The notes: generated by a model not told the origin, from the sequence alone. A DNA stretch of 64,000 nucleotides from a virus (IMGVR_UViG_3300027741_002766:1-64000), one strand, 5' to 3'; positions 1 to 64,000 are shown, counted from the first letter of the stretch. Numbers and translations are program-made.

Positions 1-6665: not shown

Positions 6666-6926
6666 ATGTTAGAATATATTGTCACCTTTTTTGCAGTATT
6701 TGCTACAGACTTGATCTATGTGTACTTTGTGAAATCAATTCAAGACAATCGTCCGTTAATGGCTGCCTGGTGGTCCATGGCAGTGACCTTTACTGCCAGT
6801 GTGGCAGTGATCAACTATACTCAGGATCATTGGGCCTTGATACCGGCGTTACTGGGTGCCTATTGTGGCACTTTGTTTGGCATGTGGATCAAGCAAAGAA
6901 TCAGAGACCACGAAAGTAGTGTCTAG
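6666..6926 (+). CDS. small membrane protein (3 TM)
   Basis: AAGGA RBS; three hydrophobic segments. Confidence 0.8.
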   Translation: MLEYIVTFFAVFATDLIYVYFVKSIQDNRPLMAAWWSMAVTFTASVAVINYTQDHWALIPALLGAYCGTLFGMWIKQRIRDHESSV

Positions 6927-7064
6927 TCGAAATTCACGTTTGGGATTTATTAACATAGGATCTATCGCAAAATCTCTACGTACAGTGGAGAACCAATGTT
7001 CACGATACTGGCCTTGAGCCGCTTCGTACAATGCTTGTATGCCGTGTTCAGTATCAAATCTCAT
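6849..7064 (-). CDS. hypothetical protein
   Basis: TAAATA 5 nt before the ATG; 3' end overlaps a convergent gene. Confidence 0.5.
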   Translation of the reverse strand: MRFDTEHGIQALYEAAQGQYREHWFSTVRRDFAIDPMLINPKREFRLDTTFVVSDSLLDPHAKQSATIGTQ

Positions 7065-7079
7065 AGTGGTATTTATTCA

Positions 7080-7169
7080 GGAGACGTGGCCGAGTGGCCT
7101 ATGGCACCGGATTACTAACCCGGCGAGGTAGCAATACCTCCGTGAGTTCGAATCTCACCGTCTCCGCCA
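7080..7169 (+). tRNA. tRNA-Ser(ACT), unusual A34 anticodon
   Basis: GGAGACG/CGTCTCC, long variable arm, G73; loop TT-ACT-AA. Confidence 0.85.
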
Positions 7170-7170
7170 A

Positions 7171-7244
7171 GCGGAATTAGTTTAATGGTAAAACGAGATC
7201 CTTCCAAGTTCAAGTCATCAGTTCGATTCTGATATTCCGCTCCA
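7171..7244 (+). tRNA. tRNA-Gly(TCC)
   Basis: GCGGAAT/ATTCCGC, CT-TCC-AA, U73; weak anticodon stem. Confidence 0.85.
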
Positions 7245-7949
7245 TTATTTAACAGTGGCCAGTCGCAAGGCTCTAAGGATGCAGATGTACATCCATCCTA
7301 TATCAAACTCCCACCAAGTGCGAGAGAGGCGGGCACTCGCTGGTGCCAGGTGATGGTTGTTGTGCAATTCTTCACCGCCAATGACAATGCCCCAAGGGCT
7401 GATGTTTTTACTGAGGTCTCGAGTTTCCCCATTTCTATAGCCCCACCAGTGTGCCACACCGTTGATAACACCTGCGGCCCAGAATGGGATCCACAGCATC
7501 TGTATGCCCCATATTATGGCACCCACCCACCCGAATAGCCAGCAGTTGAGCACAAAGAGAATGCCAATGCCAAGTCGGGAGTGAGCAGTGTATATGTTGT
7601 GCTCCAGCCAATCAGCAGGAGTGCCACGACCGTATGTATCAACCATATCCGTATCTTTTGATGCCTCATGATATAACCATGCTCCTTTGAATAGTACTTG
7701 CCGGATTCCGTACACATGCGGTGAGTGCGGATCTCCAGCCCGATCACTGTATCTGTGATGCTTGCGGTGTATGGCCACCCACTGCCGGGTGACCATGCCT
7801 GTTGTGAGCCACAACCAGAAGCGCATGAAGTGCGCAATCACTGGATGAAATGCCACTGATCGGTGTGCTTGAGCACGATGTAGATATAGTGTGACACATG
7901 CAATAGTGATGTGCGTTGCGATTAAGGTGTATAAGATTTCCAGCATCAA
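7245..7949 (-). CDS. delta-9-type fatty acid desaturase
   Basis: His boxes HRAQAH, HRKHH, HNNHH; GEELHNNHH...WWEFD. Confidence 0.93.
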   Translation of the reverse strand: MMLEILYTLIATHITIACVTLYLHRAQAHRSVAFHPVIAHFMRFWLWLTTGMVTRQWVAIHRKHHRYSDRAGDPHSPHVYGIRQVLFKGAWLYHEASKDTDMVDTYGRGTPADWLEHNIYTAHSRLGIGILFVLNCWLFGWVGAIIWGIQMLWIPFWAAGVINGVAHWWGYRNGETRDLSKNISPWGIVIGGEELHNNHHLAPASARLSRTWWEFDIGWMYICILRALRLATVK

Positions 7950-8006
7950 TTACTTAGCGGTTTTATACTACAAATCAAGATAAGTACAACAGTTAGGAAT
8001 CGTACC

Positions 8007-8186
8007 ATGAGCCGGACATTGATCTGGGTGTTGAGTTTTAGTGTGCTAGGGCCTGTGCCCGAGTATGGCGAACAGGCCAAGTTCAAAACACAGGAGGAGT
8101 GCCGTGTGGCTATGGTGCAAAAACAACAAGAATACCACGCCAAAAACAAAAGTGTAGCGGGCAGTTGTTATCAAAGCACCAAATAG
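8007..8186 (+). CDS. small Cys-containing protein, possibly exported (59 aa)
   Basis: AGGA RBS; hydrophobic N-terminus; FKTQEEC...C; below the ORF-track cutoff. Confidence 0.6.
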   Translation: MSRTLIWVLSFSVLGPVPEYGEQAKFKTQEECRVAMVQKQQEYHAKNKSVAGSCYQSTK

Positions 8187-8206
8187 AAAAATAACTTATT
8201 AAATAT

Positions 8207-8983
8207 ATGATATCAAACTCTAAAATTATTATTGCTGGTGACAGTTGGGGTCTTGGAGAATGGTCTGGACTCGAATTAGGATCCGGTGGGTCGATAAATC
8301 ATACAGGTATGGCACAATATTTTACAGATTTTCAATACACAGTTGTAAATCTATCCAAAGGTGGTTCATCCAATTTAGAATCCATTGAAAGATTAAAACA
8401 CTATAACATAAGCGACAACGACATAGTGTTATTCATCATGACCGATCCTCTCAGAGATTTAGGCGCATTTAAACTTTCAAAGCAAAATAATGATAAAGAG
8501 AACTTAAAAAAAATTACTGAAAAAATCACCAAAGCACTTGTTGATGCTCAAGGAGTGTATCCACTGTTATGCAAGTTAATGCATAACTTATTTGATGAAC
8601 TAAATCAAATTGGACATCCTATCAACTTGATTGGTGGTTTATGCAATATCAATACCGACATTAGTTCTCAATACAACAATTTAACAACACTCATACCAAG
8701 TTGGATTAATATTTTAGTAGGGCAAATGCCCGAGTATGAACATACAATAAATAAAAATTTTGTTATTACAACTGGGTCATTGCTTCAACATATAAATCTA
8801 TCAGAATTTGATTCCAGATTGGCTGAATTAATTATTAACGACTTACATGATATTGAAAAAAATTTTTTAGTTTTTAGAGAGGACATATTTCATCCTGATG
8901 GTGTGCATCCTAATAGACACGGACATCGCATTGCGTTTGATAAAATTGTTGAGTCTCTCAAGATTGACAACAAAATCAAATAA
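8207..8983 (+). CDS. SGNH/GDSL-like hydrolase
   Basis: GDSW, GGSSN, DGVHPN motifs. Confidence 0.75.
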   Translation: MISNSKIIIAGDSWGLGEWSGLELGSGGSINHTGMAQYFTDFQYTVVNLSKGGSSNLESIERLKHYNISDNDIVLFIMTDPLRDLGAFKLSKQNNDKENLKKITEKITKALVDAQGVYPLLCKLMHNLFDELNQIGHPINLIGGLCNINTDISSQYNNLTTLIPSWINILVGQMPEYEHTINKNFVITTGSLLQHINLSEFDSRLAELIINDLHDIEKNFLVFREDIFHPDGVHPNRHGHRIAFDKIVESLKIDNKIK

Positions 8984-8992
8984 ATATACAAT
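8964..8992 (+). promoter_or_regulatory. sigma70 promoter of tmRNA
   Basis: TTGACA-N17-TACAAT. Confidence 0.75.
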
Positions 8993-8999
8993 ATAAAGA

Positions 9000-9285
9000 A
9001 CAGCGTAAACTGTTATCAAGAAAAGGATTCAAGACGGCGGGGCAGTGCCGCCCAGGTCCACCAAAAGTATAATCGATATGCCCATAGCATATAGAGACAT
9101 AAGAAACGGGATTATACTTCTGATGGGCCTGACACAGGATCGATTGGGTCAAGAGTAGAGATAATGGCGCTCGGTAGGCGATGACCGTAAATCAAGCAAA
9201 ACTAGTAAATGCAAACGATAGCGTTTATTCTTTGGCAGCCTAAACACTGCCTAGGGTAGGAAAATACCTCGTAACAGAAATCACC
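9000..9285 (+). ncRNA. ssrA: circularly permuted (two-piece) tmRNA, tag ANDSVYSLAA
   Basis: Acceptor 3' end CAGGTCCACCA (to 9063) precedes 5' end GGGCCTG (9125) with G3:U70; tag ORF 9211-9243; outer boundaries approximate. Confidence 0.9.
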
Positions 9286-9286
9286 A

Positions 9287-9311
9287 GAACCCGCTTCGGC
9301 GGGTTTCTCTT
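9287..9311 (+). terminator. intrinsic terminator
   Basis: AACCCGC-TTCG-GCGGGTT followed by a T-rich tail. Confidence 0.85.
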
Positions 9312-9363
9312 GTCAACCCTTTTGCGGGCTAAGGCGTTGTATATGTATGTCAAGGAGACATCG

Positions 9364-9522
9364 ATGCAACATACTATCAAATGTGACAATTGGGAAAAAC
9401 CTGGTAAAAATGAAGTGGTAAAATTTATGCCTGTCAATTTGGCCAGGTTCAAAAACTGCCCAGACTGTGACCGCAAGCGTATTTCGGCCTGCCGGGATCC
9501 TGCTTGCAGTCGTCGAAAGTAG
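9364..9522 (+). CDS. small Cys-rich (zinc-finger-like) protein
   Basis: AGGAG RBS; CPDC...C...C. Confidence 0.6.
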   Translation: MQHTIKCDNWEKPGKNEVVKFMPVNLARFKNCPDCDRKRISACRDPACSRRK

Positions 9523-9572
9523 TATCACCAAACTGCTAGGCTTTTGCTTAGAGTTCCTGTATAATACATTGT

Positions 9573-9815
9573 ATGGGAAATCAAACAGACTATTTTGAAC
9601 GCATCGGTTACCAAGCCAAGTACCAAATTGGCGACAGAGTATTTGGGCATTGGAACTCAATTCCGTTTGTGGGTACTGTGGGCAACGACCGCGTGATTGA
9701 CAAAACTGGTCCACAAGTGACCATTCACTTAGATCTACCCATCCGGTATGAACAACAGGTACGCAATGTAATTGTTGTCAAGCATCGAGATATCACTAAA
9801 CTAACAGAAATGTAA
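9573..9815 (+). CDS. hypothetical protein
   Basis: ORF 7 nt after TATAAT (leaderless candidate). Confidence 0.7.
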   Translation: MGNQTDYFERIGYQAKYQIGDRVFGHWNSIPFVGTVGNDRVIDKTGPQVTIHLDLPIRYEQQVRNVIVVKHRDITKLTEM

Positions 9816-9824
9816 AGGAAACAC

Positions 9825-10061
9825 ATGTCAAGACTCAGCAGTGAACTAGCAGTAGAACGAATTGGTAATCGTTATGACTTAATCTTGGTTGCCAGCCGCC
9901 GTGCCCGAGAACTCAGCCGCGGAGACATGCCCCGAGTTGATCCAGGTGCCAGCAACATCAGCACAGCCTTGCGAGAGATCGAGGCAGGCGCAGTAGACCG
10001 CAGTTATCTCTACAAGAAACAAGATTTATCAACCACAAGCCACCATAGGAAATACGCATGA
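9825..10061 (+). CDS. rpoZ: RNA polymerase omega subunit homolog
   Basis: AVERIGNRYDLILVASRRAREL...ALREIEAG. Confidence 0.9.
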   Translation: MSRLSSELAVERIGNRYDLILVASRRARELSRGDMPRVDPGASNISTALREIEAGAVDRSYLYKKQDLSTTSHHRKYA

Positions 10062-10219
10062 TCAAACCAGGCCCAACTTATCGAATGAGCCGTGCCAACA
10101 AAGTACTGTTGGCCTCATACATTGATCGTCACAAACGTGGCGAGATCAAACGCACCGTGATTCAAGCAGACTTGTATGGACGGCAGTTTACTCCAAGAAC
10201 TCGCGATAATCAAAAGTAA
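10058..10219 (+). CDS. small basic hypothetical protein (53 aa)
   Basis: ATGA overlap with the rpoZ stop, AGGA RBS. Confidence 0.65.
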   Translation: MIKPGPTYRMSRANKVLLASYIDRHKRGEIKRTVIQADLYGRQFTPRTRDNQK

Positions 10220-10261
10220 TACTCAAGTACTACTTTTTAAAAAGTAATACTCAAGTGCTAC
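10216..10261. repeat. two tandem 18-bp palindromic operator-like sites
   Basis: GTAATACTCAAGTACTAC (10216) and GTAATACTCAAGTGCTAC (10244). Confidence 0.75.
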
Positions 10262-10293
10262 AAAAACCCTACAGCGATGTGGGGTTTTCTTTT
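10262..10293 (+). terminator. intrinsic terminator
   Basis: AAAACCCTACA-GCGA-TGTGGGGTTTT followed by CTTTT. Confidence 0.8.
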
Positions 10294-10296
10294 GGG

Positions 10297-10325
10297 TTGA
10301 CCCAATATTGCTCATTTGCTATAAT
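10297..10325 (+). promoter_or_regulatory. sigma70 early promoter
   Basis: TTGACC-N17-TATAAT with extended TG. Confidence 0.8.
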
Positions 10326-10355
10326 AATGACATGTTAAGCAAAAAGGAGTTCTAA

Positions 10356-10820
10356 ATGGGTACACGTAGTCGCATTGCTGTCATGCATGGAGAAGTCTGT
10401 AAAAGTGTCTACTGTCATTGGGATGGCTATCTAGAGCACAATGGTGCTATCTTGCAAGAACACTATGATTCCTCCAAAGCCAATCAACTGATTGCCCTAG
10501 GCGACTTGTCAAGCCTGCGCCCTGAAATTGGTGAGAAGCATCCTTTCTCTTGCCTGGATCCTGAGGCCGGAAGCGACTATGAAGAACGCTATGGCAACAT
10601 GTGTACCTTTTACGATCGTGATCGCGGCGAAACAGACTGCACCTGGAGTGTGGATCACACGTTTGAAGAATTCTTGGACCGTGCCCGAGGTTGTACTGCC
10701 GAGTTTTACTATGTAATGAAAGATGGTGTTTGGTATGTGGGTGACACTTATGGCTCAACCGCCTTAAGTAATCGGTTAACACCACTTGCAGAAGCCTTGC
10801 AGGCTGTAGAAACTGTTTGA
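10356..10820 (+). CDS. conserved phage hypothetical protein (TRSRI...YCHWDGY)
   Basis: AAGGAG RBS; motif common in large phages. Confidence 0.85.
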   Translation: MGTRSRIAVMHGEVCKSVYCHWDGYLEHNGAILQEHYDSSKANQLIALGDLSSLRPEIGEKHPFSCLDPEAGSDYEERYGNMCTFYDRDRGETDCTWSVDHTFEEFLDRARGCTAEFYYVMKDGVWYVGDTYGSTALSNRLTPLAEALQAVETV

Positions 10821-10845
10821 CACAAAATTGCATTTCGCATATAAT
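10817..10845 (+). promoter_or_regulatory. consensus sigma70 promoter
   Basis: TTGACA-N17-TATAAT. Confidence 0.85.
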
Positions 10846-10875
10846 TGACTTATCTTAACTAGCAAAGGAAACACA

Positions 10876-11958
10876 ATGTCAGATTCACGCACCGTCACAG
10901 CCGTGCAGGCTCGCAAAAGTTTGCTCCGTGCATTCAAAGTTCAACGTCCCCTGTTCTTGTGGGGCCCTCCCGGCATTGGCAAGAGTGAATTGGTAGAAGG
11001 CATTACCAAGGAACTGGGCGGTCTAATGATTGACCTGCGTTTGGGTCAGATGGAGCCCACAGACATTCGTGGTATTCCTTTTTACAACAAGGACATTGGC
11101 AAGATGGACTGGGCCGAGCCTGTGGAACTGCCCGATGAGGCCACTGCCAGCCAGTATCCTGTTGTGGTCCTGTTCTTGGACGAACTCAACTCAGCCGCGC
11201 CTTCTGTCCAGAGTGCCGCTTATCAGTTGATTTTGAACAGACGCATTGGCAAGTATAAGTTACCCAACAATGTTGTGATGGTTGCCGCAGGCAATCGTGA
11301 AAGCGACAAAGGCGTTACGTATCGCATGCCAACTCCGCTGGCAAACCGTTTCATCCACCAGGAGATGAAGGTGGACTTTGCTTCATGGCAAGAGTGGGCT
11401 GTCAACAACAACATCAACAAAGACGTGGTTGGTTACTTGAGTTTTGCCAAGCAGGACTTGTATGACTTTGATGCCAAATCAGCCAGCCGTGCATTTGCTA
11501 CACCACGCTCATGGACCTTTGTGAGCCAGTTGTTGGATGACGAGGATGATAACGACACTATTACCAACTTGATTGCTGGTACAGTAGGCGAGGGTCTGGC
11601 TGTGAAGTTTATGGCTCACCGCAAGGTTGCATCAAAGATGCCCAACCCTACAGACATCTTGAACGGCAAGGTCAAGGACTTGAATGTCAAAGAGGTGAGT
11701 GCCATGTACAGCCTGGTTATCTCCATGTGCTATGAACTTAAAGGTGCAGTTGAAACTAAAGTAGAAGACAAGAAGTTCCATGAGATGAGTGACAACTTCT
11801 TTGGCTACATGATGAAGAACTTTGAAACAGAGTTGGTTGTGATGGGTGCCAGAATTGCTCTTACCACATACAACTTGCCGTTCCAACCCAGCAAGTTGAA
11901 GAACTTTGACGAGTTCCATCAGCGTTATGGCAAGTACATCTTGCAGGCAAGTGCCTAA
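10876..11958 (+). CDS. MoxR-like AAA+ ATPase
   Basis: Walker A GPPGIGKS, Walker B LFLDE, AAGN, LANRF, TPRSW. Confidence 0.9.
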   Translation: MSDSRTVTAVQARKSLLRAFKVQRPLFLWGPPGIGKSELVEGITKELGGLMIDLRLGQMEPTDIRGIPFYNKDIGKMDWAEPVELPDEATASQYPVVVLFLDELNSAAPSVQSAAYQLILNRRIGKYKLPNNVVMVAAGNRESDKGVTYRMPTPLANRFIHQEMKVDFASWQEWAVNNNINKDVVGYLSFAKQDLYDFDAKSASRAFATPRSWTFVSQLLDDEDDNDTITNLIAGTVGEGLAVKFMAHRKVASKMPNPTDILNGKVKDLNVKEVSAMYSLVISMCYELKGAVETKVEDKKFHEMSDNFFGYMMKNFETELVVMGARIALTTYNLPFQPSKLKNFDEFHQRYGKYILQASA

Positions 11959-11964
11959 ACGGAG

Positions 11965-11986
11965 ATAGGGCTTCGGCCCTATTTTT
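11965..11986 (+). terminator. intrinsic terminator
   Basis: ATAGGGC-TTCG-GCCCTAT-TTTT. Confidence 0.85.
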
Positions 11987-11988
11987 AT

Positions 11989-12312
11989 ATGGGAAGTTTA
12001 CTCAAAGAAGTCAAGGTCGTCAAACTAGATGGTAGGCATAGCCACAAAGGTCTTTTTGATTACATGCTACAATTTAATGCTTGGTCGGGACTTGAAAAGT
12101 ACCAAAGAACCTTGCAGTATTGTCATGCACAATGGGGACCAACTGTGGACGTTGAGACCTACAGTACCCTCCGTTGGGACACTGTGAAAAGGAACTATCA
12201 ATTTGAATTCGGTCCGCACTGGAGTTATCTAGCACGTTATGGAGATTATCGTATCTACCTAACAGAACAAGCCACCAGTTGGATCAAACTTGCAGAACCT
12301 TGGACATCATGA
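11989..12312 (+). CDS. hypothetical protein
   Basis: 107-aa ORF coupled to the next gene. Confidence 0.7.
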   Translation: MGSLLKEVKVVKLDGRHSHKGLFDYMLQFNAWSGLEKYQRTLQYCHAQWGPTVDVETYSTLRWDTVKRNYQFEFGPHWSYLARYGDYRIYLTEQATSWIKLAEPWTS

Positions 12313-12593
12313 GTGCCAAAATCACTGTAAAAAAGAACTTGATCATCTTTCACAGTCCTGTGGATTGGATACCTATTCGCAAGCGACTGATAGAGGAATA
12401 TGGACAAAGTATCAACATCAGTTATGCCAGGCGTGAAAGACTGGGTTTTAGTTGGAGATCCCATACTATCTGGATCTCCAGTGGCAGGCAAGAAGGCGAG
12501 TATGAACTCAAGTATCCTGAGGAGCAGATACACTTGGATTTTTTCTCCGAATCAGCACAATCATGGTTCCAACTCCGGTACTTGAATTTGTAA
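12309..12593 (+). CDS. hypothetical protein
   Basis: ATGA overlap; C-terminal IHLDFFSESAQSWFQLRY. Confidence 0.75.
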   Translation: MSAKITVKKNLIIFHSPVDWIPIRKRLIEEYGQSINISYARRERLGFSWRSHTIWISSGRQEGEYELKYPEEQIHLDFFSESAQSWFQLRYLNL

Positions 12594-12645
12594 TACTCGA
12601 GTATTACATTTTGCGTTTGACCACAAATTCATGACATGTTATAAT
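12590..12645 (+). promoter_or_regulatory. perfect palindrome plus sigma70 promoter
   Basis: GTAATACTCGAGTATTAC (12590-12607), then TTGACC-N17-TATAAT (12617-12645). Confidence 0.8.
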
Positions 12646-12671
12646 ACATACATAGACAACAAAGGAAACAC

Positions 12672-13946
12672 ATGACCACAACCACAGTATCAAAAGAAGA
12701 CGCCAAAAAGTTCGCCAATCTTATTGGTCCAACTGATCCCAAACTGGATCGCGAAGTGCGTGAGATCTTGATCACCGCCCGTGTGGGCCTGCTGTTAAAG
12801 GCTTCATTCTTTGGCAACCTTGCTACTCGTTTGAAACTGGTCAATGCCGACGAGTGGTGTGCCACTGCCGCAACAGATGGCAGAAACTTCTACTACAATA
12901 CCCGCTTTATCAAGATGCTCAAGCCCAAAGAAGTTGAGTTCTTGTTTGGTCATGAGGTCCTGCATTGTGTTTATGATCACTTTGGTCGCCGTGGTGATCG
13001 TAATCCACAGTTGTGGAACATTGCTGATGACTTCTGCGTGAACGCAGACTTGAAGAAGCACCATGTGGGCGAGTTTATCACTTCAGTGCCTTGCTTATAC
13101 GATCACAAGTATGATGGCATGAGTGCCGAAGAAGTGTATGATATCTTGTATGAAAAGGCCGACAAGATTGACATCAATGACTTGCTGAACCGCATGATCG
13201 ACGACCACATGGATGGCGATGATGAGCAAGATGGCGGTGGTGGAGGAGATGGTGATCAAGAAGGTAAAGGCCGTCCACGTTTGACACAAGAAGAGCGTCA
13301 GCAGATCAAGGACGAGATCAAAGAAGCCATGCTGGCGGCTGCCAGTGCAAGTGATGCAGGTAACATTCCAGCAGGTGTCAAACGTCTTATCCAAGAGTTG
13401 ACCGAACCCAAGATGAACTGGCGTGAATTGTTGCGTATGCAATTGGAGTCAACAATCAAGAGTGACTTTACTTGGATGCGAGCAAGCCGCAAGGGCTGGC
13501 ACATGGATGCTGTGATGCCTGGCATGAAGGTGGACCCAATGATTGATATTGCTATTGCAATTGACGCAAGTGGTTCAATTGACGAACGCATGCTCAAGGA
13601 CTTCCTGGGCGAAGTGCAAGGCATCATGGATTCGTTCCCAGCCTACCGAATCCACATTATCACTTTTGATACGGATGCATACAATCCTGCACAATACGAC
13701 TCAGACAACTTGGATGACATCTGTGACTACGAAGTGTCAGGTGGTGGCGGTACCGACTTTGATTGCATCTTCAAGTACTTGAAGGACCATGAAATTGAAC
13801 CCAAGCGACTGGTGGTGTTCACAGACGGCTACCCGTTTGGTTCCTGGGGTGATGAGAATTATGCAGATACAGTTTGGATCTTGCATGGCACCACAACTAT
13901 TGTGCCACCCTGGGGTCAGTTTGCTTACTACGACGAGGCCGAGTAA
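12672..13946 (+). CDS. DUF2201-type metallopeptidase + VWA domain protein
   Basis: TAATDG, HEVLH (HExxH), DASGS MIDAS, GGGTDF, FTDG. Confidence 0.88.
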   Translation: MTTTTVSKEDAKKFANLIGPTDPKLDREVREILITARVGLLLKASFFGNLATRLKLVNADEWCATAATDGRNFYYNTRFIKMLKPKEVEFLFGHEVLHCVYDHFGRRGDRNPQLWNIADDFCVNADLKKHHVGEFITSVPCLYDHKYDGMSAEEVYDILYEKADKIDINDLLNRMIDDHMDGDDEQDGGGGGDGDQEGKGRPRLTQEERQQIKDEIKEAMLAAASASDAGNIPAGVKRLIQELTEPKMNWRELLRMQLESTIKSDFTWMRASRKGWHMDAVMPGMKVDPMIDIAIAIDASGSIDERMLKDFLGEVQGIMDSFPAYRIHIITFDTDAYNPAQYDSDNLDDICDYEVSGGGGTDFDCIFKYLKDHEIEPKRLVVFTDGYPFGSWGDENYADTVWILHGTTTIVPPWGQFAYYDEAE

Positions 13947-14059
13947 TGAACAAAAAATTTGAACAAATTGTGGACAATGCAGGATTGTATTCTGTCGTAA
14001 TGCTATATGTCAGTGTGATAGCATTTGCTGTGGGTTTTGTTACGGCGTATTTTTTATGA
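13946..14059 (+). CDS. small membrane peptide
   Basis: TAATG overlap; single TM. Confidence 0.55.
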   Translation: MNKKFEQIVDNAGLYSVVMLYVSVIAFAVGFVTAYFL

Positions 14060-14271
14060 ACGAACACATAGAAAAATTTGCACGTGAGTGTGGTGCGTGG
14101 AATCAAGTGTACGGTGACAGGATGTTCATGATCGACGAGCACTTTGATATTGAAAAGTTCGCCGAGTTGATTGTGCGGGAATGTGCCGCAGAAGCCGATC
14201 GGCAAACTATCTACTGTAGAGGTATTCCCTGGGGTCGATGGATCAAACAACATTTTGGGTTTCAAACTTAG
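14056..14271 (+). CDS. conserved phage hypothetical protein (EKFAELIVRECA)
   Basis: ATGA overlap; common phage motif. Confidence 0.75.
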   Translation: MNEHIEKFARECGAWNQVYGDRMFMIDEHFDIEKFAELIVRECAAEADRQTIYCRGIPWGRWIKQHFGFQT

Positions 14272-14288
14272 GAGTGCCAATTTTGCCG

Positions 14289-14321
14289 AAATCCCCAAGA
14301 AAATACAACCTTGGGGATTTT
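14289..14321 (+). terminator. hairpin / terminator
   Basis: AAATCCCCAAG...CTTGGGGATTTT. Confidence 0.65.
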
Positions 14322-14338
14322 CTCACGTAAATATCTAC

Positions 14339-14581
14339 ATGGACGACACAACTGAATCAACACAATTCACTATTGCTGATCTTGCTGGAATACGCAACAT
14401 CATCGACCTGGCTTGCCAGCGTGGCGCTTTTCGTGGGGAAGAAATGAAGGATGTGGGGGTGACTTTTGAACGCCTGACTAACTTCATTGTACAGGCCCAA
14501 CAAGCCGCTGACGCACAAGCCCAGGCTCCAGACGCTGAACAAGAGCCTGCCGAGCCAGCCACACCAACTCAAGGAGAATAG
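14339..14581 (+). CDS. hypothetical protein
   Basis: TAAATA 5 nt before the ATG; IIDLACQRGAFRGEE motif. Confidence 0.75.
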   Translation: MDDTTESTQFTIADLAGIRNIIDLACQRGAFRGEEMKDVGVTFERLTNFIVQAQQAADAQAQAPDAEQEPAEPATPTQGE

Positions 14582-14582
14582 C

Positions 14583-15317
14583 ATGGCATTTTTAAAACAC
14601 ATAGGCAAACATGGCGACCGTAAGGTTGTTATTATTTTTAGACAACTTCCTGGAGACGAGCACATGTGCTTGTGTATCTATCCAGACCTGTTGGCCACAC
14701 ACTGGCATGACAGCATTATGCGAGTGTTGGAAAGCCCTGTGGGTCAAGCCGCAGAAGAATTTGCTGATGCTCTACACCGCAACCTCCTGCCCGATGGTCG
14801 TACCATCCTGGGTGCCTTGCATGCTGAACGCATGATGAAGCGTGTGAACACAGAACAAGTGTTGATGACACCTACCATGAACAGCAATGTCAAACTCAGC
14901 GAACTCAACAACATCTTGAATGAGATGAAAAAGGGCGAAGACGCTGTGCGCAAGATGGCCGAGATTGACGGAGCCAGAGGTCTAGTTGATCCCAAACAAA
15001 AACGTGCCGCTGAAGCACAATACAAAGCCGAACAACAAAGCCCCAAAGCACCAGGTACCTATGCGGCACCACCGGATGGCGCCCTGGATGACAAATCATT
15101 GGCTGCCAACATGCTCACACAGGCAGTTAAAATGCACAACGAAGCCACTGGCATGATCAATGAAGCCGCTCGCATGCGCAAAGAAGCAGAAAAACTATTT
15201 CCTGGTGTGAAGATGATGGACCTTCCCCGGATGGCACCAATTCCCGCAGTAGAGACAGAAACACCTGCGCCTAAAAAGCGTGGACGTAAACCTGCTGTGG
15301 CTCATGCAACTCAGTGA
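14583..15317 (+). CDS. hypothetical protein
   Basis: AAGGAG RBS; basic C-terminal tail KKRGRKP. Confidence 0.8.
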   Translation: MAFLKHIGKHGDRKVVIIFRQLPGDEHMCLCIYPDLLATHWHDSIMRVLESPVGQAAEEFADALHRNLLPDGRTILGALHAERMMKRVNTEQVLMTPTMNSNVKLSELNNILNEMKKGEDAVRKMAEIDGARGLVDPKQKRAAEAQYKAEQQSPKAPGTYAAPPDGALDDKSLAANMLTQAVKMHNEATGMINEAARMRKEAEKLFPGVKMMDLPRMAPIPAVETETPAPKKRGRKPAVAHATQ

Positions 15318-15606
15318 TGAATTTCTTGCGCAGTGGGATCATATAATTTCCGGTGTAGACAAAACCGAAGTTCCGTTAGAGTGTATTAACAAGATTGTTA
15401 TTCGATTGCAAGGTGGTCGTCAAAAGACCATCAACCTTTCTCGACTCAAACGTGATGGTTTTGATCTAGAGGAAATTGAATCCTATCTCACCAGAAATCT
15501 GATTGAACTGGGTGATCTGGTACGAGACATAGACTTCTTGGTTGATGTTTCGGCTGTGGCCAAACTGGTTCAACCAGAAACCGATAAACTACTTAAAGAT
15601 CTATGA
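15304..15606 (+). CDS. hypothetical protein
   Basis: Coupled ORF before thyX. Confidence 0.75.
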   Translation: MQLSDEFLAQWDHIISGVDKTEVPLECINKIVIRLQGGRQKTINLSRLKRDGFDLEEIESYLTRNLIELGDLVRDIDFLVDVSAVAKLVQPETDKLLKDL

Positions 15607-16274
15607 ATGTCCGACTTGTCTCGTATTCACAACCAACTGCCGAGTTCGCTGATCTTGGCATATCAGACGCCCAAGAACTCATTGCCTATTGCGCTAGAGT
15701 CTCAAACCCTTCAAACCAACTCAACACCGAAACAAGTGAACGACTCATACGATACCTCGTCCAACACCAACACTGGAGCCCACTCGAAATGGTTTCAGTC
15801 TGCATGGAAATTACGACAACACGAGATATTGCACGGCAAATCCTTAGACACCGAAGTTTCAGTTTCCAAGAGTTCTCTCAACGATATGCTGACCCGACAA
15901 CGGATCTTGAGTTTGTTACCCGCAGTGGACGACTCCAAGACCCACAAAATCGACAGAACAGTATAGAGCATGCGGATCACTTGTTGGAAAACGAATGGTT
16001 CCGAGCACAACAACGAGTGATATATGCTGCCAGGCGTGAATATGACTGGGCAATTGCCAACGGCATTGCCAAGGAACAGGCTCGTGCTGTGCTACCAGAA
16101 GGCCTGATTCAAAGTCGATTGTACATGAATGGTACCTTGAGATCATGGATTCATTTTATCGAACTCAGGAGTGCCAACGGCACACAACTAGAGCATCAAG
16201 AAGTGGCTCGAGCCTGTGCTCAAGCCATTACTGCAATCTTTCCAATGACTCCGGATCTAGTTGCAAACTCTTGA
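15603..16274 (+). CDS. thyX: flavin-dependent thymidylate synthase
   Basis: ARVS, HWSPLE, QILRHRSFSFQEFSQRY signature. Confidence 0.95.
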   Translation: MNVRLVSYSQPTAEFADLGISDAQELIAYCARVSNPSNQLNTETSERLIRYLVQHQHWSPLEMVSVCMEITTTRDIARQILRHRSFSFQEFSQRYADPTTDLEFVTRSGRLQDPQNRQNSIEHADHLLENEWFRAQQRVIYAARREYDWAIANGIAKEQARAVLPEGLIQSRLYMNGTLRSWIHFIELRSANGTQLEHQEVARACAQAITAIFPMTPDLVANS

Positions 16275-16294
16275 TACACCTGCTATACTAGTGT

Positions 16295-16627
16295 ATGGCC
16301 ATTGCTAACTATCAACCCACTCATTCTGATCTTTCTAGACCCCGAGAAGTCAAAGTCGTTGATGGTGTTGCCACTGCCTACAGTGATGTAGTGGTTCATC
16401 ACTTTCCCATGGGCGATGTAGAAGATCCAGATTTGTATGCGGCACAACCATTGTATGATTGGCAACAAAGCGAAGCCGGTGCCTGGGTTATGGCTCATTC
16501 TGTAGAGCCTCCTTTTTGGACCAGACAGGCAGACATACAATCATACGGATATCGCTACTATATTGTGGCCAGACTCAAAGAATCAGATCAAACTTATTTT
16601 AAACTAAGGTGGAGCAATATCAAGTGA
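16295..16627 (+). CDS. hypothetical protein (MGDVEDPDLYAA motif)
   Basis: TTGCAA-N17-TATACT directly upstream. Confidence 0.75.
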   Translation: MAIANYQPTHSDLSRPREVKVVDGVATAYSDVVVHHFPMGDVEDPDLYAAQPLYDWQQSEAGAWVMAHSVEPPFWTRQADIQSYGYRYYIVARLKESDQTYFKLRWSNIK

Positions 16628-16654
16628 GTTTTTTACTCACAGGCAGCCCGTTCC

Positions 16655-18259
16655 TTATTGCACAGTGGTCAGCCCTCGTTTGATAAGTGCATAACTGGCC
16701 AGCCAGTCCCATTCGTAACTTTTTTTCAGGGCCGCAAAGTCTCCCCTGACTTGATCATAATATTCCATAGCGTCTTGCGCACCTTTTGAACTCCAATGTC
16801 CCACGCTGTGATCCACATCAAGCCAAACCTTTAATCTATATTCATTTTCTACGTCAGGCAAACTGGCTCGCAGTTTGAGTGCTTCTCGAAATGCTGTGCG
16901 CCAGGCAATCCAAGCGGAATCCAAGTACGTGGCCTCACCTGACAGCACAGGCACTACTTCGTGTGGTTGGTCCAGTGTAAAATCCAGGCCCAGACCTTGA
17001 TTTTGCAATACCAGTTGTTTGTTGTAGGCAATCATGCCTTGATGTCCATATTCCAAATCATTAATGGTATTTCGTGCATGAAAGATATAGTGCTTGGCCG
17101 CTTGCAAGCGATCAGGCTGCCACGTCCAATCAAAGTGTTGATCGACCTTGAGTTTGGCCCACACAGCAAAGTACCAAGCAGTGGTACTGGCCTTGGCTGC
17201 CGCATGTTGACTTGCCACACGACCTGTTATGCCTTGTACCCAATGTATCCTGTTGAGACTGGAGTTCATGTTGGCCATTGTTGCTGATTCCAACCATCTA
17301 AAGTTTGCATGTGCATCTTTTTCGCCATTTGAAATAAACACAATGTCCAGGGGTTGTTCTCGGAGCATACGATGTGTTTTGTCTATGTGCGGATAATCAT
17401 AGATCTGAGTCCTGATATAGTTCTTGCACTCTCTTGGCACTATGGCAGTGGCATGTCCTTGGCTCAGAGGTACCACAGTCTTGGTGGATTCTTGCCATAG
17501 ACTCACAGTGGGCACATGATTGCTCATGGGTACTGTTTGATAGAACTCAACCAAGGGAGTGTCAAATTCATGCCGCCACACTGCTGTCACCAGACTGTCA
17601 TCTGTGTATTGTATACAGGGCATGGGCAGTCTTGGCACTGATTGATCAACAAAGTTCAGTGTCTCAAACCATTCCAATATTTTTAGATTTTTGGTTTTGG
17701 CCAGAAAACTGGGCACATGTACATAGAACGTATCCCCAAACTTTTGTTCATTGCTGGCAAACACATGAAGCATGCTCTGTTGCCATTCGCTGGGGTGCCA
17801 GGTGAAATCAAAGTCAGCGTAATCACAAACATCGCTGGTGACCCAACAATATTCCCACTTGACTCGACTCAGTGCCCTACGCATGGTACCCAGATAATCA
17901 CTTACGTAACGCACATTAACATCACCTGAGTCCGCACTGGTAGGAGTGTGTTTGATATGCAAGCGTGGCACACCAAGTCGGCGTGGTACCACAGGGTGTG
18001 ATCTGTTTACATGCTCATATTTACGTGGCACCAGAGCAGTTCCACCGTTCTCCTGGTGCTGACTGGGCCACACATGCATTTGGTCGCTTTCCCAAGGCAC
18101 AGGTTCCCAAAGAAAATCAAACTCACTATAGTCCGATAAGTAATTTATCCACCAGAAATATCTAGTACGGCTTTGCTTCTGTGCCGCCTCAATTGAATCC
18201 ACTCCACGCTCATGCGGAAATAGATTGGGCTTGATACCTGTATAAAATACATCAAACAT
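16655..18259 (-). CDS. multi-domain glycosyltransferase-like protein
   Basis: Repeated FDFxWxP..W units; C-terminal domain paralogous to 39778..40704 (FISNGE...AWRTAFRE). Confidence 0.6.
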   Translation of the reverse strand: MFDVFYTGIKPNLFPHERGVDSIEAAQKQSRTRYFWWINYLSDYSEFDFLWEPVPWESDQMHVWPSQHQENGGTALVPRKYEHVNRSHPVVPRRLGVPRLHIKHTPTSADSGDVNVRYVSDYLGTMRRALSRVKWEYCWVTSDVCDYADFDFTWHPSEWQQSMLHVFASNEQKFGDTFYVHVPSFLAKTKNLKILEWFETLNFVDQSVPRLPMPCIQYTDDSLVTAVWRHEFDTPLVEFYQTVPMSNHVPTVSLWQESTKTVVPLSQGHATAIVPRECKNYIRTQIYDYPHIDKTHRMLREQPLDIVFISNGEKDAHANFRWLESATMANMNSSLNRIHWVQGITGRVASQHAAAKASTTAWYFAVWAKLKVDQHFDWTWQPDRLQAAKHYIFHARNTINDLEYGHQGMIAYNKQLVLQNQGLGLDFTLDQPHEVVPVLSGEATYLDSAWIAWRTAFREALKLRASLPDVENEYRLKVWLDVDHSVGHWSSKGAQDAMEYYDQVRGDFAALKKSYEWDWLASYALIKRGLTTVQ

Positions 18260-19415
18260 GATTAGAATAGACGAAATTTACGAAAATACATTTTTACCCT
18301 GGGTAAGAAAAAATTTATCAGCAACTTCAATTTCTTACTGTGACCCATTTGGACGAAGTGATCCTGACAGTATTGTGTGTAGACAGTCTGATGATAGCCA
18401 AAATAAACAAAATGTAATTTTTTTCTTTGATCAAGAACCTATACAACCCAGTGTGCATTTGCCAACTTTTTATACTTTCCATCTCAGTACCGATCCATCA
18501 ACAACACAGAAGAGATTTTTAGTTACCAGTGAGACCAACAGTGACAATGTAGATTATATATGCAAAGTGTATGGATTGCAACCTTTTTATTATTTTTTTC
18601 ATGGCTGGGCCGCACTAGACTGGTTTAGAGGATACAATCAAACCTTTTTGATCACATTACCCGAACAGCGAAATATCAAAAAAACTTTCTTTAGTCCAAA
18701 TAGAATCATTGGCGGAGAACGCAGTCATCGTGTGCTACAGTTGTACTTTTTCCAATTGTTTGATCTCATGCACAATCACATTAGTGCTCCGTTGACATGT
18801 CCTGTAGAAAATAAAACTATTATTGAATTGGCCAGATTTTATCAACACAAATATCCTGACAACTTCAATCCCAGGGGAACTTCATATGCAGGTGGCATAG
18901 TAGAAACTGTAGCCAAGATGGCATTGCCTAGAATGTTTCCTGGAGAAGACACACAACGCATGAGCAGTTGTTGGCTGGACCAATTTGATCTCTGTGCCGA
19001 GAGCATGATATATCATGTGAGCGAAACTGTGTTTTTTGGTCGCAGACAACATTTGACTGAAAAAACTTTCAAGCCCATTGCACTAGGCATGCCTTTTGTT
19101 TTGAGCGCACCAGCAGGCAGTTTGGCATATCTTCGACAGTACGGGTTTAAAACATTTGATTCCGTTTGGGATGAGTCATATGATGCTCAACCACATGATG
19201 AGAGACGAGTCACAGTATTGACCAGACTACTGGCAGATCTTGACAAAAAAACTCTGACTGAAAAAAATGATATTTTTCAAAAATGTATTCCCATAATTCA
19301 ACACAATTGGAATCATTTTTACAACGGAGGATTTGAAAAAATATTATGGGCAGAATTGACCTCAATGCTCGACAACCTCAAGGCAGCGGCGCAAGGTGAT
19401 TTATCTAGCAATTGA
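18258..19415 (+). CDS. TEK-motif glycosyltransferase-like protein
   Basis: VSET...LTEKTFKPI...PF...GFKTF..WDESYD. Confidence 0.6.
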   Translation: MIRIDEIYENTFLPWVRKNLSATSISYCDPFGRSDPDSIVCRQSDDSQNKQNVIFFFDQEPIQPSVHLPTFYTFHLSTDPSTTQKRFLVTSETNSDNVDYICKVYGLQPFYYFFHGWAALDWFRGYNQTFLITLPEQRNIKKTFFSPNRIIGGERSHRVLQLYFFQLFDLMHNHISAPLTCPVENKTIIELARFYQHKYPDNFNPRGTSYAGGIVETVAKMALPRMFPGEDTQRMSSCWLDQFDLCAESMIYHVSETVFFGRRQHLTEKTFKPIALGMPFVLSAPAGSLAYLRQYGFKTFDSVWDESYDAQPHDERRVTVLTRLLADLDKKTLTEKNDIFQKCIPIIQHNWNHFYNGGFEKILWAELTSMLDNLKAAAQGDLSSN

Positions 19416-20580
19416 TCACAGAGATCCAGAGACGGGCCGGGCCATGCCCAATGGGATTCCACTGGACCAACATCATCTAATTGAGCAAATGGATGGATAT
19501 AGACTGGACTATCCAAGGATCATTTATTACCTACATCAGTGTCACATACCTCAACAGATAGTGGCCACTGTGGATGCTCCTGCTGGTGCTTGGTATCCTG
19601 TGGTATTAGGATGGTTTGATTTTTCAGCGGACTATCTTGCCATGATCAGTGCAGAGGCACATGCTCGAATACAACAAAAACTCATGCGCCTGGTGTTCAC
19701 CTATCATGAAGGTGATAACCCTGCCCACATGAGAGCAAGAATCAATCAACTGTGTGCAGATCATGCCATAGATCCCGAACAGGTCTGGTTGATCAGTGGT
19801 AATACATCAGCAGATTCAGTACCAGGATGTGTATACTGGCCAGAACTGGAGTTTATGTACTGGCGTAGTGTGGATAGATCAGCAGGAGCCAAATATCACA
19901 ATCATCCAAGATCACGTGCGTTTACTGGCCTATGTAGAATAGACAAACTATGGCGCAAGGTATTCATGAGTGAACTATGGGCCAACAATCTACACCTGAA
20001 TGGTTACTTTAGTTATAATCAGTATCTGCTAGGAGGGGAAGACAACTATTTCAACTGTGCATTGCGAAATAGTTATCTTGCTCATAAACAACATCAAGTG
20101 AATCAGTTCATTGCCGCAGGACCTTTTTGTGTGGATCAACTGGATTCAGATGAGCACAACAACTATGCTGCCAACATGACTGAACTGTATGAAGATAGTT
20201 ATTTCAATATTGTGCTTGAGACCATGATTGATGTGGACAATTCAGGTGGACAATTTTTGACAGAAAAAACGTTCAAACCCATATTCAACAATCAGTTTTT
20301 TGTGGCAGTTAGTAGCCACAATCACATGGCACACCTACGTGAACTAGGGTATAGGTCTTTTGGTCGTGTGATAGATGAACACTATGACACAATAGATAAC
20401 AATCAAGAAAGATTTGAATCAGTGCTGGCTTTGACCAAGAGTTTGTGTGCTCGACCTCTAACAGAGTTGCATGAGATTTATCAACAGTTACAGCCCGAGA
20501 TTTCTCACAATCACCAGGTTTTTGTGGCAGGTATGCGACATAGACTACTATCAGTAGTTGATTGCGTTAATAGATCCTGA
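19396..20580 (+). CDS. TEK-motif glycosyltransferase-like protein
   Basis: SYFNIVLET...LTEKTFKPI. Confidence 0.6.
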   Translation: MIYLAIDHRDPETGRAMPNGIPLDQHHLIEQMDGYRLDYPRIIYYLHQCHIPQQIVATVDAPAGAWYPVVLGWFDFSADYLAMISAEAHARIQQKLMRLVFTYHEGDNPAHMRARINQLCADHAIDPEQVWLISGNTSADSVPGCVYWPELEFMYWRSVDRSAGAKYHNHPRSRAFTGLCRIDKLWRKVFMSELWANNLHLNGYFSYNQYLLGGEDNYFNCALRNSYLAHKQHQVNQFIAAGPFCVDQLDSDEHNNYAANMTELYEDSYFNIVLETMIDVDNSGGQFLTEKTFKPIFNNQFFVAVSSHNHMAHLRELGYRSFGRVIDEHYDTIDNNQERFESVLALTKSLCARPLTELHEIYQQLQPEISHNHQVFVAGMRHRLLSVVDCVNRS

Positions 20581-21590
20581 ATCTGCATTTTTACAGTTAC
20601 AATCTCATCATTGTATAGTTTTGGCAGTTGCTGCCAAAACCATTCATGGTTATGTACTATTTTGGGCCAAACGTGTTGTTTAATTTTTGTTAGTTCCGCC
20701 AAACTTAAATCGCATAGCCTTTGTGTTTCTTTCAGCAGGTGTTCGAATCTCAGTTGTGGATTTTCTATCTGGTCATAACTTTCGTCTAACACATCCTCAA
20801 ATGTCTGAAACCCTAAACTGAGAAGTTTATCAAGGGCACCTGCGGAACTGAATAACAAAAAAGGGTGACCGTATGCCAATGGTTTCATACATTTTTCCGT
20901 GAAAAATGCATCAAAGTTTTCGTTTATATATGTTTCATTTACAAAAGATACACATGTATGCTGATAAAAAAAGATCTCACCAATGGACCAATCATTGGTA
21001 CCGGCAAATTGATCTGATGGTATTTTCATTGGTAACATTTGATAAATTTTTTCTAAATCAAGACCTTGATTGAACCATGTATCACCAATGATTCCATTGG
21101 TTTGGTCGTAAATACCTTTTACACCATCACCAAATCGATCAGTACACCAATAACTGAAATAAAAATCATCTAGCAAATTAAATTTTACTAAAAATTGCAT
21201 CAATGCTTGTCTATTCCATTGTGCTCGATTGTTCAATGATAGAAACTTTTTTTTCAGATCATCTGAATGATCGTACAAGTTGCTGTATACTAAATTGTTT
21301 GAATAATATGCATAAGCATATTTCAATTTGATGAACTTACAATTGTACTTTTGTTCTAGTTCCGTTGTGGGGTAATCTCGATGAACAATTAATATTGTAA
21401 AACTATCTTTAAAATATTCAAGAGTCTCTATCACCTGGGGCAGATTAAACGCTTCACCAAAGCAGGAATAAATTACCATTGGTTGTTTTTTGTAATTTTT
21501 AATTTCTCCATGATAATTTGAACAAACCAAAACGTCCGAGGATGCAAACTCGGCGATTTCTTTATAGGGATCGGGCTGTATTACGAGCAT
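20511..21590 (-). CDS. TEK-motif glycosyltransferase-like protein
   Basis: FVNET...FTEKCMKPL..HPF...DESYD. Confidence 0.6.
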   Translation of the reverse strand: MLVIQPDPYKEIAEFASSDVLVCSNYHGEIKNYKKQPMVIYSCFGEAFNLPQVIETLEYFKDSFTILIVHRDYPTTELEQKYNCKFIKLKYAYAYYSNNLVYSNLYDHSDDLKKKFLSLNNRAQWNRQALMQFLVKFNLLDDFYFSYWCTDRFGDGVKGIYDQTNGIIGDTWFNQGLDLEKIYQMLPMKIPSDQFAGTNDWSIGEIFFYQHTCVSFVNETYINENFDAFFTEKCMKPLAYGHPFLLFSSAGALDKLLSLGFQTFEDVLDESYDQIENPQLRFEHLLKETQRLCDLSLAELTKIKQHVWPKIVHNHEWFWQQLPKLYNDEIVTVKMQIQDLLTQSTTDSSLCRIPATKTW

Positions 21591-23059
21591 ACCTTTACAC
21601 CGTATAACTTTTCAAAACGATCTGCGTCAGCACGATCATTCACCATGGGTTCACCGCGTATGTTTAAACTGGTGTTGAGCAACATAGGACACCCTGTCAA
21701 CACATACCACTTCTCTAGCAGTTGTCTGATGCCTGAACCGTCTCGCGCCACCGTTTGTACTCGACTGGAGCCATCAACGTGACAAATAGCAGGAGTAAGG
21801 TCAGGCTGGCGACAACGAGCGACTGACTGCATATAAGGACTATGATGCCAACCCACTGGCATATCAAAATACTGGTCAGCCACCTCAGCCAGTATGACCG
21901 GGGCGAATGGCCTGAACTGTTGTCTACGTTTGATTGCATTTACTTGCTCCTTGATCTCGCTGCCTCTAGGGTCTGCAAGGAGGCTACGGTTTCCCAGTGC
22001 TCTGGGGCCGAACTCGGCTCTGCCTGAGGCAACTCCAACAATTCGTTCAGTAAGAAGCCGATCCAAAAGGCCATTAACGGGATAAGGGCCAGGAATATCA
22101 TGCCCCAGAAAAGCGTTTCGCCAGTTAACTCTATGCCCATGAGCCAAAGCGGCAGCACCAAGGCTAGAGCCGGCGTCACCAGGGCAAGGCATAATCCAAA
22201 TATTCGCAAAGTATTCTCCTAAAAAACGATTGGCACTGCAATTCAGCGCCACTCCACCCATATATACCAGATTCTCGCTAAAACCTAGATTCCTAGCACG
22301 AATCATTACTTGTCTGATAAGATCCTCTGCTACCATTTGTCCGGCTGCCGCAATGTTTTCGTCGCTGGAATATTCCAGAAACTCCTGACTCATGCCTGTG
22401 TGAAAGTTGTGTCGCAAACGCAGTTCACGTTCGTCTGCTATCACGTGTTCACGCATGTCATGATACCAGATGTTCCGGCCCCATGCAGCCATGCCCATGG
22501 TAATGTATTCTTCGTCCAGTGGATGTAGGCCCACACGCTGAGTAACTGCACTATAGAACAGGCCAATTGAGTGTGGATAGACCTGACGCCACAGTCTCTT
22601 GTACTTGGCCCGTCCCGATCGATCATATTCTGCATCCCATATGCTTATGGTGTCCCACTCACCTATGGCATCAATTACTATCACAGTGGCACGTTCAAAC
22701 GGTGAGGTCTGAAAGCCCGCTGCCGCATGCGATAGATGATGATTGTAACTGTGTACACGTTCAGGTTCAATTTGACCGCCCAATTGCCGTTGTAATATTT
22801 GCCGGGTGGTAATTTTATCCCATTCAATGCCTTGGCCTGCGTACCATTGTCTGAATTGTTTGTTCCAAGGGCGTTCATAGTAGGCCACCGTTTCGGGACC
22901 ATACTCCGAGACTTCATCTAGCAAGCCCTGACAAAAGTCAGCGTCATTTTTCTTTTTTGAATAACGTTCACTATGGCCAGCAAACAGAATCTCGCCGTCA
23001 GGTGAGATCACTGTGGCGGCTGCATCATGAAAGCCCGCAGAGATACCTAAGATATTCAT
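21581..23059 (-). CDS. carbamoyltransferase (NodU/CmcH/TobZ family)
   Basis: FHDAAA, ERYS, HHLSHAA, DAIGE, GGVALN, GDAG, EFGPRALGNRS, FRPFAP, LNTSLN. Confidence 0.95.
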   Translation of the reverse strand: MNILGISAGFHDAAATVISPDGEILFAGHSERYSKKKNDADFCQGLLDEVSEYGPETVAYYERPWNKQFRQWYAGQGIEWDKITTRQILQRQLGGQIEPERVHSYNHHLSHAAAGFQTSPFERATVIVIDAIGEWDTISIWDAEYDRSGRAKYKRLWRQVYPHSIGLFYSAVTQRVGLHPLDEEYITMGMAAWGRNIWYHDMREHVIADERELRLRHNFHTGMSQEFLEYSSDENIAAAGQMVAEDLIRQVMIRARNLGFSENLVYMGGVALNCSANRFLGEYFANIWIMPCPGDAGSSLGAAALAHGHRVNWRNAFLGHDIPGPYPVNGLLDRLLTERIVGVASGRAEFGPRALGNRSLLADPRGSEIKEQVNAIKRRQQFRPFAPVILAEVADQYFDMPVGWHHSPYMQSVARCRQPDLTPAICHVDGSSRVQTVARDGSGIRQLLEKWYVLTGCPMLLNTSLNIRGEPMVNDRADADRFEKLYGVKVCS

Positions 23060-23157
23060 TTGTAAATAAACGGGTCGCGTTTGCGCAACTCTTTTAATTT
23101 TTTACGATAACGAATCTCTAGTGTGATTCTTGACCAAAGTCTGCCAATCCAATTCAT
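23056..23157 (-). CDS. 33-aa basic peptide ending DPFIYK
   Basis: MNWIGRLWSRITLEIRYRKKLKELRKRDPFIYK; coupled to the carbamoyltransferase. Confidence 0.75.
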   Translation of the reverse strand: MNWIGRLWSRITLEIRYRKKLKELRKRDPFIYK

Positions 23158-23693
23158 TTAGATTTCTCCTTGTGATATTTGTCAAAAGTATTTTGACGTC
23201 TTACTACTACATCATTGTAGTGTTGCGTTGACCAATTGCTGTAATAATCTGTTTTTAGCAACATTAAATGTCCATCAATAACGTCACTTAATTTATTGAT
23301 TATTACTATAAAATACGGCCGATTAGAAAACAATCCCGGATATTGACTGTGACTACCAACTGCTTTACCATACTGCAAATAATAATCGTATGGAATAGTT
23401 TGTTTGTTCAAATACTTGATCCACCATTTAATTGGATAGAACCAACGAACATGATGCGGGAAAACTAGAATTCTTGTATTCAACTTATTACCGTCAATGA
23501 GATTCTGTGTTTGAGTTTTTATAAATTGCTTAATACCACCACTGACGTAAACTTTTACATCTAATAGTTGTTGTAATCTAGCCGCCCGAGCAAACGGACA
23601 CGGAGGAAATTTATAATTATAAAATGCATGTGGTTTTTCTACGTAATTTTTTACCCAATTCCAGATGTCTTGTTCTATATTGAGTTTAATCAT
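23154..23693 (-). CDS. hypothetical protein with CPFA motif (DUF1415-like)
   Basis: W...PPCPFARAA; AT-rich. Confidence 0.55.
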   Translation of the reverse strand: MIKLNIEQDIWNWVKNYVEKPHAFYNYKFPPCPFARAARLQQLLDVKVYVSGGIKQFIKTQTQNLIDGNKLNTRILVFPHHVRWFYPIKWWIKYLNKQTIPYDYYLQYGKAVGSHSQYPGLFSNRPYFIVIINKLSDVIDGHLMLLKTDYYSNWSTQHYNDVVVRRQNTFDKYHKEKSK

Positions 23694-23793
23694 AGATATA
23701 AGGATCTTTATCTCTGAGTTTTTTTAATCGTCGGGTACGACGATACTGTATTTCTAGTGTGATTCTTGCACAAAGTCTTTTGACCCAATTCAT
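23686..23793 (-). CDS. 35-aa basic peptide ending DPYIYD
   Basis: MNWVKRLCARITLEIQYRRTRRLKKLRDKDPYIYD; paralog of 23056..23157. Confidence 0.7.
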   Translation of the reverse strand: MNWVKRLCARITLEIQYRRTRRLKKLRDKDPYIYD

Positions 23794-24827
23794 TTCATGC
23801 TCCTAATTTGTTGTTCTGCGTAGTCTGGATCACTCCAGCGATAGTTGTATGTAGCCTGAGCAGTACTGGTGCGGATGGAATACACATCCTGATGCGCCAG
23901 AAGTTGACTGTATATCATTTCCCAGTTTTCCGTACCAAATGACCTTTGTAGATCAACTTGCCCGACCTGAGGGTGGCCGATTGTAAGACTCGGTTCAGTT
24001 GGATCGAATCCATTCCGTTCAAGCCATTCTCGAAATTCAGCCAATCGCTGGATTTGCCAATGGTATGCGCTGGGATCACGGGCCCATTCAATATCAAAGT
24101 CACCTGCCGCTTGAGTCTGACCACGTAGTCCCGTAGTAACCAGTTCACCAATGCGCGAATCCCTGCCCTCATCGCAAAATACCTCCCAATGGTGCTTGCC
24201 CACTGCTTTATTTACACCCACATACACACCACCTGTTTTTCTGTTGATAGAGTTGATGCCGAATAGTTCCAGATCAGATTCTTCTAACTCATAACGAGGT
24301 GCATTTAACCAGCACATGAGTTGGCTGGGTCTACGCCATTCAGGTGCAGTTCGTGCTTTGCGTATGCTGAGGATTGAACTTTCGAGTTCATGACACAACA
24401 GGTTTAGTTGTCTTATGTGCCATCGTGTGTAATTGTCTGCTGCCAGATAATAAGGGCTTAATGCGCCTGCGGTGCCTTGCAAATCTTCAAAGTAACGATG
24501 CAGTTGATTCATTTTGTCATGAGCAATGCCGTCATCACTGGCTATTGTGTTGGCTGGAGAGAAAAAATCTGATATGGTATACTGTATGTTTGAAGAATTT
24601 ACAGCGTGTATACTACGATTGATTTGAGTACACAGGTATTCTGGACCACGAACACTCTCTGCCCAGCCCAGCCAACAGTAGTTTTTTTCTAAATGTAAAT
24701 CTGTTTTGATAATGTCATTCAGTGCAGTCAGCCATTTGCGGCTGAGGCTGTTGTCTGCGACGTCTATATATACAGTTAAAATTTTATCATCTGCACTGCG
24801 CAGATCCATTTCGATTTGATCAAGCAA
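23790..24827 (-). CDS. hypothetical protein with paired NxLHxxFE / NxxCHExE motifs
   Basis: 345-aa coupled ORF. Confidence 0.75.
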   Translation of the reverse strand: MLDQIEMDLRSADDKILTVYIDVADNSLSRKWLTALNDIIKTDLHLEKNYCWLGWAESVRGPEYLCTQINRSIHAVNSSNIQYTISDFFSPANTIASDDGIAHDKMNQLHRYFEDLQGTAGALSPYYLAADNYTRWHIRQLNLLCHELESSILSIRKARTAPEWRRPSQLMCWLNAPRYELEESDLELFGINSINRKTGGVYVGVNKAVGKHHWEVFCDEGRDSRIGELVTTGLRGQTQAAGDFDIEWARDPSAYHWQIQRLAEFREWLERNGFDPTEPSLTIGHPQVGQVDLQRSFGTENWEMIYSQLLAHQDVYSIRTSTAQATYNYRWSDPDYAEQQIRSMK

Positions 24828-26109
24828 TTTTCATCCACCATTCTAATATGTCTGGGCGTGAGCCCAAGATGTCTGTCATTGTCACTTTTTGTGTGCGTAT
24901 TTGTTCTAATTGTAACACACGAGCCTTGCCTTTTGCAAGAGCCGCTTGATACGTCGCCGGCCACTGTTCCGCAAACGTGGGCCGAGTTTTTAATTGTAGC
25001 AGTACATCACGCATGGCACCTGCGGAGCGGCCTGCTAGTTCGTCAACCCATGGGTCCAACAAGCGTCTAGGCAATGCCAGTGGACTCAATACAATATCTG
25101 GACTGAAACTAAATATGACCTTGGCCAACAGTTGTACCCCATACGTCTGTGATAATCTCTCCATTGCATCAACTTCGAACATGCCAGGCAGTGTGAGTGT
25201 AAAATCAAGACGCATTTGTCTAGGGTTTGTTACGTACTGTAGGCCGTGTTCAAAATTACTGATGAACTGTTTGTAATCCAATCCTGTACGAATATATTCC
25301 CCAATCTCGTTAGTTCCATCCAGACTAGCACATATCTGCCAATCTCTAACATGACTGAGAATATCCCCAAAAAGATCCAGGCCCCTATGACTAATTCTAC
25401 TTAGGTTAGTATTATATCTTGCATAAAGTCCGGGTCCATCTCCTAGTTCAATAATGCGCTTCATGTAGCGCCAATGCTGTTCATACATTAGCGGTTCGCC
25501 ACCCACCCAGTATACTTCTTCTACCAGGTGTTGTTCCACAGCCGCACTGAATTCGGCCTCAACTTGATTTTGCTGGAATAATTGTATTGCTCCGCGTATG
25601 TCGTTTCGCATCCAATTGTTTTTGGGATTAGCCCAGTTGACCATGTTGTTCTGTTTTTGTTCACTCTCCCAGGCTGAGGATAGCATGTCTCCGCAAGTAC
25701 GGCATTTAAAGTTACACAAGTTGCTGAACCTATAATCCCATGAAACAGGGCGCATATGAGTCGATCCATCTGAGTCAGTGCTATCCCATATTTCGTCAAG
25801 TCTTCCTTGGAACAGGTGCCAAAAATAATCGCGGTATACGGATACATTGAGTAGTCGGTCATTGCATACTTCACATTCGGGTAAGGTTTCTCCTGCCATC
25901 ATTCGTCTACGCACACTCTTCATGTGTTCACTATTCCAGTGCTGTTCAAGAGTCAAAGGAATATATCGCCCGGTGCCTGATGCAGTGTCAATATACTGTT
26001 CAAAGTTCTGTGCAGGTTCTCTCGACGCACAGCACATTCTACGCTCGGTCTGCGGGCTTAGATAGGTATGCACCCAGGGTGCCAGGCACATGGTATCAGG
26101 TTTCTGCAT
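24820..26109 (-). CDS. radical SAM protein with N-terminal twitch/SPASM domain
   Basis: CLAPW...CC...CEVC; CNFKCRTC; GGEPL. Confidence 0.92.
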   Translation of the reverse strand: MQKPDTMCLAPWVHTYLSPQTERRMCCASREPAQNFEQYIDTASGTGRYIPLTLEQHWNSEHMKSVRRRMMAGETLPECEVCNDRLLNVSVYRDYFWHLFQGRLDEIWDSTDSDGSTHMRPVSWDYRFSNLCNFKCRTCGDMLSSAWESEQKQNNMVNWANPKNNWMRNDIRGAIQLFQQNQVEAEFSAAVEQHLVEEVYWVGGEPLMYEQHWRYMKRIIELGDGPGLYARYNTNLSRISHRGLDLFGDILSHVRDWQICASLDGTNEIGEYIRTGLDYKQFISNFEHGLQYVTNPRQMRLDFTLTLPGMFEVDAMERLSQTYGVQLLAKVIFSFSPDIVLSPLALPRRLLDPWVDELAGRSAGAMRDVLLQLKTRPTFAEQWPATYQAALAKGKARVLQLEQIRTQKVTMTDILGSRPDILEWWMKIA

Positions 26110-26995
26110 ATTCTAATAAGGGTTCAATAATTTCTTCTACAATACGATCTTCTACTCTCTGCTGGTCAAAGAACAAATCGTGGTTATGTTGTAGTCGATC
26201 AATAGTAATAGCATCGTATGGCACAGGTTCAAAGTTGTCAATGTTTTTAATAACTGCATTCAATCGCTGATCAAAATCTTCTATATCATCATATGTCTCG
26301 TCGAATATGTTGTCGAAAGTTTCAAAGCCCATTTGCTTTAGTCTTTTCAAAGTATGTGATTGTCCAGCAATCAAAAATGGATGATAATAAGCACATGCCT
26401 TGAATGTTTTATCTGTTGGCCACCAACAACGACCCACCTGGTGTGTTTCTACAACTACACTGTAATAGGTGTCGTTATACCATTCGGGATTCATAAATCT
26501 TTGCCATTCAGGTAGTGATTTTTCTGCATCGTTTGGCAACTTTTTATCTTGATAACTCCAAACAAAATCGTCAAGTCTTGAACCCAGTGCGTTGACTATG
26601 ATATTTCTGTGTTCTTTTGCTCTATTGATTGGCATAAATGCTATTTTTTTATAACTTTTATCTGGAACATAGTTGTGGTATCCTAACGCTCTCCACCACA
26701 AACTTTCATTATACCAACACCAATTTCTGTTTGTTAATTCATAATAGTTGCTATTGAATTCTGCCTGAGGAATTTCCCATAAATTGTCGATGACAATTTT
26801 GTGTCCTTGACTATGCAATTCGTTTACAACAGGATCATTGACATTCATCCACCAAAAAACAAAAAGTGCGTTTTTATCATAGGTTTTTGTTTGATCGTAT
26901 GATTCAATATCAAAATATTCGCGCCACAGTGGTTCCAGATACCAACTTGTAAAACTAGTAAATTGTTCTGGTTGCAATATCAATTTAATTTTCAT
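26096..26995 (-). CDS. TEK-motif glycosyltransferase-like protein
   Basis: YSVVVET...TDKTFK...HPF...GFETF..FDETYD. Confidence 0.55.
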   Translation of the reverse strand: MKIKLILQPEQFTSFTSWYLEPLWREYFDIESYDQTKTYDKNALFVFWWMNVNDPVVNELHSQGHKIVIDNLWEIPQAEFNSNYYELTNRNWCWYNESLWWRALGYHNYVPDKSYKKIAFMPINRAKEHRNIIVNALGSRLDDFVWSYQDKKLPNDAEKSLPEWQRFMNPEWYNDTYYSVVVETHQVGRCWWPTDKTFKACAYYHPFLIAGQSHTLKRLKQMGFETFDNIFDETYDDIEDFDQRLNAVIKNIDNFEPVPYDAITIDRLQHNHDLFFDQQRVEDRIVEEIIEPLLEYAET

Positions 26996-28187
26996 AATTA
27001 ATCAATTCAGCCAGTTCAGGAGCAACAGTTGCTAGATTCTGATTTCGCCATTGGTCTAATTTTTGTATTTGACGTCGAGTTTCACTGCCATCAGTCGACT
27101 CTCCCTGCATCATAAAATCCACAATACCTGCAAAATCTTGTTTGTATACTGTTTGAGCAGTGGTTAAATGTTTAGCAATGGCTTGTTTTGCTGTGTCAGG
27201 CAAGGCAGCGATAGAAAAATACCAGGCTTCGTGCATGATGTTCCAATACACAAAATCAAAGCCTTGTACACTGATCCAATGCGCCAACTGATCAATGTAA
27301 CGCACATTGAATATGTTTACTGTAGAGCAACATTGTAATTGAATGTTGGTATACTGCTGCCGCAGTTGACGGAAAAGTTCAATGTTTCGTTGCACGTCTG
27401 TCCACTTGGCTCCTGTGCGCTGATATTCAAATCGTTCGCATAAGTCATCAATTGAGAATGCAATCTCTACTGTTTTGAAATGCTTCCAAATGTGTTCAGC
27501 CGCCGCGGGCCATTGTGTGCCATTTGTGTTGTAGTGTATTTCCACTTGATGTGCTATACCACGGTCCACTATGCCTTGCAACATTTCAAAATGTTCCTCA
27601 ATCATGAATGGCTCGCCGCCAGTGAATTCAATGTAGCGAATGTCATTCAACACTGAATCAATTTCGGTCCAAAATTGTGCGTTCTCTCTGGGCCAACGTC
27701 CGGCTTTTAGCATTTGATAGGCGAAACTTGTTTTACTGTGTGCTTCTACAGAATTGGCAATTTCTTCCACAGCAAAACTGCTACTGCTCCAAGATCCACA
27801 TATACGACATTTCAAGTTGCAGATGTTGCCCAGTTTTAAATCCAAGAACATCAATGGTTTGGCTGCCTGAGTCCATTCAGAACTGATGCCCATGTGTTTG
27901 AGTCTATCCAGAGTGTGCAGGCGTTTTGAGACACGTCCGGCATCTTCTTCTGCCCAGCATTTGCGGCACGTGGCTGGTCGTTGACCGGCTAGGAATGCCT
28001 GGCGCAATTGATACATGTATTCACTATTTTGAATCGCTTTAAAATCAGCAGACTTCAAGTTGAACTTGACACTATTACTGTCCACAATCTCGTCATCAGC
28101 AAGACAGCAGGGTCTCACTGTGCCAATGGGGCTGGCTTCTAAACTGATCCAAGGCAATACGCAAAATTTAGGGTGTGGGATATTCAT
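26985..28187 (-). CDS. radical SAM protein with twitch/SPASM domain
   Basis: CVLPW...PCC...CRKC; CNLKCRIC; GGEPF; YNTNG. Confidence 0.92.
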   Translation of the reverse strand: MNIPHPKFCVLPWISLEASPIGTVRPCCLADDEIVDSNSVKFNLKSADFKAIQNSEYMYQLRQAFLAGQRPATCRKCWAEEDAGRVSKRLHTLDRLKHMGISSEWTQAAKPLMFLDLKLGNICNLKCRICGSWSSSSFAVEEIANSVEAHSKTSFAYQMLKAGRWPRENAQFWTEIDSVLNDIRYIEFTGGEPFMIEEHFEMLQGIVDRGIAHQVEIHYNTNGTQWPAAAEHIWKHFKTVEIAFSIDDLCERFEYQRTGAKWTDVQRNIELFRQLRQQYTNIQLQCCSTVNIFNVRYIDQLAHWISVQGFDFVYWNIMHEAWYFSIAALPDTAKQAIAKHLTTAQTVYKQDFAGIVDFMMQGESTDGSETRRQIQKLDQWRNQNLATVAPELAELINYEN

Positions 28188-28941
28188 GTAATGCGCCTTG
28201 TTTTATCAATTCTGGTATGAGCACAGCCTGACACCACATTTCGTGCCCTTGGTGTGAAGGATGTAAATTGTCGTCTATTAAATAGTTATGTGCTCTTGCC
28301 CATGATCCTAGATATTTGTCATGATCATAAAAAAGCCAGGGTCCAGGGTCTAGCACCAATCCAAGTTTTTCAAGTTCTACTGCGTAATCAATCCATTGAT
28401 TGGTACCATCGCCAGGTGACCATAAATCTTGCCAGGCAGTATAGTAGAAAGTGTATCCTCGTTGTTGCAAATAATCAGTTAGTTGTGTCATTGCCAGCCA
28501 AGAAGTCAATGCCAGGCTTTGTTCATTTTGAAATTTTGTATAGTCTACCAGAGTTTTCGCAACAGCAGATCTATTGGGATTTTTGGCCCACCAGTTGCCA
28601 CCCAATACCAGTTCAGTACTTTTTGAGTAACTGTATGTGAACGGATAAGCATCTGCAAATTTGCTCAGTTCTGAACCAGTTATCCAGTCCACTCGTTCCA
28701 CTCCGCTCCACATGACAATGATCAGCAGTTCTGCAGGATCCGGGCAATGTTTTTCAATCCATAAGATGATACTATTTTTGATATGTGTGTTGCCTGCGCC
28801 GGGTATGCCTAAATTACAAATGTCCAGTCCTGCCCATGCAGCCAAATTGTTTCCCCAAGTGCAAGGCGTGTGATGATTATTATGTGTAAAACTACAACCA
28901 GACACTAGTAATTTTTTATACGACGACTCAAACGTTTTCAT
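28168..28941 (-). CDS. SGNH-like protein
   Basis: GCSFT, GAGN, DNLHPS. Confidence 0.65.
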   Translation of the reverse strand: MKTFESSYKKLLVSGCSFTHNNHHTPCTWGNNLAAWAGLDICNLGIPGAGNTHIKNSIILWIEKHCPDPAELLIIVMWSGVERVDWITGSELSKFADAYPFTYSYSKSTELVLGGNWWAKNPNRSAVAKTLVDYTKFQNEQSLALTSWLAMTQLTDYLQQRGYTFYYTAWQDLWSPGDGTNQWIDYAVELEKLGLVLDPGPWLFYDHDKYLGSWARAHNYLIDDNLHPSHQGHEMWCQAVLIPELIKQGALHEYPTP

Positions 28942-30200
28942 TTCAATGCCCCTAATTCAGGCAATGCATGATACCATTTTTCATTTCTGATCTCGTCTAG
29001 TTCGTTGGTTTTACGCCAGAAGGTATCTATCAACTGTGTGTTGTCTGCGGCATTCATAAAGGCAATAGCACTTTCAAAACCTTGCGTGGCACGACCTAGC
29101 GGGTCTCTATCGCTGAGCCAACTCAAATGATTTAGGTATTTGGTGCTGAGTCTTTGTTTGTATTCTTGCGGAGCAATGTCTATTCTATAGTATGCAGGAT
29201 CTTGCAAGATGTTTACATTTAGATCTTGAGGTTGAATCAAGCCAGCGGCACACCATTCTCGATGAAAGTCTGGCAAGTGCCAGGCATTTAATATGCTGAG
29301 TGTAGGTGAGATATAGAAATCCACTTGCGGACATGTTGTAATCATTCGATGACGGTTTTGAACAACATCATACCACCGGGTACCTTTGCGTATGTATTCA
29401 GCGGTCGGGCCCAGGCCATCTAGACTGGCACCAACTGCCACACTCTTGAATTGTCGCCAATATTCAAATACTGAACGACCTTTTAGATCTGTGTGCGTGA
29501 AGTTGGTGTTGTAGATCAGTCGCACATCAAAGCGTCCACGTCGAACAAGTTCCTCTAAGATGTTGTAATGTTCTTCCATCAGCAGGGGTTCGCCGCCAGC
29601 AAAGTAGATTTGTTCTACATAGTCCAAGTGCGGTTCCAGTTGCGTCCACATGTCTGTTTCTGTGCGCCCTGCATAGTTTAATACTGTGTTGCGATCTCGC
29701 CATTCAGGACCTGCTAGTTTTGCTTGGTCTTGATACCATTGACTAGAGAAGATATGCCCGCATGATCTGCACTTTAAGTTGCAAAGATTACTGAAACGAA
29801 TGTCCCAGTAGGTCATTTCAAAAGGATTCTCTTCTAATTTCTTTATGTGATGTCCGTGATGTTTGTTGGCTGATCTGCGGCCCGAAAAGAAGCCCGACGC
29901 TTCTTGTTCATAACAGCGTGTGCAGGCCGCGTGTGGAGTTTCTGTCAGCATATCACCACGCAACTTCTGCATGGGCTCGCCTGTCCATATTTCTTCCAGA
30001 GTATTTGTTCTACAGTTGCCCACAACACCTGGTTTCATTTCAGCATGACAGCAGGGATAGGCCTCGCCGGTGGGATAAGCATGTAAATGTATCCAAGGAT
30101 AGATGCAGAATGTTCGTGAATCTTCTAATAAGAAACGCTCACGCTCAGTGAGTTCTGTTGGGCGCACTAGATCAGTTGAATTATACCGGTATTGAGTCAT
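28938..30200 (-). CDS. radical SAM protein with twitch/SPASM domain
   Basis: CIYPW...PCC...CTRC; CNLKCRSC; GGEPL. Confidence 0.92.
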   Translation of the reverse strand: MTQYRYNSTDLVRPTELTERERFLLEDSRTFCIYPWIHLHAYPTGEAYPCCHAEMKPGVVGNCRTNTLEEIWTGEPMQKLRGDMLTETPHAACTRCYEQEASGFFSGRRSANKHHGHHIKKLEENPFEMTYWDIRFSNLCNLKCRSCGHIFSSQWYQDQAKLAGPEWRDRNTVLNYAGRTETDMWTQLEPHLDYVEQIYFAGGEPLLMEEHYNILEELVRRGRFDVRLIYNTNFTHTDLKGRSVFEYWRQFKSVAVGASLDGLGPTAEYIRKGTRWYDVVQNRHRMITTCPQVDFYISPTLSILNAWHLPDFHREWCAAGLIQPQDLNVNILQDPAYYRIDIAPQEYKQRLSTKYLNHLSWLSDRDPLGRATQGFESAIAFMNAADNTQLIDTFWRKTNELDEIRNEKWYHALPELGALK

Positions 30201-31518
30201 ACCATTCCTTTAGTTCAGGGAACGCTAGACCAAAGTCTTTTGATCTGCGCTGATCATACTGTGTGTAGAACTGTCGAAAATCATTCAATAACTTTGGTCG
30301 ATCAAATGCTTCTGAGTGTGGAGTTTTGACCACATCCAAATAGTCTATCAAGCGTTGTGTGTGATTGACTTCGTGCTCGTGTATGAATTCTGAATCAGCC
30401 CAGTGTTCAAGCCAGGTCTCTAAACGTTGTCTATACACTGTGCGTTGGGCGTCAGGTAGCACCAGGGGTGATTGAAAACTAGGAAATCGTAGAATGTTTA
30501 GTGTAAAAGATACGGCATCACGACCATATTCCAGTTTCCAATTCATTATACATTCCAGCAATTGATCCAAGGTGCTCAAACACAAGGCGTTGATAGTACA
30601 CATCACATGGATACCCCGGAACTGTCCCGAATCCAACAAGCGTTCTACGTTGTTGGCCCAGTCATCCCAGACAAGGCCGTCGCGTATGTACTCTGCTTGA
30701 GTAGAGATTGCTTCATTGCTTGTGTATAGGTCGATAGCCATGCCTCTTGTGGAGTCAAGCAATCGGTCAATGTCAACTTCGGTCCCCAGGTTACTGTTGA
30801 TTGCCAGGCGTGTTGAACTCTTGCCTCGGTTCTCTTTAAACCAGTCAATGAGTCTCCAGGTGTGGGCGGACATGAGGGGCTCTCCTCCGGTGATTCGGAG
30901 TTCTTGTAGAGTATGATGTAGATCACTTTCCCACCAAGCAAAAAATGCGTCAATGTAGGCATTACTCTCCCCGTACGCAAACAGTTGACTAGCATCATGA
31001 GTGTGAGTAAAGTGGTTGCGCCCATCACTGACCAAGTTAGTATAGGGTCCGTTACGCCGAATATCATTAACCCATGTTGTGCTAAAAGCAGGGTTGCAGT
31101 AAGAGCAAGCAAACTGACAAGTGCGGTCAAAAGCAATTTCCAGCGTACGGAGATTGACATCCGCGTGGGGTAAAGTATTTCTGGCTTCATGCAGGGCCTC
31201 TATGGGATATATTTTGCTTTTGTACACACGGTCACTGATGGCATCGCGACCCATGTCTTCAATCTTCCAGCAATATTCACAACCTGCAGGGCGTTCGCCA
31301 GCCAGCATCTTGCGACGATCCTCTTTCTTTTGATCAGTATTGTGCAACAGCCTAGGGTTGGCCCGGACTCGATCACGGTCCACCAAATGGGCTGGAGGGT
31401 GGTGACAACTTGTGGTCATACCAGAGCCTAACCAAATGGTAGCATTGTACCATTTGGCTGCACAAAAACTTTCAGATATGTTGTCTAATACTTGATGTTT
31501 GAATTCTAAATCGTTCAC
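30181..31518 (-). CDS. radical SAM protein with twitch/SPASM domain
   Basis: CAAKW...SCHHP...CEYCW; CQFACSYC; GGEPL. Confidence 0.92.
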   Translation of the reverse strand: MNDLEFKHQVLDNISESFCAAKWYNATIWLGSGMTTSCHHPPAHLVDRDRVRANPRLLHNTDQKKEDRRKMLAGERPAGCEYCWKIEDMGRDAISDRVYKSKIYPIEALHEARNTLPHADVNLRTLEIAFDRTCQFACSYCNPAFSTTWVNDIRRNGPYTNLVSDGRNHFTHTHDASQLFAYGESNAYIDAFFAWWESDLHHTLQELRITGGEPLMSAHTWRLIDWFKENRGKSSTRLAINSNLGTEVDIDRLLDSTRGMAIDLYTSNEAISTQAEYIRDGLVWDDWANNVERLLDSGQFRGIHVMCTINALCLSTLDQLLECIMNWKLEYGRDAVSFTLNILRFPSFQSPLVLPDAQRTVYRQRLETWLEHWADSEFIHEHEVNHTQRLIDYLDVVKTPHSEAFDRPKLLNDFRQFYTQYDQRRSKDFGLAFPELKEWYDSIPV

Positions 31519-32624
31519 AGATTGCTTTGGATAAAATTCACAAAGCGGTCAGGAAATTCATTGAAAATTCGAGCACCTTCTGCCGCCAAGTGTTGTTGAT
31601 TATACTTAGTTACTGCCTGACTTGCAACCAGAAATTCCTCCAGATTGCTCTCACACAAGTCTTTGACAACCTGGGCAATTCGATCCAATCGATCTTGATT
31701 GTTGTCTATTGAATCAAACGATTCGTCAATCAAATGACCAAACGTTTGGTATCCTGCACGGTGCAGGTCTCGGTAAAAGCCACAATTAGCCACTGCCACA
31801 AAAGGATGAGCCATGCCGATAGGTTTGTATATCTTTTCACTGCGTAGGCTGTAGGGATAATCAAACACAGTTTCAGACACCAAACTAAAATAGGTATCTA
31901 TATAGGGTTCAGCACGAAGATACACGTCACCCCATTTGTTGTCAAATAGTTCATGCTTGACAAAGGCATGTTGATATTGATCTCGTTGTCCTGTGTGAAA
32001 TTGTTCTACTTCGTATTCTGGGGGTAACAGTCGTATCAGGCTGGGTCTCTCAAACAAGTCGGTGTCATAGGTGTGATGATATACCGGAGTGATATCAAGG
32101 TTTGTCCAAAGCGCATGATCCAACAATCCTGTGTCACGCATTTTTTCTATCATGTATTTTCTGTGTGGCCTTGTGCGCCCATTCAAGAACAAGAATCGGT
32201 AGGGCTTGTGTGATTTGCTATAGATTTCATCTGCTCTAACACCCTGTTCTGTGTTGCTTTCATAGCACGTGGCTCTATAAGCATAATGATCATACACCAT
32301 GCAGTTGAGTTCAGGTTCCATATCCCCACAGCCAACCAACAGCAATCTCTTTTGTCGAATTAGATCTATCAGTCCTAGGCGTTGACATTGCAGTTTGAGT
32401 GTGATTGACCCTTCCGACGGATTGGCCAGCACAGGCAAGCAAGTTTCAGAGATTTGTTTTACACGATCTGCGTGACGATTTACAGTCTGCCTAGCAAGTA
32501 CCACAATGTCATTGGGCCTGGATGCGTATTGTTCAAAGTCCCAAAATGTATCATCCACAAGATGTTCGATTTCAGGATAGATTTCGCAAGAAGTATCACA
32601 TACAAGTCTGTGACTACCTAGCAT
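31515..32624 (-). CDS. TEK-motif glycosyltransferase-like protein
   Basis: LNGRTRPHR, YFSLVSET...SEKIYKPI..HPF. Confidence 0.6.
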   Translation of the reverse strand: MLGSHRLVCDTSCEIYPEIEHLVDDTFWDFEQYASRPNDIVVLARQTVNRHADRVKQISETCLPVLANPSEGSITLKLQCQRLGLIDLIRQKRLLLVGCGDMEPELNCMVYDHYAYRATCYESNTEQGVRADEIYSKSHKPYRFLFLNGRTRPHRKYMIEKMRDTGLLDHALWTNLDITPVYHHTYDTDLFERPSLIRLLPPEYEVEQFHTGQRDQYQHAFVKHELFDNKWGDVYLRAEPYIDTYFSLVSETVFDYPYSLRSEKIYKPIGMAHPFVAVANCGFYRDLHRAGYQTFGHLIDESFDSIDNNQDRLDRIAQVVKDLCESNLEEFLVASQAVTKYNQQHLAAEGARIFNEFPDRFVNFIQSNL

Positions 32625-34026
32625 GATATTCACATTCTCGCCACCACGATGCCATTTCTGGAAAGGCCGTCAAGAAATCAGTGCCGCGACGTCGATCGTG
32701 TTCTGCAAAAAATCTGTAAAAGTCTGCACGTGCCTGTGAATGATCTTGTGTCTGCGCACTGCGCATCCAGGCAATGTCTCTGTCTAATCTTGCCACTTCG
32801 TAGTCCTTGAATCCTTGATGTGGATATCTAGGATCTTCCAGGTGTTCCAACATAAATGCTTTGACTTCTTCCAATTTGGCAGTATAACTCTCGGGCAAGA
32901 TTTGTAGACTTTGCCAGGTGGGGGTGCGTAACACAGGAGTATCGAACCATATGCGTTGATAGGTTCTGCTGTGTGTTCGTCTCAAAAACAAGATCCAGCC
33001 CAACAAAGATTTCAATCCTGTTACTGAAAGATTGTTCATGGTAATGATAAATGTGAGACTGTTGTAATTGGGTACTTGGGTCAAATAGCGATTGACATTG
33101 TCAAACATTCGCATGTAGTCAAGTCCATGACGTATGTACTCGGCTTGAGCAGGTATACCTGAATCCACACTTACATACTGCATGAAGTGTTCAATGCGTC
33201 CATCACAGATGTTTTTCACATAGCCAAGATATCGTTTGAACAATTCGGGCTCTACTGAAAAGTTCGATGTCACATTCAAGTGTAGTTTTTTGCTGGGATT
33301 GGCCATGACATAATCAAACACCCTGTATGTGTTTTTATCCATCAACGGTTCGCCACCAGTCATACGGAAGTGTTCCAGTTGAGGATATAACTCAGGCCAC
33401 CATGACCAAAATGCATCTACGTAAGGGTTATGGTCCTTTACCGGAATAGGGCGACGATGTCCGGTAAAGTGACTAGGATCGTTATGAACACGGCTAGTCG
33501 GATAGCCGCCCCATCGATCAACTTCCGCTTGCCAAGTGCTGGAGAACTGCGGACTACAATAACTACAAGCAAGATTGCAAGCGTGATTGAAATTAACTTC
33601 GACGTAACTAGGGACAACATCTTCTTCTCCTGAGGAATTCTTTATAGTTTCAAAATCTACTGCGGCCCAGGGCTCCCCTGAACGATAGTGTCTATCACTG
33701 AGTTTGCCTTGGTCTTCCATATTCCAACAGTAAGAGCATTCTGAGGGACGCTCCTGACGTAACATGATCTTCCTTTGTTGTTTTTTGTAGGGCGTGTTGT
33801 GCAGACTGCTGGGGTTGGCCGCCAGCATCTCTTGAGGAATAGGGTGCAAGGGCGGATGATAACATGAGTTATTGAGCCCGGTGGGCAAGTGCAAACTCAC
33901 CTGTTTCCATTTAGCCAAGCATAATGCCGGCCCTAATTCAGACTGCATGTGTTGGGCACTGCTCAAAAATTTTGATTGCAAGTTGTCATTGACATCGTGT
34001 TGGTTGTTTGTTGTGGTTTTGTCCAT
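32614..34026 (-). CDS. radical SAM protein with twitch/SPASM domain
   Basis: CLAKW...SCYHP...CSYCW; CNLACSYC; GGEPL. Confidence 0.92.
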   Translation of the reverse strand: MDKTTTNNQHDVNDNLQSKFLSSAQHMQSELGPALCLAKWKQVSLHLPTGLNNSCYHPPLHPIPQEMLAANPSSLHNTPYKKQQRKIMLRQERPSECSYCWNMEDQGKLSDRHYRSGEPWAAVDFETIKNSSGEEDVVPSYVEVNFNHACNLACSYCSPQFSSTWQAEVDRWGGYPTSRVHNDPSHFTGHRRPIPVKDHNPYVDAFWSWWPELYPQLEHFRMTGGEPLMDKNTYRVFDYVMANPSKKLHLNVTSNFSVEPELFKRYLGYVKNICDGRIEHFMQYVSVDSGIPAQAEYIRHGLDYMRMFDNVNRYLTQVPNYNSLTFIITMNNLSVTGLKSLLGWILFLRRTHSRTYQRIWFDTPVLRTPTWQSLQILPESYTAKLEEVKAFMLEHLEDPRYPHQGFKDYEVARLDRDIAWMRSAQTQDHSQARADFYRFFAEHDRRRGTDFLTAFPEMASWWRECEYHAR

Positions 34027-34028
34027 GT

Positions 34029-34934
34029 CTATAATCTTTTAATCTTTTGATTTTGTGCAAATTTAAATTTATCACCTAATTTGTATTTTTCAAGCCAAAG
34101 CACGGTATACTCAGAAATCACAATTTCTGGGGCAACTTTTTGCAAATACTCCAGGTGTTCAACAGGTGTTGGATGATAATTTCTTTCAATTTCAAAAAAA
34201 TCAAAAGGAAATATCTCTTTGATTTCTTGAAGTATTTTGTCTTTGTGTTTTGTATACCAATTTATATCACATGCTTGTTCAAAAGTTGGCCAATCGGGTC
34301 CGGCACATGATTCATATCTTTTTTTAAATTCTTTGTTCTTGGGCCCAACTAATTTTTTAGAGAAATCACTCTTTCTGCTGGTCCATTCATAATCAAAAAT
34401 AATTTCCAAGTAACTGGGGCATATTTTATCTAGCACATCCGAATACAACTCAATCACATCCGGGTGCTCGGTCTGATTCAGACCGAGCATGTTGAACTCA
34501 ATTGGTACTACAGAGAAAAAGTTATATTTGCATCCAATGTTTTTTAGTATTACATCAGTTGCTTTCATCATTGCCAGATCTCTGATCAAACAGCCGCGTT
34601 CAGTGACAAATTCATTGACCCAGGATTTGGGGTAAATTGTTGAGGTAAAAATATTTCCTGGTCTCAACCACGAATCATTTAGGTAACGATCTTCTCTTGT
34701 GACATTTGCCCAACATATCATCACAGTATCATCTTTGTTGATGTGATTTCTCTGATGGCACTCTATTAGACTGTTGAATATATAATGATTCCCGGTTCCG
34801 GGTTTGCCCCAATTTTCAAAATAGTCATATTCTCGTGCCACAATGTCGGCCCAGGTGGGCCACTGATACTCAGTAAAACTACATCCAAAGGCAAAAAATC
34901 TTTTGTTGTTCATATTGTTCGCTATCATTTGCAT
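34029..34934 (-). CDS. SGNH-like protein (tandem copy B)
   Basis: FGCSFT..WPTWAD, GTGN, YHPT. Confidence 0.7.
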   Translation of the reverse strand: MQMIANNMNNKRFFAFGCSFTEYQWPTWADIVAREYDYFENWGKPGTGNHYIFNSLIECHQRNHINKDDTVMICWANVTREDRYLNDSWLRPGNIFTSTIYPKSWVNEFVTERGCLIRDLAMMKATDVILKNIGCKYNFFSVVPIEFNMLGLNQTEHPDVIELYSDVLDKICPSYLEIIFDYEWTSRKSDFSKKLVGPKNKEFKKRYESCAGPDWPTFEQACDINWYTKHKDKILQEIKEIFPFDFFEIERNYHPTPVEHLEYLQKVAPEIVISEYTVLWLEKYKLGDKFKFAQNQKIKRL

Positions 34935-35818
34935 TATAATCTTTTGACTTTTTGATTGTGTGCAAACTTAAAATTATCACCTAATTTGTAATCATTGATC
35001 CAGTTCACAGTGTCTCTAGAAATAGAGATTTTGGGTGCAACTTTTTGCAAGTACTCCAGGTGTTCAACAGGTGTTGGATGATAATCTCTTTCAACTTCAA
35101 AAAAATCAAAAGGAAATATCTCTTTGATTTCTCGTATTATACTGTGTTTATGCCCGACATACCAATTTATATCACATGCTTGTTCAAAAGTTGGCCAATC
35201 GGGTCCGGCACATGATTCATATCTTTTTTTCAAGTTCTGGTGTTTGGACTCAATTAGTTTTTTGGAAAAATCACTCTTTCTGCTGCCCCAATTGTAATCA
35301 AAAATAATTTCCAAGTAACTGGGGCATATTTTATCTAGCACATCCGAATACAACTCAATCACATCCGGGTGCTCGGTCTGATTTTTATTGGTCATGTTGA
35401 ACTCAATTGGTACTACAGAGAAAAAGTTATATTTGCATCCAATGTTTTTTAGCAATAGATCAGTTGCTGTCATGAATGCTAAATCTCTGATCAAGCAGCC
35501 ACGGTCAGTGACAAATTCATTGACCCAGGATTTGGGGTAGACTGCTGTGGTAAAGATATTTCCGGCTGCCAACCACGAATCATTTAGGTAACGATCTTCT
35601 CTTGTGACATTTGACCAACATATCATCACAATATCATCTTTGTTGATGTGATTTCTCTGATGGCACTCAATGAGGCTATTGAATATATAATGATTTCCAC
35701 TTCCAGCATTGCCCCAATTTTCAAAATAGTCATACTCTCGTGCCACGATGTCGGCCCAGGTAGGCCACTGGTACTCAGTAAAACTACATCCAAATGCAAA
35801 AAATCTTTTGTTGTTCAT
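34934..35818 (-). CDS. SGNH-like protein (tandem copy A)
   Basis: FGCSFT..WPTWAD, GSGN, DYHPT; near-identical to its neighbour. Confidence 0.7.
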   Translation of the reverse strand: MNNKRFFAFGCSFTEYQWPTWADIVAREYDYFENWGNAGSGNHYIFNSLIECHQRNHINKDDIVMICWSNVTREDRYLNDSWLAAGNIFTTAVYPKSWVNEFVTDRGCLIRDLAFMTATDLLLKNIGCKYNFFSVVPIEFNMTNKNQTEHPDVIELYSDVLDKICPSYLEIIFDYNWGSRKSDFSKKLIESKHQNLKKRYESCAGPDWPTFEQACDINWYVGHKHSIIREIKEIFPFDFFEVERDYHPTPVEHLEYLQKVAPKISISRDTVNWINDYKLGDNFKFAHNQKVKRL

Positions 35819-35821
35819 GAT

Positions 35822-36691
35822 TCATTGATTCTTGTCTATGTCTAGTTCATACTGTGTTAACATATTTTCAACAGTATTTCTATCAAATCCAATCTCATTG
35901 AGAAAATAAATAAATTCAGTCAAATCTTTGCCCAGTCTGCAGACATCCCTATGTATGCCAAACGTTCTCATATTTGGCCAAGTATGGACGTCGGTCAATG
36001 TTGATTTGTCCAAATTTCTTTCAGTATTCCAAAAAGTTACATTGGGCACTGATCGAGATTGCAATTGATTTCCTGCATATTGTGAGAAAATAGAGTATAA
36101 GAAAATTTCACTAGACCACCACTCTTTTTTGTCAAAAAACAAAGCCAGGATGTCATGCTTGACAATTTCTCGAACGATGGCAGTATCAACCATAAACGGG
36201 GTTGACGAATTATATACCTTTTTGGGAATAGGTATGTTATTTGAAATACAAAATTTATCAATCTCAACCCAACCTCTATTATCGTAGTCTTCAACAATGC
36301 CGTTGCCATCTGTTATTGGCCAATCATCCAACAACTGCGGATGCACAAAAAAGTTTTTGCTGTCCAGCATGAGATATTTCTCTGATTGAACTTTGGTGGC
36401 GGCCAACAGTTTCAGCACTGCCGATCGGTGCCAGCCATTTTTTCTACGGGAATCATTTGCATAACAGTCCGGCGGTAACAAAGAGTTGCCTGCTATCAAG
36501 TGCAGCCGATGATGTGTGTAGTAAGGACTCAAGGTATCATACCAGGCCTGTAAACCAAGTTGATTGTCCTCAATGAGGATATAATGATCGCAAGGCGCTG
36601 TCAACATCAAATCTATGCTGTAAGATTGCAACTGTTGTATGCCACGATCTCTTGTGCAGGTCACTGTGACTAAATCTATATTGTTATGCAT
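35822..36691 (-). CDS. DUF6492-like putative glycosyltransferase
   Basis: VTCTRD, GW....LKL, LDSKN, TPF, SEIFLY. Confidence 0.6.
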   Translation of the reverse strand: MHNNIDLVTVTCTRDRGIQQLQSYSIDLMLTAPCDHYILIEDNQLGLQAWYDTLSPYYTHHRLHLIAGNSLLPPDCYANDSRRKNGWHRSAVLKLLAATKVQSEKYLMLDSKNFFVHPQLLDDWPITDGNGIVEDYDNRGWVEIDKFCISNNIPIPKKVYNSSTPFMVDTAIVREIVKHDILALFFDKKEWWSSEIFLYSIFSQYAGNQLQSRSVPNVTFWNTERNLDKSTLTDVHTWPNMRTFGIHRDVCRLGKDLTEFIYFLNEIGFDRNTVENMLTQYELDIDKNQ

Positions 36692-36784
36692 ATAATTTGA
36701 TAGAGGTATTATAATTTTGTTTTATTATTTAAATATGATTATGATCCAATTTGGGTTTCATTGCCTGATTCATATCAGATAATA

Positions 36785-37759
36785 TCAGTCATAAAATACA
36801 TCAAAAGATGTATCTGTCATTTCTATCAGAACATTATAATTGTGTTCTAATATTGGTTTCATGTCATGATACATGGATTCCAACTCCACTGTGGACATTT
36901 TGCTTAGACTATTGATATTTCTTAAAATAGTGTTGATTCCTAATAGACCGCCATCTTCGTCATAACTTTCATCCCACCATTTGTCAAAAGTTTTAAATCC
37001 CAGTCGGTGTAGATTTTTTAAAAAATTCACTGGCCCCTGTATCATAAAAGGTGTTTGGCAGGCAAAAGGTCGCCAGGTTTTTTCGGTTGGATAAAAAGTA
37101 CGTCCTGCAGAATATGTTTCACAAACAATTTCTAAGAAAAATTTAGGATAATGTTTGTTTATTTCAAATTGAAGATCCGCAAAAACCGGCACTGTTGCAA
37201 CTGGTTCAATTTCAATCGGTGAGCAATTTAGCAATTGAACTATAGAGGAGAAATTGCACTGGCCGTTCAACTCGGTACACAATCTATCCATACCCAGATG
37301 CGATCTAAGAAAATCGTTTGTGGGATCGTACAAAAAGGTCTGTAGTGTTTTGTCTCTATATTCAGCAAACATCTCTGCTGAGATCCAAAGGCGTTGCCAA
37401 TTTGATCTTCTTATAAACAGTCCAAAATGTTTTATTTGATCAAAATCTTTTTTTATATAATTATGAGATTTGACAAATTGCTGAATTTGAGACACGTACA
37501 ATGGGGTAAGTTTTGTCACCTGATAGTGAGGATGTTTTTCCAATAGATTTCTTGTTTGTATAGTGACCAACTGTTTGTTTATATTGAATTTGTCGCACAC
37601 ATAATCCAACACCGAGTATAGTCCCAGTTCTGTGGCGTCGGGTCCTTCATCATTTAGATCAATTACAATTTTGCCCTGTGTTTGAAATTCATGTATGATG
37701 TCGGCTATCAAGAACTGTAAATTCCAGATATGTTGATCAATGTTTGGCATGTTAATCAT
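36785..37759 (-). CDS. TEK-motif glycosyltransferase-like protein
   Basis: FLEIVCET...PTEKTWRP...GFKTF..WDESYD. Confidence 0.6.
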   Translation of the reverse strand: MINMPNIDQHIWNLQFLIADIIHEFQTQGKIVIDLNDEGPDATELGLYSVLDYVCDKFNINKQLVTIQTRNLLEKHPHYQVTKLTPLYVSQIQQFVKSHNYIKKDFDQIKHFGLFIRRSNWQRLWISAEMFAEYRDKTLQTFLYDPTNDFLRSHLGMDRLCTELNGQCNFSSIVQLLNCSPIEIEPVATVPVFADLQFEINKHYPKFFLEIVCETYSAGRTFYPTEKTWRPFACQTPFMIQGPVNFLKNLHRLGFKTFDKWWDESYDEDGGLLGINTILRNINSLSKMSTVELESMYHDMKPILEHNYNVLIEMTDTSFDVFYD

Positions 37760-38463
37760 AGTAATTGTTTGATCGGTGGCAGTATTAGATCAGCAAATTC
37801 TTGGTAAACCTCTCTACTGGGATGTGTTTTGTCTTCGTCCCAAGAGTTGCGTTTTTCAGCAAGATCCAGTATGTAATGATCGGTATAAGCCCGGCTCCAG
37901 TCCACAAGATTACGTAAATGACTGTAACGATCCAGTATGCGAAATGGGCGACCAAACACAAACAAGTAGGGTATTCTTTTGATTTGCAAAAAACTTTGTA
38001 GACTTATCAATTTCATAGTGGCATGATACATGTGTTCACTGGGCCCAGCATAACGATAAAATCCTCCAAAGGCATCATTGAGTGCAGTGTCTTGGTCGCC
38101 ACAGGTTGATATGCCGCAGCCAAATATCCAGTTGCGTTCAACATAATCTTGATCGTTTATGGGCTCTACAATTTTTTCAGGCCAATCGTTTTGTCGATGT
38201 TGATGTTCACTGGTGAATATAGTTCCAGCAAATTGTGAGATATCTTGAACTTTGTAATCAAAACGTATGAATGGTGTCCATTGTATCAGTACCAAGTCAT
38301 AGTGTCTTTGCGCCAGTTCGGCAATGGTGGTTTCATGTACGTAATTATTGCCTGCACCACTTTGACTTAGATTAACCAAGTTGGCTTGCAATTCAGACTC
38401 AATGAAATAGGGCCATGATCCTGGTCCTCGGCTTAGACTTCCACCATTGGCTAGTATTTTCAT
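37756..38463 (-). CDS. SGNH-like protein
   Basis: NGGSL, GAGN, DKTHPS. Confidence 0.6.
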   Translation of the reverse strand: MKILANGGSLSRGPGSWPYFIESELQANLVNLSQSGAGNNYVHETTIAELAQRHYDLVLIQWTPFIRFDYKVQDISQFAGTIFTSEHQHRQNDWPEKIVEPINDQDYVERNWIFGCGISTCGDQDTALNDAFGGFYRYAGPSEHMYHATMKLISLQSFLQIKRIPYLFVFGRPFRILDRYSHLRNLVDWSRAYTDHYILDLAEKRNSWDEDKTHPSREVYQEFADLILPPIKQLL

Positions 38464-39539
38464 TGATAAAATTCCGTTAACATACTGCGTGATATTTTGC
38501 CTGCGCTGTTCACTGGTATTGTATCTACTTGTAAGACCAGTTTGGGACTGCAATGCGAATCGATGTCATTGATGGCTTGTCGCACCTGTTGTTCAGTGGC
38601 TGTGCCAGTGTACACACACATCACGCGATTTTTTCCAAAAACTGCCGCTTGCGCAATGCCTGGCACATTGTTGTACAATTGATTTTCAATACTGAGAGGA
38701 TCTATCTTGTAACCACGAATGTCAATTCTGTCTTTTTGTCGTCCAATGATTTTGTAGTAGCCTGCTGAATCTTGATCAGCAATATCTCCTGTGGCAAACC
38801 AACCGGTTATATGAACACTCGGGCCTTGTATTTCTAGTTCTCCGTTGACAATCCTTGCTTGTATGCCTGACGGCAAGCCCACTGTACCAATTCGCTGTTC
38901 TCCGTGCAATGGATTGGTGAAACAGTGACTACAGGCTTCTGTCATGCCAAATGCTTCAATTACCGGACGTTTGCTCCAGGCTTTTAAATCATTGTACAAT
39001 TGATCTGGTAACGCACTGGATGCTGACCTAACAAAACGCAAGTCAGGAAAATGTTGTCGCATGAACAGTCTTAAAAAATCTGGTATAGCACTAATTATAG
39101 TAGGGCTAAAATCAATCGAACTGCGTAAGTCATGTGGCTTGATATAGGTCACTTCGCATTTGGCTTGTTGTGCGGCCCAGTACATGCCTAAGCCGTGTGC
39201 ATGCCATAGCGGCATGATGCTTAGGTAACGATCATTATGATCAATTTCGTAGGCAGTACAAATTGTTCTAGCCAGTGCATCCAACTGCGTTTGAGAGAAA
39301 CTACAAAACTTACTGTCTCCAGTGGTGCCCGATGTATACCACAGCGCCGAATCTGAATAATCCCCACCCGAGCGTTGTGTTGTACCTGTGTCAGTGACCA
39401 ATAATGAATAATCAGAGTTGTCTAGTAAGTACTTTAATCTGTCTGTAGTTGTAGACGGATTGACAATCATGATACTATAATTTCGATATTGGGGAATATA
39501 CAGTTCAGGATTTTCTACGCATAAAACCACTCTTTTCAT
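38460..39539 (-). CDS. AMP-dependent ligase (acyl-CoA synthetase-like adenylation enzyme)
   Basis: YTSGTTGDSK, FGMTE, WFATGD, GR.KD, NSAGKI. Confidence 0.9.
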   Translation of the reverse strand: MKRVVLCVENPELYIPQYRNYSIMIVNPSTTTDRLKYLLDNSDYSLLVTDTGTTQRSGGDYSDSALWYTSGTTGDSKFCSFSQTQLDALARTICTAYEIDHNDRYLSIMPLWHAHGLGMYWAAQQAKCEVTYIKPHDLRSSIDFSPTIISAIPDFLRLFMRQHFPDLRFVRSASSALPDQLYNDLKAWSKRPVIEAFGMTEACSHCFTNPLHGEQRIGTVGLPSGIQARIVNGELEIQGPSVHITGWFATGDIADQDSAGYYKIIGRQKDRIDIRGYKIDPLSIENQLYNNVPGIAQAAVFGKNRVMCVYTGTATEQQVRQAINDIDSHCSPKLVLQVDTIPVNSAGKISRSMLTEFYQ

Positions 39540-39542
39540 GTG

Positions 39543-39776
39543 TTATTGATCAGTTGCTGTCTTTTCAGAGGTTTTGCCCCACATGATACGATTCCATGCT
39601 CGTTCATGAAAGTAATACATCACACTGTTGACCACAAGAGCAAAACTTACTACACCTAGTCCTACCCATGGATTACCACTGGCGATCCAGCCGCCAAAGA
39701 AATTAGTAATTGTTACTAATATTCTCCAGGTAACTACCTTACCTAAAGATCTTATTGTGTTTTCTAACCAATTCAT
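39543..39776 (-). CDS. DUF2061 membrane protein
   Basis: RSLGKVVTWR...YYFHERAWNRIMWG. Confidence 0.8.
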   Translation of the reverse strand: MNWLENTIRSLGKVVTWRILVTITNFFGGWIASGNPWVGLGVVSFALVVNSVMYYFHERAWNRIMWGKTSEKTATDQ

Positions 39777-39777
39777 A

Positions 39778-40704
39778 TTACCATCCTTCTTGTGTTCTAA
39801 TTACATCAATCTCCCGAACCATGACACCTTGATTATGCCAGTTGCTACGATAGTGATGTTTAAAAAATCTGCTGGCTTCGGCTGTGAGCATGTGCATGGG
39901 CAAGTCAAGTTGTATGGCCAGATCATCTGCCAAGCGATTAGCAATAATTTCAGGTTGATCGTTCTCCACTGTCTTGAAAAGTTCAGCCAAGGCCTCAAAG
40001 TTTTGTACCTGTGTGTAATCCCAGTTGGTGAGCATGGTCATGTATGTGCCTTGACGTGCGCCAGCAATGGCCCAGTAGCCATAGTCTACATCACCGCCCA
40101 CATTGTGCCATATGGTCAAGTGATCTAGATTTCTCTGATGTACACGATCACGAAATTCACTTGCAGTGGGCCGTGCTCCGCGATTCAAACACATTTTGAC
40201 ACCTTCGCGGAATCCGGCACGCCAGGCCTGGAATGCTGAACCATTGGGATAGGTTACACTATAACAGTCATGCATGCTCCAGTAAAGCGGATCAAAACAA
40301 AATTCCACTTGTGTTTCTGTTGTGCCATCTGTGTTTTCATGTGTGCGCATGTTCATCACGTGCTCACGAGTCCATGAACTCAAGCCACCATTGCCATACA
40401 TCAATCCGTTGACATGATTACGTGCTCGCCAGCGGAACACAGCCTTTTCATATTCAGGTGTAGAAAGATCAAGCGTTTGGTTAAAAAACGCTGGGTCGGG
40501 GAGATTATCTCCATCCACGAGGATAAATCGCTCGGTGTCAGAAGCCCGGGCTGCGGCTTTATGTGCCGCATCGCTTCCACGTATATTGCTGACCCGTCGG
40601 GCCCAAGGCACCATGTTCTTAATCTTGACCCAAAATTCTTCTTGTTGCGGTTCATCATAACTTAGGTAAATGCAGTCCAAATCTGCTATGTCAATCTTGC
40701 TCAT
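39778..40704 (-). CDS. GT-A-like putative glycosyltransferase
   Basis: YLSYDE, AHKAAA, VDGD (DxD), YGNGG, AWRAGFREG. Confidence 0.6.
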   Translation of the reverse strand: MSKIDIADLDCIYLSYDEPQQEEFWVKIKNMVPWARRVSNIRGSDAAHKAAARASDTERFILVDGDNLPDPAFFNQTLDLSTPEYEKAVFRWRARNHVNGLMYGNGGLSSWTREHVMNMRTHENTDGTTETQVEFCFDPLYWSMHDCYSVTYPNGSAFQAWRAGFREGVKMCLNRGARPTASEFRDRVHQRNLDHLTIWHNVGGDVDYGYWAIAGARQGTYMTMLTNWDYTQVQNFEALAELFKTVENDQPEIIANRLADDLAIQLDLPMHMLTAEASRFFKHHYRSNWHNQGVMVREIDVIRTQEGW

Positions 40705-41032
40705 GTTGTTTTGGTTTCCATCTTTGATGAAGTTCTCCTGGACCAACTACCACAGCCGCATCATTGATGTGGCAAGGTGTTCCTTGATCACTGGGTACCA
40801 GTTTAGGTGGCATGGGTCGGGCACGTGGTTTTAACACACCATCAATCACACGCACCTGCAGGTCCTGTAGTGCAAACTGTTCAGGGGAGACTTCAATATA
40901 CTTACCGGGCTGATCCTCGTGGCTGTAAAACAATGCTCGGCCCAAATCATCATAGTACAGTCTGTAGTAAACGGTCTTCTCTCGGGGCCACTCAATGGCC
41001 TTCCAAAAATCCAAAAACTCTTGTTCATTCAT
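40691..41032 (-). CDS. hypothetical protein
   Basis: Coupled ORF in the operon. Confidence 0.75.
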   Translation of the reverse strand: MNEQEFLDFWKAIEWPREKTVYYRLYYDDLGRALFYSHEDQPGKYIEVSPEQFALQDLQVRVIDGVLKPRARPMPPKLVPSDQGTPCHINDAAVVVGPGELHQRWKPKQHEQD

Positions 41033-41759
41033 GTCGCCAATCCTTCACATGATAGTGTACTGCACCCCATTGGGTCACTGTGTTAAATCTTAGCGGATTG
41101 TTTTCCCACACCAATTCCTGCGTCCAGTTGTATGTTTGAGTTGGGATCATATGGCGTTTCATGTGTACTATTCTTGGATACGTGGCAAATGGCAAGGTAA
41201 CCAGTTCAGGTCCTATGATCTGTGCGGCCATGGCATACACTAGATCGGTAGAAGCCTCTTCATCTGGAAACTTCAACAAGGTTCGGTACTCAGTCCAATT
41301 TTCAAATATATTACGCACCAGTCGAAAGAAGTCTTGTGCTGTTGGGCTCACACGCCAGTATGTGATAGCATTGTACACGTCGGGCAGGTGATTGGCATCG
41401 AACACTTTTCTATAGAACCTACTTTCAGCAGGTTGGTCATAAAAGTCCCTAGCACCTGTGGATATCACAAGGTCTCTGTGTTCGAGCATGGTCCACCAAT
41501 GATCAACGGGACTGGCTATGATCATGTCTGCTTCTAGTTTGATAGTTTGTCTGTAGGGACTGGCCGCAAAGCACTGCCAATCATTAGCAAACCCACCTTG
41601 ATCTCCATTGGGTAACTGTTCCTTGGTTAGTATGGTTATGTTGGCTTCAGGATGATGTTGGCGTATGCTGGCAGCCAACTGATCAGCACAGGACACATAG
41701 TCTGTTGTGTCAGTGTTGACAGCCGGTATGAGGTAACCACGTTCAGCGAGAATTGGCAA
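41025..41759 (-). CDS. GT8-like putative glycosyltransferase
   Basis: SPYRQTIKLEAD, HMK, HYH; paralog of the adjacent gene. Confidence 0.6.
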   Translation of the reverse strand: MPILAERGYLIPAVNTDTTDYVSCADQLAASIRQHHPEANITILTKEQLPNGDQGGFANDWQCFAASPYRQTIKLEADMIIASPVDHWWTMLEHRDLVISTGARDFYDQPAESRFYRKVFDANHLPDVYNAITYWRVSPTAQDFFRLVRNIFENWTEYRTLLKFPDEEASTDLVYAMAAQIIGPELVTLPFATYPRIVHMKRHMIPTQTYNWTQELVWENNPLRFNTVTQWGAVHYHVKDWRHE

Positions 41760-42549
41760 CTATGTCTCCCAAGTGCTTTTTGCCCATGGCATGAAAAGAT
41801 GTGCCGGCCCAGGCTATCTTTTTGGGACGTTTGTCATCTATATATTCAATTTGAAAGAAGTCTTCATCCAGTTGAGTAAGTGTGTGCTCGGGCATGACAC
41901 TGGCCAGGCGGAATGGTATGTTGTCTACTTGTAAAGTATGACCACTCACAATGCCCAAGGCAATACTGAGTGCATAGTCATTGCGATAGTTAGAGCCAGT
42001 AATGTGATAGAGATCTTTGTAGTGGCGCCAGTTGTTTTTGATCATGTTCATTGAATCAAAAATGTATTGTGCTGTGTTTGATTTTCTAAACATCATCACA
42101 GTAGCCCACCACATGGGCATGCGATTGGCACCAAACCAGTTGAGACCATCAAAGTCATTCATGCTGGTCATGTCCCAGGCAAGTCTATGGCACATGAAAT
42201 CTTGTGGGCTTTCGATTACAGTCTTTAACTCCGTGCCGCACACCACATAGTCAGCGTCTAATACTAGAGTTTGGTCCCAAGGCGAGAGTCGATATGCATC
42301 AGTTCTACCTGCGTTGTGCCAAGACACAGTCGCTTGATAATCCTCAAACCAACGTGTTCCTCCGGAAACTGGCGCCGCATTAATGACTTGATCTGCACCG
42401 ACAAGTCGTGGATCTGTTGGATCTGCGTCTGTGACGATGGCCACTGGAATGTTGAGGTGCCTATGAATTCGTTTAGCACTCCACCCAGCCATAGCAACGT
42501 AGTCGGTTTGTTCATTGTCAAACGCAAATATCAATGCGCCTGTGGTCAT
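41743..42549 (-). CDS. GT8-like putative glycosyltransferase
   Basis: SPWDQTLVLDADY (DxD), RNDYA, HAMGK. Confidence 0.65.
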   Translation of the reverse strand: MTTGALIFAFDNEQTDYVAMAGWSAKRIHRHLNIPVAIVTDADPTDPRLVGADQVINAAPVSGGTRWFEDYQATVSWHNAGRTDAYRLSPWDQTLVLDADYVVCGTELKTVIESPQDFMCHRLAWDMTSMNDFDGLNWFGANRMPMWWATVMMFRKSNTAQYIFDSMNMIKNNWRHYKDLYHITGSNYRNDYALSIALGIVSGHTLQVDNIPFRLASVMPEHTLTQLDEDFFQIEYIDDKRPKKIAWAGTSFHAMGKKHLGDIVANSR

Positions 42550-42854
42550 CGCTTGCGACTCTGTTCTTCATATTCTACCAGCCAGGCATTCATTTGTTCT
42601 TGCCAATGGCCATGTGCCCGAGCAAATAGTTCAGGCACATTCACACGCACGGGAGTCTCATACAAGTCTAACAACACAACATCCGTGTCTTGAGCACAAC
42701 TAAGTAGAGTACATTGTAAGTCAGGGCCTGCTCGCCACATGCCACCGCCATGAGCAAACAACATCCGGGCTTCGTACTTTTCTTTTAGTACACGTCGTGC
42801 GGCCACATGATCAAAACGTGCTCGTGCATGAGCAATTAGTGCATCGGTATTCAT
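42546..42854 (-). CDS. hypothetical protein, first gene of the modification operon
   Basis: 102-aa ORF directly after a promoter. Confidence 0.75.
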   Translation of the reverse strand: MNTDALIAHARARFDHVAARRVLKEKYEARMLFAHGGGMWRAGPDLQCTLLSCAQDTDVVLLDLYETPVRVNVPELFARAHGHWQEQMNAWLVEYEEQSRKR

Positions 42855-42860
42855 TGTGCG

Positions 42861-42894
42861 ATTATAAAAGAAAAAGAGGTAGAAGTCTACCTCT
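42861..42894 (-). terminator. terminator of the structural operon overlapping a sigma70-like promoter
   Basis: AGAGGTAG/CTACCTCT hairpin with T tract on the - strand; TAGACT-N17-TATAAT (42889-42861). Confidence 0.65.
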
Positions 42895-42913
42895 CAAATA
42901 CCCAAATGTAATT

Positions 42914-43897
42914 TTAAGGACCGCTGGAGTTGATAGTTGGTGTGCCCCAGGTGTTACTCAAGTATGTTGTCGATGGTGGAATATAGGTACACAACACTGT
43001 AGGTGCTGTGCCTGTAATTGTGGTTGAGGGGCTGTTTGTTGCAGTGCCACCTGAAATGTTATTTGTTTGTCCTGCACCCGAAACTGCTGGTTGGCTCCAG
43101 GTGATAGCCAGTGTCAAATCGGTTGCACTGCCCGCTGCCGCAGTGACTGTAATAGTTTCACCAGTGTACGGAGAGGTGTCATTGGCCAACAAGAATATGG
43201 TCACTGGGGTTGATGTCAACGCATAATATCCTGTGGATGTGGCCAAGGTGGTTTGTGTGCCGCCTGTGCCGCCAATTCTGGTTGTGCCTGTGTAAGCAGT
43301 GCCGGCAATGGTTTTGCTGGCCGCCGCTCCAGTAATATAAATTGATCCAACTTTGGCAACAAAAGCATTCCAATCTGGGTCAATGTCAGTGCCAGTTGAT
43401 GTTTTACTCATTTGCAGTCTAATACGACCACCGGCATTAAAGAAATAACGTGTCTGTGCGGCACTAGGAAATGTTATGGTCTGGTTCCAAGTAAAGGACC
43501 AGGATGTGGTGCCCCCACCGGTACCAGTGGTTTTAGAAACAGTGCCAGTCCATGTTCCGTATTCTGTGCCCACTGCCACGGCATTGTTACGGTTGGTTGT
43601 ACAGTTGTTGATGTCGGTTTGCACATTGGCCAAAATACCAACTATGTTGCCGGTAACAGGTGCTGTTCTTGATGTTATGGTGGTATTGGTTTGACTGCCT
43701 GATGTGGCCAAGTTGTTGACCAAGGTGGCCCATTGTGTGGCTGCCACAGTATTGCCTGTGGTTTGTGCTACAAAAGCAGTTTGTCCCCAGCCTTTGTCAC
43801 CTGAGCCTGTTGACCAAATGTCATTCAAACCACCTGCTGTGGTGGTAAATGTGTTGTAGTCTGCGGCAAGTATTTGTGATCCTGATGAGTAAGTCAT
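42914..43897 (-). CDS. Thr/Gly-rich virion structural protein
   Basis: GWGQ...W..LVN, RYFFNAGG motif; structural context. Confidence 0.7.
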   Translation of the reverse strand: MTYSSGSQILAADYNTFTTTAGGLNDIWSTGSGDKGWGQTAFVAQTTGNTVAATQWATLVNNLATSGSQTNTTITSRTAPVTGNIVGILANVQTDINNCTTNRNNAVAVGTEYGTWTGTVSKTTGTGGGTTSWSFTWNQTITFPSAAQTRYFFNAGGRIRLQMSKTSTGTDIDPDWNAFVAKVGSIYITGAAASKTIAGTAYTGTTRIGGTGGTQTTLATSTGYYALTSTPVTIFLLANDTSPYTGETITVTAAAGSATDLTLAITWSQPAVSGAGQTNNISGGTATNSPSTTITGTAPTVLCTYIPPSTTYLSNTWGTPTINSSGP

Positions 43898-43909
43898 TGT
43901 TATATCCTG

Positions 43910-45112
43910 TTATTTGATTGTGACAATGGCTTCTACTGTGCCAAGTCCTGTGTCTGTTTTATTTACCAAGGCGCGACCAATTACGTTAAAAGCAGTGGCC
44001 TCTTCGGGTGCAGCCGCTCTGGCAATGCCATCGCCTGCTGAAATCAATCTATCGCCCTTGTATACCACTCCTGTCACACGCACAGGCACACGACCTGTCA
44101 TGGCCACTGGAGGATGAGTGTCGTCCTCCCCAGCACCACCGTTCATGGTAAATGCAGGTCTGGTACTGATCACCCCAAAAACTGCACTGCTGGCGTCTGT
44201 TTTGACCTTGGTAATTTCAGCAGATCCGCCTAGTTCAACCACTGTGCCCGGAGTGTACACATCGTCTGCGGCAAAACGCTCGGCCACGTCGGCGTAGAGT
44301 GCTGTGGTTGCTTGAGCAAAGATTCGGTTGAAGTAACTGCCCGATGATCCAATGTTGCCAATTGCGTTGCCTGCACCATTGATGATAGCAGTGGCATAAC
44401 CACTGGTGTTCACAGTGATTGTACCGGCAGCACTGGTGTTGGCATCCGAACGCATGAACTGACTGCTGGTCAATCCGTTTAGGGCCAGTGTATTTGTCAC
44501 ATTACCCCAAACAGCATTGTTAGCAATGCCTGTGGCCATGGTAAGACCGGGATTGACTGCTTGTACGCCCCATCCGCCAGTGACTGCGGTACCAGGAGTA
44601 AAAGTTTGATCTTTGCTGATAATACCCACAATGGTATTGTTGGAGTACAGTTCAATTACAAAGTGTGAAGTTGCTGTGTTGTCTACTATTGTGGCCACAA
44701 TAGCACCTGTTGTGCCTGTGCCTGGAGTATATGCAGGACCTACCACAATCCAGGCCGAGCCTGTCCACACATTCAACTGTTGATTTGTTGTGTCATACCA
44801 TAAATCTCCGATGGTATTATTACTTGGTGCAGAAGCGGCAGAGGTTGCGCCTCCAAGAGTTTTGAATCCAGTACCATTGTACACTTGCATGGTGCCGGCA
44901 GTCTTGTTCCACCAAAGTTGACCAGTTAACGGTGCGCCAGGAGCAGTGGTATTGGCACCATTTTCTAATAGGCGAATAAAGTTATCGCCTAAGAATTGTC
45001 CATAACCTGCCCAGTTTTTTCCCACCAGGGTCATGCTGGAACTAGTATTAACGGTACCATCTGCTACTACAGCATAGATTGCGCCATCAGTTAGTGTGAT
45101 TGTATATGACAT
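43910..45112 (-). CDS. tail fibre-like protein with C-terminal chaperone/peptidase-like domain
   Basis: LVGKNWAGYG..NFIRLLEN, GQLWW/GDLWYD repeats, YADVAERF...GRVPVRV. Confidence 0.75.
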   Translation of the reverse strand: MSYTITLTDGAIYAVVADGTVNTSSSMTLVGKNWAGYGQFLGDNFIRLLENGANTTAPGAPLTGQLWWNKTAGTMQVYNGTGFKTLGGATSAASAPSNNTIGDLWYDTTNQQLNVWTGSAWIVVGPAYTPGTGTTGAIVATIVDNTATSHFVIELYSNNTIVGIISKDQTFTPGTAVTGGWGVQAVNPGLTMATGIANNAVWGNVTNTLALNGLTSSQFMRSDANTSAAGTITVNTSGYATAIINGAGNAIGNIGSSGSYFNRIFAQATTALYADVAERFAADDVYTPGTVVELGGSAEITKVKTDASSAVFGVISTRPAFTMNGGAGEDDTHPPVAMTGRVPVRVTGVVYKGDRLISAGDGIARAAAPEEATAFNVIGRALVNKTDTGLGTVEAIVTIK

Positions 45113-45139
45113 GTGTTACTCCGAATGTTCTATTTGTAT

Positions 45140-45757
45140 TTATGCTGTAGTCAGGTTGGTAAGGGTCTGTATACGCACAGTATAGTCAATTTGTATTTGA
45201 CGGTTCAAACTCTTCTGTACCGGGTGAAAAATCACGTGGGTCAGCAGTCGTAGATTACTTGCGCTGGTAGTAAAGGCTTTTAGGCCCAGTTCGTCAAACA
45301 CATATTCGCCATTAAAATTGGTCGAATTGTCAAAGGCTTGTTGTCCTGGCGGTTCGCCGTAGTCCAGCAAGCAACTGACCAAGATATCAGTATAGGGCTT
45401 GCCCGATGTGTGTAGCACTTCCATGTAGTTGTTGGCAGGATCTGAGTCGGCTACTGAGTTATCATCAACTACTTTGGCGTAGGTTTCGTTGTAGAGATCT
45501 GCGTTTTGTCCGGTTGTGTTTGGGGGTAAGTAGGTGATAATCCCAGTGGGATCCACACTAGATCCGCCGTTGCCAAATGCCATTTCGTATATCCAGCCGC
45601 CGCCCTGGGCACTGGTTCTGTTGCTGAGTGTTTCAGCCAGGCTGATACTCATGTTTTCATAATGGATAGCATTCTTTTTGTCCACAAAGACTTCGCCCGA
45701 ATTGGGATCAAATATTTTGACAAATCCTTCAATTTTTACCAATCCAGAAGAAATCAT
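45140..45757 (-). CDS. virion (baseplate/fibre-attachment) protein
   Basis: NAIHYENMS, FGNGG, FDELGL, HPVQKSLNR. Confidence 0.7.
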   Translation of the reverse strand: MISSGLVKIEGFVKIFDPNSGEVFVDKKNAIHYENMSISLAETLSNRTSAQGGGWIYEMAFGNGGSSVDPTGIITYLPPNTTGQNADLYNETYAKVVDDNSVADSDPANNYMEVLHTSGKPYTDILVSCLLDYGEPPGQQAFDNSTNFNGEYVFDELGLKAFTTSASNLRLLTHVIFHPVQKSLNRQIQIDYTVRIQTLTNLTTA

Positions 45758-45900
45758 GCTCGTGTCTCCACAAAAGTTTCCTGGGTTTTTGGATCAAAAA
45801 TCTTTACAAAACCCACAACCGAAACTGATCCAGTTTCATTGGGTCGTTTGGGCTGTGCCGCGGAATTGGTTTGTTGTGTAACAGGTTGACTATTTTGCAT
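45754..45900 (-). CDS. 48-aa protein
   Basis: TAAATA 6 nt before the ATG; KRPNETG...GFVKIFDP; coupled to the next gene. Confidence 0.7.
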   Translation of the reverse strand: MQNSQPVTQQTNSAAQPKRPNETGSVSVVGFVKIFDPKTQETFVETRA

Positions 45901-45921
45901 ATGACTTATTTACCTTGTGAT

Positions 45922-48900
45922 TTAGCCTCTAAAAAACTCGGCCGCTGGTGTGGTAGAGTCTTGCAAAGGTGTGCCAGTTGTGGGATAGACTCCAGCACCG
46001 TACCAGCCCAGTCCTTGACGAACTTGTATCGACACTTGATAGCCCTGAGCAGGTGCTGTGTCAAATTCCACAGTTACCGGATTGTCAACGGTCACAGTGT
46101 AACCACTGGTTTGTAACAGTCCGCCCACATATACCAACACACATTTCTGGGCAAAACTCAGTCCTGGTGAACTAAGATCAACATCTGCTGTGAACACTGT
46201 GGTTGCACCATCTGCCAAGGTGTTAGATCCCACGTAGTGATCTTGGTACAACACCGGTGCTAGATTGTCGCGATTTAGATTGTAAACCACAGCATCAGTT
46301 ACGTGTGCGGCTGCGGCCGTTCCGGCAGTACCTCTCAGGAGACTGCTCACAGTATTGGCGATCAAATCTCGTTCACGATACATGATGCGCTCACCGTTTA
46401 CAGTCAACACACCCCATATATTGTTGGCCAAGTCTGGTTCAGCAAGAGCACCAGCATTGTCCACATACGCTACGTCATCATCAATTGCAAGATCTTGAGT
46501 TAGTATGGTAGTAGTGGCTGTGGTCATTCTGTAAGAGGCCTGTACTCCACGCATGTCTTGGAAGATACGTAATTCAATACCAGGATTGGGCTCGTTCTCA
46601 AGGATAACAATCACAGCACCGTTGGCAGGCGCAGTATTAAAAGTGACTGATGATCCAGCAAAAGTATAAGTGCTTGCGGCAACCACAATATTATTAATCG
46701 CCACCTCTACATCAGTAGCACCTGCAGGAACAGCATATGGTCCAGTGGTAGCGCCATTACCGGTATAATAAGTTATTTCACGTGAGTATACCCGCAAGTC
46801 CAAGGTGTCAAATATTGCACCCGGTACTAGTTCTTCTGGTGCATGACTTTCATAAGGGCCCACAAACTCTCCGCCCACAACATTGATGTCGGTGGCTCGG
46901 GTTCCTAGGTAAGGATCCAAGAAAGAACTTTCATATGTGGCATCCAGGATGCCTAGATCGTATGTGGGCTGGCCATCAGGACCATAAGAAATATTATCAA
47001 ACGGGCTGACATCAAAGTTACCTACGTCAAATCCAGTGTTTTGTGCAAAAGAGGGAGCAGCCACTTGTACTCCAGGATAGTCAACTCCGTCAATCAATAG
47101 TGGCAGGTCCAACCCTGGTTCGTTAGGACCTGGTACATAGAAGCCCATGGTGCGATCAACGCCACTCAATGAACTGGCTGCCACTGTGGTCCAGTTGGCA
47201 GGATCAAATGTGGATGACGTCACAGTTGTGTTGGCTGACCAGACACGATTTACGTAACGTACCTGTTTACCAGTTGTGTAAGTAACATTAGGCTCCCAAG
47301 GCACAATAGTAGTTGCGTATTGATAGCGATCATACTTGATGGTGGTGTTGATACTACGCACCAATTTGTTGCCCATCACAGCCACAATCTGCCCACCTGT
47401 GCCATTGCCACCTGTGATTGTGACTGTGGCAGTGGTAGTATATCCCGATCCTGGATCGGTAATGATCACTTGATTGATATGTCCTGCACTATTCACTGTG
47501 GCCGTCATCTGGGCCGGAGTGGTACAAACACCCGAGACTGTGAGTTGTGGTGCCACAGTATATCCTGAGCCACCGTCCACAATGATCACATCTTGTATGC
47601 TGAGAGCATAGTTTTCGAACCAAAAACTATAAGGTTGTGTTTGCCACAGTGTGCTTGAAGGTGCAACATCACTATAGATACTGGCGTGTCCGGTACCTTG
47701 TGCAGTGCTTAGATCGTAGGGAGTCAAAATAGGACTCATGTACTGATTGGGCACTTGTGAGTTGTTGTAGAACGCTGGCAAATCAAAGTCGGCCATACTA
47801 CCTTGATACGCATCAAAACCATTGTAGATCAAATTAAAAGCCCGGATACTCACATGATAAGGTTTGACTTCTTTGATATAATTCAACACAAAGTCTTGAT
47901 TGTCCTGTTGATAGGTTTGATATGGCAGCAGTTGTCTAACCTTGTGATCAACATCAATCAAACTGGTCATGTTCAACCATCCGGGTGCTTCAAATTCGCT
48001 GAGTACAAAATTAAACATCAAGATCAAGGCACGATTGCGTTCAATCAATAGTTCATCAATCAACAGTTGTTCATTGATGGCCTGTATGATTTTGCGTGTT
48101 TCGGTCACAGGTTCCTGGTCAAAGTGCTGTGCATCAAAAACTTCAACATCAAATCCAAAACGTCCCAGTGCGTAATCCCACAGTTCAGTCCGGAACTGTA
48201 TGGTACCATCTTGTAGACCCACGCGATCCCATCCAACATCTGTTCTTAGATAGATTTCAAATTTACCCTGGCTGTTGGCAGTGACCTTGACACTACTGCC
48301 CACAGGCGCCTGAGCCACACTCAGCGTGGCAAGATCAGCATAGTTGGCCACCTGGGCAATGATCTTGGTACTGGAATTGTATCCTGGGCGATACCAGGTC
48401 ACATATTGCCAGTAATTTCTAGTGTCATAGTTTTGCACACGAGTCAAGAACAAGGTATCAAAAGTTTTGGCGGCTGTCACAGCATAAATGGTCCACAAAC
48501 CATTTTGAGTACTGTCGCTGGCCACTAGGTATAGATAGCCCACTGGCACCTGGGCTAGGTCTTGATAACTCAATTGTTCAATATTGGCCACACGTTTGTT
48601 CCAGGCACCCAACCCGGCTGCTGGCTCAGGATCACTGCTGTTCAACAGTGCAAAGTTGCGAATTTCCGATATGGGATACTGCAACAACACAGCATTCACA
48701 TACTCTAGATAGTTTTGTAAAGCCAAGAATCTATCAGCAAACATGCTCTGGCGCGGACGGAATTGCACACCGTAGCGCAGGGCTGGACTCAGTGTAGGGT
48801 CAGGCACTAGATTGCCCTGTGGATCTGCGCCGCAAAAACTGTCTTGAAATTTCTGATAGAGATTGGCGGGCAGGAAGGCTTCGGCACGGTCTTGTGGTAG

Positions 48901-51900
48901 AAGATCATACTGCACATGCACATTGTCGTCTGTGAGTTGTCTATCAAATTCAATACTGAGCACTGTGTCTTGGGCACTGATCAAGTCAGTGGCATTGTAG
49001 ATGGCAGTGGCACTGGCGCTGACAAAGGCCACATAAGGAATACCGCTGGCACGGGGGTCAGCGATATATCTGGCTATGCCAGTGGGACTAAGAGTTTTTC
49101 CTGCTGTGCTATTGATTGTGGTAATATTTTTTACCCAGAAATAATATGTAGTTCCAAAAACTCCTGTTGTGGTGAGACCAGTGGTCACGCTGTAATTGGT
49201 AGTGGTTCTAGGTGTGCCAGGACCTGTGTAGTTGCCTGGTGGCACAGAACTTGCAGTCCACTGATAAACATCCACACTACTACCTGGGAATATTTGACCC
49301 CATCTGCGAGCCGCGTATACAATGTCATCTTGATTGGGATCAATGAATCTCACGGAATTGGTATCCCACCAGATTTGTCCTACCTGTCCGACAGCCCAGA
49401 TTCGTCCATTGTTGTTTTTGGCACCCACGTTGTAGGCTGCAGGATCCACAGCACCAGTGTAGTCAATATTTTGTTGCGCGGCACCTAGAATTTTGCCTTG
49501 TAATGGGTCAAAGAAATCAAAGAATGCAGTCTTGGCTCCAGTGATGCGATCATATGAGAACACTCCGTTGATCAAGGCCACATCTACCACTGGTTGTTGA
49601 ACATGTGTGACTCGCCAGGCAGGAGAAAGATCTGGATTGTTGAAAATGGACACTTGACCTGCATTTGAGTTGCCAGTAGGACTGCCTGCCAACAGTATAC
49701 CATTGGTATAGTCAACTGATGCGCCATATTGATACAACTGCTGAATAGATTGATCGTATACCTGTTGACCAAATGCAAATTTGCCAGGATTGCTGACTGA
49801 ACTGTTGGTGCTGGCAAAATAATCATATGTGTATACAGCGCCACTTTGTACCAATGGCCCACTGAACGTTGTGGTTTTGCTGTCAAAGTATGTGTTGCCA
49901 CCGTCAAACGTGTTGGGGCGATACAGGTTGCCACGTGGGGCACCCACAGTAAGAGTCAACGCACTGGTATCTATTTTCACAGCACTGCCAAAGGCAGCAT
50001 AGGCCGCTGGATAGGGACTCTCAATGGTTTGAGTGTAAACAAAAGTTTCAAATCCCATGCTGGAGAAAATGTTTCCAACTAGGCCAGGTAGCACAGTCAA
50101 TTTATTACCTGCTACCGCGGCATCCAAGTTCTTGACACTTATTGTAAGCAGACCAAATGTCTGTGTTCCTGCGACCCCAGCATAGGCCATCACATTGGGC
50201 ACTGTGCTAGAATTGATATTGTAGGCCAACTGTGCGGCCCAACTACTGGGTTGCCAATATGTGGTATCGCCCAGCGATGTGCCTGTTGGTACTGCTCTGA
50301 CGGCCACATATAGACTTGAACTGTTGATAACTATGGTTCCGACTGTGTAGGCCGAACCAACTAACCAGGCAGCAGGTGCGGTCAAAGCCACTTCCTGGTT
50401 GTTGATTCTGATAGTATCGCCTGGAGTCAATGTGGCATTGATAGTTGATGTTGTGATACCATACACACGACTTTGATTTACTTGACGTTCTACCAAGCCT
50501 GCGCCCGGTAACACGCTGCCATCCTGAGGTGCTCCCACATACAGGCTACAGTTGTAACGACAGAGGTCCACTGCCTGTCCGTAGTTGGCGCTGGAAGTAG
50601 GAGCATCGGATCCAATCTGTTGAATCTGATTGAATGTGTTGACTTCGACTACCAGGATGTCTCCTACCGCAGCCGGAGTGGTCAAGGTGATCTGATTGCT
50701 TCCAGTCACTGTGTATTGGCCATCAGGGTTTCCCGCAGTGTTGATCAGGAATTGATTGTTCAATGAAACTGATGTAGGAGCAACCAATGAAGCATCCGTT
50801 TGATATACAGTTTGTGTGGCACTGGTCACAATAAATTGTTGCACTGATCTATCATAGACGTAAACCGATCCTGCATAAGTTACACCATTGTAAGTGTTGT
50901 TGGAGCAACCAATCATGACTTGTCTGCCGTCGGTGCCGCAACTGACTGACTGACCAAATCTTGCATCGGCTGCAAGTCCGCCTGGTGCAAGTGATGTGAC
51001 ATAGTTATAATAACTTTGAGTTGTTACACCGATTGTGCCAGTTGGAGCCGCTGTGAATGTTATATCTCTAGTGGAATTGCTGAATGTATAATCAATTGTG
51101 GGTCTTTGAACAATTCCGTTTACTGTTACATTGAAACTGTAAATGTTTAGAGCAGAGTACAAATATTCATTCAACGAAAACACCTGAGTGATGCCATTGC
51201 CTGTGAATGTTTGAGCCACACGACGACCAATCTTCAGTTGAAGATCTTTGACCGGAGTTGAATTCAAAACCACACTGTCTGCAGTCACAGTGTAGTCAGT
51301 TGAATAAGTCAACAGTTGATTGTTTAGCACCACAAATAGTTGTTGATATGCTCCAGAATCAATCACTATGTTGTCGCTGTAGTTGTAGGAATAGGAAACT
51401 CCGTCAGTGATATAAGTTTCCAGTTGAGTTTCAACTGGCACCAATCCGTAAGCAAACACTTGATTGATTCCTGGTGCACCAATGTACATCCAGTTTTCAT
51501 CTGCGCTGATAGCAATGCTGGTACCAAATTCACTGGCTGAATTTATATAACTGGCATTGGGCACTGTCAACAGATTTGAAATAGCAAAACTTGGGCTGTT
51601 AGGGAATCTGTAGATCACAGCCACATAGCCAGAGTTAGCACTTGAGTCGGCACCAAGGCTGGCTGGGGCACCCACTGCGCCCCAGGTTTGATTGCCCACA
51701 CTGACTGCGGTGCCAAGGCCATACACTCCTACTGCATTGGATTGTAACAAACTGTTTTGTGTGAACGGATTGGTTGATGTTCTCACATAGGTATAAAGTG
51801 CACCAGCACCAGAATTGTAGCCTGGGCTACCTACAAATGCAAACACATTGTCTCGGGCCTGTGCGACACCAGCGCCAAATTTATTGCTGGCCACTGACGG

Positions 51901-54900
51901 AACCACGGTGAGTTGTCCACTGGTATGGAATACCTCTTGTTTTTGCACAACCTCCCACAAACCTGCACCGTTGTTGTCGATCCAGGCACGATCTCCTGGT
52001 ATCAAGTCATTGGCATACGGCAAGGTAATAATGTCACTGCCCTGAGCCACTCGCTGACTTTGTAGAGTAAATGCTGTTCCTGTTCCTGTAGCAACGATTT
52101 GATCTTGTTGCAAGAATGAGAATGACACAGTGACTTGATTGATACCAGGCACATTCAGCACAGTGTATACACCATCTGCACCTGATCCAAAGTACTTGAG
52201 CAACAGTATGTTGTCTGCAACCAAGCCGTGTGCTCGATTAAATCGGATTACCGACGTACCATTCAAGTTGCTGTTGATTTGCGTGACTTGCGCAGGTATC
52301 TGGGCAGTTCTGTAAATTCCCCAATCATAGTCATTGATCTTGGCCACCCATATTATGGTACCCACATTCACGTTGTTGAGTTCGGCAGCCAAACTAGCAG
52401 TGTTGTTAATGTTGAACACAGTGATGTCAACATCGTCTACATTGACATATCCTGCTGACGGCAATGCTGTGTCAGTTTTCTTGACCAAGGTTGTGGTCAA
52501 AATATCGGGTGTGGTTATTCGATAACTTTCAGCCCAGAGATTATCAACATAAACGGTTTGTTGTGCAAGACTTGGTTCGTCAGGTATGGTCACTTGAATC
52601 AAACTGGGATTTGAAGTTAGCAATGCTTCGTTCAATCTCAATTCATAAAAACTCTTGTTGGCATTGGCCCCGTACGTGCCGCGTTGTATGGCCCAGTTTT
52701 CGTAGATATTGTATTCAGATACTCCGCGACCAAGATCAGCAAAAGTAAAAATTTCTGCGGCACGAACAGTGCCCTTGGTGCCAAGAAATTGCCTATAGAG
52801 ATTTACTTGACTGGTGCTGTCAAGATTCAGTGCCACCATGTACTCTCTGGGCTTGAACCCAATCAAGTTGTAGGCAAACAGATCTTGGTTGATTTCAAGA
52901 TTGGCCTGATACACATCATAACTGTTGGCCAACTGATCACTCTTGTTGGACAAATTGGGCAATAGGCCTTGTTGTATCTTGGTATAGTCACTGCGTGTCC
53001 AGTAGTTGAAGTTGAATTCTGGGCTGGGTTGCACAATATCAACTGCACTGTAGTAGAAGTTTTTGTACAACACAATCTCGCCGCGAGCATACTTGCGCAA
53101 GGGATCCCACTCTTTCACATTGTTTTGATTGAGTATAAATCCAGGAGCGTTCAATTGACCGTTCCAATTTTGTGAGGTTGAACCTATCAGTCGCACTCGA
53201 TTTTGTCTAGCACCTGTAGCAGGATAATAGATCAAATCCGCAAAGATACTTTGATTGTCCAACACTACCATGTTTTCGTATGACGTAAACTTGATGTGAA
53301 AATAGTTTATAGTATCGGCTGTTAAACTTTTCAATGTAAATGTATTGTCCAGTCTTTCCACCACAAGATCTCTTGTGGCAAAAGGAGTACGTTCTGCATT
53401 GAGTACCATGTTTTCTGTGGTCTGTAGTGCAATACTGTCCACAATGGCTCCTGGGCGCTCTACTATGACCTGTGTGGCTCCAGGATTCAAATTGATAATA
53501 CTGCCTTCGGCCCAGCCTTGACCGCTCCAGTACAAGAATTCGCTGACCATCTGATTCCAGTCCAGCATGTAACCGTTTTCCAGTTGGGTAAACAACATGC
53601 CTTGCTGTTGCAATAATGCACCATAACTCAACAAGAAATCGGCTACCAAGGTTCTGTTGGTAAACACATAGCCATAAGGAACTTGTACCACCCGGTTGGT
53701 GTAGGTCACAGGCACACGCACTTCATATCCACCGGCATTAATAGTGCTTAACACTCCATTGACACGACTGACCAAGATATTAAAGTAAGGTTGTGTGGTG
53801 CTGTACCCATACACTGCCCAGCCATTGGCAGTTGATTGTACAATTATACTGCTGTAGGTCAACTGATCAAATGGCACATTCTTGTAGAACAACAAGTTGT
53901 AACTTTCGTCGGGCAACAACAAACTCGAATTTAGACTGTTGGGACTGGATTTTTCAGTGTAGATCTGCAGGAGATTTTTGCCCGAAAATGCTGCCATTCG
54001 GTAGCACAGTCGCACATCAAGATTTTTAAGATCTGCTGTGAGAGTGTCAGTTGAGTTGATTCCGCTGATTCGATTGTAGTCCACAATCCAGTCAATGTAA
54101 CTGGCCTTGCTGACTCCATTGCCATACACTTCAATGCCATTGGCATCCAGTCTATAACGACCATTATAAAGATATTGTCCCAGTTCTGGATCATAGCGAT
54201 ACAAATCACGATCAGCAAACAAACTAAAGAATTCAGCAGGACGTGTGAGTGCCAACAAGCGCATGATAGCAAAGGGGTATGCACTACTGGTTCGCCAGGC
54301 ATTTTCGACAGGAGCATCATCGCCTACTGCCCAATTTCTTTGGAAATTGTTGCTGTTGAAATTGCCCACCATGACTTCAATTGGAGCCAGTAACAGGCCT
54401 TCACTTGAGGAAGGAATCACTTGTGTCAGTTGAGGTCTAGCATACTGAGGCAACACATAAGGTGCAATCGGATCTCGAACTAGACCAGCAGCCAAGTCGT
54501 CCCACAGCACCAAGTTGCCTGAGGTGTAGGGAGCAGGACCATACTCGGCTTCCCACCATGAGGGCATTACTGTAAATCCCAACATCTCCCAAGGTCTTGT
54601 GTTGGGACTTGTGGTATCATAAAAGTAGTTGTAGATACCGCGCCAGGCGCCCACAGCCAATGGTTCATTGTTGTTGAGTTTGTTACCGGCTGTGCTGTAG
54701 TTCCAGGTAAATGCATTGGCAGCCCGGTAATCTTGAGATTTGTAATCCAATTTGTTCCAGCCCACCCAGGTCAAGAAGTCTTGACTTTCTATTTGGGTGA
54801 TTTCTCCCAGTGTATAATCTGTTGTACGGAACTGTCCTGGCACAACTTCTGTTGCTGTGAGCGGCACAGGGTTGCCATCCAGTTTCAAGTTGTTGTAGAT

Positions 54901-57900
54901 TCTGGTTTCAAATTCCAACAACAACTGATCTCGATAGTCATCAAACGCCACAGTGATAGAACCATCGTGTCCTCGAATCACTCGTCTAGGCTCAATGTAG
55001 GTTGTGTCCAAATATATCTCTGGAACAAATGCTGGATACAGTCCCAATTTGGTGGGTGTGTTGGGTATGAATGTACCGTAGGTTTCGGAGTATTCTTGTA
55101 TGACCACTTGATCGCCCACTACCAGTGGTAGCAACACAGTGAGTGTGGGTGCATCTGTTGAAACTACATATTCAATACCTCTTGTGAGCAAACGCCCATT
55201 CAAGTATACCAGCAGTCCAAGATAGTTGGCTGAGGTGTAGTTGTAGACCTGCGTGGTGTCAAATCTCTGCGTGGTAATTGCAGTGACCACTGTGGTTGAT
55301 TCAGTGTAGGTATTACTGGCCGGTATCATGTCCGACCAATAGAAAGGATTGGAACTGGTACGACCCGCAATGAGATCAGTAATGATTGTGGTCAATATTT
55401 CAGACACCGTCATGTTCATATAGTCGCCAGTGACAGCGGCATTCAGCAACTGTGCTTTGTATTTTTCGTATTCTCTTGAATTGTATTCCAGACTGGCAAA
55501 TATATTATAATCCGCGCTACGCAGAAAGTAACCAGCCATGGTCATTGGTGCGCTTTGTTGTAAAATGTTCAAGCCAAATGGCACAATATTGCCAAGGTCA
55601 CGCGAGTTGTTGGCACCATTGATTTTTCCCGTTAGACCCACAAGATTTTGTCCTATCGAATCATAATGACTTCTAATAGTGCCCAAGGTAAGATTGTTGG
55701 CATTTTGATTCAACGGATTATTTTCAAGATTCACAGGCACTTGATAAAACGCCACTGCACTCACTTGGTTGCTCAAGACCAAGACCTCAATCACTTGCCC
55801 TGGTACAATCACTGTGTTGGCAGGAAATGTGATGGTTGTGGTATTATCGCTGGTTACATAGGTATATGAGCCCGGGTCTTGGAACGTGCTGTCGACATAG
55901 ACTTTGACTGTTGGAATGGTAGTCACCGGCAAGGCAGCCACATCCAACAACAATGGTGTGTTGGCCGCATAAGTGAAACTAAACTGTTGATAGATTTTGC
56001 TCTTGACTGCGGCAGTTTGCCAACCAATTTCTCGTTGGTAAACTGTACGGTCAGCATATTGTCTTACAAAACCTGTACTGACATTTTTTGTATAACTTAC
56101 ATTGTCCTTGACATAAAGAAATGTATCTGCATAAAGATTGTTGTCAAACACAATATCGCCAATGTTATTGATACTTAGGTATTGCAGAGGAAAGCCCAAT
56201 ACTGTGTCATTTGCGCCCGGACCAACTGCATAACTAAACAATTTGGATCCTGCAAATGTACTACTAGGGTATGCCACAGGGTTGCTTAGACTATAACCAT
56301 TGCTGTCATAGACGTCAAATAAAGGTGCTTGATTCACTCCTGTTTTTTGTTGTGCTTGAACCCACTGTGATCCATCGTAATAAAAACTTATGCCTTGCAA
56401 TGTGTTGCCGCTGAGACTGACCACTGTTTGATCAACCAAGACATCAGCATCGCTTGCTGGTACTAGATCAATAACTGGAGTATCACCTTCCACCAAGGTA
56501 ACAAAATTGACCACATAGATTTTATCTCTTACATTGGGATCTGTGTCTTTGGCAAAAATAACTCGGGTGCCATTTATGAAATTGTAACCATCCACCCCAT
56601 ATCCCACAGTTCCATTGACAGTGCTAAAGGCATCGGTTGTGACAAAATCAAGTATGTCCACAGGTTGTTTGCCCTGTGTACCCATTTGATACAGTCGTGT
56701 GCCACCGCGGAATTCCAAGATAGGACGCCGTGCTCTGAAAGCATTGTCCAGTACAGGGGTGGTATTGTTGTATGTGGCCGAGGCTGTGATCACATCCACA
56801 TGGAACCAACGGTTACTGCGTGTCCAGGCATTGAGGTCTGGACTATCTAATGCTATGGTTAGATAATCTGGCACCAGGGGTTGATTTAGTTCAGCATCAA
56901 AGTTGGTTGAATCAAAGGATGTTGAATCAAACGGTATTGTTGCGCTTTTGGTATATGTCTCCGGAGTGACATAATTGGTCACTGGCAGCAGTTGAATAGC
57001 AGTACCAACTCCAGCCACGTAGTAGTCACCATTGGCATAACTGGCCGGCACCACAGGTGCAAGAAACTGCACCTTGAGATTGTTGGTAAACACCACGCCA
57101 TTGGGACTGGTATAATTTTTCTTGCCCAGGATATCAGTTGCCACATTAATCACCGTGCTACTGACCTGATCAATCAGTCGGATTTGACCAAAAATATCTG
57201 GATTTGTTCCATCCTGATACCACAGTACATCTTTGGCTGCTGTGAGTAATGGAATCTCTGCAAAATAGCCGTCAGCATCACGATACCACGATGTGCTGGC
57301 CCATTGTGTACCAAACAGCACAGTGAATTTGTTTAGGTTAGGACAAGGTCTTTGAACACTAAGTTGTAGAATTGGCTGGCCATTGTTGTCATATTGATAA
57401 GTGATCAGCCACACGCTGTAACGTGTGTCAGGATCTGTGATTGGCACAGTCTGATCAAACACTAAACTATCAAAACTGCCTGGAAGACCATTGTTGGCAG
57501 ATGCCTGCTCTAAAGGATCAAATTGCGAAGTTATCAACCAACCACCATCCTGTGCATCGGCGATTTGATTGGTGAATACCACTGTGCGATTGTTGAGACT
57601 TGTGATGCCATCAATGCCACCGTACTCGGCCAAGAAGTCCGACAGATACACATTGTTGATTTGGTCAAATTGTAGATTGGTCAACAAATCTACTGTGCCG
57701 ATGCTGTTGAGATCGTAATAGAACTGCTGAGCATTTTTAAATGGCACATCAAAAGAAACAGTACCAAGGTCTTCACCATTGTTGGTCACTCCCAGCACAT
57801 CTCTACTGGAGATGTTGGGAGCATAAGGAAGTCGACCATTCACGCCCGGATCTGACTGTATCCAGAAATTATTGCCTGTTTGACTCACGTCGAATGTGTA

Positions 57901-58449
57901 ATTGCCGCCACGCACCAGAGTGATCACAGGATTGTCACCGGGTATGGTACTGAATTTATAGGCTGTGCTGGTTCGAGTGACTGTGAAGTTCTCGGTCAAG
58001 GGAATGGCCGTGGCATAAACATTCACAGCATTTGGTCCGCCAGGCAACCAGTAGTATTGACTGTAGTTTACAAATTTGTCAAAATTAACAAACGGATCCC
58101 AGGTATAGTATTCACTGGTATAAAGCCTATCACTGTTGTTGACAACCGCGCCTTGCACTGCCAAGGCATCTGTGATACCAGGATAGGTAATGGCATCTTT
58201 TATTTCGTTGGTATCTGGCTTGAGACTGATGACACCTGGCTCCAACTGATAGTTGGCTCGAGTGGCTGTGGGCTCCAGCACATAGTAGTCATTGGGATTG
58301 ACGCCGGGTCCGACTCTGCGACCCACATAGCCCTGTGTTTTCTTGAATGCAGGTTCCTGAACCAATTGATCCAGTGTGGCATTCAAAAATTGCTTGTTGG
58401 GAGTGGTCTGAAATATATCAGGTAAAAAATCAACAGTGCGGATGGCCAT
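45922..58449 (-). CDS. giant (4175 aa) baseplate wedge / adhesin protein
   Basis: Follows the gp6-like gene; FG-GAP-like repeats, Trp/Tyr carbohydrate-binding-like repeats, EVKPYH motif. Confidence 0.8.
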   Translation of the reverse strand: MAIRTVDFLPDIFQTTPNKQFLNATLDQLVQEPAFKKTQGYVGRRVGPGVNPNDYYVLEPTATRANYQLEPGVISLKPDTNEIKDAITYPGITDALAVQGAVVNNSDRLYTSEYYTWDPFVNFDKFVNYSQYYWLPGGPNAVNVYATAIPLTENFTVTRTSTAYKFSTIPGDNPVITLVRGGNYTFDVSQTGNNFWIQSDPGVNGRLPYAPNISSRDVLGVTNNGEDLGTVSFDVPFKNAQQFYYDLNSIGTVDLLTNLQFDQINNVYLSDFLAEYGGIDGITSLNNRTVVFTNQIADAQDGGWLITSQFDPLEQASANNGLPGSFDSLVFDQTVPITDPDTRYSVWLITYQYDNNGQPILQLSVQRPCPNLNKFTVLFGTQWASTSWYRDADGYFAEIPLLTAAKDVLWYQDGTNPDIFGQIRLIDQVSSTVINVATDILGKKNYTSPNGVVFTNNLKVQFLAPVVPASYANGDYYVAGVGTAIQLLPVTNYVTPETYTKSATIPFDSTSFDSTNFDAELNQPLVPDYLTIALDSPDLNAWTRSNRWFHVDVITASATYNNTTPVLDNAFRARRPILEFRGGTRLYQMGTQGKQPVDILDFVTTDAFSTVNGTVGYGVDGYNFINGTRVIFAKDTDPNVRDKIYVVNFVTLVEGDTPVIDLVPASDADVLVDQTVVSLSGNTLQGISFYYDGSQWVQAQQKTGVNQAPLFDVYDSNGYSLSNPVAYPSSTFAGSKLFSYAVGPGANDTVLGFPLQYLSINNIGDIVFDNNLYADTFLYVKDNVSYTKNVSTGFVRQYADRTVYQREIGWQTAAVKSKIYQQFSFTYAANTPLLLDVAALPVTTIPTVKVYVDSTFQDPGSYTYVTSDNTTTITFPANTVIVPGQVIEVLVLSNQVSAVAFYQVPVNLENNPLNQNANNLTLGTIRSHYDSIGQNLVGLTGKINGANNSRDLGNIVPFGLNILQQSAPMTMAGYFLRSADYNIFASLEYNSREYEKYKAQLLNAAVTGDYMNMTVSEILTTIITDLIAGRTSSNPFYWSDMIPASNTYTESTTVVTAITTQRFDTTQVYNYTSANYLGLLVYLNGRLLTRGIEYVVSTDAPTLTVLLPLVVGDQVVIQEYSETYGTFIPNTPTKLGLYPAFVPEIYLDTTYIEPRRVIRGHDGSITVAFDDYRDQLLLEFETRIYNNLKLDGNPVPLTATEVVPGQFRTTDYTLGEITQIESQDFLTWVGWNKLDYKSQDYRAANAFTWNYSTAGNKLNNNEPLAVGAWRGIYNYFYDTTSPNTRPWEMLGFTVMPSWWEAEYGPAPYTSGNLVLWDDLAAGLVRDPIAPYVLPQYARPQLTQVIPSSSEGLLLAPIEVMVGNFNSNNFQRNWAVGDDAPVENAWRTSSAYPFAIMRLLALTRPAEFFSLFADRDLYRYDPELGQYLYNGRYRLDANGIEVYGNGVSKASYIDWIVDYNRISGINSTDTLTADLKNLDVRLCYRMAAFSGKNLLQIYTEKSSPNSLNSSLLLPDESYNLLFYKNVPFDQLTYSSIIVQSTANGWAVYGYSTTQPYFNILVSRVNGVLSTINAGGYEVRVPVTYTNRVVQVPYGYVFTNRTLVADFLLSYGALLQQQGMLFTQLENGYMLDWNQMVSEFLYWSGQGWAEGSIINLNPGATQVIVERPGAIVDSIALQTTENMVLNAERTPFATRDLVVERLDNTFTLKSLTADTINYFHIKFTSYENMVVLDNQSIFADLIYYPATGARQNRVRLIGSTSQNWNGQLNAPGFILNQNNVKEWDPLRKYARGEIVLYKNFYYSAVDIVQPSPEFNFNYWTRSDYTKIQQGLLPNLSNKSDQLANSYDVYQANLEINQDLFAYNLIGFKPREYMVALNLDSTSQVNLYRQFLGTKGTVRAAEIFTFADLGRGVSEYNIYENWAIQRGTYGANANKSFYELRLNEALLTSNPSLIQVTIPDEPSLAQQTVYVDNLWAESYRITTPDILTTTLVKKTDTALPSAGYVNVDDVDITVFNINNTASLAAELNNVNVGTIIWVAKINDYDWGIYRTAQIPAQVTQINSNLNGTSVIRFNRAHGLVADNILLLKYFGSGADGVYTVLNVPGINQVTVSFSFLQQDQIVATGTGTAFTLQSQRVAQGSDIITLPYANDLIPGDRAWIDNNGAGLWEVVQKQEVFHTSGQLTVVPSVASNKFGAGVAQARDNVFAFVGSPGYNSGAGALYTYVRTSTNPFTQNSLLQSNAVGVYGLGTAVSVGNQTWGAVGAPASLGADSSANSGYVAVIYRFPNSPSFAISNLLTVPNASYINSASEFGTSIAISADENWMYIGAPGINQVFAYGLVPVETQLETYITDGVSYSYNYSDNIVIDSGAYQQLFVVLNNQLLTYSTDYTVTADSVVLNSTPVKDLQLKIGRRVAQTFTGNGITQVFSLNEYLYSALNIYSFNVTVNGIVQRPTIDYTFSNSTRDITFTAAPTGTIGVTTQSYYNYVTSLAPGGLAADARFGQSVSCGTDGRQVMIGCSNNTYNGVTYAGSVYVYDRSVQQFIVTSATQTVYQTDASLVAPTSVSLNNQFLINTAGNPDGQYTVTGSNQITLTTPAAVGDILVVEVNTFNQIQQIGSDAPTSSANYGQAVDLCRYNCSLYVGAPQDGSVLPGAGLVERQVNQSRVYGITTSTINATLTPGDTIRINNQEVALTAPAAWLVGSAYTVGTIVINSSSLYVAVRAVPTGTSLGDTTYWQPSSWAAQLAYNINSSTVPNVMAYAGVAGTQTFGLLTISVKNLDAAVAGNKLTVLPGLVGNIFSSMGFETFVYTQTIESPYPAAYAAFGSAVKIDTSALTLTVGAPRGNLYRPNTFDGGNTYFDSKTTTFSGPLVQSGAVYTYDYFASTNSSVSNPGKFAFGQQVYDQSIQQLYQYGASVDYTNGILLAGSPTGNSNAGQVSIFNNPDLSPAWRVTHVQQPVVDVALINGVFSYDRITGAKTAFFDFFDPLQGKILGAAQQNIDYTGAVDPAAYNVGAKNNNGRIWAVGQVGQIWWDTNSVRFIDPNQDDIVYAARRWGQIFPGSSVDVYQWTASSVPPGNYTGPGTPRTTTNYSVTTGLTTTGVFGTTYYFWVKNITTINSTAGKTLSPTGIARYIADPRASGIPYVAFVSASATAIYNATDLISAQDTVLSIEFDRQLTDDNVHVQYDLLPQDRAEAFLPANLYQKFQDSFCGADPQGNLVPDPTLSPALRYGVQFRPRQSMFADRFLALQNYLEYVNAVLLQYPISEIRNFALLNSSDPEPAAGLGAWNKRVANIEQLSYQDLAQVPVGYLYLVASDSTQNGLWTIYAVTAAKTFDTLFLTRVQNYDTRNYWQYVTWYRPGYNSSTKIIAQVANYADLATLSVAQAPVGSSVKVTANSQGKFEIYLRTDVGWDRVGLQDGTIQFRTELWDYALGRFGFDVEVFDAQHFDQEPVTETRKIIQAINEQLLIDELLIERNRALILMFNFVLSEFEAPGWLNMTSLIDVDHKVRQLLPYQTYQQDNQDFVLNYIKEVKPYHVSIRAFNLIYNGFDAYQGSMADFDLPAFYNNSQVPNQYMSPILTPYDLSTAQGTGHASIYSDVAPSSTLWQTQPYSFWFENYALSIQDVIIVDGGSGYTVAPQLTVSGVCTTPAQMTATVNSAGHINQVIITDPGSGYTTTATVTITGGNGTGGQIVAVMGNKLVRSINTTIKYDRYQYATTIVPWEPNVTYTTGKQVRYVNRVWSANTTVTSSTFDPANWTTVAASSLSGVDRTMGFYVPGPNEPGLDLPLLIDGVDYPGVQVAAPSFAQNTGFDVGNFDVSPFDNISYGPDGQPTYDLGILDATYESSFLDPYLGTRATDINVVGGEFVGPYESHAPEELVPGAIFDTLDLRVYSREITYYTGNGATTGPYAVPAGATDVEVAINNIVVAASTYTFAGSSVTFNTAPANGAVIVILENEPNPGIELRIFQDMRGVQASYRMTTATTTILTQDLAIDDDVAYVDNAGALAEPDLANNIWGVLTVNGERIMYRERDLIANTVSSLLRGTAGTAAAAHVTDAVVYNLNRDNLAPVLYQDHYVGSNTLADGATTVFTADVDLSSPGLSFAQKCVLVYVGGLLQTSGYTVTVDNPVTVEFDTAPAQGYQVSIQVRQGLGWYGAGVYPTTGTPLQDSTTPAAEFFRG

Positions 58450-61400
58450 TAAATTACTCCACTGCCGGGTGCAGTTCTAATATTGGTACTGGTCAGGGCA
58501 GTGATTACTTCAATGTTGCTGACCAAGGCGCCGTTGACAAATATTTCACTGGGGCCACTACGTATTTCGTACAAGTCACCAAAACTCTTCAGCGGGTCCA
58601 ATGGCACTAGTACCACTGAACTGACCACGCCACCCATGTTGGCATGAATGTAGGCAGCCAGTTCTGAAAAATAGAATGTCTGTCCAAAATCCCATTTGTC
58701 AATGCTGAAATAACTGTTGAGGTTGGCCAGCACAAGATTCTTGATTTCACTTTCACTGGCAGTGCTGTCAGCGGCACGGATAACTTTGATGGTGGCCTGC
58801 AACTCTTTGGCTGCTTTGGGTCCAAACAATGGCTTGAATACCACGCTGTTCACAATCACATTGTCGCTGATCATTTTGTAATCATTGAGTCCTTGATAGG
58901 CTGTACTCAGTTGATCTATTGTGGGCACAGCAGGTTTGGGCACTGTGCCGGTGGTATCTCGCAGCCAATTCTGATAGGCAGTATAGTAGGCCTGATTGAC
59001 CACATACAAGTCGATGATGTTGGTGGTGCCTGGATCAATTCTGCTGGTCAGCGAGGCATTGTGTCTGTATTGATAGTAAAGACTTTGTCGACCAACACGA
59101 GCCTGCCATTGATCTGACACTTCTACAAGACTGCGCACACCAGTTACACTGATGGCCAACAGGTAGAAGGCTCCCAGTTGACCGGCCAAGGGTCCAATGG
59201 CAATGGTCTGATTGTAAGCGTAGAATACCTGTCCCGGAACGTACTGTGTCAAGACCACTTCAATGGCATCTTTGGTAGCATAGTCTGAATTAACGCGACC
59301 TGGTTCTACCAAGAGATAACGCTGGAGGTTGTCAAAGTCCACTGTCTTTTCAAAGAATACCAATTTGGTAGTGGGGTTCACAGCAGGCGCTACTATTTCA
59401 TTAAAGAAGTCTGGATCAATTGGGGCACCATTACCGGGGGAATATTCATAACTGACAAATACTTCAAAGTCATCCACAAAACCATCACTGGCCACTGGTT
59501 GTCCAACAATGCTCATGCGGATGTCGCCAGGCAGTGGAATATGTGTGTCAGGTCTTGAATTGGTCTTTAATACATTCACAAAATCACTGATCACTGAGCC
59601 TGTGCGACTATCGTAGATGCGTTGTCCTGTTTCAAAGAAAAATCTTGTTTGCAGTACTGAGCCAAACAGGTAAAACAGCGCACGGCTGGTCACTGTGTAA
59701 CTGCTGCCGTTGGTCACAAATTGAATCAGCCATGAAGCATCTTGATTGGTGCCTGTGGTACTGCCTGCGTACTGTTGACTCCAGGCAGCATTGGTGGCCA
59801 AGTTAGTGCTGGTGATCACATACCACGTGTAAGGTGTGCCTGTGATTGTGCCTGTGCTGTCATAGCCAAGACCAAAGTTTCGATACAATAAAATTTGATC
59901 AGTTATACTGGTCACCGTGGTGCTGGGCAAGTCTGTCACAAACAGGGGAATAACCGACACAGGAATAGCACCAGTAGGAACAAAATTGTTCAGTATGACA
60001 GGACCAGCGCCTGTGGTAAAATTGCCTTGGCCTTGGTTGGTGCCATCCAACACAATGGCTGTGGGGCTGGCCCAGATAATCAATCGGTCGTTGTCCTGAG
60101 TGGGCGATCCCAACTTCAATTCATTGTTGCTGTTAAAATAGTAGCCCTGTGGTGGCACAAATTGTACCAGTGAACCCACCTGTATGAACTTGCTCACAGT
60201 ACTGCTGTAGGTTCCAATGGCAGCAGGGTAACCCAACGAATTTACAAAGTAACCAGTGGTCTCGTTGGACAATGTTGTGCTTTGATGCCAGGTAAAACCC
60301 AGTGGCACAAGATCAGGTCTTGGAAAGTTGTCATAGTAAAATTGATCTAGACCTGTGGAAATCAACAGAGGTTGAATTTGATTGGTGATCACGGTGGCCA
60401 CATCATTGCGTGTGAGCCAGGTGAAGTTGAATGTGGGCAGTTGATTTTCTTCCCACAAGGCACCATCACTGCCAAAGGTGTTGGTTGAAGAGTATTTGCC
60501 GGTATTGTCAACTAGATCAAGATATCTTGACGTGCCAATGGATGCACGATTCAAGGCCTTGCTCTTGATAATCGAATTGTACAGTGTGAATGGGAAGTTG
60601 TTGTAGTCTTCGCCATTGACCATGCGGTTCTGTGTGTAGTACCTAGCAGGCGCACGTTGCTTGATTTCGTCCAAGGTCTCACGAGGTTGTGCGTTGCTCA
60701 CCGGCTGTGTAATACCGCAGGTGAATGTGATTGTTTCTATGTTTCCAGTGCGGCTCACATAACTGATAGGTATGATCACACTCTGCATTTCTTCTGGATT
60801 GATAATGTAGGCCAGTCCGTTTGAAGCGCGAACATAACAACGGAAGGTGCCCACCGGAATAGTGCTGAACACACCGTCGCCAAATGTCAGTGTGATTTGA
60901 TCATTGGTTCTACTGACCACTGAAAACAATTTGCGTTGATCTGGAGCCAGTTGCTCGGTGGCAGCCGCGTACACACTCTGCACGTACTGCCATTCATATT
61001 GTACATTGCCCACTGTGTCTAGTTGAAACAGCCAACGGTCTTCGTTGTTGACACCTTCAATGTTGATGGGCACTGTCTGGTTGGCCACACGCTCACCAAG
61101 ATTGAAATCTTGATTTTGTAGTACACCTTGCTTGAAATAAAAGAAATAGCCGGTGTTGGCGCTGGCAAATCCCAATTGATCGTTGCGGAACAACACATTG
61201 AATATACCGTTGGGCAAGGGACTGGGTTCGTACACATAGTCTCGTCCCACCGATGTTGAATTTACTGCTTCAAATGGCATGTTGACGCCGTCTACTGTGG
61301 CAGTGTAAGGAATCACTGGCAGGTATCCTGGCACCAAGTTGATGCTGTATTCGCTTGTGTCAACTCCCACTATGGTCTGTTTGGCCCCTGGACGACCAAC

Positions 61401-61907
61401 TCGTTGTGTATTGACCAATGCCGCATTGATAATAGCAGTGAATTGTTCTACCCAGTTGAAATTGGTAGGATCATTCCAGTTGATTGTGACATTGGCCAAA
61501 TTGACGCCATTGAAATCTGTGACATTTTCGGTGGTTTGTACGCTGAATACTTTGAGATAACCTTGTGAGGCCTGATTGCGTTTGGGAGTGTAACTGACCA
61601 GTTCAGCCAGTTTGACCACGCTGTCTCTGCGCTCGGCTGTGCCTAGATAATTTTCTCTAGTGTTTAGATCATTGCGGAAACTCATGGCCTGACCCATGAA
61701 CGCAATCACATCCAGCATGGCAATAAATTCTGAACTTTCAATGTAGTCATTGAAACTTTCAGGATAGTATTGGCGTATGTAGTCTACAAAACTCTTGCGC
61801 AAGGCTTCAAAGTTGTAACTTTGAAAGTCTGCCTCTCTATAGGTTTCGTAGATGCGTTTCCAATCCTCAACGCCAAATACAACTGTTTGTCTAGTGGTTC
61901 TTGCCAT
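58449..61907 (-). CDS. baseplate wedge subunit (T4 gp6-like)
   Basis: FNDYIESSE, TAERRDSV..LA, FGDGVF, ETLDEIK..AP...QNRMV..EDY. Confidence 0.85.
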   Translation of the reverse strand: MARTTRQTVVFGVEDWKRIYETYREADFQSYNFEALRKSFVDYIRQYYPESFNDYIESSEFIAMLDVIAFMGQAMSFRNDLNTRENYLGTAERRDSVVKLAELVSYTPKRNQASQGYLKVFSVQTTENVTDFNGVNLANVTINWNDPTNFNWVEQFTAIINAALVNTQRVGRPGAKQTIVGVDTSEYSINLVPGYLPVIPYTATVDGVNMPFEAVNSTSVGRDYVYEPSPLPNGIFNVLFRNDQLGFASANTGYFFYFKQGVLQNQDFNLGERVANQTVPINIEGVNNEDRWLFQLDTVGNVQYEWQYVQSVYAAATEQLAPDQRKLFSVVSRTNDQITLTFGDGVFSTIPVGTFRCYVRASNGLAYIINPEEMQSVIIPISYVSRTGNIETITFTCGITQPVSNAQPRETLDEIKQRAPARYYTQNRMVNGEDYNNFPFTLYNSIIKSKALNRASIGTSRYLDLVDNTGKYSSTNTFGSDGALWEENQLPTFNFTWLTRNDVATVITNQIQPLLISTGLDQFYYDNFPRPDLVPLGFTWHQSTTLSNETTGYFVNSLGYPAAIGTYSSTVSKFIQVGSLVQFVPPQGYYFNSNNELKLGSPTQDNDRLIIWASPTAIVLDGTNQGQGNFTTGAGPVILNNFVPTGAIPVSVIPLFVTDLPSTTVTSITDQILLYRNFGLGYDSTGTITGTPYTWYVITSTNLATNAAWSQQYAGSTTGTNQDASWLIQFVTNGSSYTVTSRALFYLFGSVLQTRFFFETGQRIYDSRTGSVISDFVNVLKTNSRPDTHIPLPGDIRMSIVGQPVASDGFVDDFEVFVSYEYSPGNGAPIDPDFFNEIVAPAVNPTTKLVFFEKTVDFDNLQRYLLVEPGRVNSDYATKDAIEVVLTQYVPGQVFYAYNQTIAIGPLAGQLGAFYLLAISVTGVRSLVEVSDQWQARVGRQSLYYQYRHNASLTSRIDPGTTNIIDLYVVNQAYYTAYQNWLRDTTGTVPKPAVPTIDQLSTAYQGLNDYKMISDNVIVNSVVFKPLFGPKAAKELQATIKVIRAADSTASESEIKNLVLANLNSYFSIDKWDFGQTFYFSELAAYIHANMGGVVSSVVLVPLDPLKSFGDLYEIRSGPSEIFVNGALVSNIEVITALTSTNIRTAPGSGVI

Positions 61908-61950
61908 AATAGTCCGTTTCTTTTATTTATTGCAAAAATAAACGGCGTAG

Positions 61951-62325
61951 TTATACGTAACTGGCACGTCGGGTTTCTTGATTTAAAAATATACTCAGCA
62001 ATTCTGTAGTCTGGCTTGGTACCAACTGTACCTGCAATTCTATCAACACACCGTTTTGTTGTGGATAGTAGTTGACATCACTGAGATATACTCTTGGATC
62101 GCCACCAGCAATTCTTTGTATTTCGGCCAGAATAGCAGTTTCTGTGGTGTTGTCTTGATTTTCAAAGATTGCATCTGCCAAGGTAGATCCATACGCAGGA
62201 CGGCCGGGCAAGGTTCCTTGACGAATGTTGAAAGCATTCAAGAGGTCACGCTTGATCAACTCACCGTCAGTGAGTGTGAATTTTTTGTATTGATTAATTG
62301 TGCTATAGCCTACAAATGTGGTCAT
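61951..62325 (-). CDS. baseplate wedge / sheath initiator (T4 gp25-like)
   Basis: LIKRDLLNAF..RQG...P.YG....IFE...DPRV. Confidence 0.85.
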   Translation of the reverse strand: MTTFVGYSTINQYKKFTLTDGELIKRDLLNAFNIRQGTLPGRPAYGSTLADAIFENQDNTTETAILAEIQRIAGGDPRVYLSDVNYYPQQNGVLIELQVQLVPSQTTELLSIFLNQETRRASYV

Positions 62326-62345
62326 AAAGGTATTTATGTGTGCAG

Positions 62346-63902
62346 TTACCAGAAACTAGCAATGTACTCAATTGCTTCTGCGGCATACTCTTGTGCGCCA
62401 GCAATAATTTCCTCTGCACCAGTTGTCAAAGCGGATACATCAAAATTGGACAGTGCTGATGAGTCCAGTCCCAAGGCGTCAAGTCCTGTTTCCAGTAATT
62501 CTTTTCCATAGGTCTGCAGTTCTGCCAATACTTCTTTTGATCCGGGTATGTCTTTCAACAACTCTCCAACTCCTGGCAGACTTTTTGCTTGATCCAGCAA
62601 TTGTGCGGCTCCTTTTACTTCTGTCAAAAGGCCCTGCCCTGATTGTAACAAACTGATTATGGGATTGGCTCCGGGCACTTGACTCAGTGCCGCCACACCG
62701 GCTGCGGTCGAAGCCAATCTAGTGAGCAGGATTGATGCCGACTGATTTACTGTGCTCAGTTGCGTGGCCTGTGCTCGTATGTCAATACCCAGTACAGGGT
62801 TGGCAAATATATTGCGAGGTATCTTATCAGTACCTATGATGCTGTTGAAAGCAGTGTCTACCACTGAGCGATTGACTGTGTGAGAATAGCCCTTGGGGGA
62901 TTGAACTCCTGTCTGTAAAGGATTTCCGCCTCCACTGACTGATTGGTTTACTGAGCCAAAATTTTGACCAAATATTGAATTAATAGTCGATGTGGTCAAT
63001 TGACCAATATCGCTGCCGCCTAGTGTGTTGTTCAACCAACCCAGGGTAGGTCCTAGACCAAAGTTGGCAGCATTGTTCACAAGAGGCCCAACAGTTGATG
63101 CAGTGTCGGCCAATGCTGGCAGTCCCAATCTGTAACGAATAATAGGGTCAGTGGGATCGGCGTTGCCCAACGATTGCAGTTGTTCTGCTGTGAGTCCGGC
63201 ATATGGATCTGCCAAACTGCTTGTGGTATCATTAACCACTCCCAACTCTGACAAGTTGCTGTAACTGCTGGCCAAACAACTTTGTTGGGCCACGCTCTGT
63301 AATGTGGGGTTGGTCAGCACAGCGTCCAAACTGTCAGCACCACCTAGACCAGTCCACACTGTGGGACTGCTGAGAGTACTGACCAGGTTGGCAGGATCTT
63401 GGTTGACCAACTCTGCTGTGCCAGGTTTGATTAAACCAGCCTGTTGCAGTTGATCGGCTGAAAGCCCAAATGTACCAAGACCTTTTTCGTTAGTGACTTC
63501 AGCGGCTGTTTGATTTGTGGCCGCAGCCGTGGAAGACATAAGCCCTTGAACCTGTGTGGTTGTGAGTGGGCCCACAGGGCTGCCAGCCAACACTGTGGTA
63601 TTGACAAATGTAGATATCGAGGTTGGGTTAGGTGCTGGGAGATTGGGTATCTTGGTCAAGATTCCAGCAATAGTTGCTAGGTTGCCAGTGCTCACAGCCG
63701 ATGTGACCTGACTCAAGGCCGTCACAAGGCCTCCTTTGGCCTGTACTAGGCTGTTCAATACATCACCGGCTCGCAGTCCTGATAGGCTGCCGGTAGCATA
63801 CTGTTGATTGAATATGGCCTGTGCTTGGTCGTAGGTAGATCCTGCTGGTCCAGTCATTTCTACTGTTTGACCTGTAGGGGTGACAAATTTAAATACGTTC
63901 AT
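62346..63902 (-). CDS. baseplate-associated hypothetical protein
   Basis: Ala/Thr/Leu-rich ORF; GTFGLSADQLQQAGLIKPG motif. Confidence 0.7.
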   Translation of the reverse strand: MNVFKFVTPTGQTVEMTGPAGSTYDQAQAIFNQQYATGSLSGLRAGDVLNSLVQAKGGLVTALSQVTSAVSTGNLATIAGILTKIPNLPAPNPTSISTFVNTTVLAGSPVGPLTTTQVQGLMSSTAAATNQTAAEVTNEKGLGTFGLSADQLQQAGLIKPGTAELVNQDPANLVSTLSSPTVWTGLGGADSLDAVLTNPTLQSVAQQSCLASSYSNLSELGVVNDTTSSLADPYAGLTAEQLQSLGNADPTDPIIRYRLGLPALADTASTVGPLVNNAANFGLGPTLGWLNNTLGGSDIGQLTTSTINSIFGQNFGSVNQSVSGGGNPLQTGVQSPKGYSHTVNRSVVDTAFNSIIGTDKIPRNIFANPVLGIDIRAQATQLSTVNQSASILLTRLASTAAGVAALSQVPGANPIISLLQSGQGLLTEVKGAAQLLDQAKSLPGVGELLKDIPGSKEVLAELQTYGKELLETGLDALGLDSSALSNFDVSALTTGAEEIIAGAQEYAAEAIEYIASFW

Positions 63903-64000
63903 TTGACTTGTAGATTCCATCCTGCTGGCACAGGTACAGCCGTGGGCGGTGGTGTGGGTTGGCCATTCACAAAATCCACCACCACACTCACACCTTGGTT
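63899..64000 (-). CDS. C-terminal fragment of the upstream baseplate gene (partial)
   Basis: Open frame NQGVSVVV...NLQVK* with ATGA overlap. Confidence 0.5.
   Translation of the reverse strand, partial: NQGVSVVVDFVNGQPTPPPTAVPVPAGWNLQVK

Follow-up and report, generated by a model that had tools for sequence, protein, structure and literature searches.

A conserved cluster of radical SAM enzymes, predicted glycosyltransferases and a carbamoyltransferase-micropeptide pair beside the tail-fiber genes of uncultured freshwater giant phages

Introduction

Chloroviruses, mimiviruses and mycobacteriophages are established examples of viruses that encode their own protein glycosylation, with machineries that include the capsid glycosyltransferases of chlorovirus PBCV-1 (A64R), the fibril clusters of mimiviruses and the virion glycosylation of mycobacteriophages. 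To our knowledge, none of these systems possesses radical SAM arrays, a carbamoyltransferase-micropeptide pair or SGNH cassettes. The locus described here shares with the PBCV-1 and mimivirus machineries the presence of soluble viral glycosyltransferases near structural genes, but its glycan and acceptor are putative.

Another relative is the host recognition cluster of pelagimyophages and cyanomyophages, a hypervariable island beside tail fibers that carries radical SAM cassettes along with glycosyltransferases, GT8 for the most part; for these glycosyltransferases, O-chain modification of the host was favored (PMC7029224). This paper, the only one found on such radical SAM cassettes, mentions them in passing and assigns them neither a family nor an order or a function. 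Both loci are fiber-adjacent, belong to T4-like aquatic phages and combine GT8-type genes with radical SAM cassettes, with variation between close relatives. However, the phages studied here are ~345-kb freshwater jumbo phages in which the five radical SAM genes form a constant backbone and the variation lies elsewhere.

Organization and distribution of the cluster

The window, i.e., the whole 64,000-nucleotide stretch that was analyzed, belongs to an uncultured giant phage from freshwater (lake), and 26 kb of it (16655-42854) constitute an enzyme cluster beside tail-fiber genes. ORF calling yielded 26 protein genes, most of which overlap their neighbors by 1-20 nt or else abut them, in keeping with the coupling proposed in an earlier note on this DNA; the ~28 genes counted there become 26 plus two micropeptide genes that had been missed (23056-23157 and 23686-23793, both on the minus strand). 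Family membership, based on ORF calls, all-against-all BLASTP and HMMs built in this analysis, returned the same families and coordinates as that note: five radical SAM, six TEK, four SGNH-like, two GT8-like and one DUF6492 protein, one short adenylating enzyme and one NodU/TobZ-type carbamoyltransferase. The order g15-g14-g13-g12-g11-g10-g09-g08 likewise bears out the alternation of radical SAM with TEK or SGNH genes. The true starts of g07, g20 and g22 probably lie downstream of the TTG codons called. Pfam and profile searches found no nucleotide-sugar synthesis gene in the cluster. Three conserved proteins had no family match:

g26, 42546..42854, minus strand: conserved small protein of 102 aa, first gene of the cluster; 57 loci, 55-95%; no family match
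g23, 40691..41032, minus strand: conserved small protein of 113 aa; 71 loci, 36-80%; no family match
g07, 23790..24827, minus strand: conserved core protein of 345 aa, probable start at 24809; orthologs in 71 loci (40-81%) and in the distant phage L089 (35% identity); no Pfam, PHROG, NCBIfam or Atlas match

Gene order is fixed in about 80 loci, while TEK, SGNH and adenylase content varies. Judged by gene content, these loci show a conserved backbone (g26-g22, g15-g14-g13-g12-g10-g08-g07, peptide-g05 and g03-g02-g01) and variable slots in which TEK, SGNH and adenylase cassettes come and go. The cluster enzymes are more conserved than the adjoining fiber proteins (medians 67-81% vs 52-55%). The only cultured carrier, Ralstonia phage RsoM2USA, has a mini-module composed of a radical SAM, an SGNH-like, a micropeptide and a carbamoyltransferase gene; because the genes around this module encode DNA ligase, DHFR and dCMP deaminase, and the tail genes are distant, adjacency to fibers is not universal.

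An array of five radical SAM paralogs

All five radical SAM proteins match NCBIfam NF033640 (N_Twi_rSAM) with 278-396 bits, for a cut-off of 170 bits:

g08, 24820..26109, minus strand: radical SAM, N-terminal twitch, CC subtype; NF033640 E 1.5e-82, 278 bits
g10, 26985..28187, minus strand: radical SAM, N-terminal twitch; NF033640 E 2e-100
g12, 28938..30200, minus strand: radical SAM, N-terminal twitch; NF033640 E 2e-118
g13, 30181..31518, minus strand: radical SAM, N-terminal twitch, SCxH subtype; NF033640 E 4e-86
g15, 32614..34026, minus strand: radical SAM, N-terminal twitch, SCxH subtype; NF033640 E 4e-93

In these proteins, an N-terminal, Cys-rich SPASM/twitch-like module with four cysteines stands ahead of the radical SAM core (CxxxCxxC), as in g08 (C8, C26, C79 and C82, then C132-x3-C-x2-C). 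In BtrN and NeoN, to which they had previously been likened, the corresponding domain is C-terminal to the core; by domain order, the phage proteins are a permuted family and not relatives of BtrN and NeoN. NF033640 is a catalog entry devoid of characterized members, and no use of the phrase "N-terminal twitch" was found in the literature searched.

Phylogeny resolved five one-to-one ortholog clades with supports of 99 (g15) to 100 (g08, g10 and g13 among them), which include the distant phage at 45-58% identity and whose order is constant in about 80 related ~345-kb phages. Conservation within the cluster is highest for g12 (77-90% identity across 80 viral loci), whose clade is nested among bacterial sequences. 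Conversely, g13, which is 52% identical to ORF202 of RsoM2USA, and g15 belong to the deep SCxH subtype, where only phage sequences were found among those sampled. The five enzymes are shown to be anciently diverged paralogs, which would act together in one phage. Their cores most resemble, though weakly, enzymes whose substrates are nucleotides or nucleoside sugars (viperin, MoaA and BlsE), no solved structure being closer than viperin (E 2e-5). The neighborhoods of bacterial NF033640 genes are heterogeneous, and glycosyltransferases make up a modest fraction of them (GT2, 4 of 124 neighbors).

Two predicted classes of glycosyltransferases

Six proteins share a C-terminal ET...TEK..KP...DESYD domain:

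g02, 18258-19415, plus strand: TEK protein, GT-B-like, by paralogy and TEK HMM (g02/g03: E 5e-69 and 4e-83)
g03, 19396-20580, plus strand: TEK protein, GT-B-like, on the same grounds as g02
g04, 20511..21590, minus strand: TEK protein, predicted GT-B fold (AF2 pLDDT 93.6, pTM 0.90)
g09, 26096..26995, minus strand: TEK protein, GT-B-like, in a variable slot; in some relatives only (27-63%)
g14, 31515..32633, minus strand: TEK protein, GT-B-like, conserved backbone; orthologs in 73 loci (40-89%), always between g15 and g13
g19, 36785-37759, minus strand: TEK protein, GT-B-like, in a cassette with g20 and g21

The order g03-g02-g01 is kept in relatives, with g02 and g03 on the strand opposite to g04. 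The 50 best PDB matches of the g04 model (VIA-wide) are all GT-B glycosyltransferases, and Foldseek matches include OtsA and others (E 3e-4). T4 beta-glucosyltransferase is the single best match (Z 10.6; T4 AGT, Z 9.6), its score being tied with those of GT4 and GT10 enzymes; the latter include Helicobacter pylori alpha1,3-FucT (Z 10.0), FUT11 (9.4), mango FUT13 (9.2) and FUT9 (8.0). The ET...TEK motif, which we take to lie on the donor side, resembles the GT10 motif and serves as a lead only. The likeness to GT10 alpha1,3/4-fucosyltransferases put forward earlier holds for the predicted GT-B fold and the presence of several FUTs among the best structural matches, but not at the level of sequence profiles, since neither Pfam nor PDB sequences and profiles gave a GT10 link. 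No Pfam match was obtained for 73 TEK members, nor for the six TEK proteins of the window even at E up to 10. TEK comprises about 13,600 clusters, lacks a Pfam model and is treated here as a separate, unnamed family of predicted GT-B proteins.

The other class comprises two paralogs with an E/D-A-D motif, both detected by HMM search in 70 of 80 loci:

g24, 41025-41759, minus strand: GT8-like, putative retaining GT-A, paralog of g25
g25, 41743-42549, minus strand: GT8-like, putative retaining GT-A (AF2 pLDDT 92.1)

Foldseek matched the g25 model to alpha3GalT, GlyE and glycogenin at E 4e-7 (396 matches at or below 1e-3). In the VIA-wide comparison, the tyrosine-glucosylating glycogenin ranks best (Z 14.6), followed by Gat1 (14.1), LgtC (13.8), GlyE (13.6) and PBCV-1 A64R (12.2), while mimivirus R699 reaches 10.3; glycogenin, Gat1, GlyE, UGGT and A64R are protein-directed enzymes among the best matches. 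The models show at least two glycosyltransferase fold classes in the cluster, with six predicted GT-B TEK proteins and two putative retaining GT-A enzymes of GT8 type, an outcome in favor of the earlier note, for which a lack of GT folds would have told against its reading. Two more proteins are candidate GT-A enzymes:

g22, 39778..40746, minus strand: candidate GT-A, highly conserved protein of the core, DGD motif, probable start at 40704; 71-94% identity in 71 loci, 61% in L089
g01, 16655..18259, minus strand: candidate GT-A of 534 aa with three FDFxWxP-type repeats and a g22-related C-terminal region; orthologs in 14 loci and, at 38%, in L089

The ESM-Atlas neighbors of g22 are all viral, one cluster being auto-named GT2-like; neither a PDB link nor a profile link to g25 was found. 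The relatedness of g01 to g22 is indicated by BLASTP (E 6e-5) and the g22 HMM (E 3e-7), and g01 had no Pfam or PHROG match.

A carbamoyltransferase paired with a micropeptide

g05, 21581..23059, minus strand: NodU/TobZ/CmcH-type carbamoyltransferase (Carbam_trans_C E 2e-48, Carbam_trans_N E 2e-34)
micropeptide copy 1, 23056..23157, minus strand: 33 aa with the C-terminus ...RKRDPFIYK; TGA stop overlapping the g05 ATG
g06, 23154..23693, minus strand: 179 aa, cassette between both micropeptide copies; phrog_28122 (E 2e-10), function unassigned
micropeptide copy 2, 23686..23793, minus strand: 35 aa, ending ...DKDPYIYD

With a Kae1-like N domain and a YrdC-like C domain, both well above the Pfam cut-offs, g05 resembles the O-carbamoyltransferases TobZ, NodU and CmcH, and has orthologs in 67 loci (44-89%). 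It differs from them in that a micropeptide gene always precedes it, and it is not a NodU ortholog (137 bits vs an equivalog cut-off of 1000). The micropeptide family occurs in 75 loci, including all 67 with g05, which shows a strict pairing of g05 with the ...DPFIYK micropeptide; in 50 of the 67 the micropeptide stop overlaps the g05 start and, going by this overlap, copy 1 is translationally coupled to g05. By contrast, g06 was found in only two relatives (L019 and L020), there too between two peptide genes. The C-terminal 20 residues of the micropeptide do not vary, although each site is encoded by 3-7 synonymous codons, a codon-level signature by which it is under strong protein-level selection; its conservation, which extends to Trp, Tyr and Phe residues, is far above that of any cluster enzyme. 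It had no match in Pfam, PF19451 included.

Small proteins also stand beside bacterial O-carbamoyltransferases of the SxtK/DUF5989 type. Two of three carbamoyltransferase-bearing bacterial loci scanned (L139 and L141) encode PF[IV]Y-tailed microproteins of their own, whose ends, PFIYTVF and PFVYTLF, correspond exactly to the FXYXXF motif of the acyl-tyrosine shuttles DltX/DltB/DltD and PatA/PatB (PMC12148441). The phage cluster recalls these shuttles by a microprotein with an invariant Tyr on its C-terminal side, a group-activating enzyme and SGNH-fold proteins, and the PatA peptide FIYANF compares with the phage end FIYK. Unlike shuttle peptides, however, the phage micropeptide is soluble and basic and lacks a membrane helix and the final xxF, and the cluster has no MBOAT or AT3 partner.

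SGNH-like, adenylating and DUF6492 cassettes

g11, 28168..28941, minus strand: SGNH-like/DUF6071-like, variable slot; DUF6071 at the cut-off (27.0 bits), Lipase_GDSL_2 E 0.013
g16, 34029-34934, minus strand: SGNH-like, variable region, tandem duplicate of g17 (84% identical)
g17, 34934-35818, minus strand: SGNH-like, variable region, tandem duplicate of g16
g18, 35822..36691, minus strand: DUF6492 (PF20102 E 3e-6, 27 bits, cut-off 22.9), variable region
g20, 37756-38553, minus strand: SGNH-like, cassette with g19 and g21; probable start at 38463
g21, 38460-39539, minus strand: short ANL adenylating enzyme (AMP-binding E 2e-28, profile positions 167-366 only)

Alignment revealed GCS, GxGN and D..HP blocks shared by g11 (GCSFT, GxGN, D..HP), g16, g17 and g20. 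Within 10 kb, SGNH-like genes could be recognized in only 47 of 81 loci, a further difference from the acyl-tyrosine shuttles. The 360-aa form of g21 is conserved in nine loci, where g21, g20 and g19 occur together, while g18 has no ortholog in the 80 loci.

Proposed pathway and competing readings

Baseplate and fiber genes lie immediately upstream of the cluster and share its orientation, and the order g28-g27-g26 is conserved in relatives. As the earlier note had claimed, Ser/Thr-rich proteins of virion type, which are not enzymes, lie next door:

g27, within 42914..45112, minus strand: candidate acceptor of 327 aa, 31.8% Ser+Thr, fiber-like
g28, within 42914..45112, minus strand: candidate acceptor of 400 aa, 20% Ser+Thr, matching virion-structural PHROGs

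Because g04 models as GT-B and g25 as a GT8-type GT-A, the building and decorating of a glycan can reasonably be inferred; sugar editing by the radical SAM enzymes is a guess, since NF033640 has no characterized member, and the fact that twitch/SPASM enzymes act more often on peptides counts against it. Of the glycan-building pathway proposed earlier, the predicted folds and the Ser/Thr-rich neighbors are retained, but not the BtrN/NeoN-type chemistry. We give an even chance to a soluble cytoplasmic pathway for glycan building and tailoring, with a conserved core and swappable cassettes, acting most plausibly on virion proteins. In its favor, besides the predicted folds, are the protein-directed enzymes matched by g25, the lack of membrane segments in all 26 proteins, the weak resemblance of the radical SAM cores to enzymes of nucleotides or nucleoside sugars, the five ortholog clades, the fixed gene order with variable cassettes, the higher conservation of the enzymes relative to the fiber proteins and the position next to the Ser/Thr-rich g27. 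Against it stand the missing nucleotide-sugar synthesis genes, the heterogeneous neighborhoods of bacterial NF033640 genes, the terminator-like and promoter-like sites between cluster and fiber genes, and the setting of the mini-module in RsoM2USA. The glycosyltransferases would use host nucleotide sugars and assemble an oligosaccharide directly on the acceptor; the likeliest acceptors are virion proteins, the Ser/Thr-rich, fiber-like g27 and g28 for example. Each of the five radical SAM orthologs would perform one distinct sugar edit initiated by hydrogen abstraction, with epimerization, oxidation, deoxygenation or C-C bond formation as candidates. Carbamoyl-AMP made by g05 would supply a carbamoyl group added directly or via the micropeptide tyrosine, SGNH-like proteins and g21 may add or move acyl groups, and variable cassettes would diversify the product between phage strains.

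The conserved micropeptide opens a different reading, in which the ...DPFIYK peptide is a scaffold or precursor, cross-linked or edited by the radical SAM enzymes and glycosylated, e.g., on tyrosine; the pathway would then yield a glycopeptide or a small molecule resembling mycofactocin, whose synthesis draws on a peptide ending in Tyr, a GT2 and a radical SAM/SPASM enzyme. Peptide maturation is the typical role of twitch/SPASM radical SAM enzymes, and those of the phage show weak NCBIfam similarities to such maturases; both the exceptional conservation of the micropeptide, aromatic residues included, and the glycogenin match of g25 fit this reading. Yet it is the carbamoyltransferase gene, not a radical SAM gene, to which that of the peptide is coupled (67/67 loci), the peptide remains constant while radical SAM genes range from 4 to 8 per locus, none of the cluster proteins was found to contain a PqqD/RRE-type recognition domain, and the PF[IV]Y-tailed microproteins accompany bacterial carbamoyltransferases; we therefore regard a peptide product as unlikely. 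Alternatively, the enzymes could remodel LPS, capsule or another surface glycan of the host during infection, e.g., to block superinfection, as O-chain modification was favored for the fiber-adjacent hypervariable island with GT8 and radical SAM cassettes (PMC7029224). LgtC and other LPS enzymes belong to GT8, surface polysaccharides often bear SGNH and carbamoyl modifications, and cassette variability evokes O-antigen loci. Such remodeling nonetheless seems improbable, given that all 26 proteins lack a membrane or hydrophobic segment, that no initiating phosphoglycosyltransferase, flippase, polymerase or MBOAT/AT3 partner is found in the cluster, that the backbone is highly conserved among phages with differing fiber proteins, and that a lytic jumbo phage would gain little from late surface conversion.

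T4 glucosylates hydroxymethylcytosine, and the cluster enzymes might similarly hypermodify phage bases against host nucleases. The T4 beta- and alpha-glucosyltransferase matches of the TEK model, the resemblance of the radical SAM cores to nucleotide-acting enzymes, the setting of the RsoM2USA mini-module and a ThyX gene adjoining the cluster all point in this direction. However, the T4 score is one of several tied values, ThyX is ordinary, on the opposite strand and convergent with the cluster, and the cluster is co-oriented with structural genes. Moreover, five of five relatives (95-100% complete) lack both known hypermodification entry enzymes, the ThyA-family pyrimidine hydroxymethylase (PF00303) and TGT/DpdA (PF01702), which weakens this alternative, already raised in the earlier note, and makes it very unlikely.

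Boundary with the fiber genes

Two elements stand between the cluster and the fiber genes, both called as consensus matches only, in a region where terminators are not enriched overall:

42895-42874, minus strand (both elements within 42861..42895): terminator-like hairpin with a 9-bp stem and a T run, between g27 and g26
42889-42861, minus strand: sigma70-like promoter match (10/12 consensus positions), overlapping the hairpin, between g27 and g26

Genomic context of the cluster

The window covers the opening 64 kb of a 108.7-kb IMG/VR phage record, estimated to be ~30% complete. Its nearest relatives are numerous contigs from freshwater metagenomes; several of these are 342-353 kb long and 95-100% complete. 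A nucleotide search of the left flank against 50,697 GenBank phages returned no match. Left of the cluster (16655-42854) lie ten tRNA genes and genes coding for an ATPase, an HNH endonuclease and the flavin-dependent thymidylate synthase ThyX (plus strand). To the right, on the minus strand like the cluster itself, are genes for two Ser/Thr/Gly-rich fibre-like proteins (g27 and g28), a gp6-like baseplate wedge protein and a very long virion protein:

45922-58449, minus strand: 4175-aa ORF, virion structural family phrog_10938 (E 1e-283)

A short stretch of this ORF around residue 3650 looks similar to head-closure and to baseplate-hub lysozyme families. The T4 late promoter TATAAATA occurs 0 times in the window, against ~1.9 occurrences expected by chance.

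ORF calling gives 26 protein genes in the cluster (g01 to g26), most of which overlap their neighbours by 1-20 nt or abut them. Family membership was defined by all-against-all BLASTP and alignments, which bore out most of the inventory drawn up from the sequence in the earlier note: five radical SAM paralogues (g08, g10, g12, g13 and g15), six proteins named after their TEK motif (g02, g03, g04, g09, g14 and g19) that have a common C-terminal ET...TEK..KP...DESYD domain, four SGNH-like proteins (g11, g16, g17 and g20), two of which are 84% identical tandem copies, and the g24/g25 pair. The alternation of radical SAM genes with TEK and SGNH-like genes had also been described correctly, and Pfam and NCBIfam searches upheld the identities of g05 (carbamoyltransferase), g21 (AMP-binding protein) and g18 (DUF6492 protein).

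Conservation of gene order and content

Gene order is fixed in ~80 related loci, running g27-g26-g25-g24-g23-g22-(slot)-g15-g14-g13-g12-(slot)-g10-(slot)-g08-g07-(slot)-peptide-g05-...-g03-g02-g01, where the peptide is a micropeptide described below. Counts taken within 10 kb of g12 give five radical SAM genes in 55 loci (range 4-8) and the GT8-like pair g24/g25 in 70 loci, while TEK genes vary from 0 to 7 and SGNH-like genes from 0 to 3. The window's insert in the slot between g22 and g15 consists of g16-g21, and the g21-g20-g19 cassette is intact in nine loci. Median identity reaches 67-81% for the enzymes, versus 52-55% for the adjacent fibre proteins.

A distant relative, L089 (PBLX01000002.1, 'Legionellales bacterium SP228' MAG), is a 42.7-kb phage contig binned as Legionellales. 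Its backbone comprises a g24-like gene, g22, six radical SAM genes, g07, the micropeptide, g05, an SGNH-like gene and a g01-like gene; no TEK gene was detectable on this contig, and its peptide gene does not adjoin g05. Two contigs of 148 and 183 kb from the 'Haliscomenobacter sp. EUL_031' MAG, L087 and L088 (NZ_JBBAKG010000003.1 and ...001.1), carry the whole cluster together with the fibre genes, with g12 identities of 89% and 79%, respectively. Both contigs are of phage origin, and their binning with a Saprospiraceae genome is either a mis-binning or a hint of the host.

Five radical SAM paralogues

Judging by their sequences, all five radical SAM proteins belong over their full length to NCBIfam NF033640 ('twitch domain-containing radical SAM protein'), the full-length HMM (cut-off 170 bits) scoring 278 bits for g08, 336 for g10, 396 for g12, 290 for g13 and 313 for g15. 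The position of their auxiliary cysteine domain needs correction, as it is N-terminal. Pfam SPASM matches fall at residues ~8-97, ahead of the Radical_SAM match, and the alignment of the five proteins keeps C8, C26, C79 and C82 invariant along with C132, C136 and C139 of the CxxxCxxC core. We found no mention of an N-terminal twitch domain in the literature searched. Even the nearest solved proteins show weak similarity only, viperin coming first (E 2e-5), followed by MoaA and the cytosylglucuronate decarboxylase BlsE.

In a maximum-likelihood tree (quick search), each of the five genes of the window has its own clade with a support of 99-100, in which four relatives and L089 are each represented by one gene; the L089 genes of these clades are 45-58% identical to their counterparts in the window. 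This one-to-one correspondence, extending to L089, indicates that the five enzymes are old paralogues with separate, conserved roles. Within the sequence sample of the tree, g13 and g15 fall into a deep subtype made of phage sequences only, and the g12 clade is nested among bacterial sequences. Bacterial NF033640 genes are frequently found in arrays of 2-5 with heterogeneous neighbours. No dominant partner family emerged from 124 neighbour proteins at 25 loci, GT2, PhyH and GH5 being represented by four each, so that the bacterial context does not point to a particular substrate. Ralstonia phage RsoM2USA is the only one of 50,697 GenBank phage records with a close radical SAM relative, and we found only a passing mention of radical SAM cassettes in such islands in the literature (PMC7029224).

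Glycosyltransferase folds

The model of the TEK protein g04, built from a 73-sequence alignment, reached a pLDDT of 93.6. Compared with 48,161 PDB representatives, its best 50 matches are all GT-B glycosyltransferases, 49 of them with 225-277 aligned residues, and the top Foldseek matches are likewise GT-B. Structural Z-scores are 10.6 for T4 beta-glucosyltransferase (BGT), 10.0 for the H. pylori alpha1,3-fucosyltransferase and 9.6 for T4 alpha-glucosyltransferase (AGT), with GT10 entries spanning 8.0-10.0; T4 BGT, T4 AGT, GT4 enzymes and GT10 entries, including FUT11, FUT13 and FUT9, are essentially tied. On this model, g04 is clearly predicted to adopt, over its full length, a GT-B fold with two Rossmann-like domains.

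The likeness of the TEK motif to that of GT10, pointed out in the earlier note, stands and is joined by a likeness in fold to GT10 fucosyltransferases, but membership in GT10 was dropped. Neither a Pfam Glyco_transf_10 (PF00852) match nor a GT10 chain was found, PDB sequence-profile searches with the TEK family giving only chance-level matches, and Pfam returned no family for the six TEK proteins of the window (E up to 10) and no match for 73 family members (E up to 0.01). Given the fold and the lack of a profile link, we call TEK a GT-B family resembling GT10 rather than a part of it. The family amounts to 13,583 clusters at 50% identity (E <= 0.001), with many tandem two-domain fusions, and its member g14 had no match in the 50,697 GenBank phage records. 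Roughly one third of the best TEK relatives (P0121-P0270) are 650-1000 aa long with two matched stretches, a tandem fusion of two GT-B units; one tandem relative, P0126, was taken from an NCBI record whose contig measures 273 kb.

The g25 model (pLDDT 92.1) matches a GT8-like retaining GT-A fold, its nearest structures being glycogenin (Z 14.6 and 14.2), the Skp1 galactosyltransferase (14.1), LgtC (13.8), GlyE (13.6), UGGT (13.3) and PBCV-1 A64R (12.2); Foldseek gave a best E of 4e-7 and 396 matches at or below 0.001. In the L-D-A-D motif of g25, L97, A99 and D100 are invariant, whereas position 98, a D in g25, is E in the g24 group. Pfam, including its GT8 model, matched neither g24 nor g25 at E up to 10, and a profile search of the pair against PDB sequences found only NleB/SseK at chance level (E ~1). 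The GT-A label given earlier to g22 and g01 was not confirmed. Since the g22 family showed no relation to the g25 family in hhalign (probability 2%), g22 is not called GT-A; the profile search of its family against PDB sequences gave chance-level matches only. The ESM Atlas provided no more than a lead for g22 and nothing for g07.

Putative tailoring enzymes

The carbamoyltransferase g05 is confirmed by its domain matches as a predicted NodU/TobZ/CmcH-type enzyme with both domains, Carbam_trans_N (120 bits, cut-off 24) and Carbam_trans_C (165 bits, cut-off 27). In the SGNH-like proteins, G15, S17, G48, G50 and N51 are invariant, covering block I (GxS) and the G and GxN of blocks II/III, and block V reads D..HP in g11 and g20 and YHP in g16 and g17. 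Their Pfam scores are E 0.013 and 0.17 for Lipase_GDSL_2 and, for g11 only, 27.0 bits for DUF6071, exactly the cut-off. The ANL-type adenylating protein g21 (38460-39539, minus strand; ~360 aa) is missing about 165 positions from the start of the profile. Its AMP-binding match (99.6 bits) covers only positions 167-366 of 384 in a protein of 359 aa; as this short form is kept at 360-361 aa in nine related loci, it is not a truncation artefact.

A micropeptide coupled to the carbamoyltransferase

Three copies of the micropeptide gene, two from the window and one from RsoM2USA, are as follows:

23056-23157, minus strand: micropeptide copy 1, 33 codons, TGA overlapping the ATG of g05
23686-23793, minus strand: micropeptide copy 2, 35 codons
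L086:14021-14143, minus strand (MG752970.1 ~125891-126013): unannotated RsoM2USA micropeptide, ending in RKQDPFIYK

The two copies of the window, both found by listing small ORFs, flank g06 on both sides (23056-23793, minus strand), an arrangement that would fit insertion of a cassette behind the peptide gene, with a second copy of the peptide gene arriving along with g06. Two related loci, L019 and L020, have this peptide-g06-peptide layout too.

Iterative searches of small ORFs (jackhmmer) found the family in 75 loci, including all 67 with a g05 orthologue, and in 50 its stop codon overlaps the g05 start. The last 20 residues of the peptide (consensus EIRYRKKLKELRKRDPFIYK) hardly vary although 3-7 synonymous codons are used per site, from which it follows that selection is on the peptide rather than on the RNA. 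Pfam gave no match. A DUF5989/SxtK-type identity found no support, PF19451 being absent, at E up to 10, from both an hmmscan of six peptides and a six-frame search of the whole record.

Bdellovibrionota MAG loci offer a point of comparison. Hydrophobic microproteins ending in PFIYTVF or PFVYTLF are encoded at L139:4370-4513 (minus strand) and L141:16406-16549 (plus strand), directly upstream of NodU-type carbamoyltransferase genes and near NF033640 radical SAM genes. Their ends match exactly the FXYXXF acyl-shuttle motif, which experiments have demonstrated in DltX and in PatA (peptide FIYANF; PMC12148441). The phage peptides keep F-I-Y as invariant F30, I31 and Y32, with a single K between them and the stop codon, whereas the membrane helix and the final xxF of these shuttles are absent.

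Nature and target of the product

None of the 26 cluster proteins has a hydrophobic segment (19-residue Kyte-Doolittle mean, threshold 1.6), and no initiating transferase, flippase, polymerase, MBOAT or AT3 protein was found in the cluster, which suggests that its chemistry is cytoplasmic and soluble. The glycan-building and decorating pathway put forward in the earlier note, whose underlying observation is confirmed and extended here, is the best-supported reading of the cluster, and we give it an even chance of being right. A virion protein is the most plausible acceptor, in view of the position and orientation of the cluster and of the protein-directed character of the best structural matches of g25. 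This target is inferred with reserve, as a terminator-like hairpin and a promoter-like site (consensus-type matches) lie between g27 and g26, and as in RsoM2USA the mini-module is surrounded by genes for DNA ligase, DHFR and dCMP deaminase.

Modification of the host surface seems unlikely to us. A pathway centred on the micropeptide is likewise improbable: the gene of the peptide is coupled to g05 rather than to any radical SAM gene, and no cluster protein matched a PqqD/RRE family. These two observations likewise speak against a RiPP pathway with a radical SAM/SPASM maturase. DNA modification, for which T4-like glucosylation might serve as a model, is very unlikely, as the neighbouring thymidylate synthase is ThyX and none of five relatives that are 95-100% complete encodes a ThyA-family pyrimidine hydroxymethylase (PF00303) or a TGT/DpdA protein (PF01702), which argues against the known hypermodification routes.

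A further proposal, possible though doubtful, is an undescribed viral glycoconjugate synthesis that would combine sugar editing by twitch-first radical SAM enzymes with a soluble, tyrosine-tailed micropeptide as carrier or primer. The permuted enzymes would edit sugars before or after transfer, in five fixed steps. The micropeptide might carry carbamoyl or acyl groups from the carbamoyltransferase or the adenylase to the SGNH-fold transferases, or else its tyrosine might prime a glycan started by the GT8-like enzymes, as in glycogenin. If true, a carrier or primer role would be the first function for NF033640, the TEK GT-B family and the DPFIY micropeptide family, and the product a new kind of phage-made molecule.

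This operon of abundant lake phages, 26 kb long in the window's phage, joins three very large families in one conserved arrangement: NF033640, the TEK GT-B family (~13,600 clusters, no Pfam model) and the micropeptide, which constantly accompanies one branch of carbamoyltransferases. Identifying the product would assign a chemistry to all three at once and tell whether radical-edited sugars serve jumbo phages to decorate their virions or some other target, with a bearing on host recognition, defence evasion and new radical SAM reactions. The minimal version of the cluster in RsoM2USA makes the question testable in culture. There, the peptide gene lies between the SGNH-like ORF201 and ORF200, the gene preceding the carbamoyltransferase, and both ORF202 (a g13-type radical SAM enzyme) and ORF199 (carbamoyltransferase) are annotated merely as hypothetical proteins.
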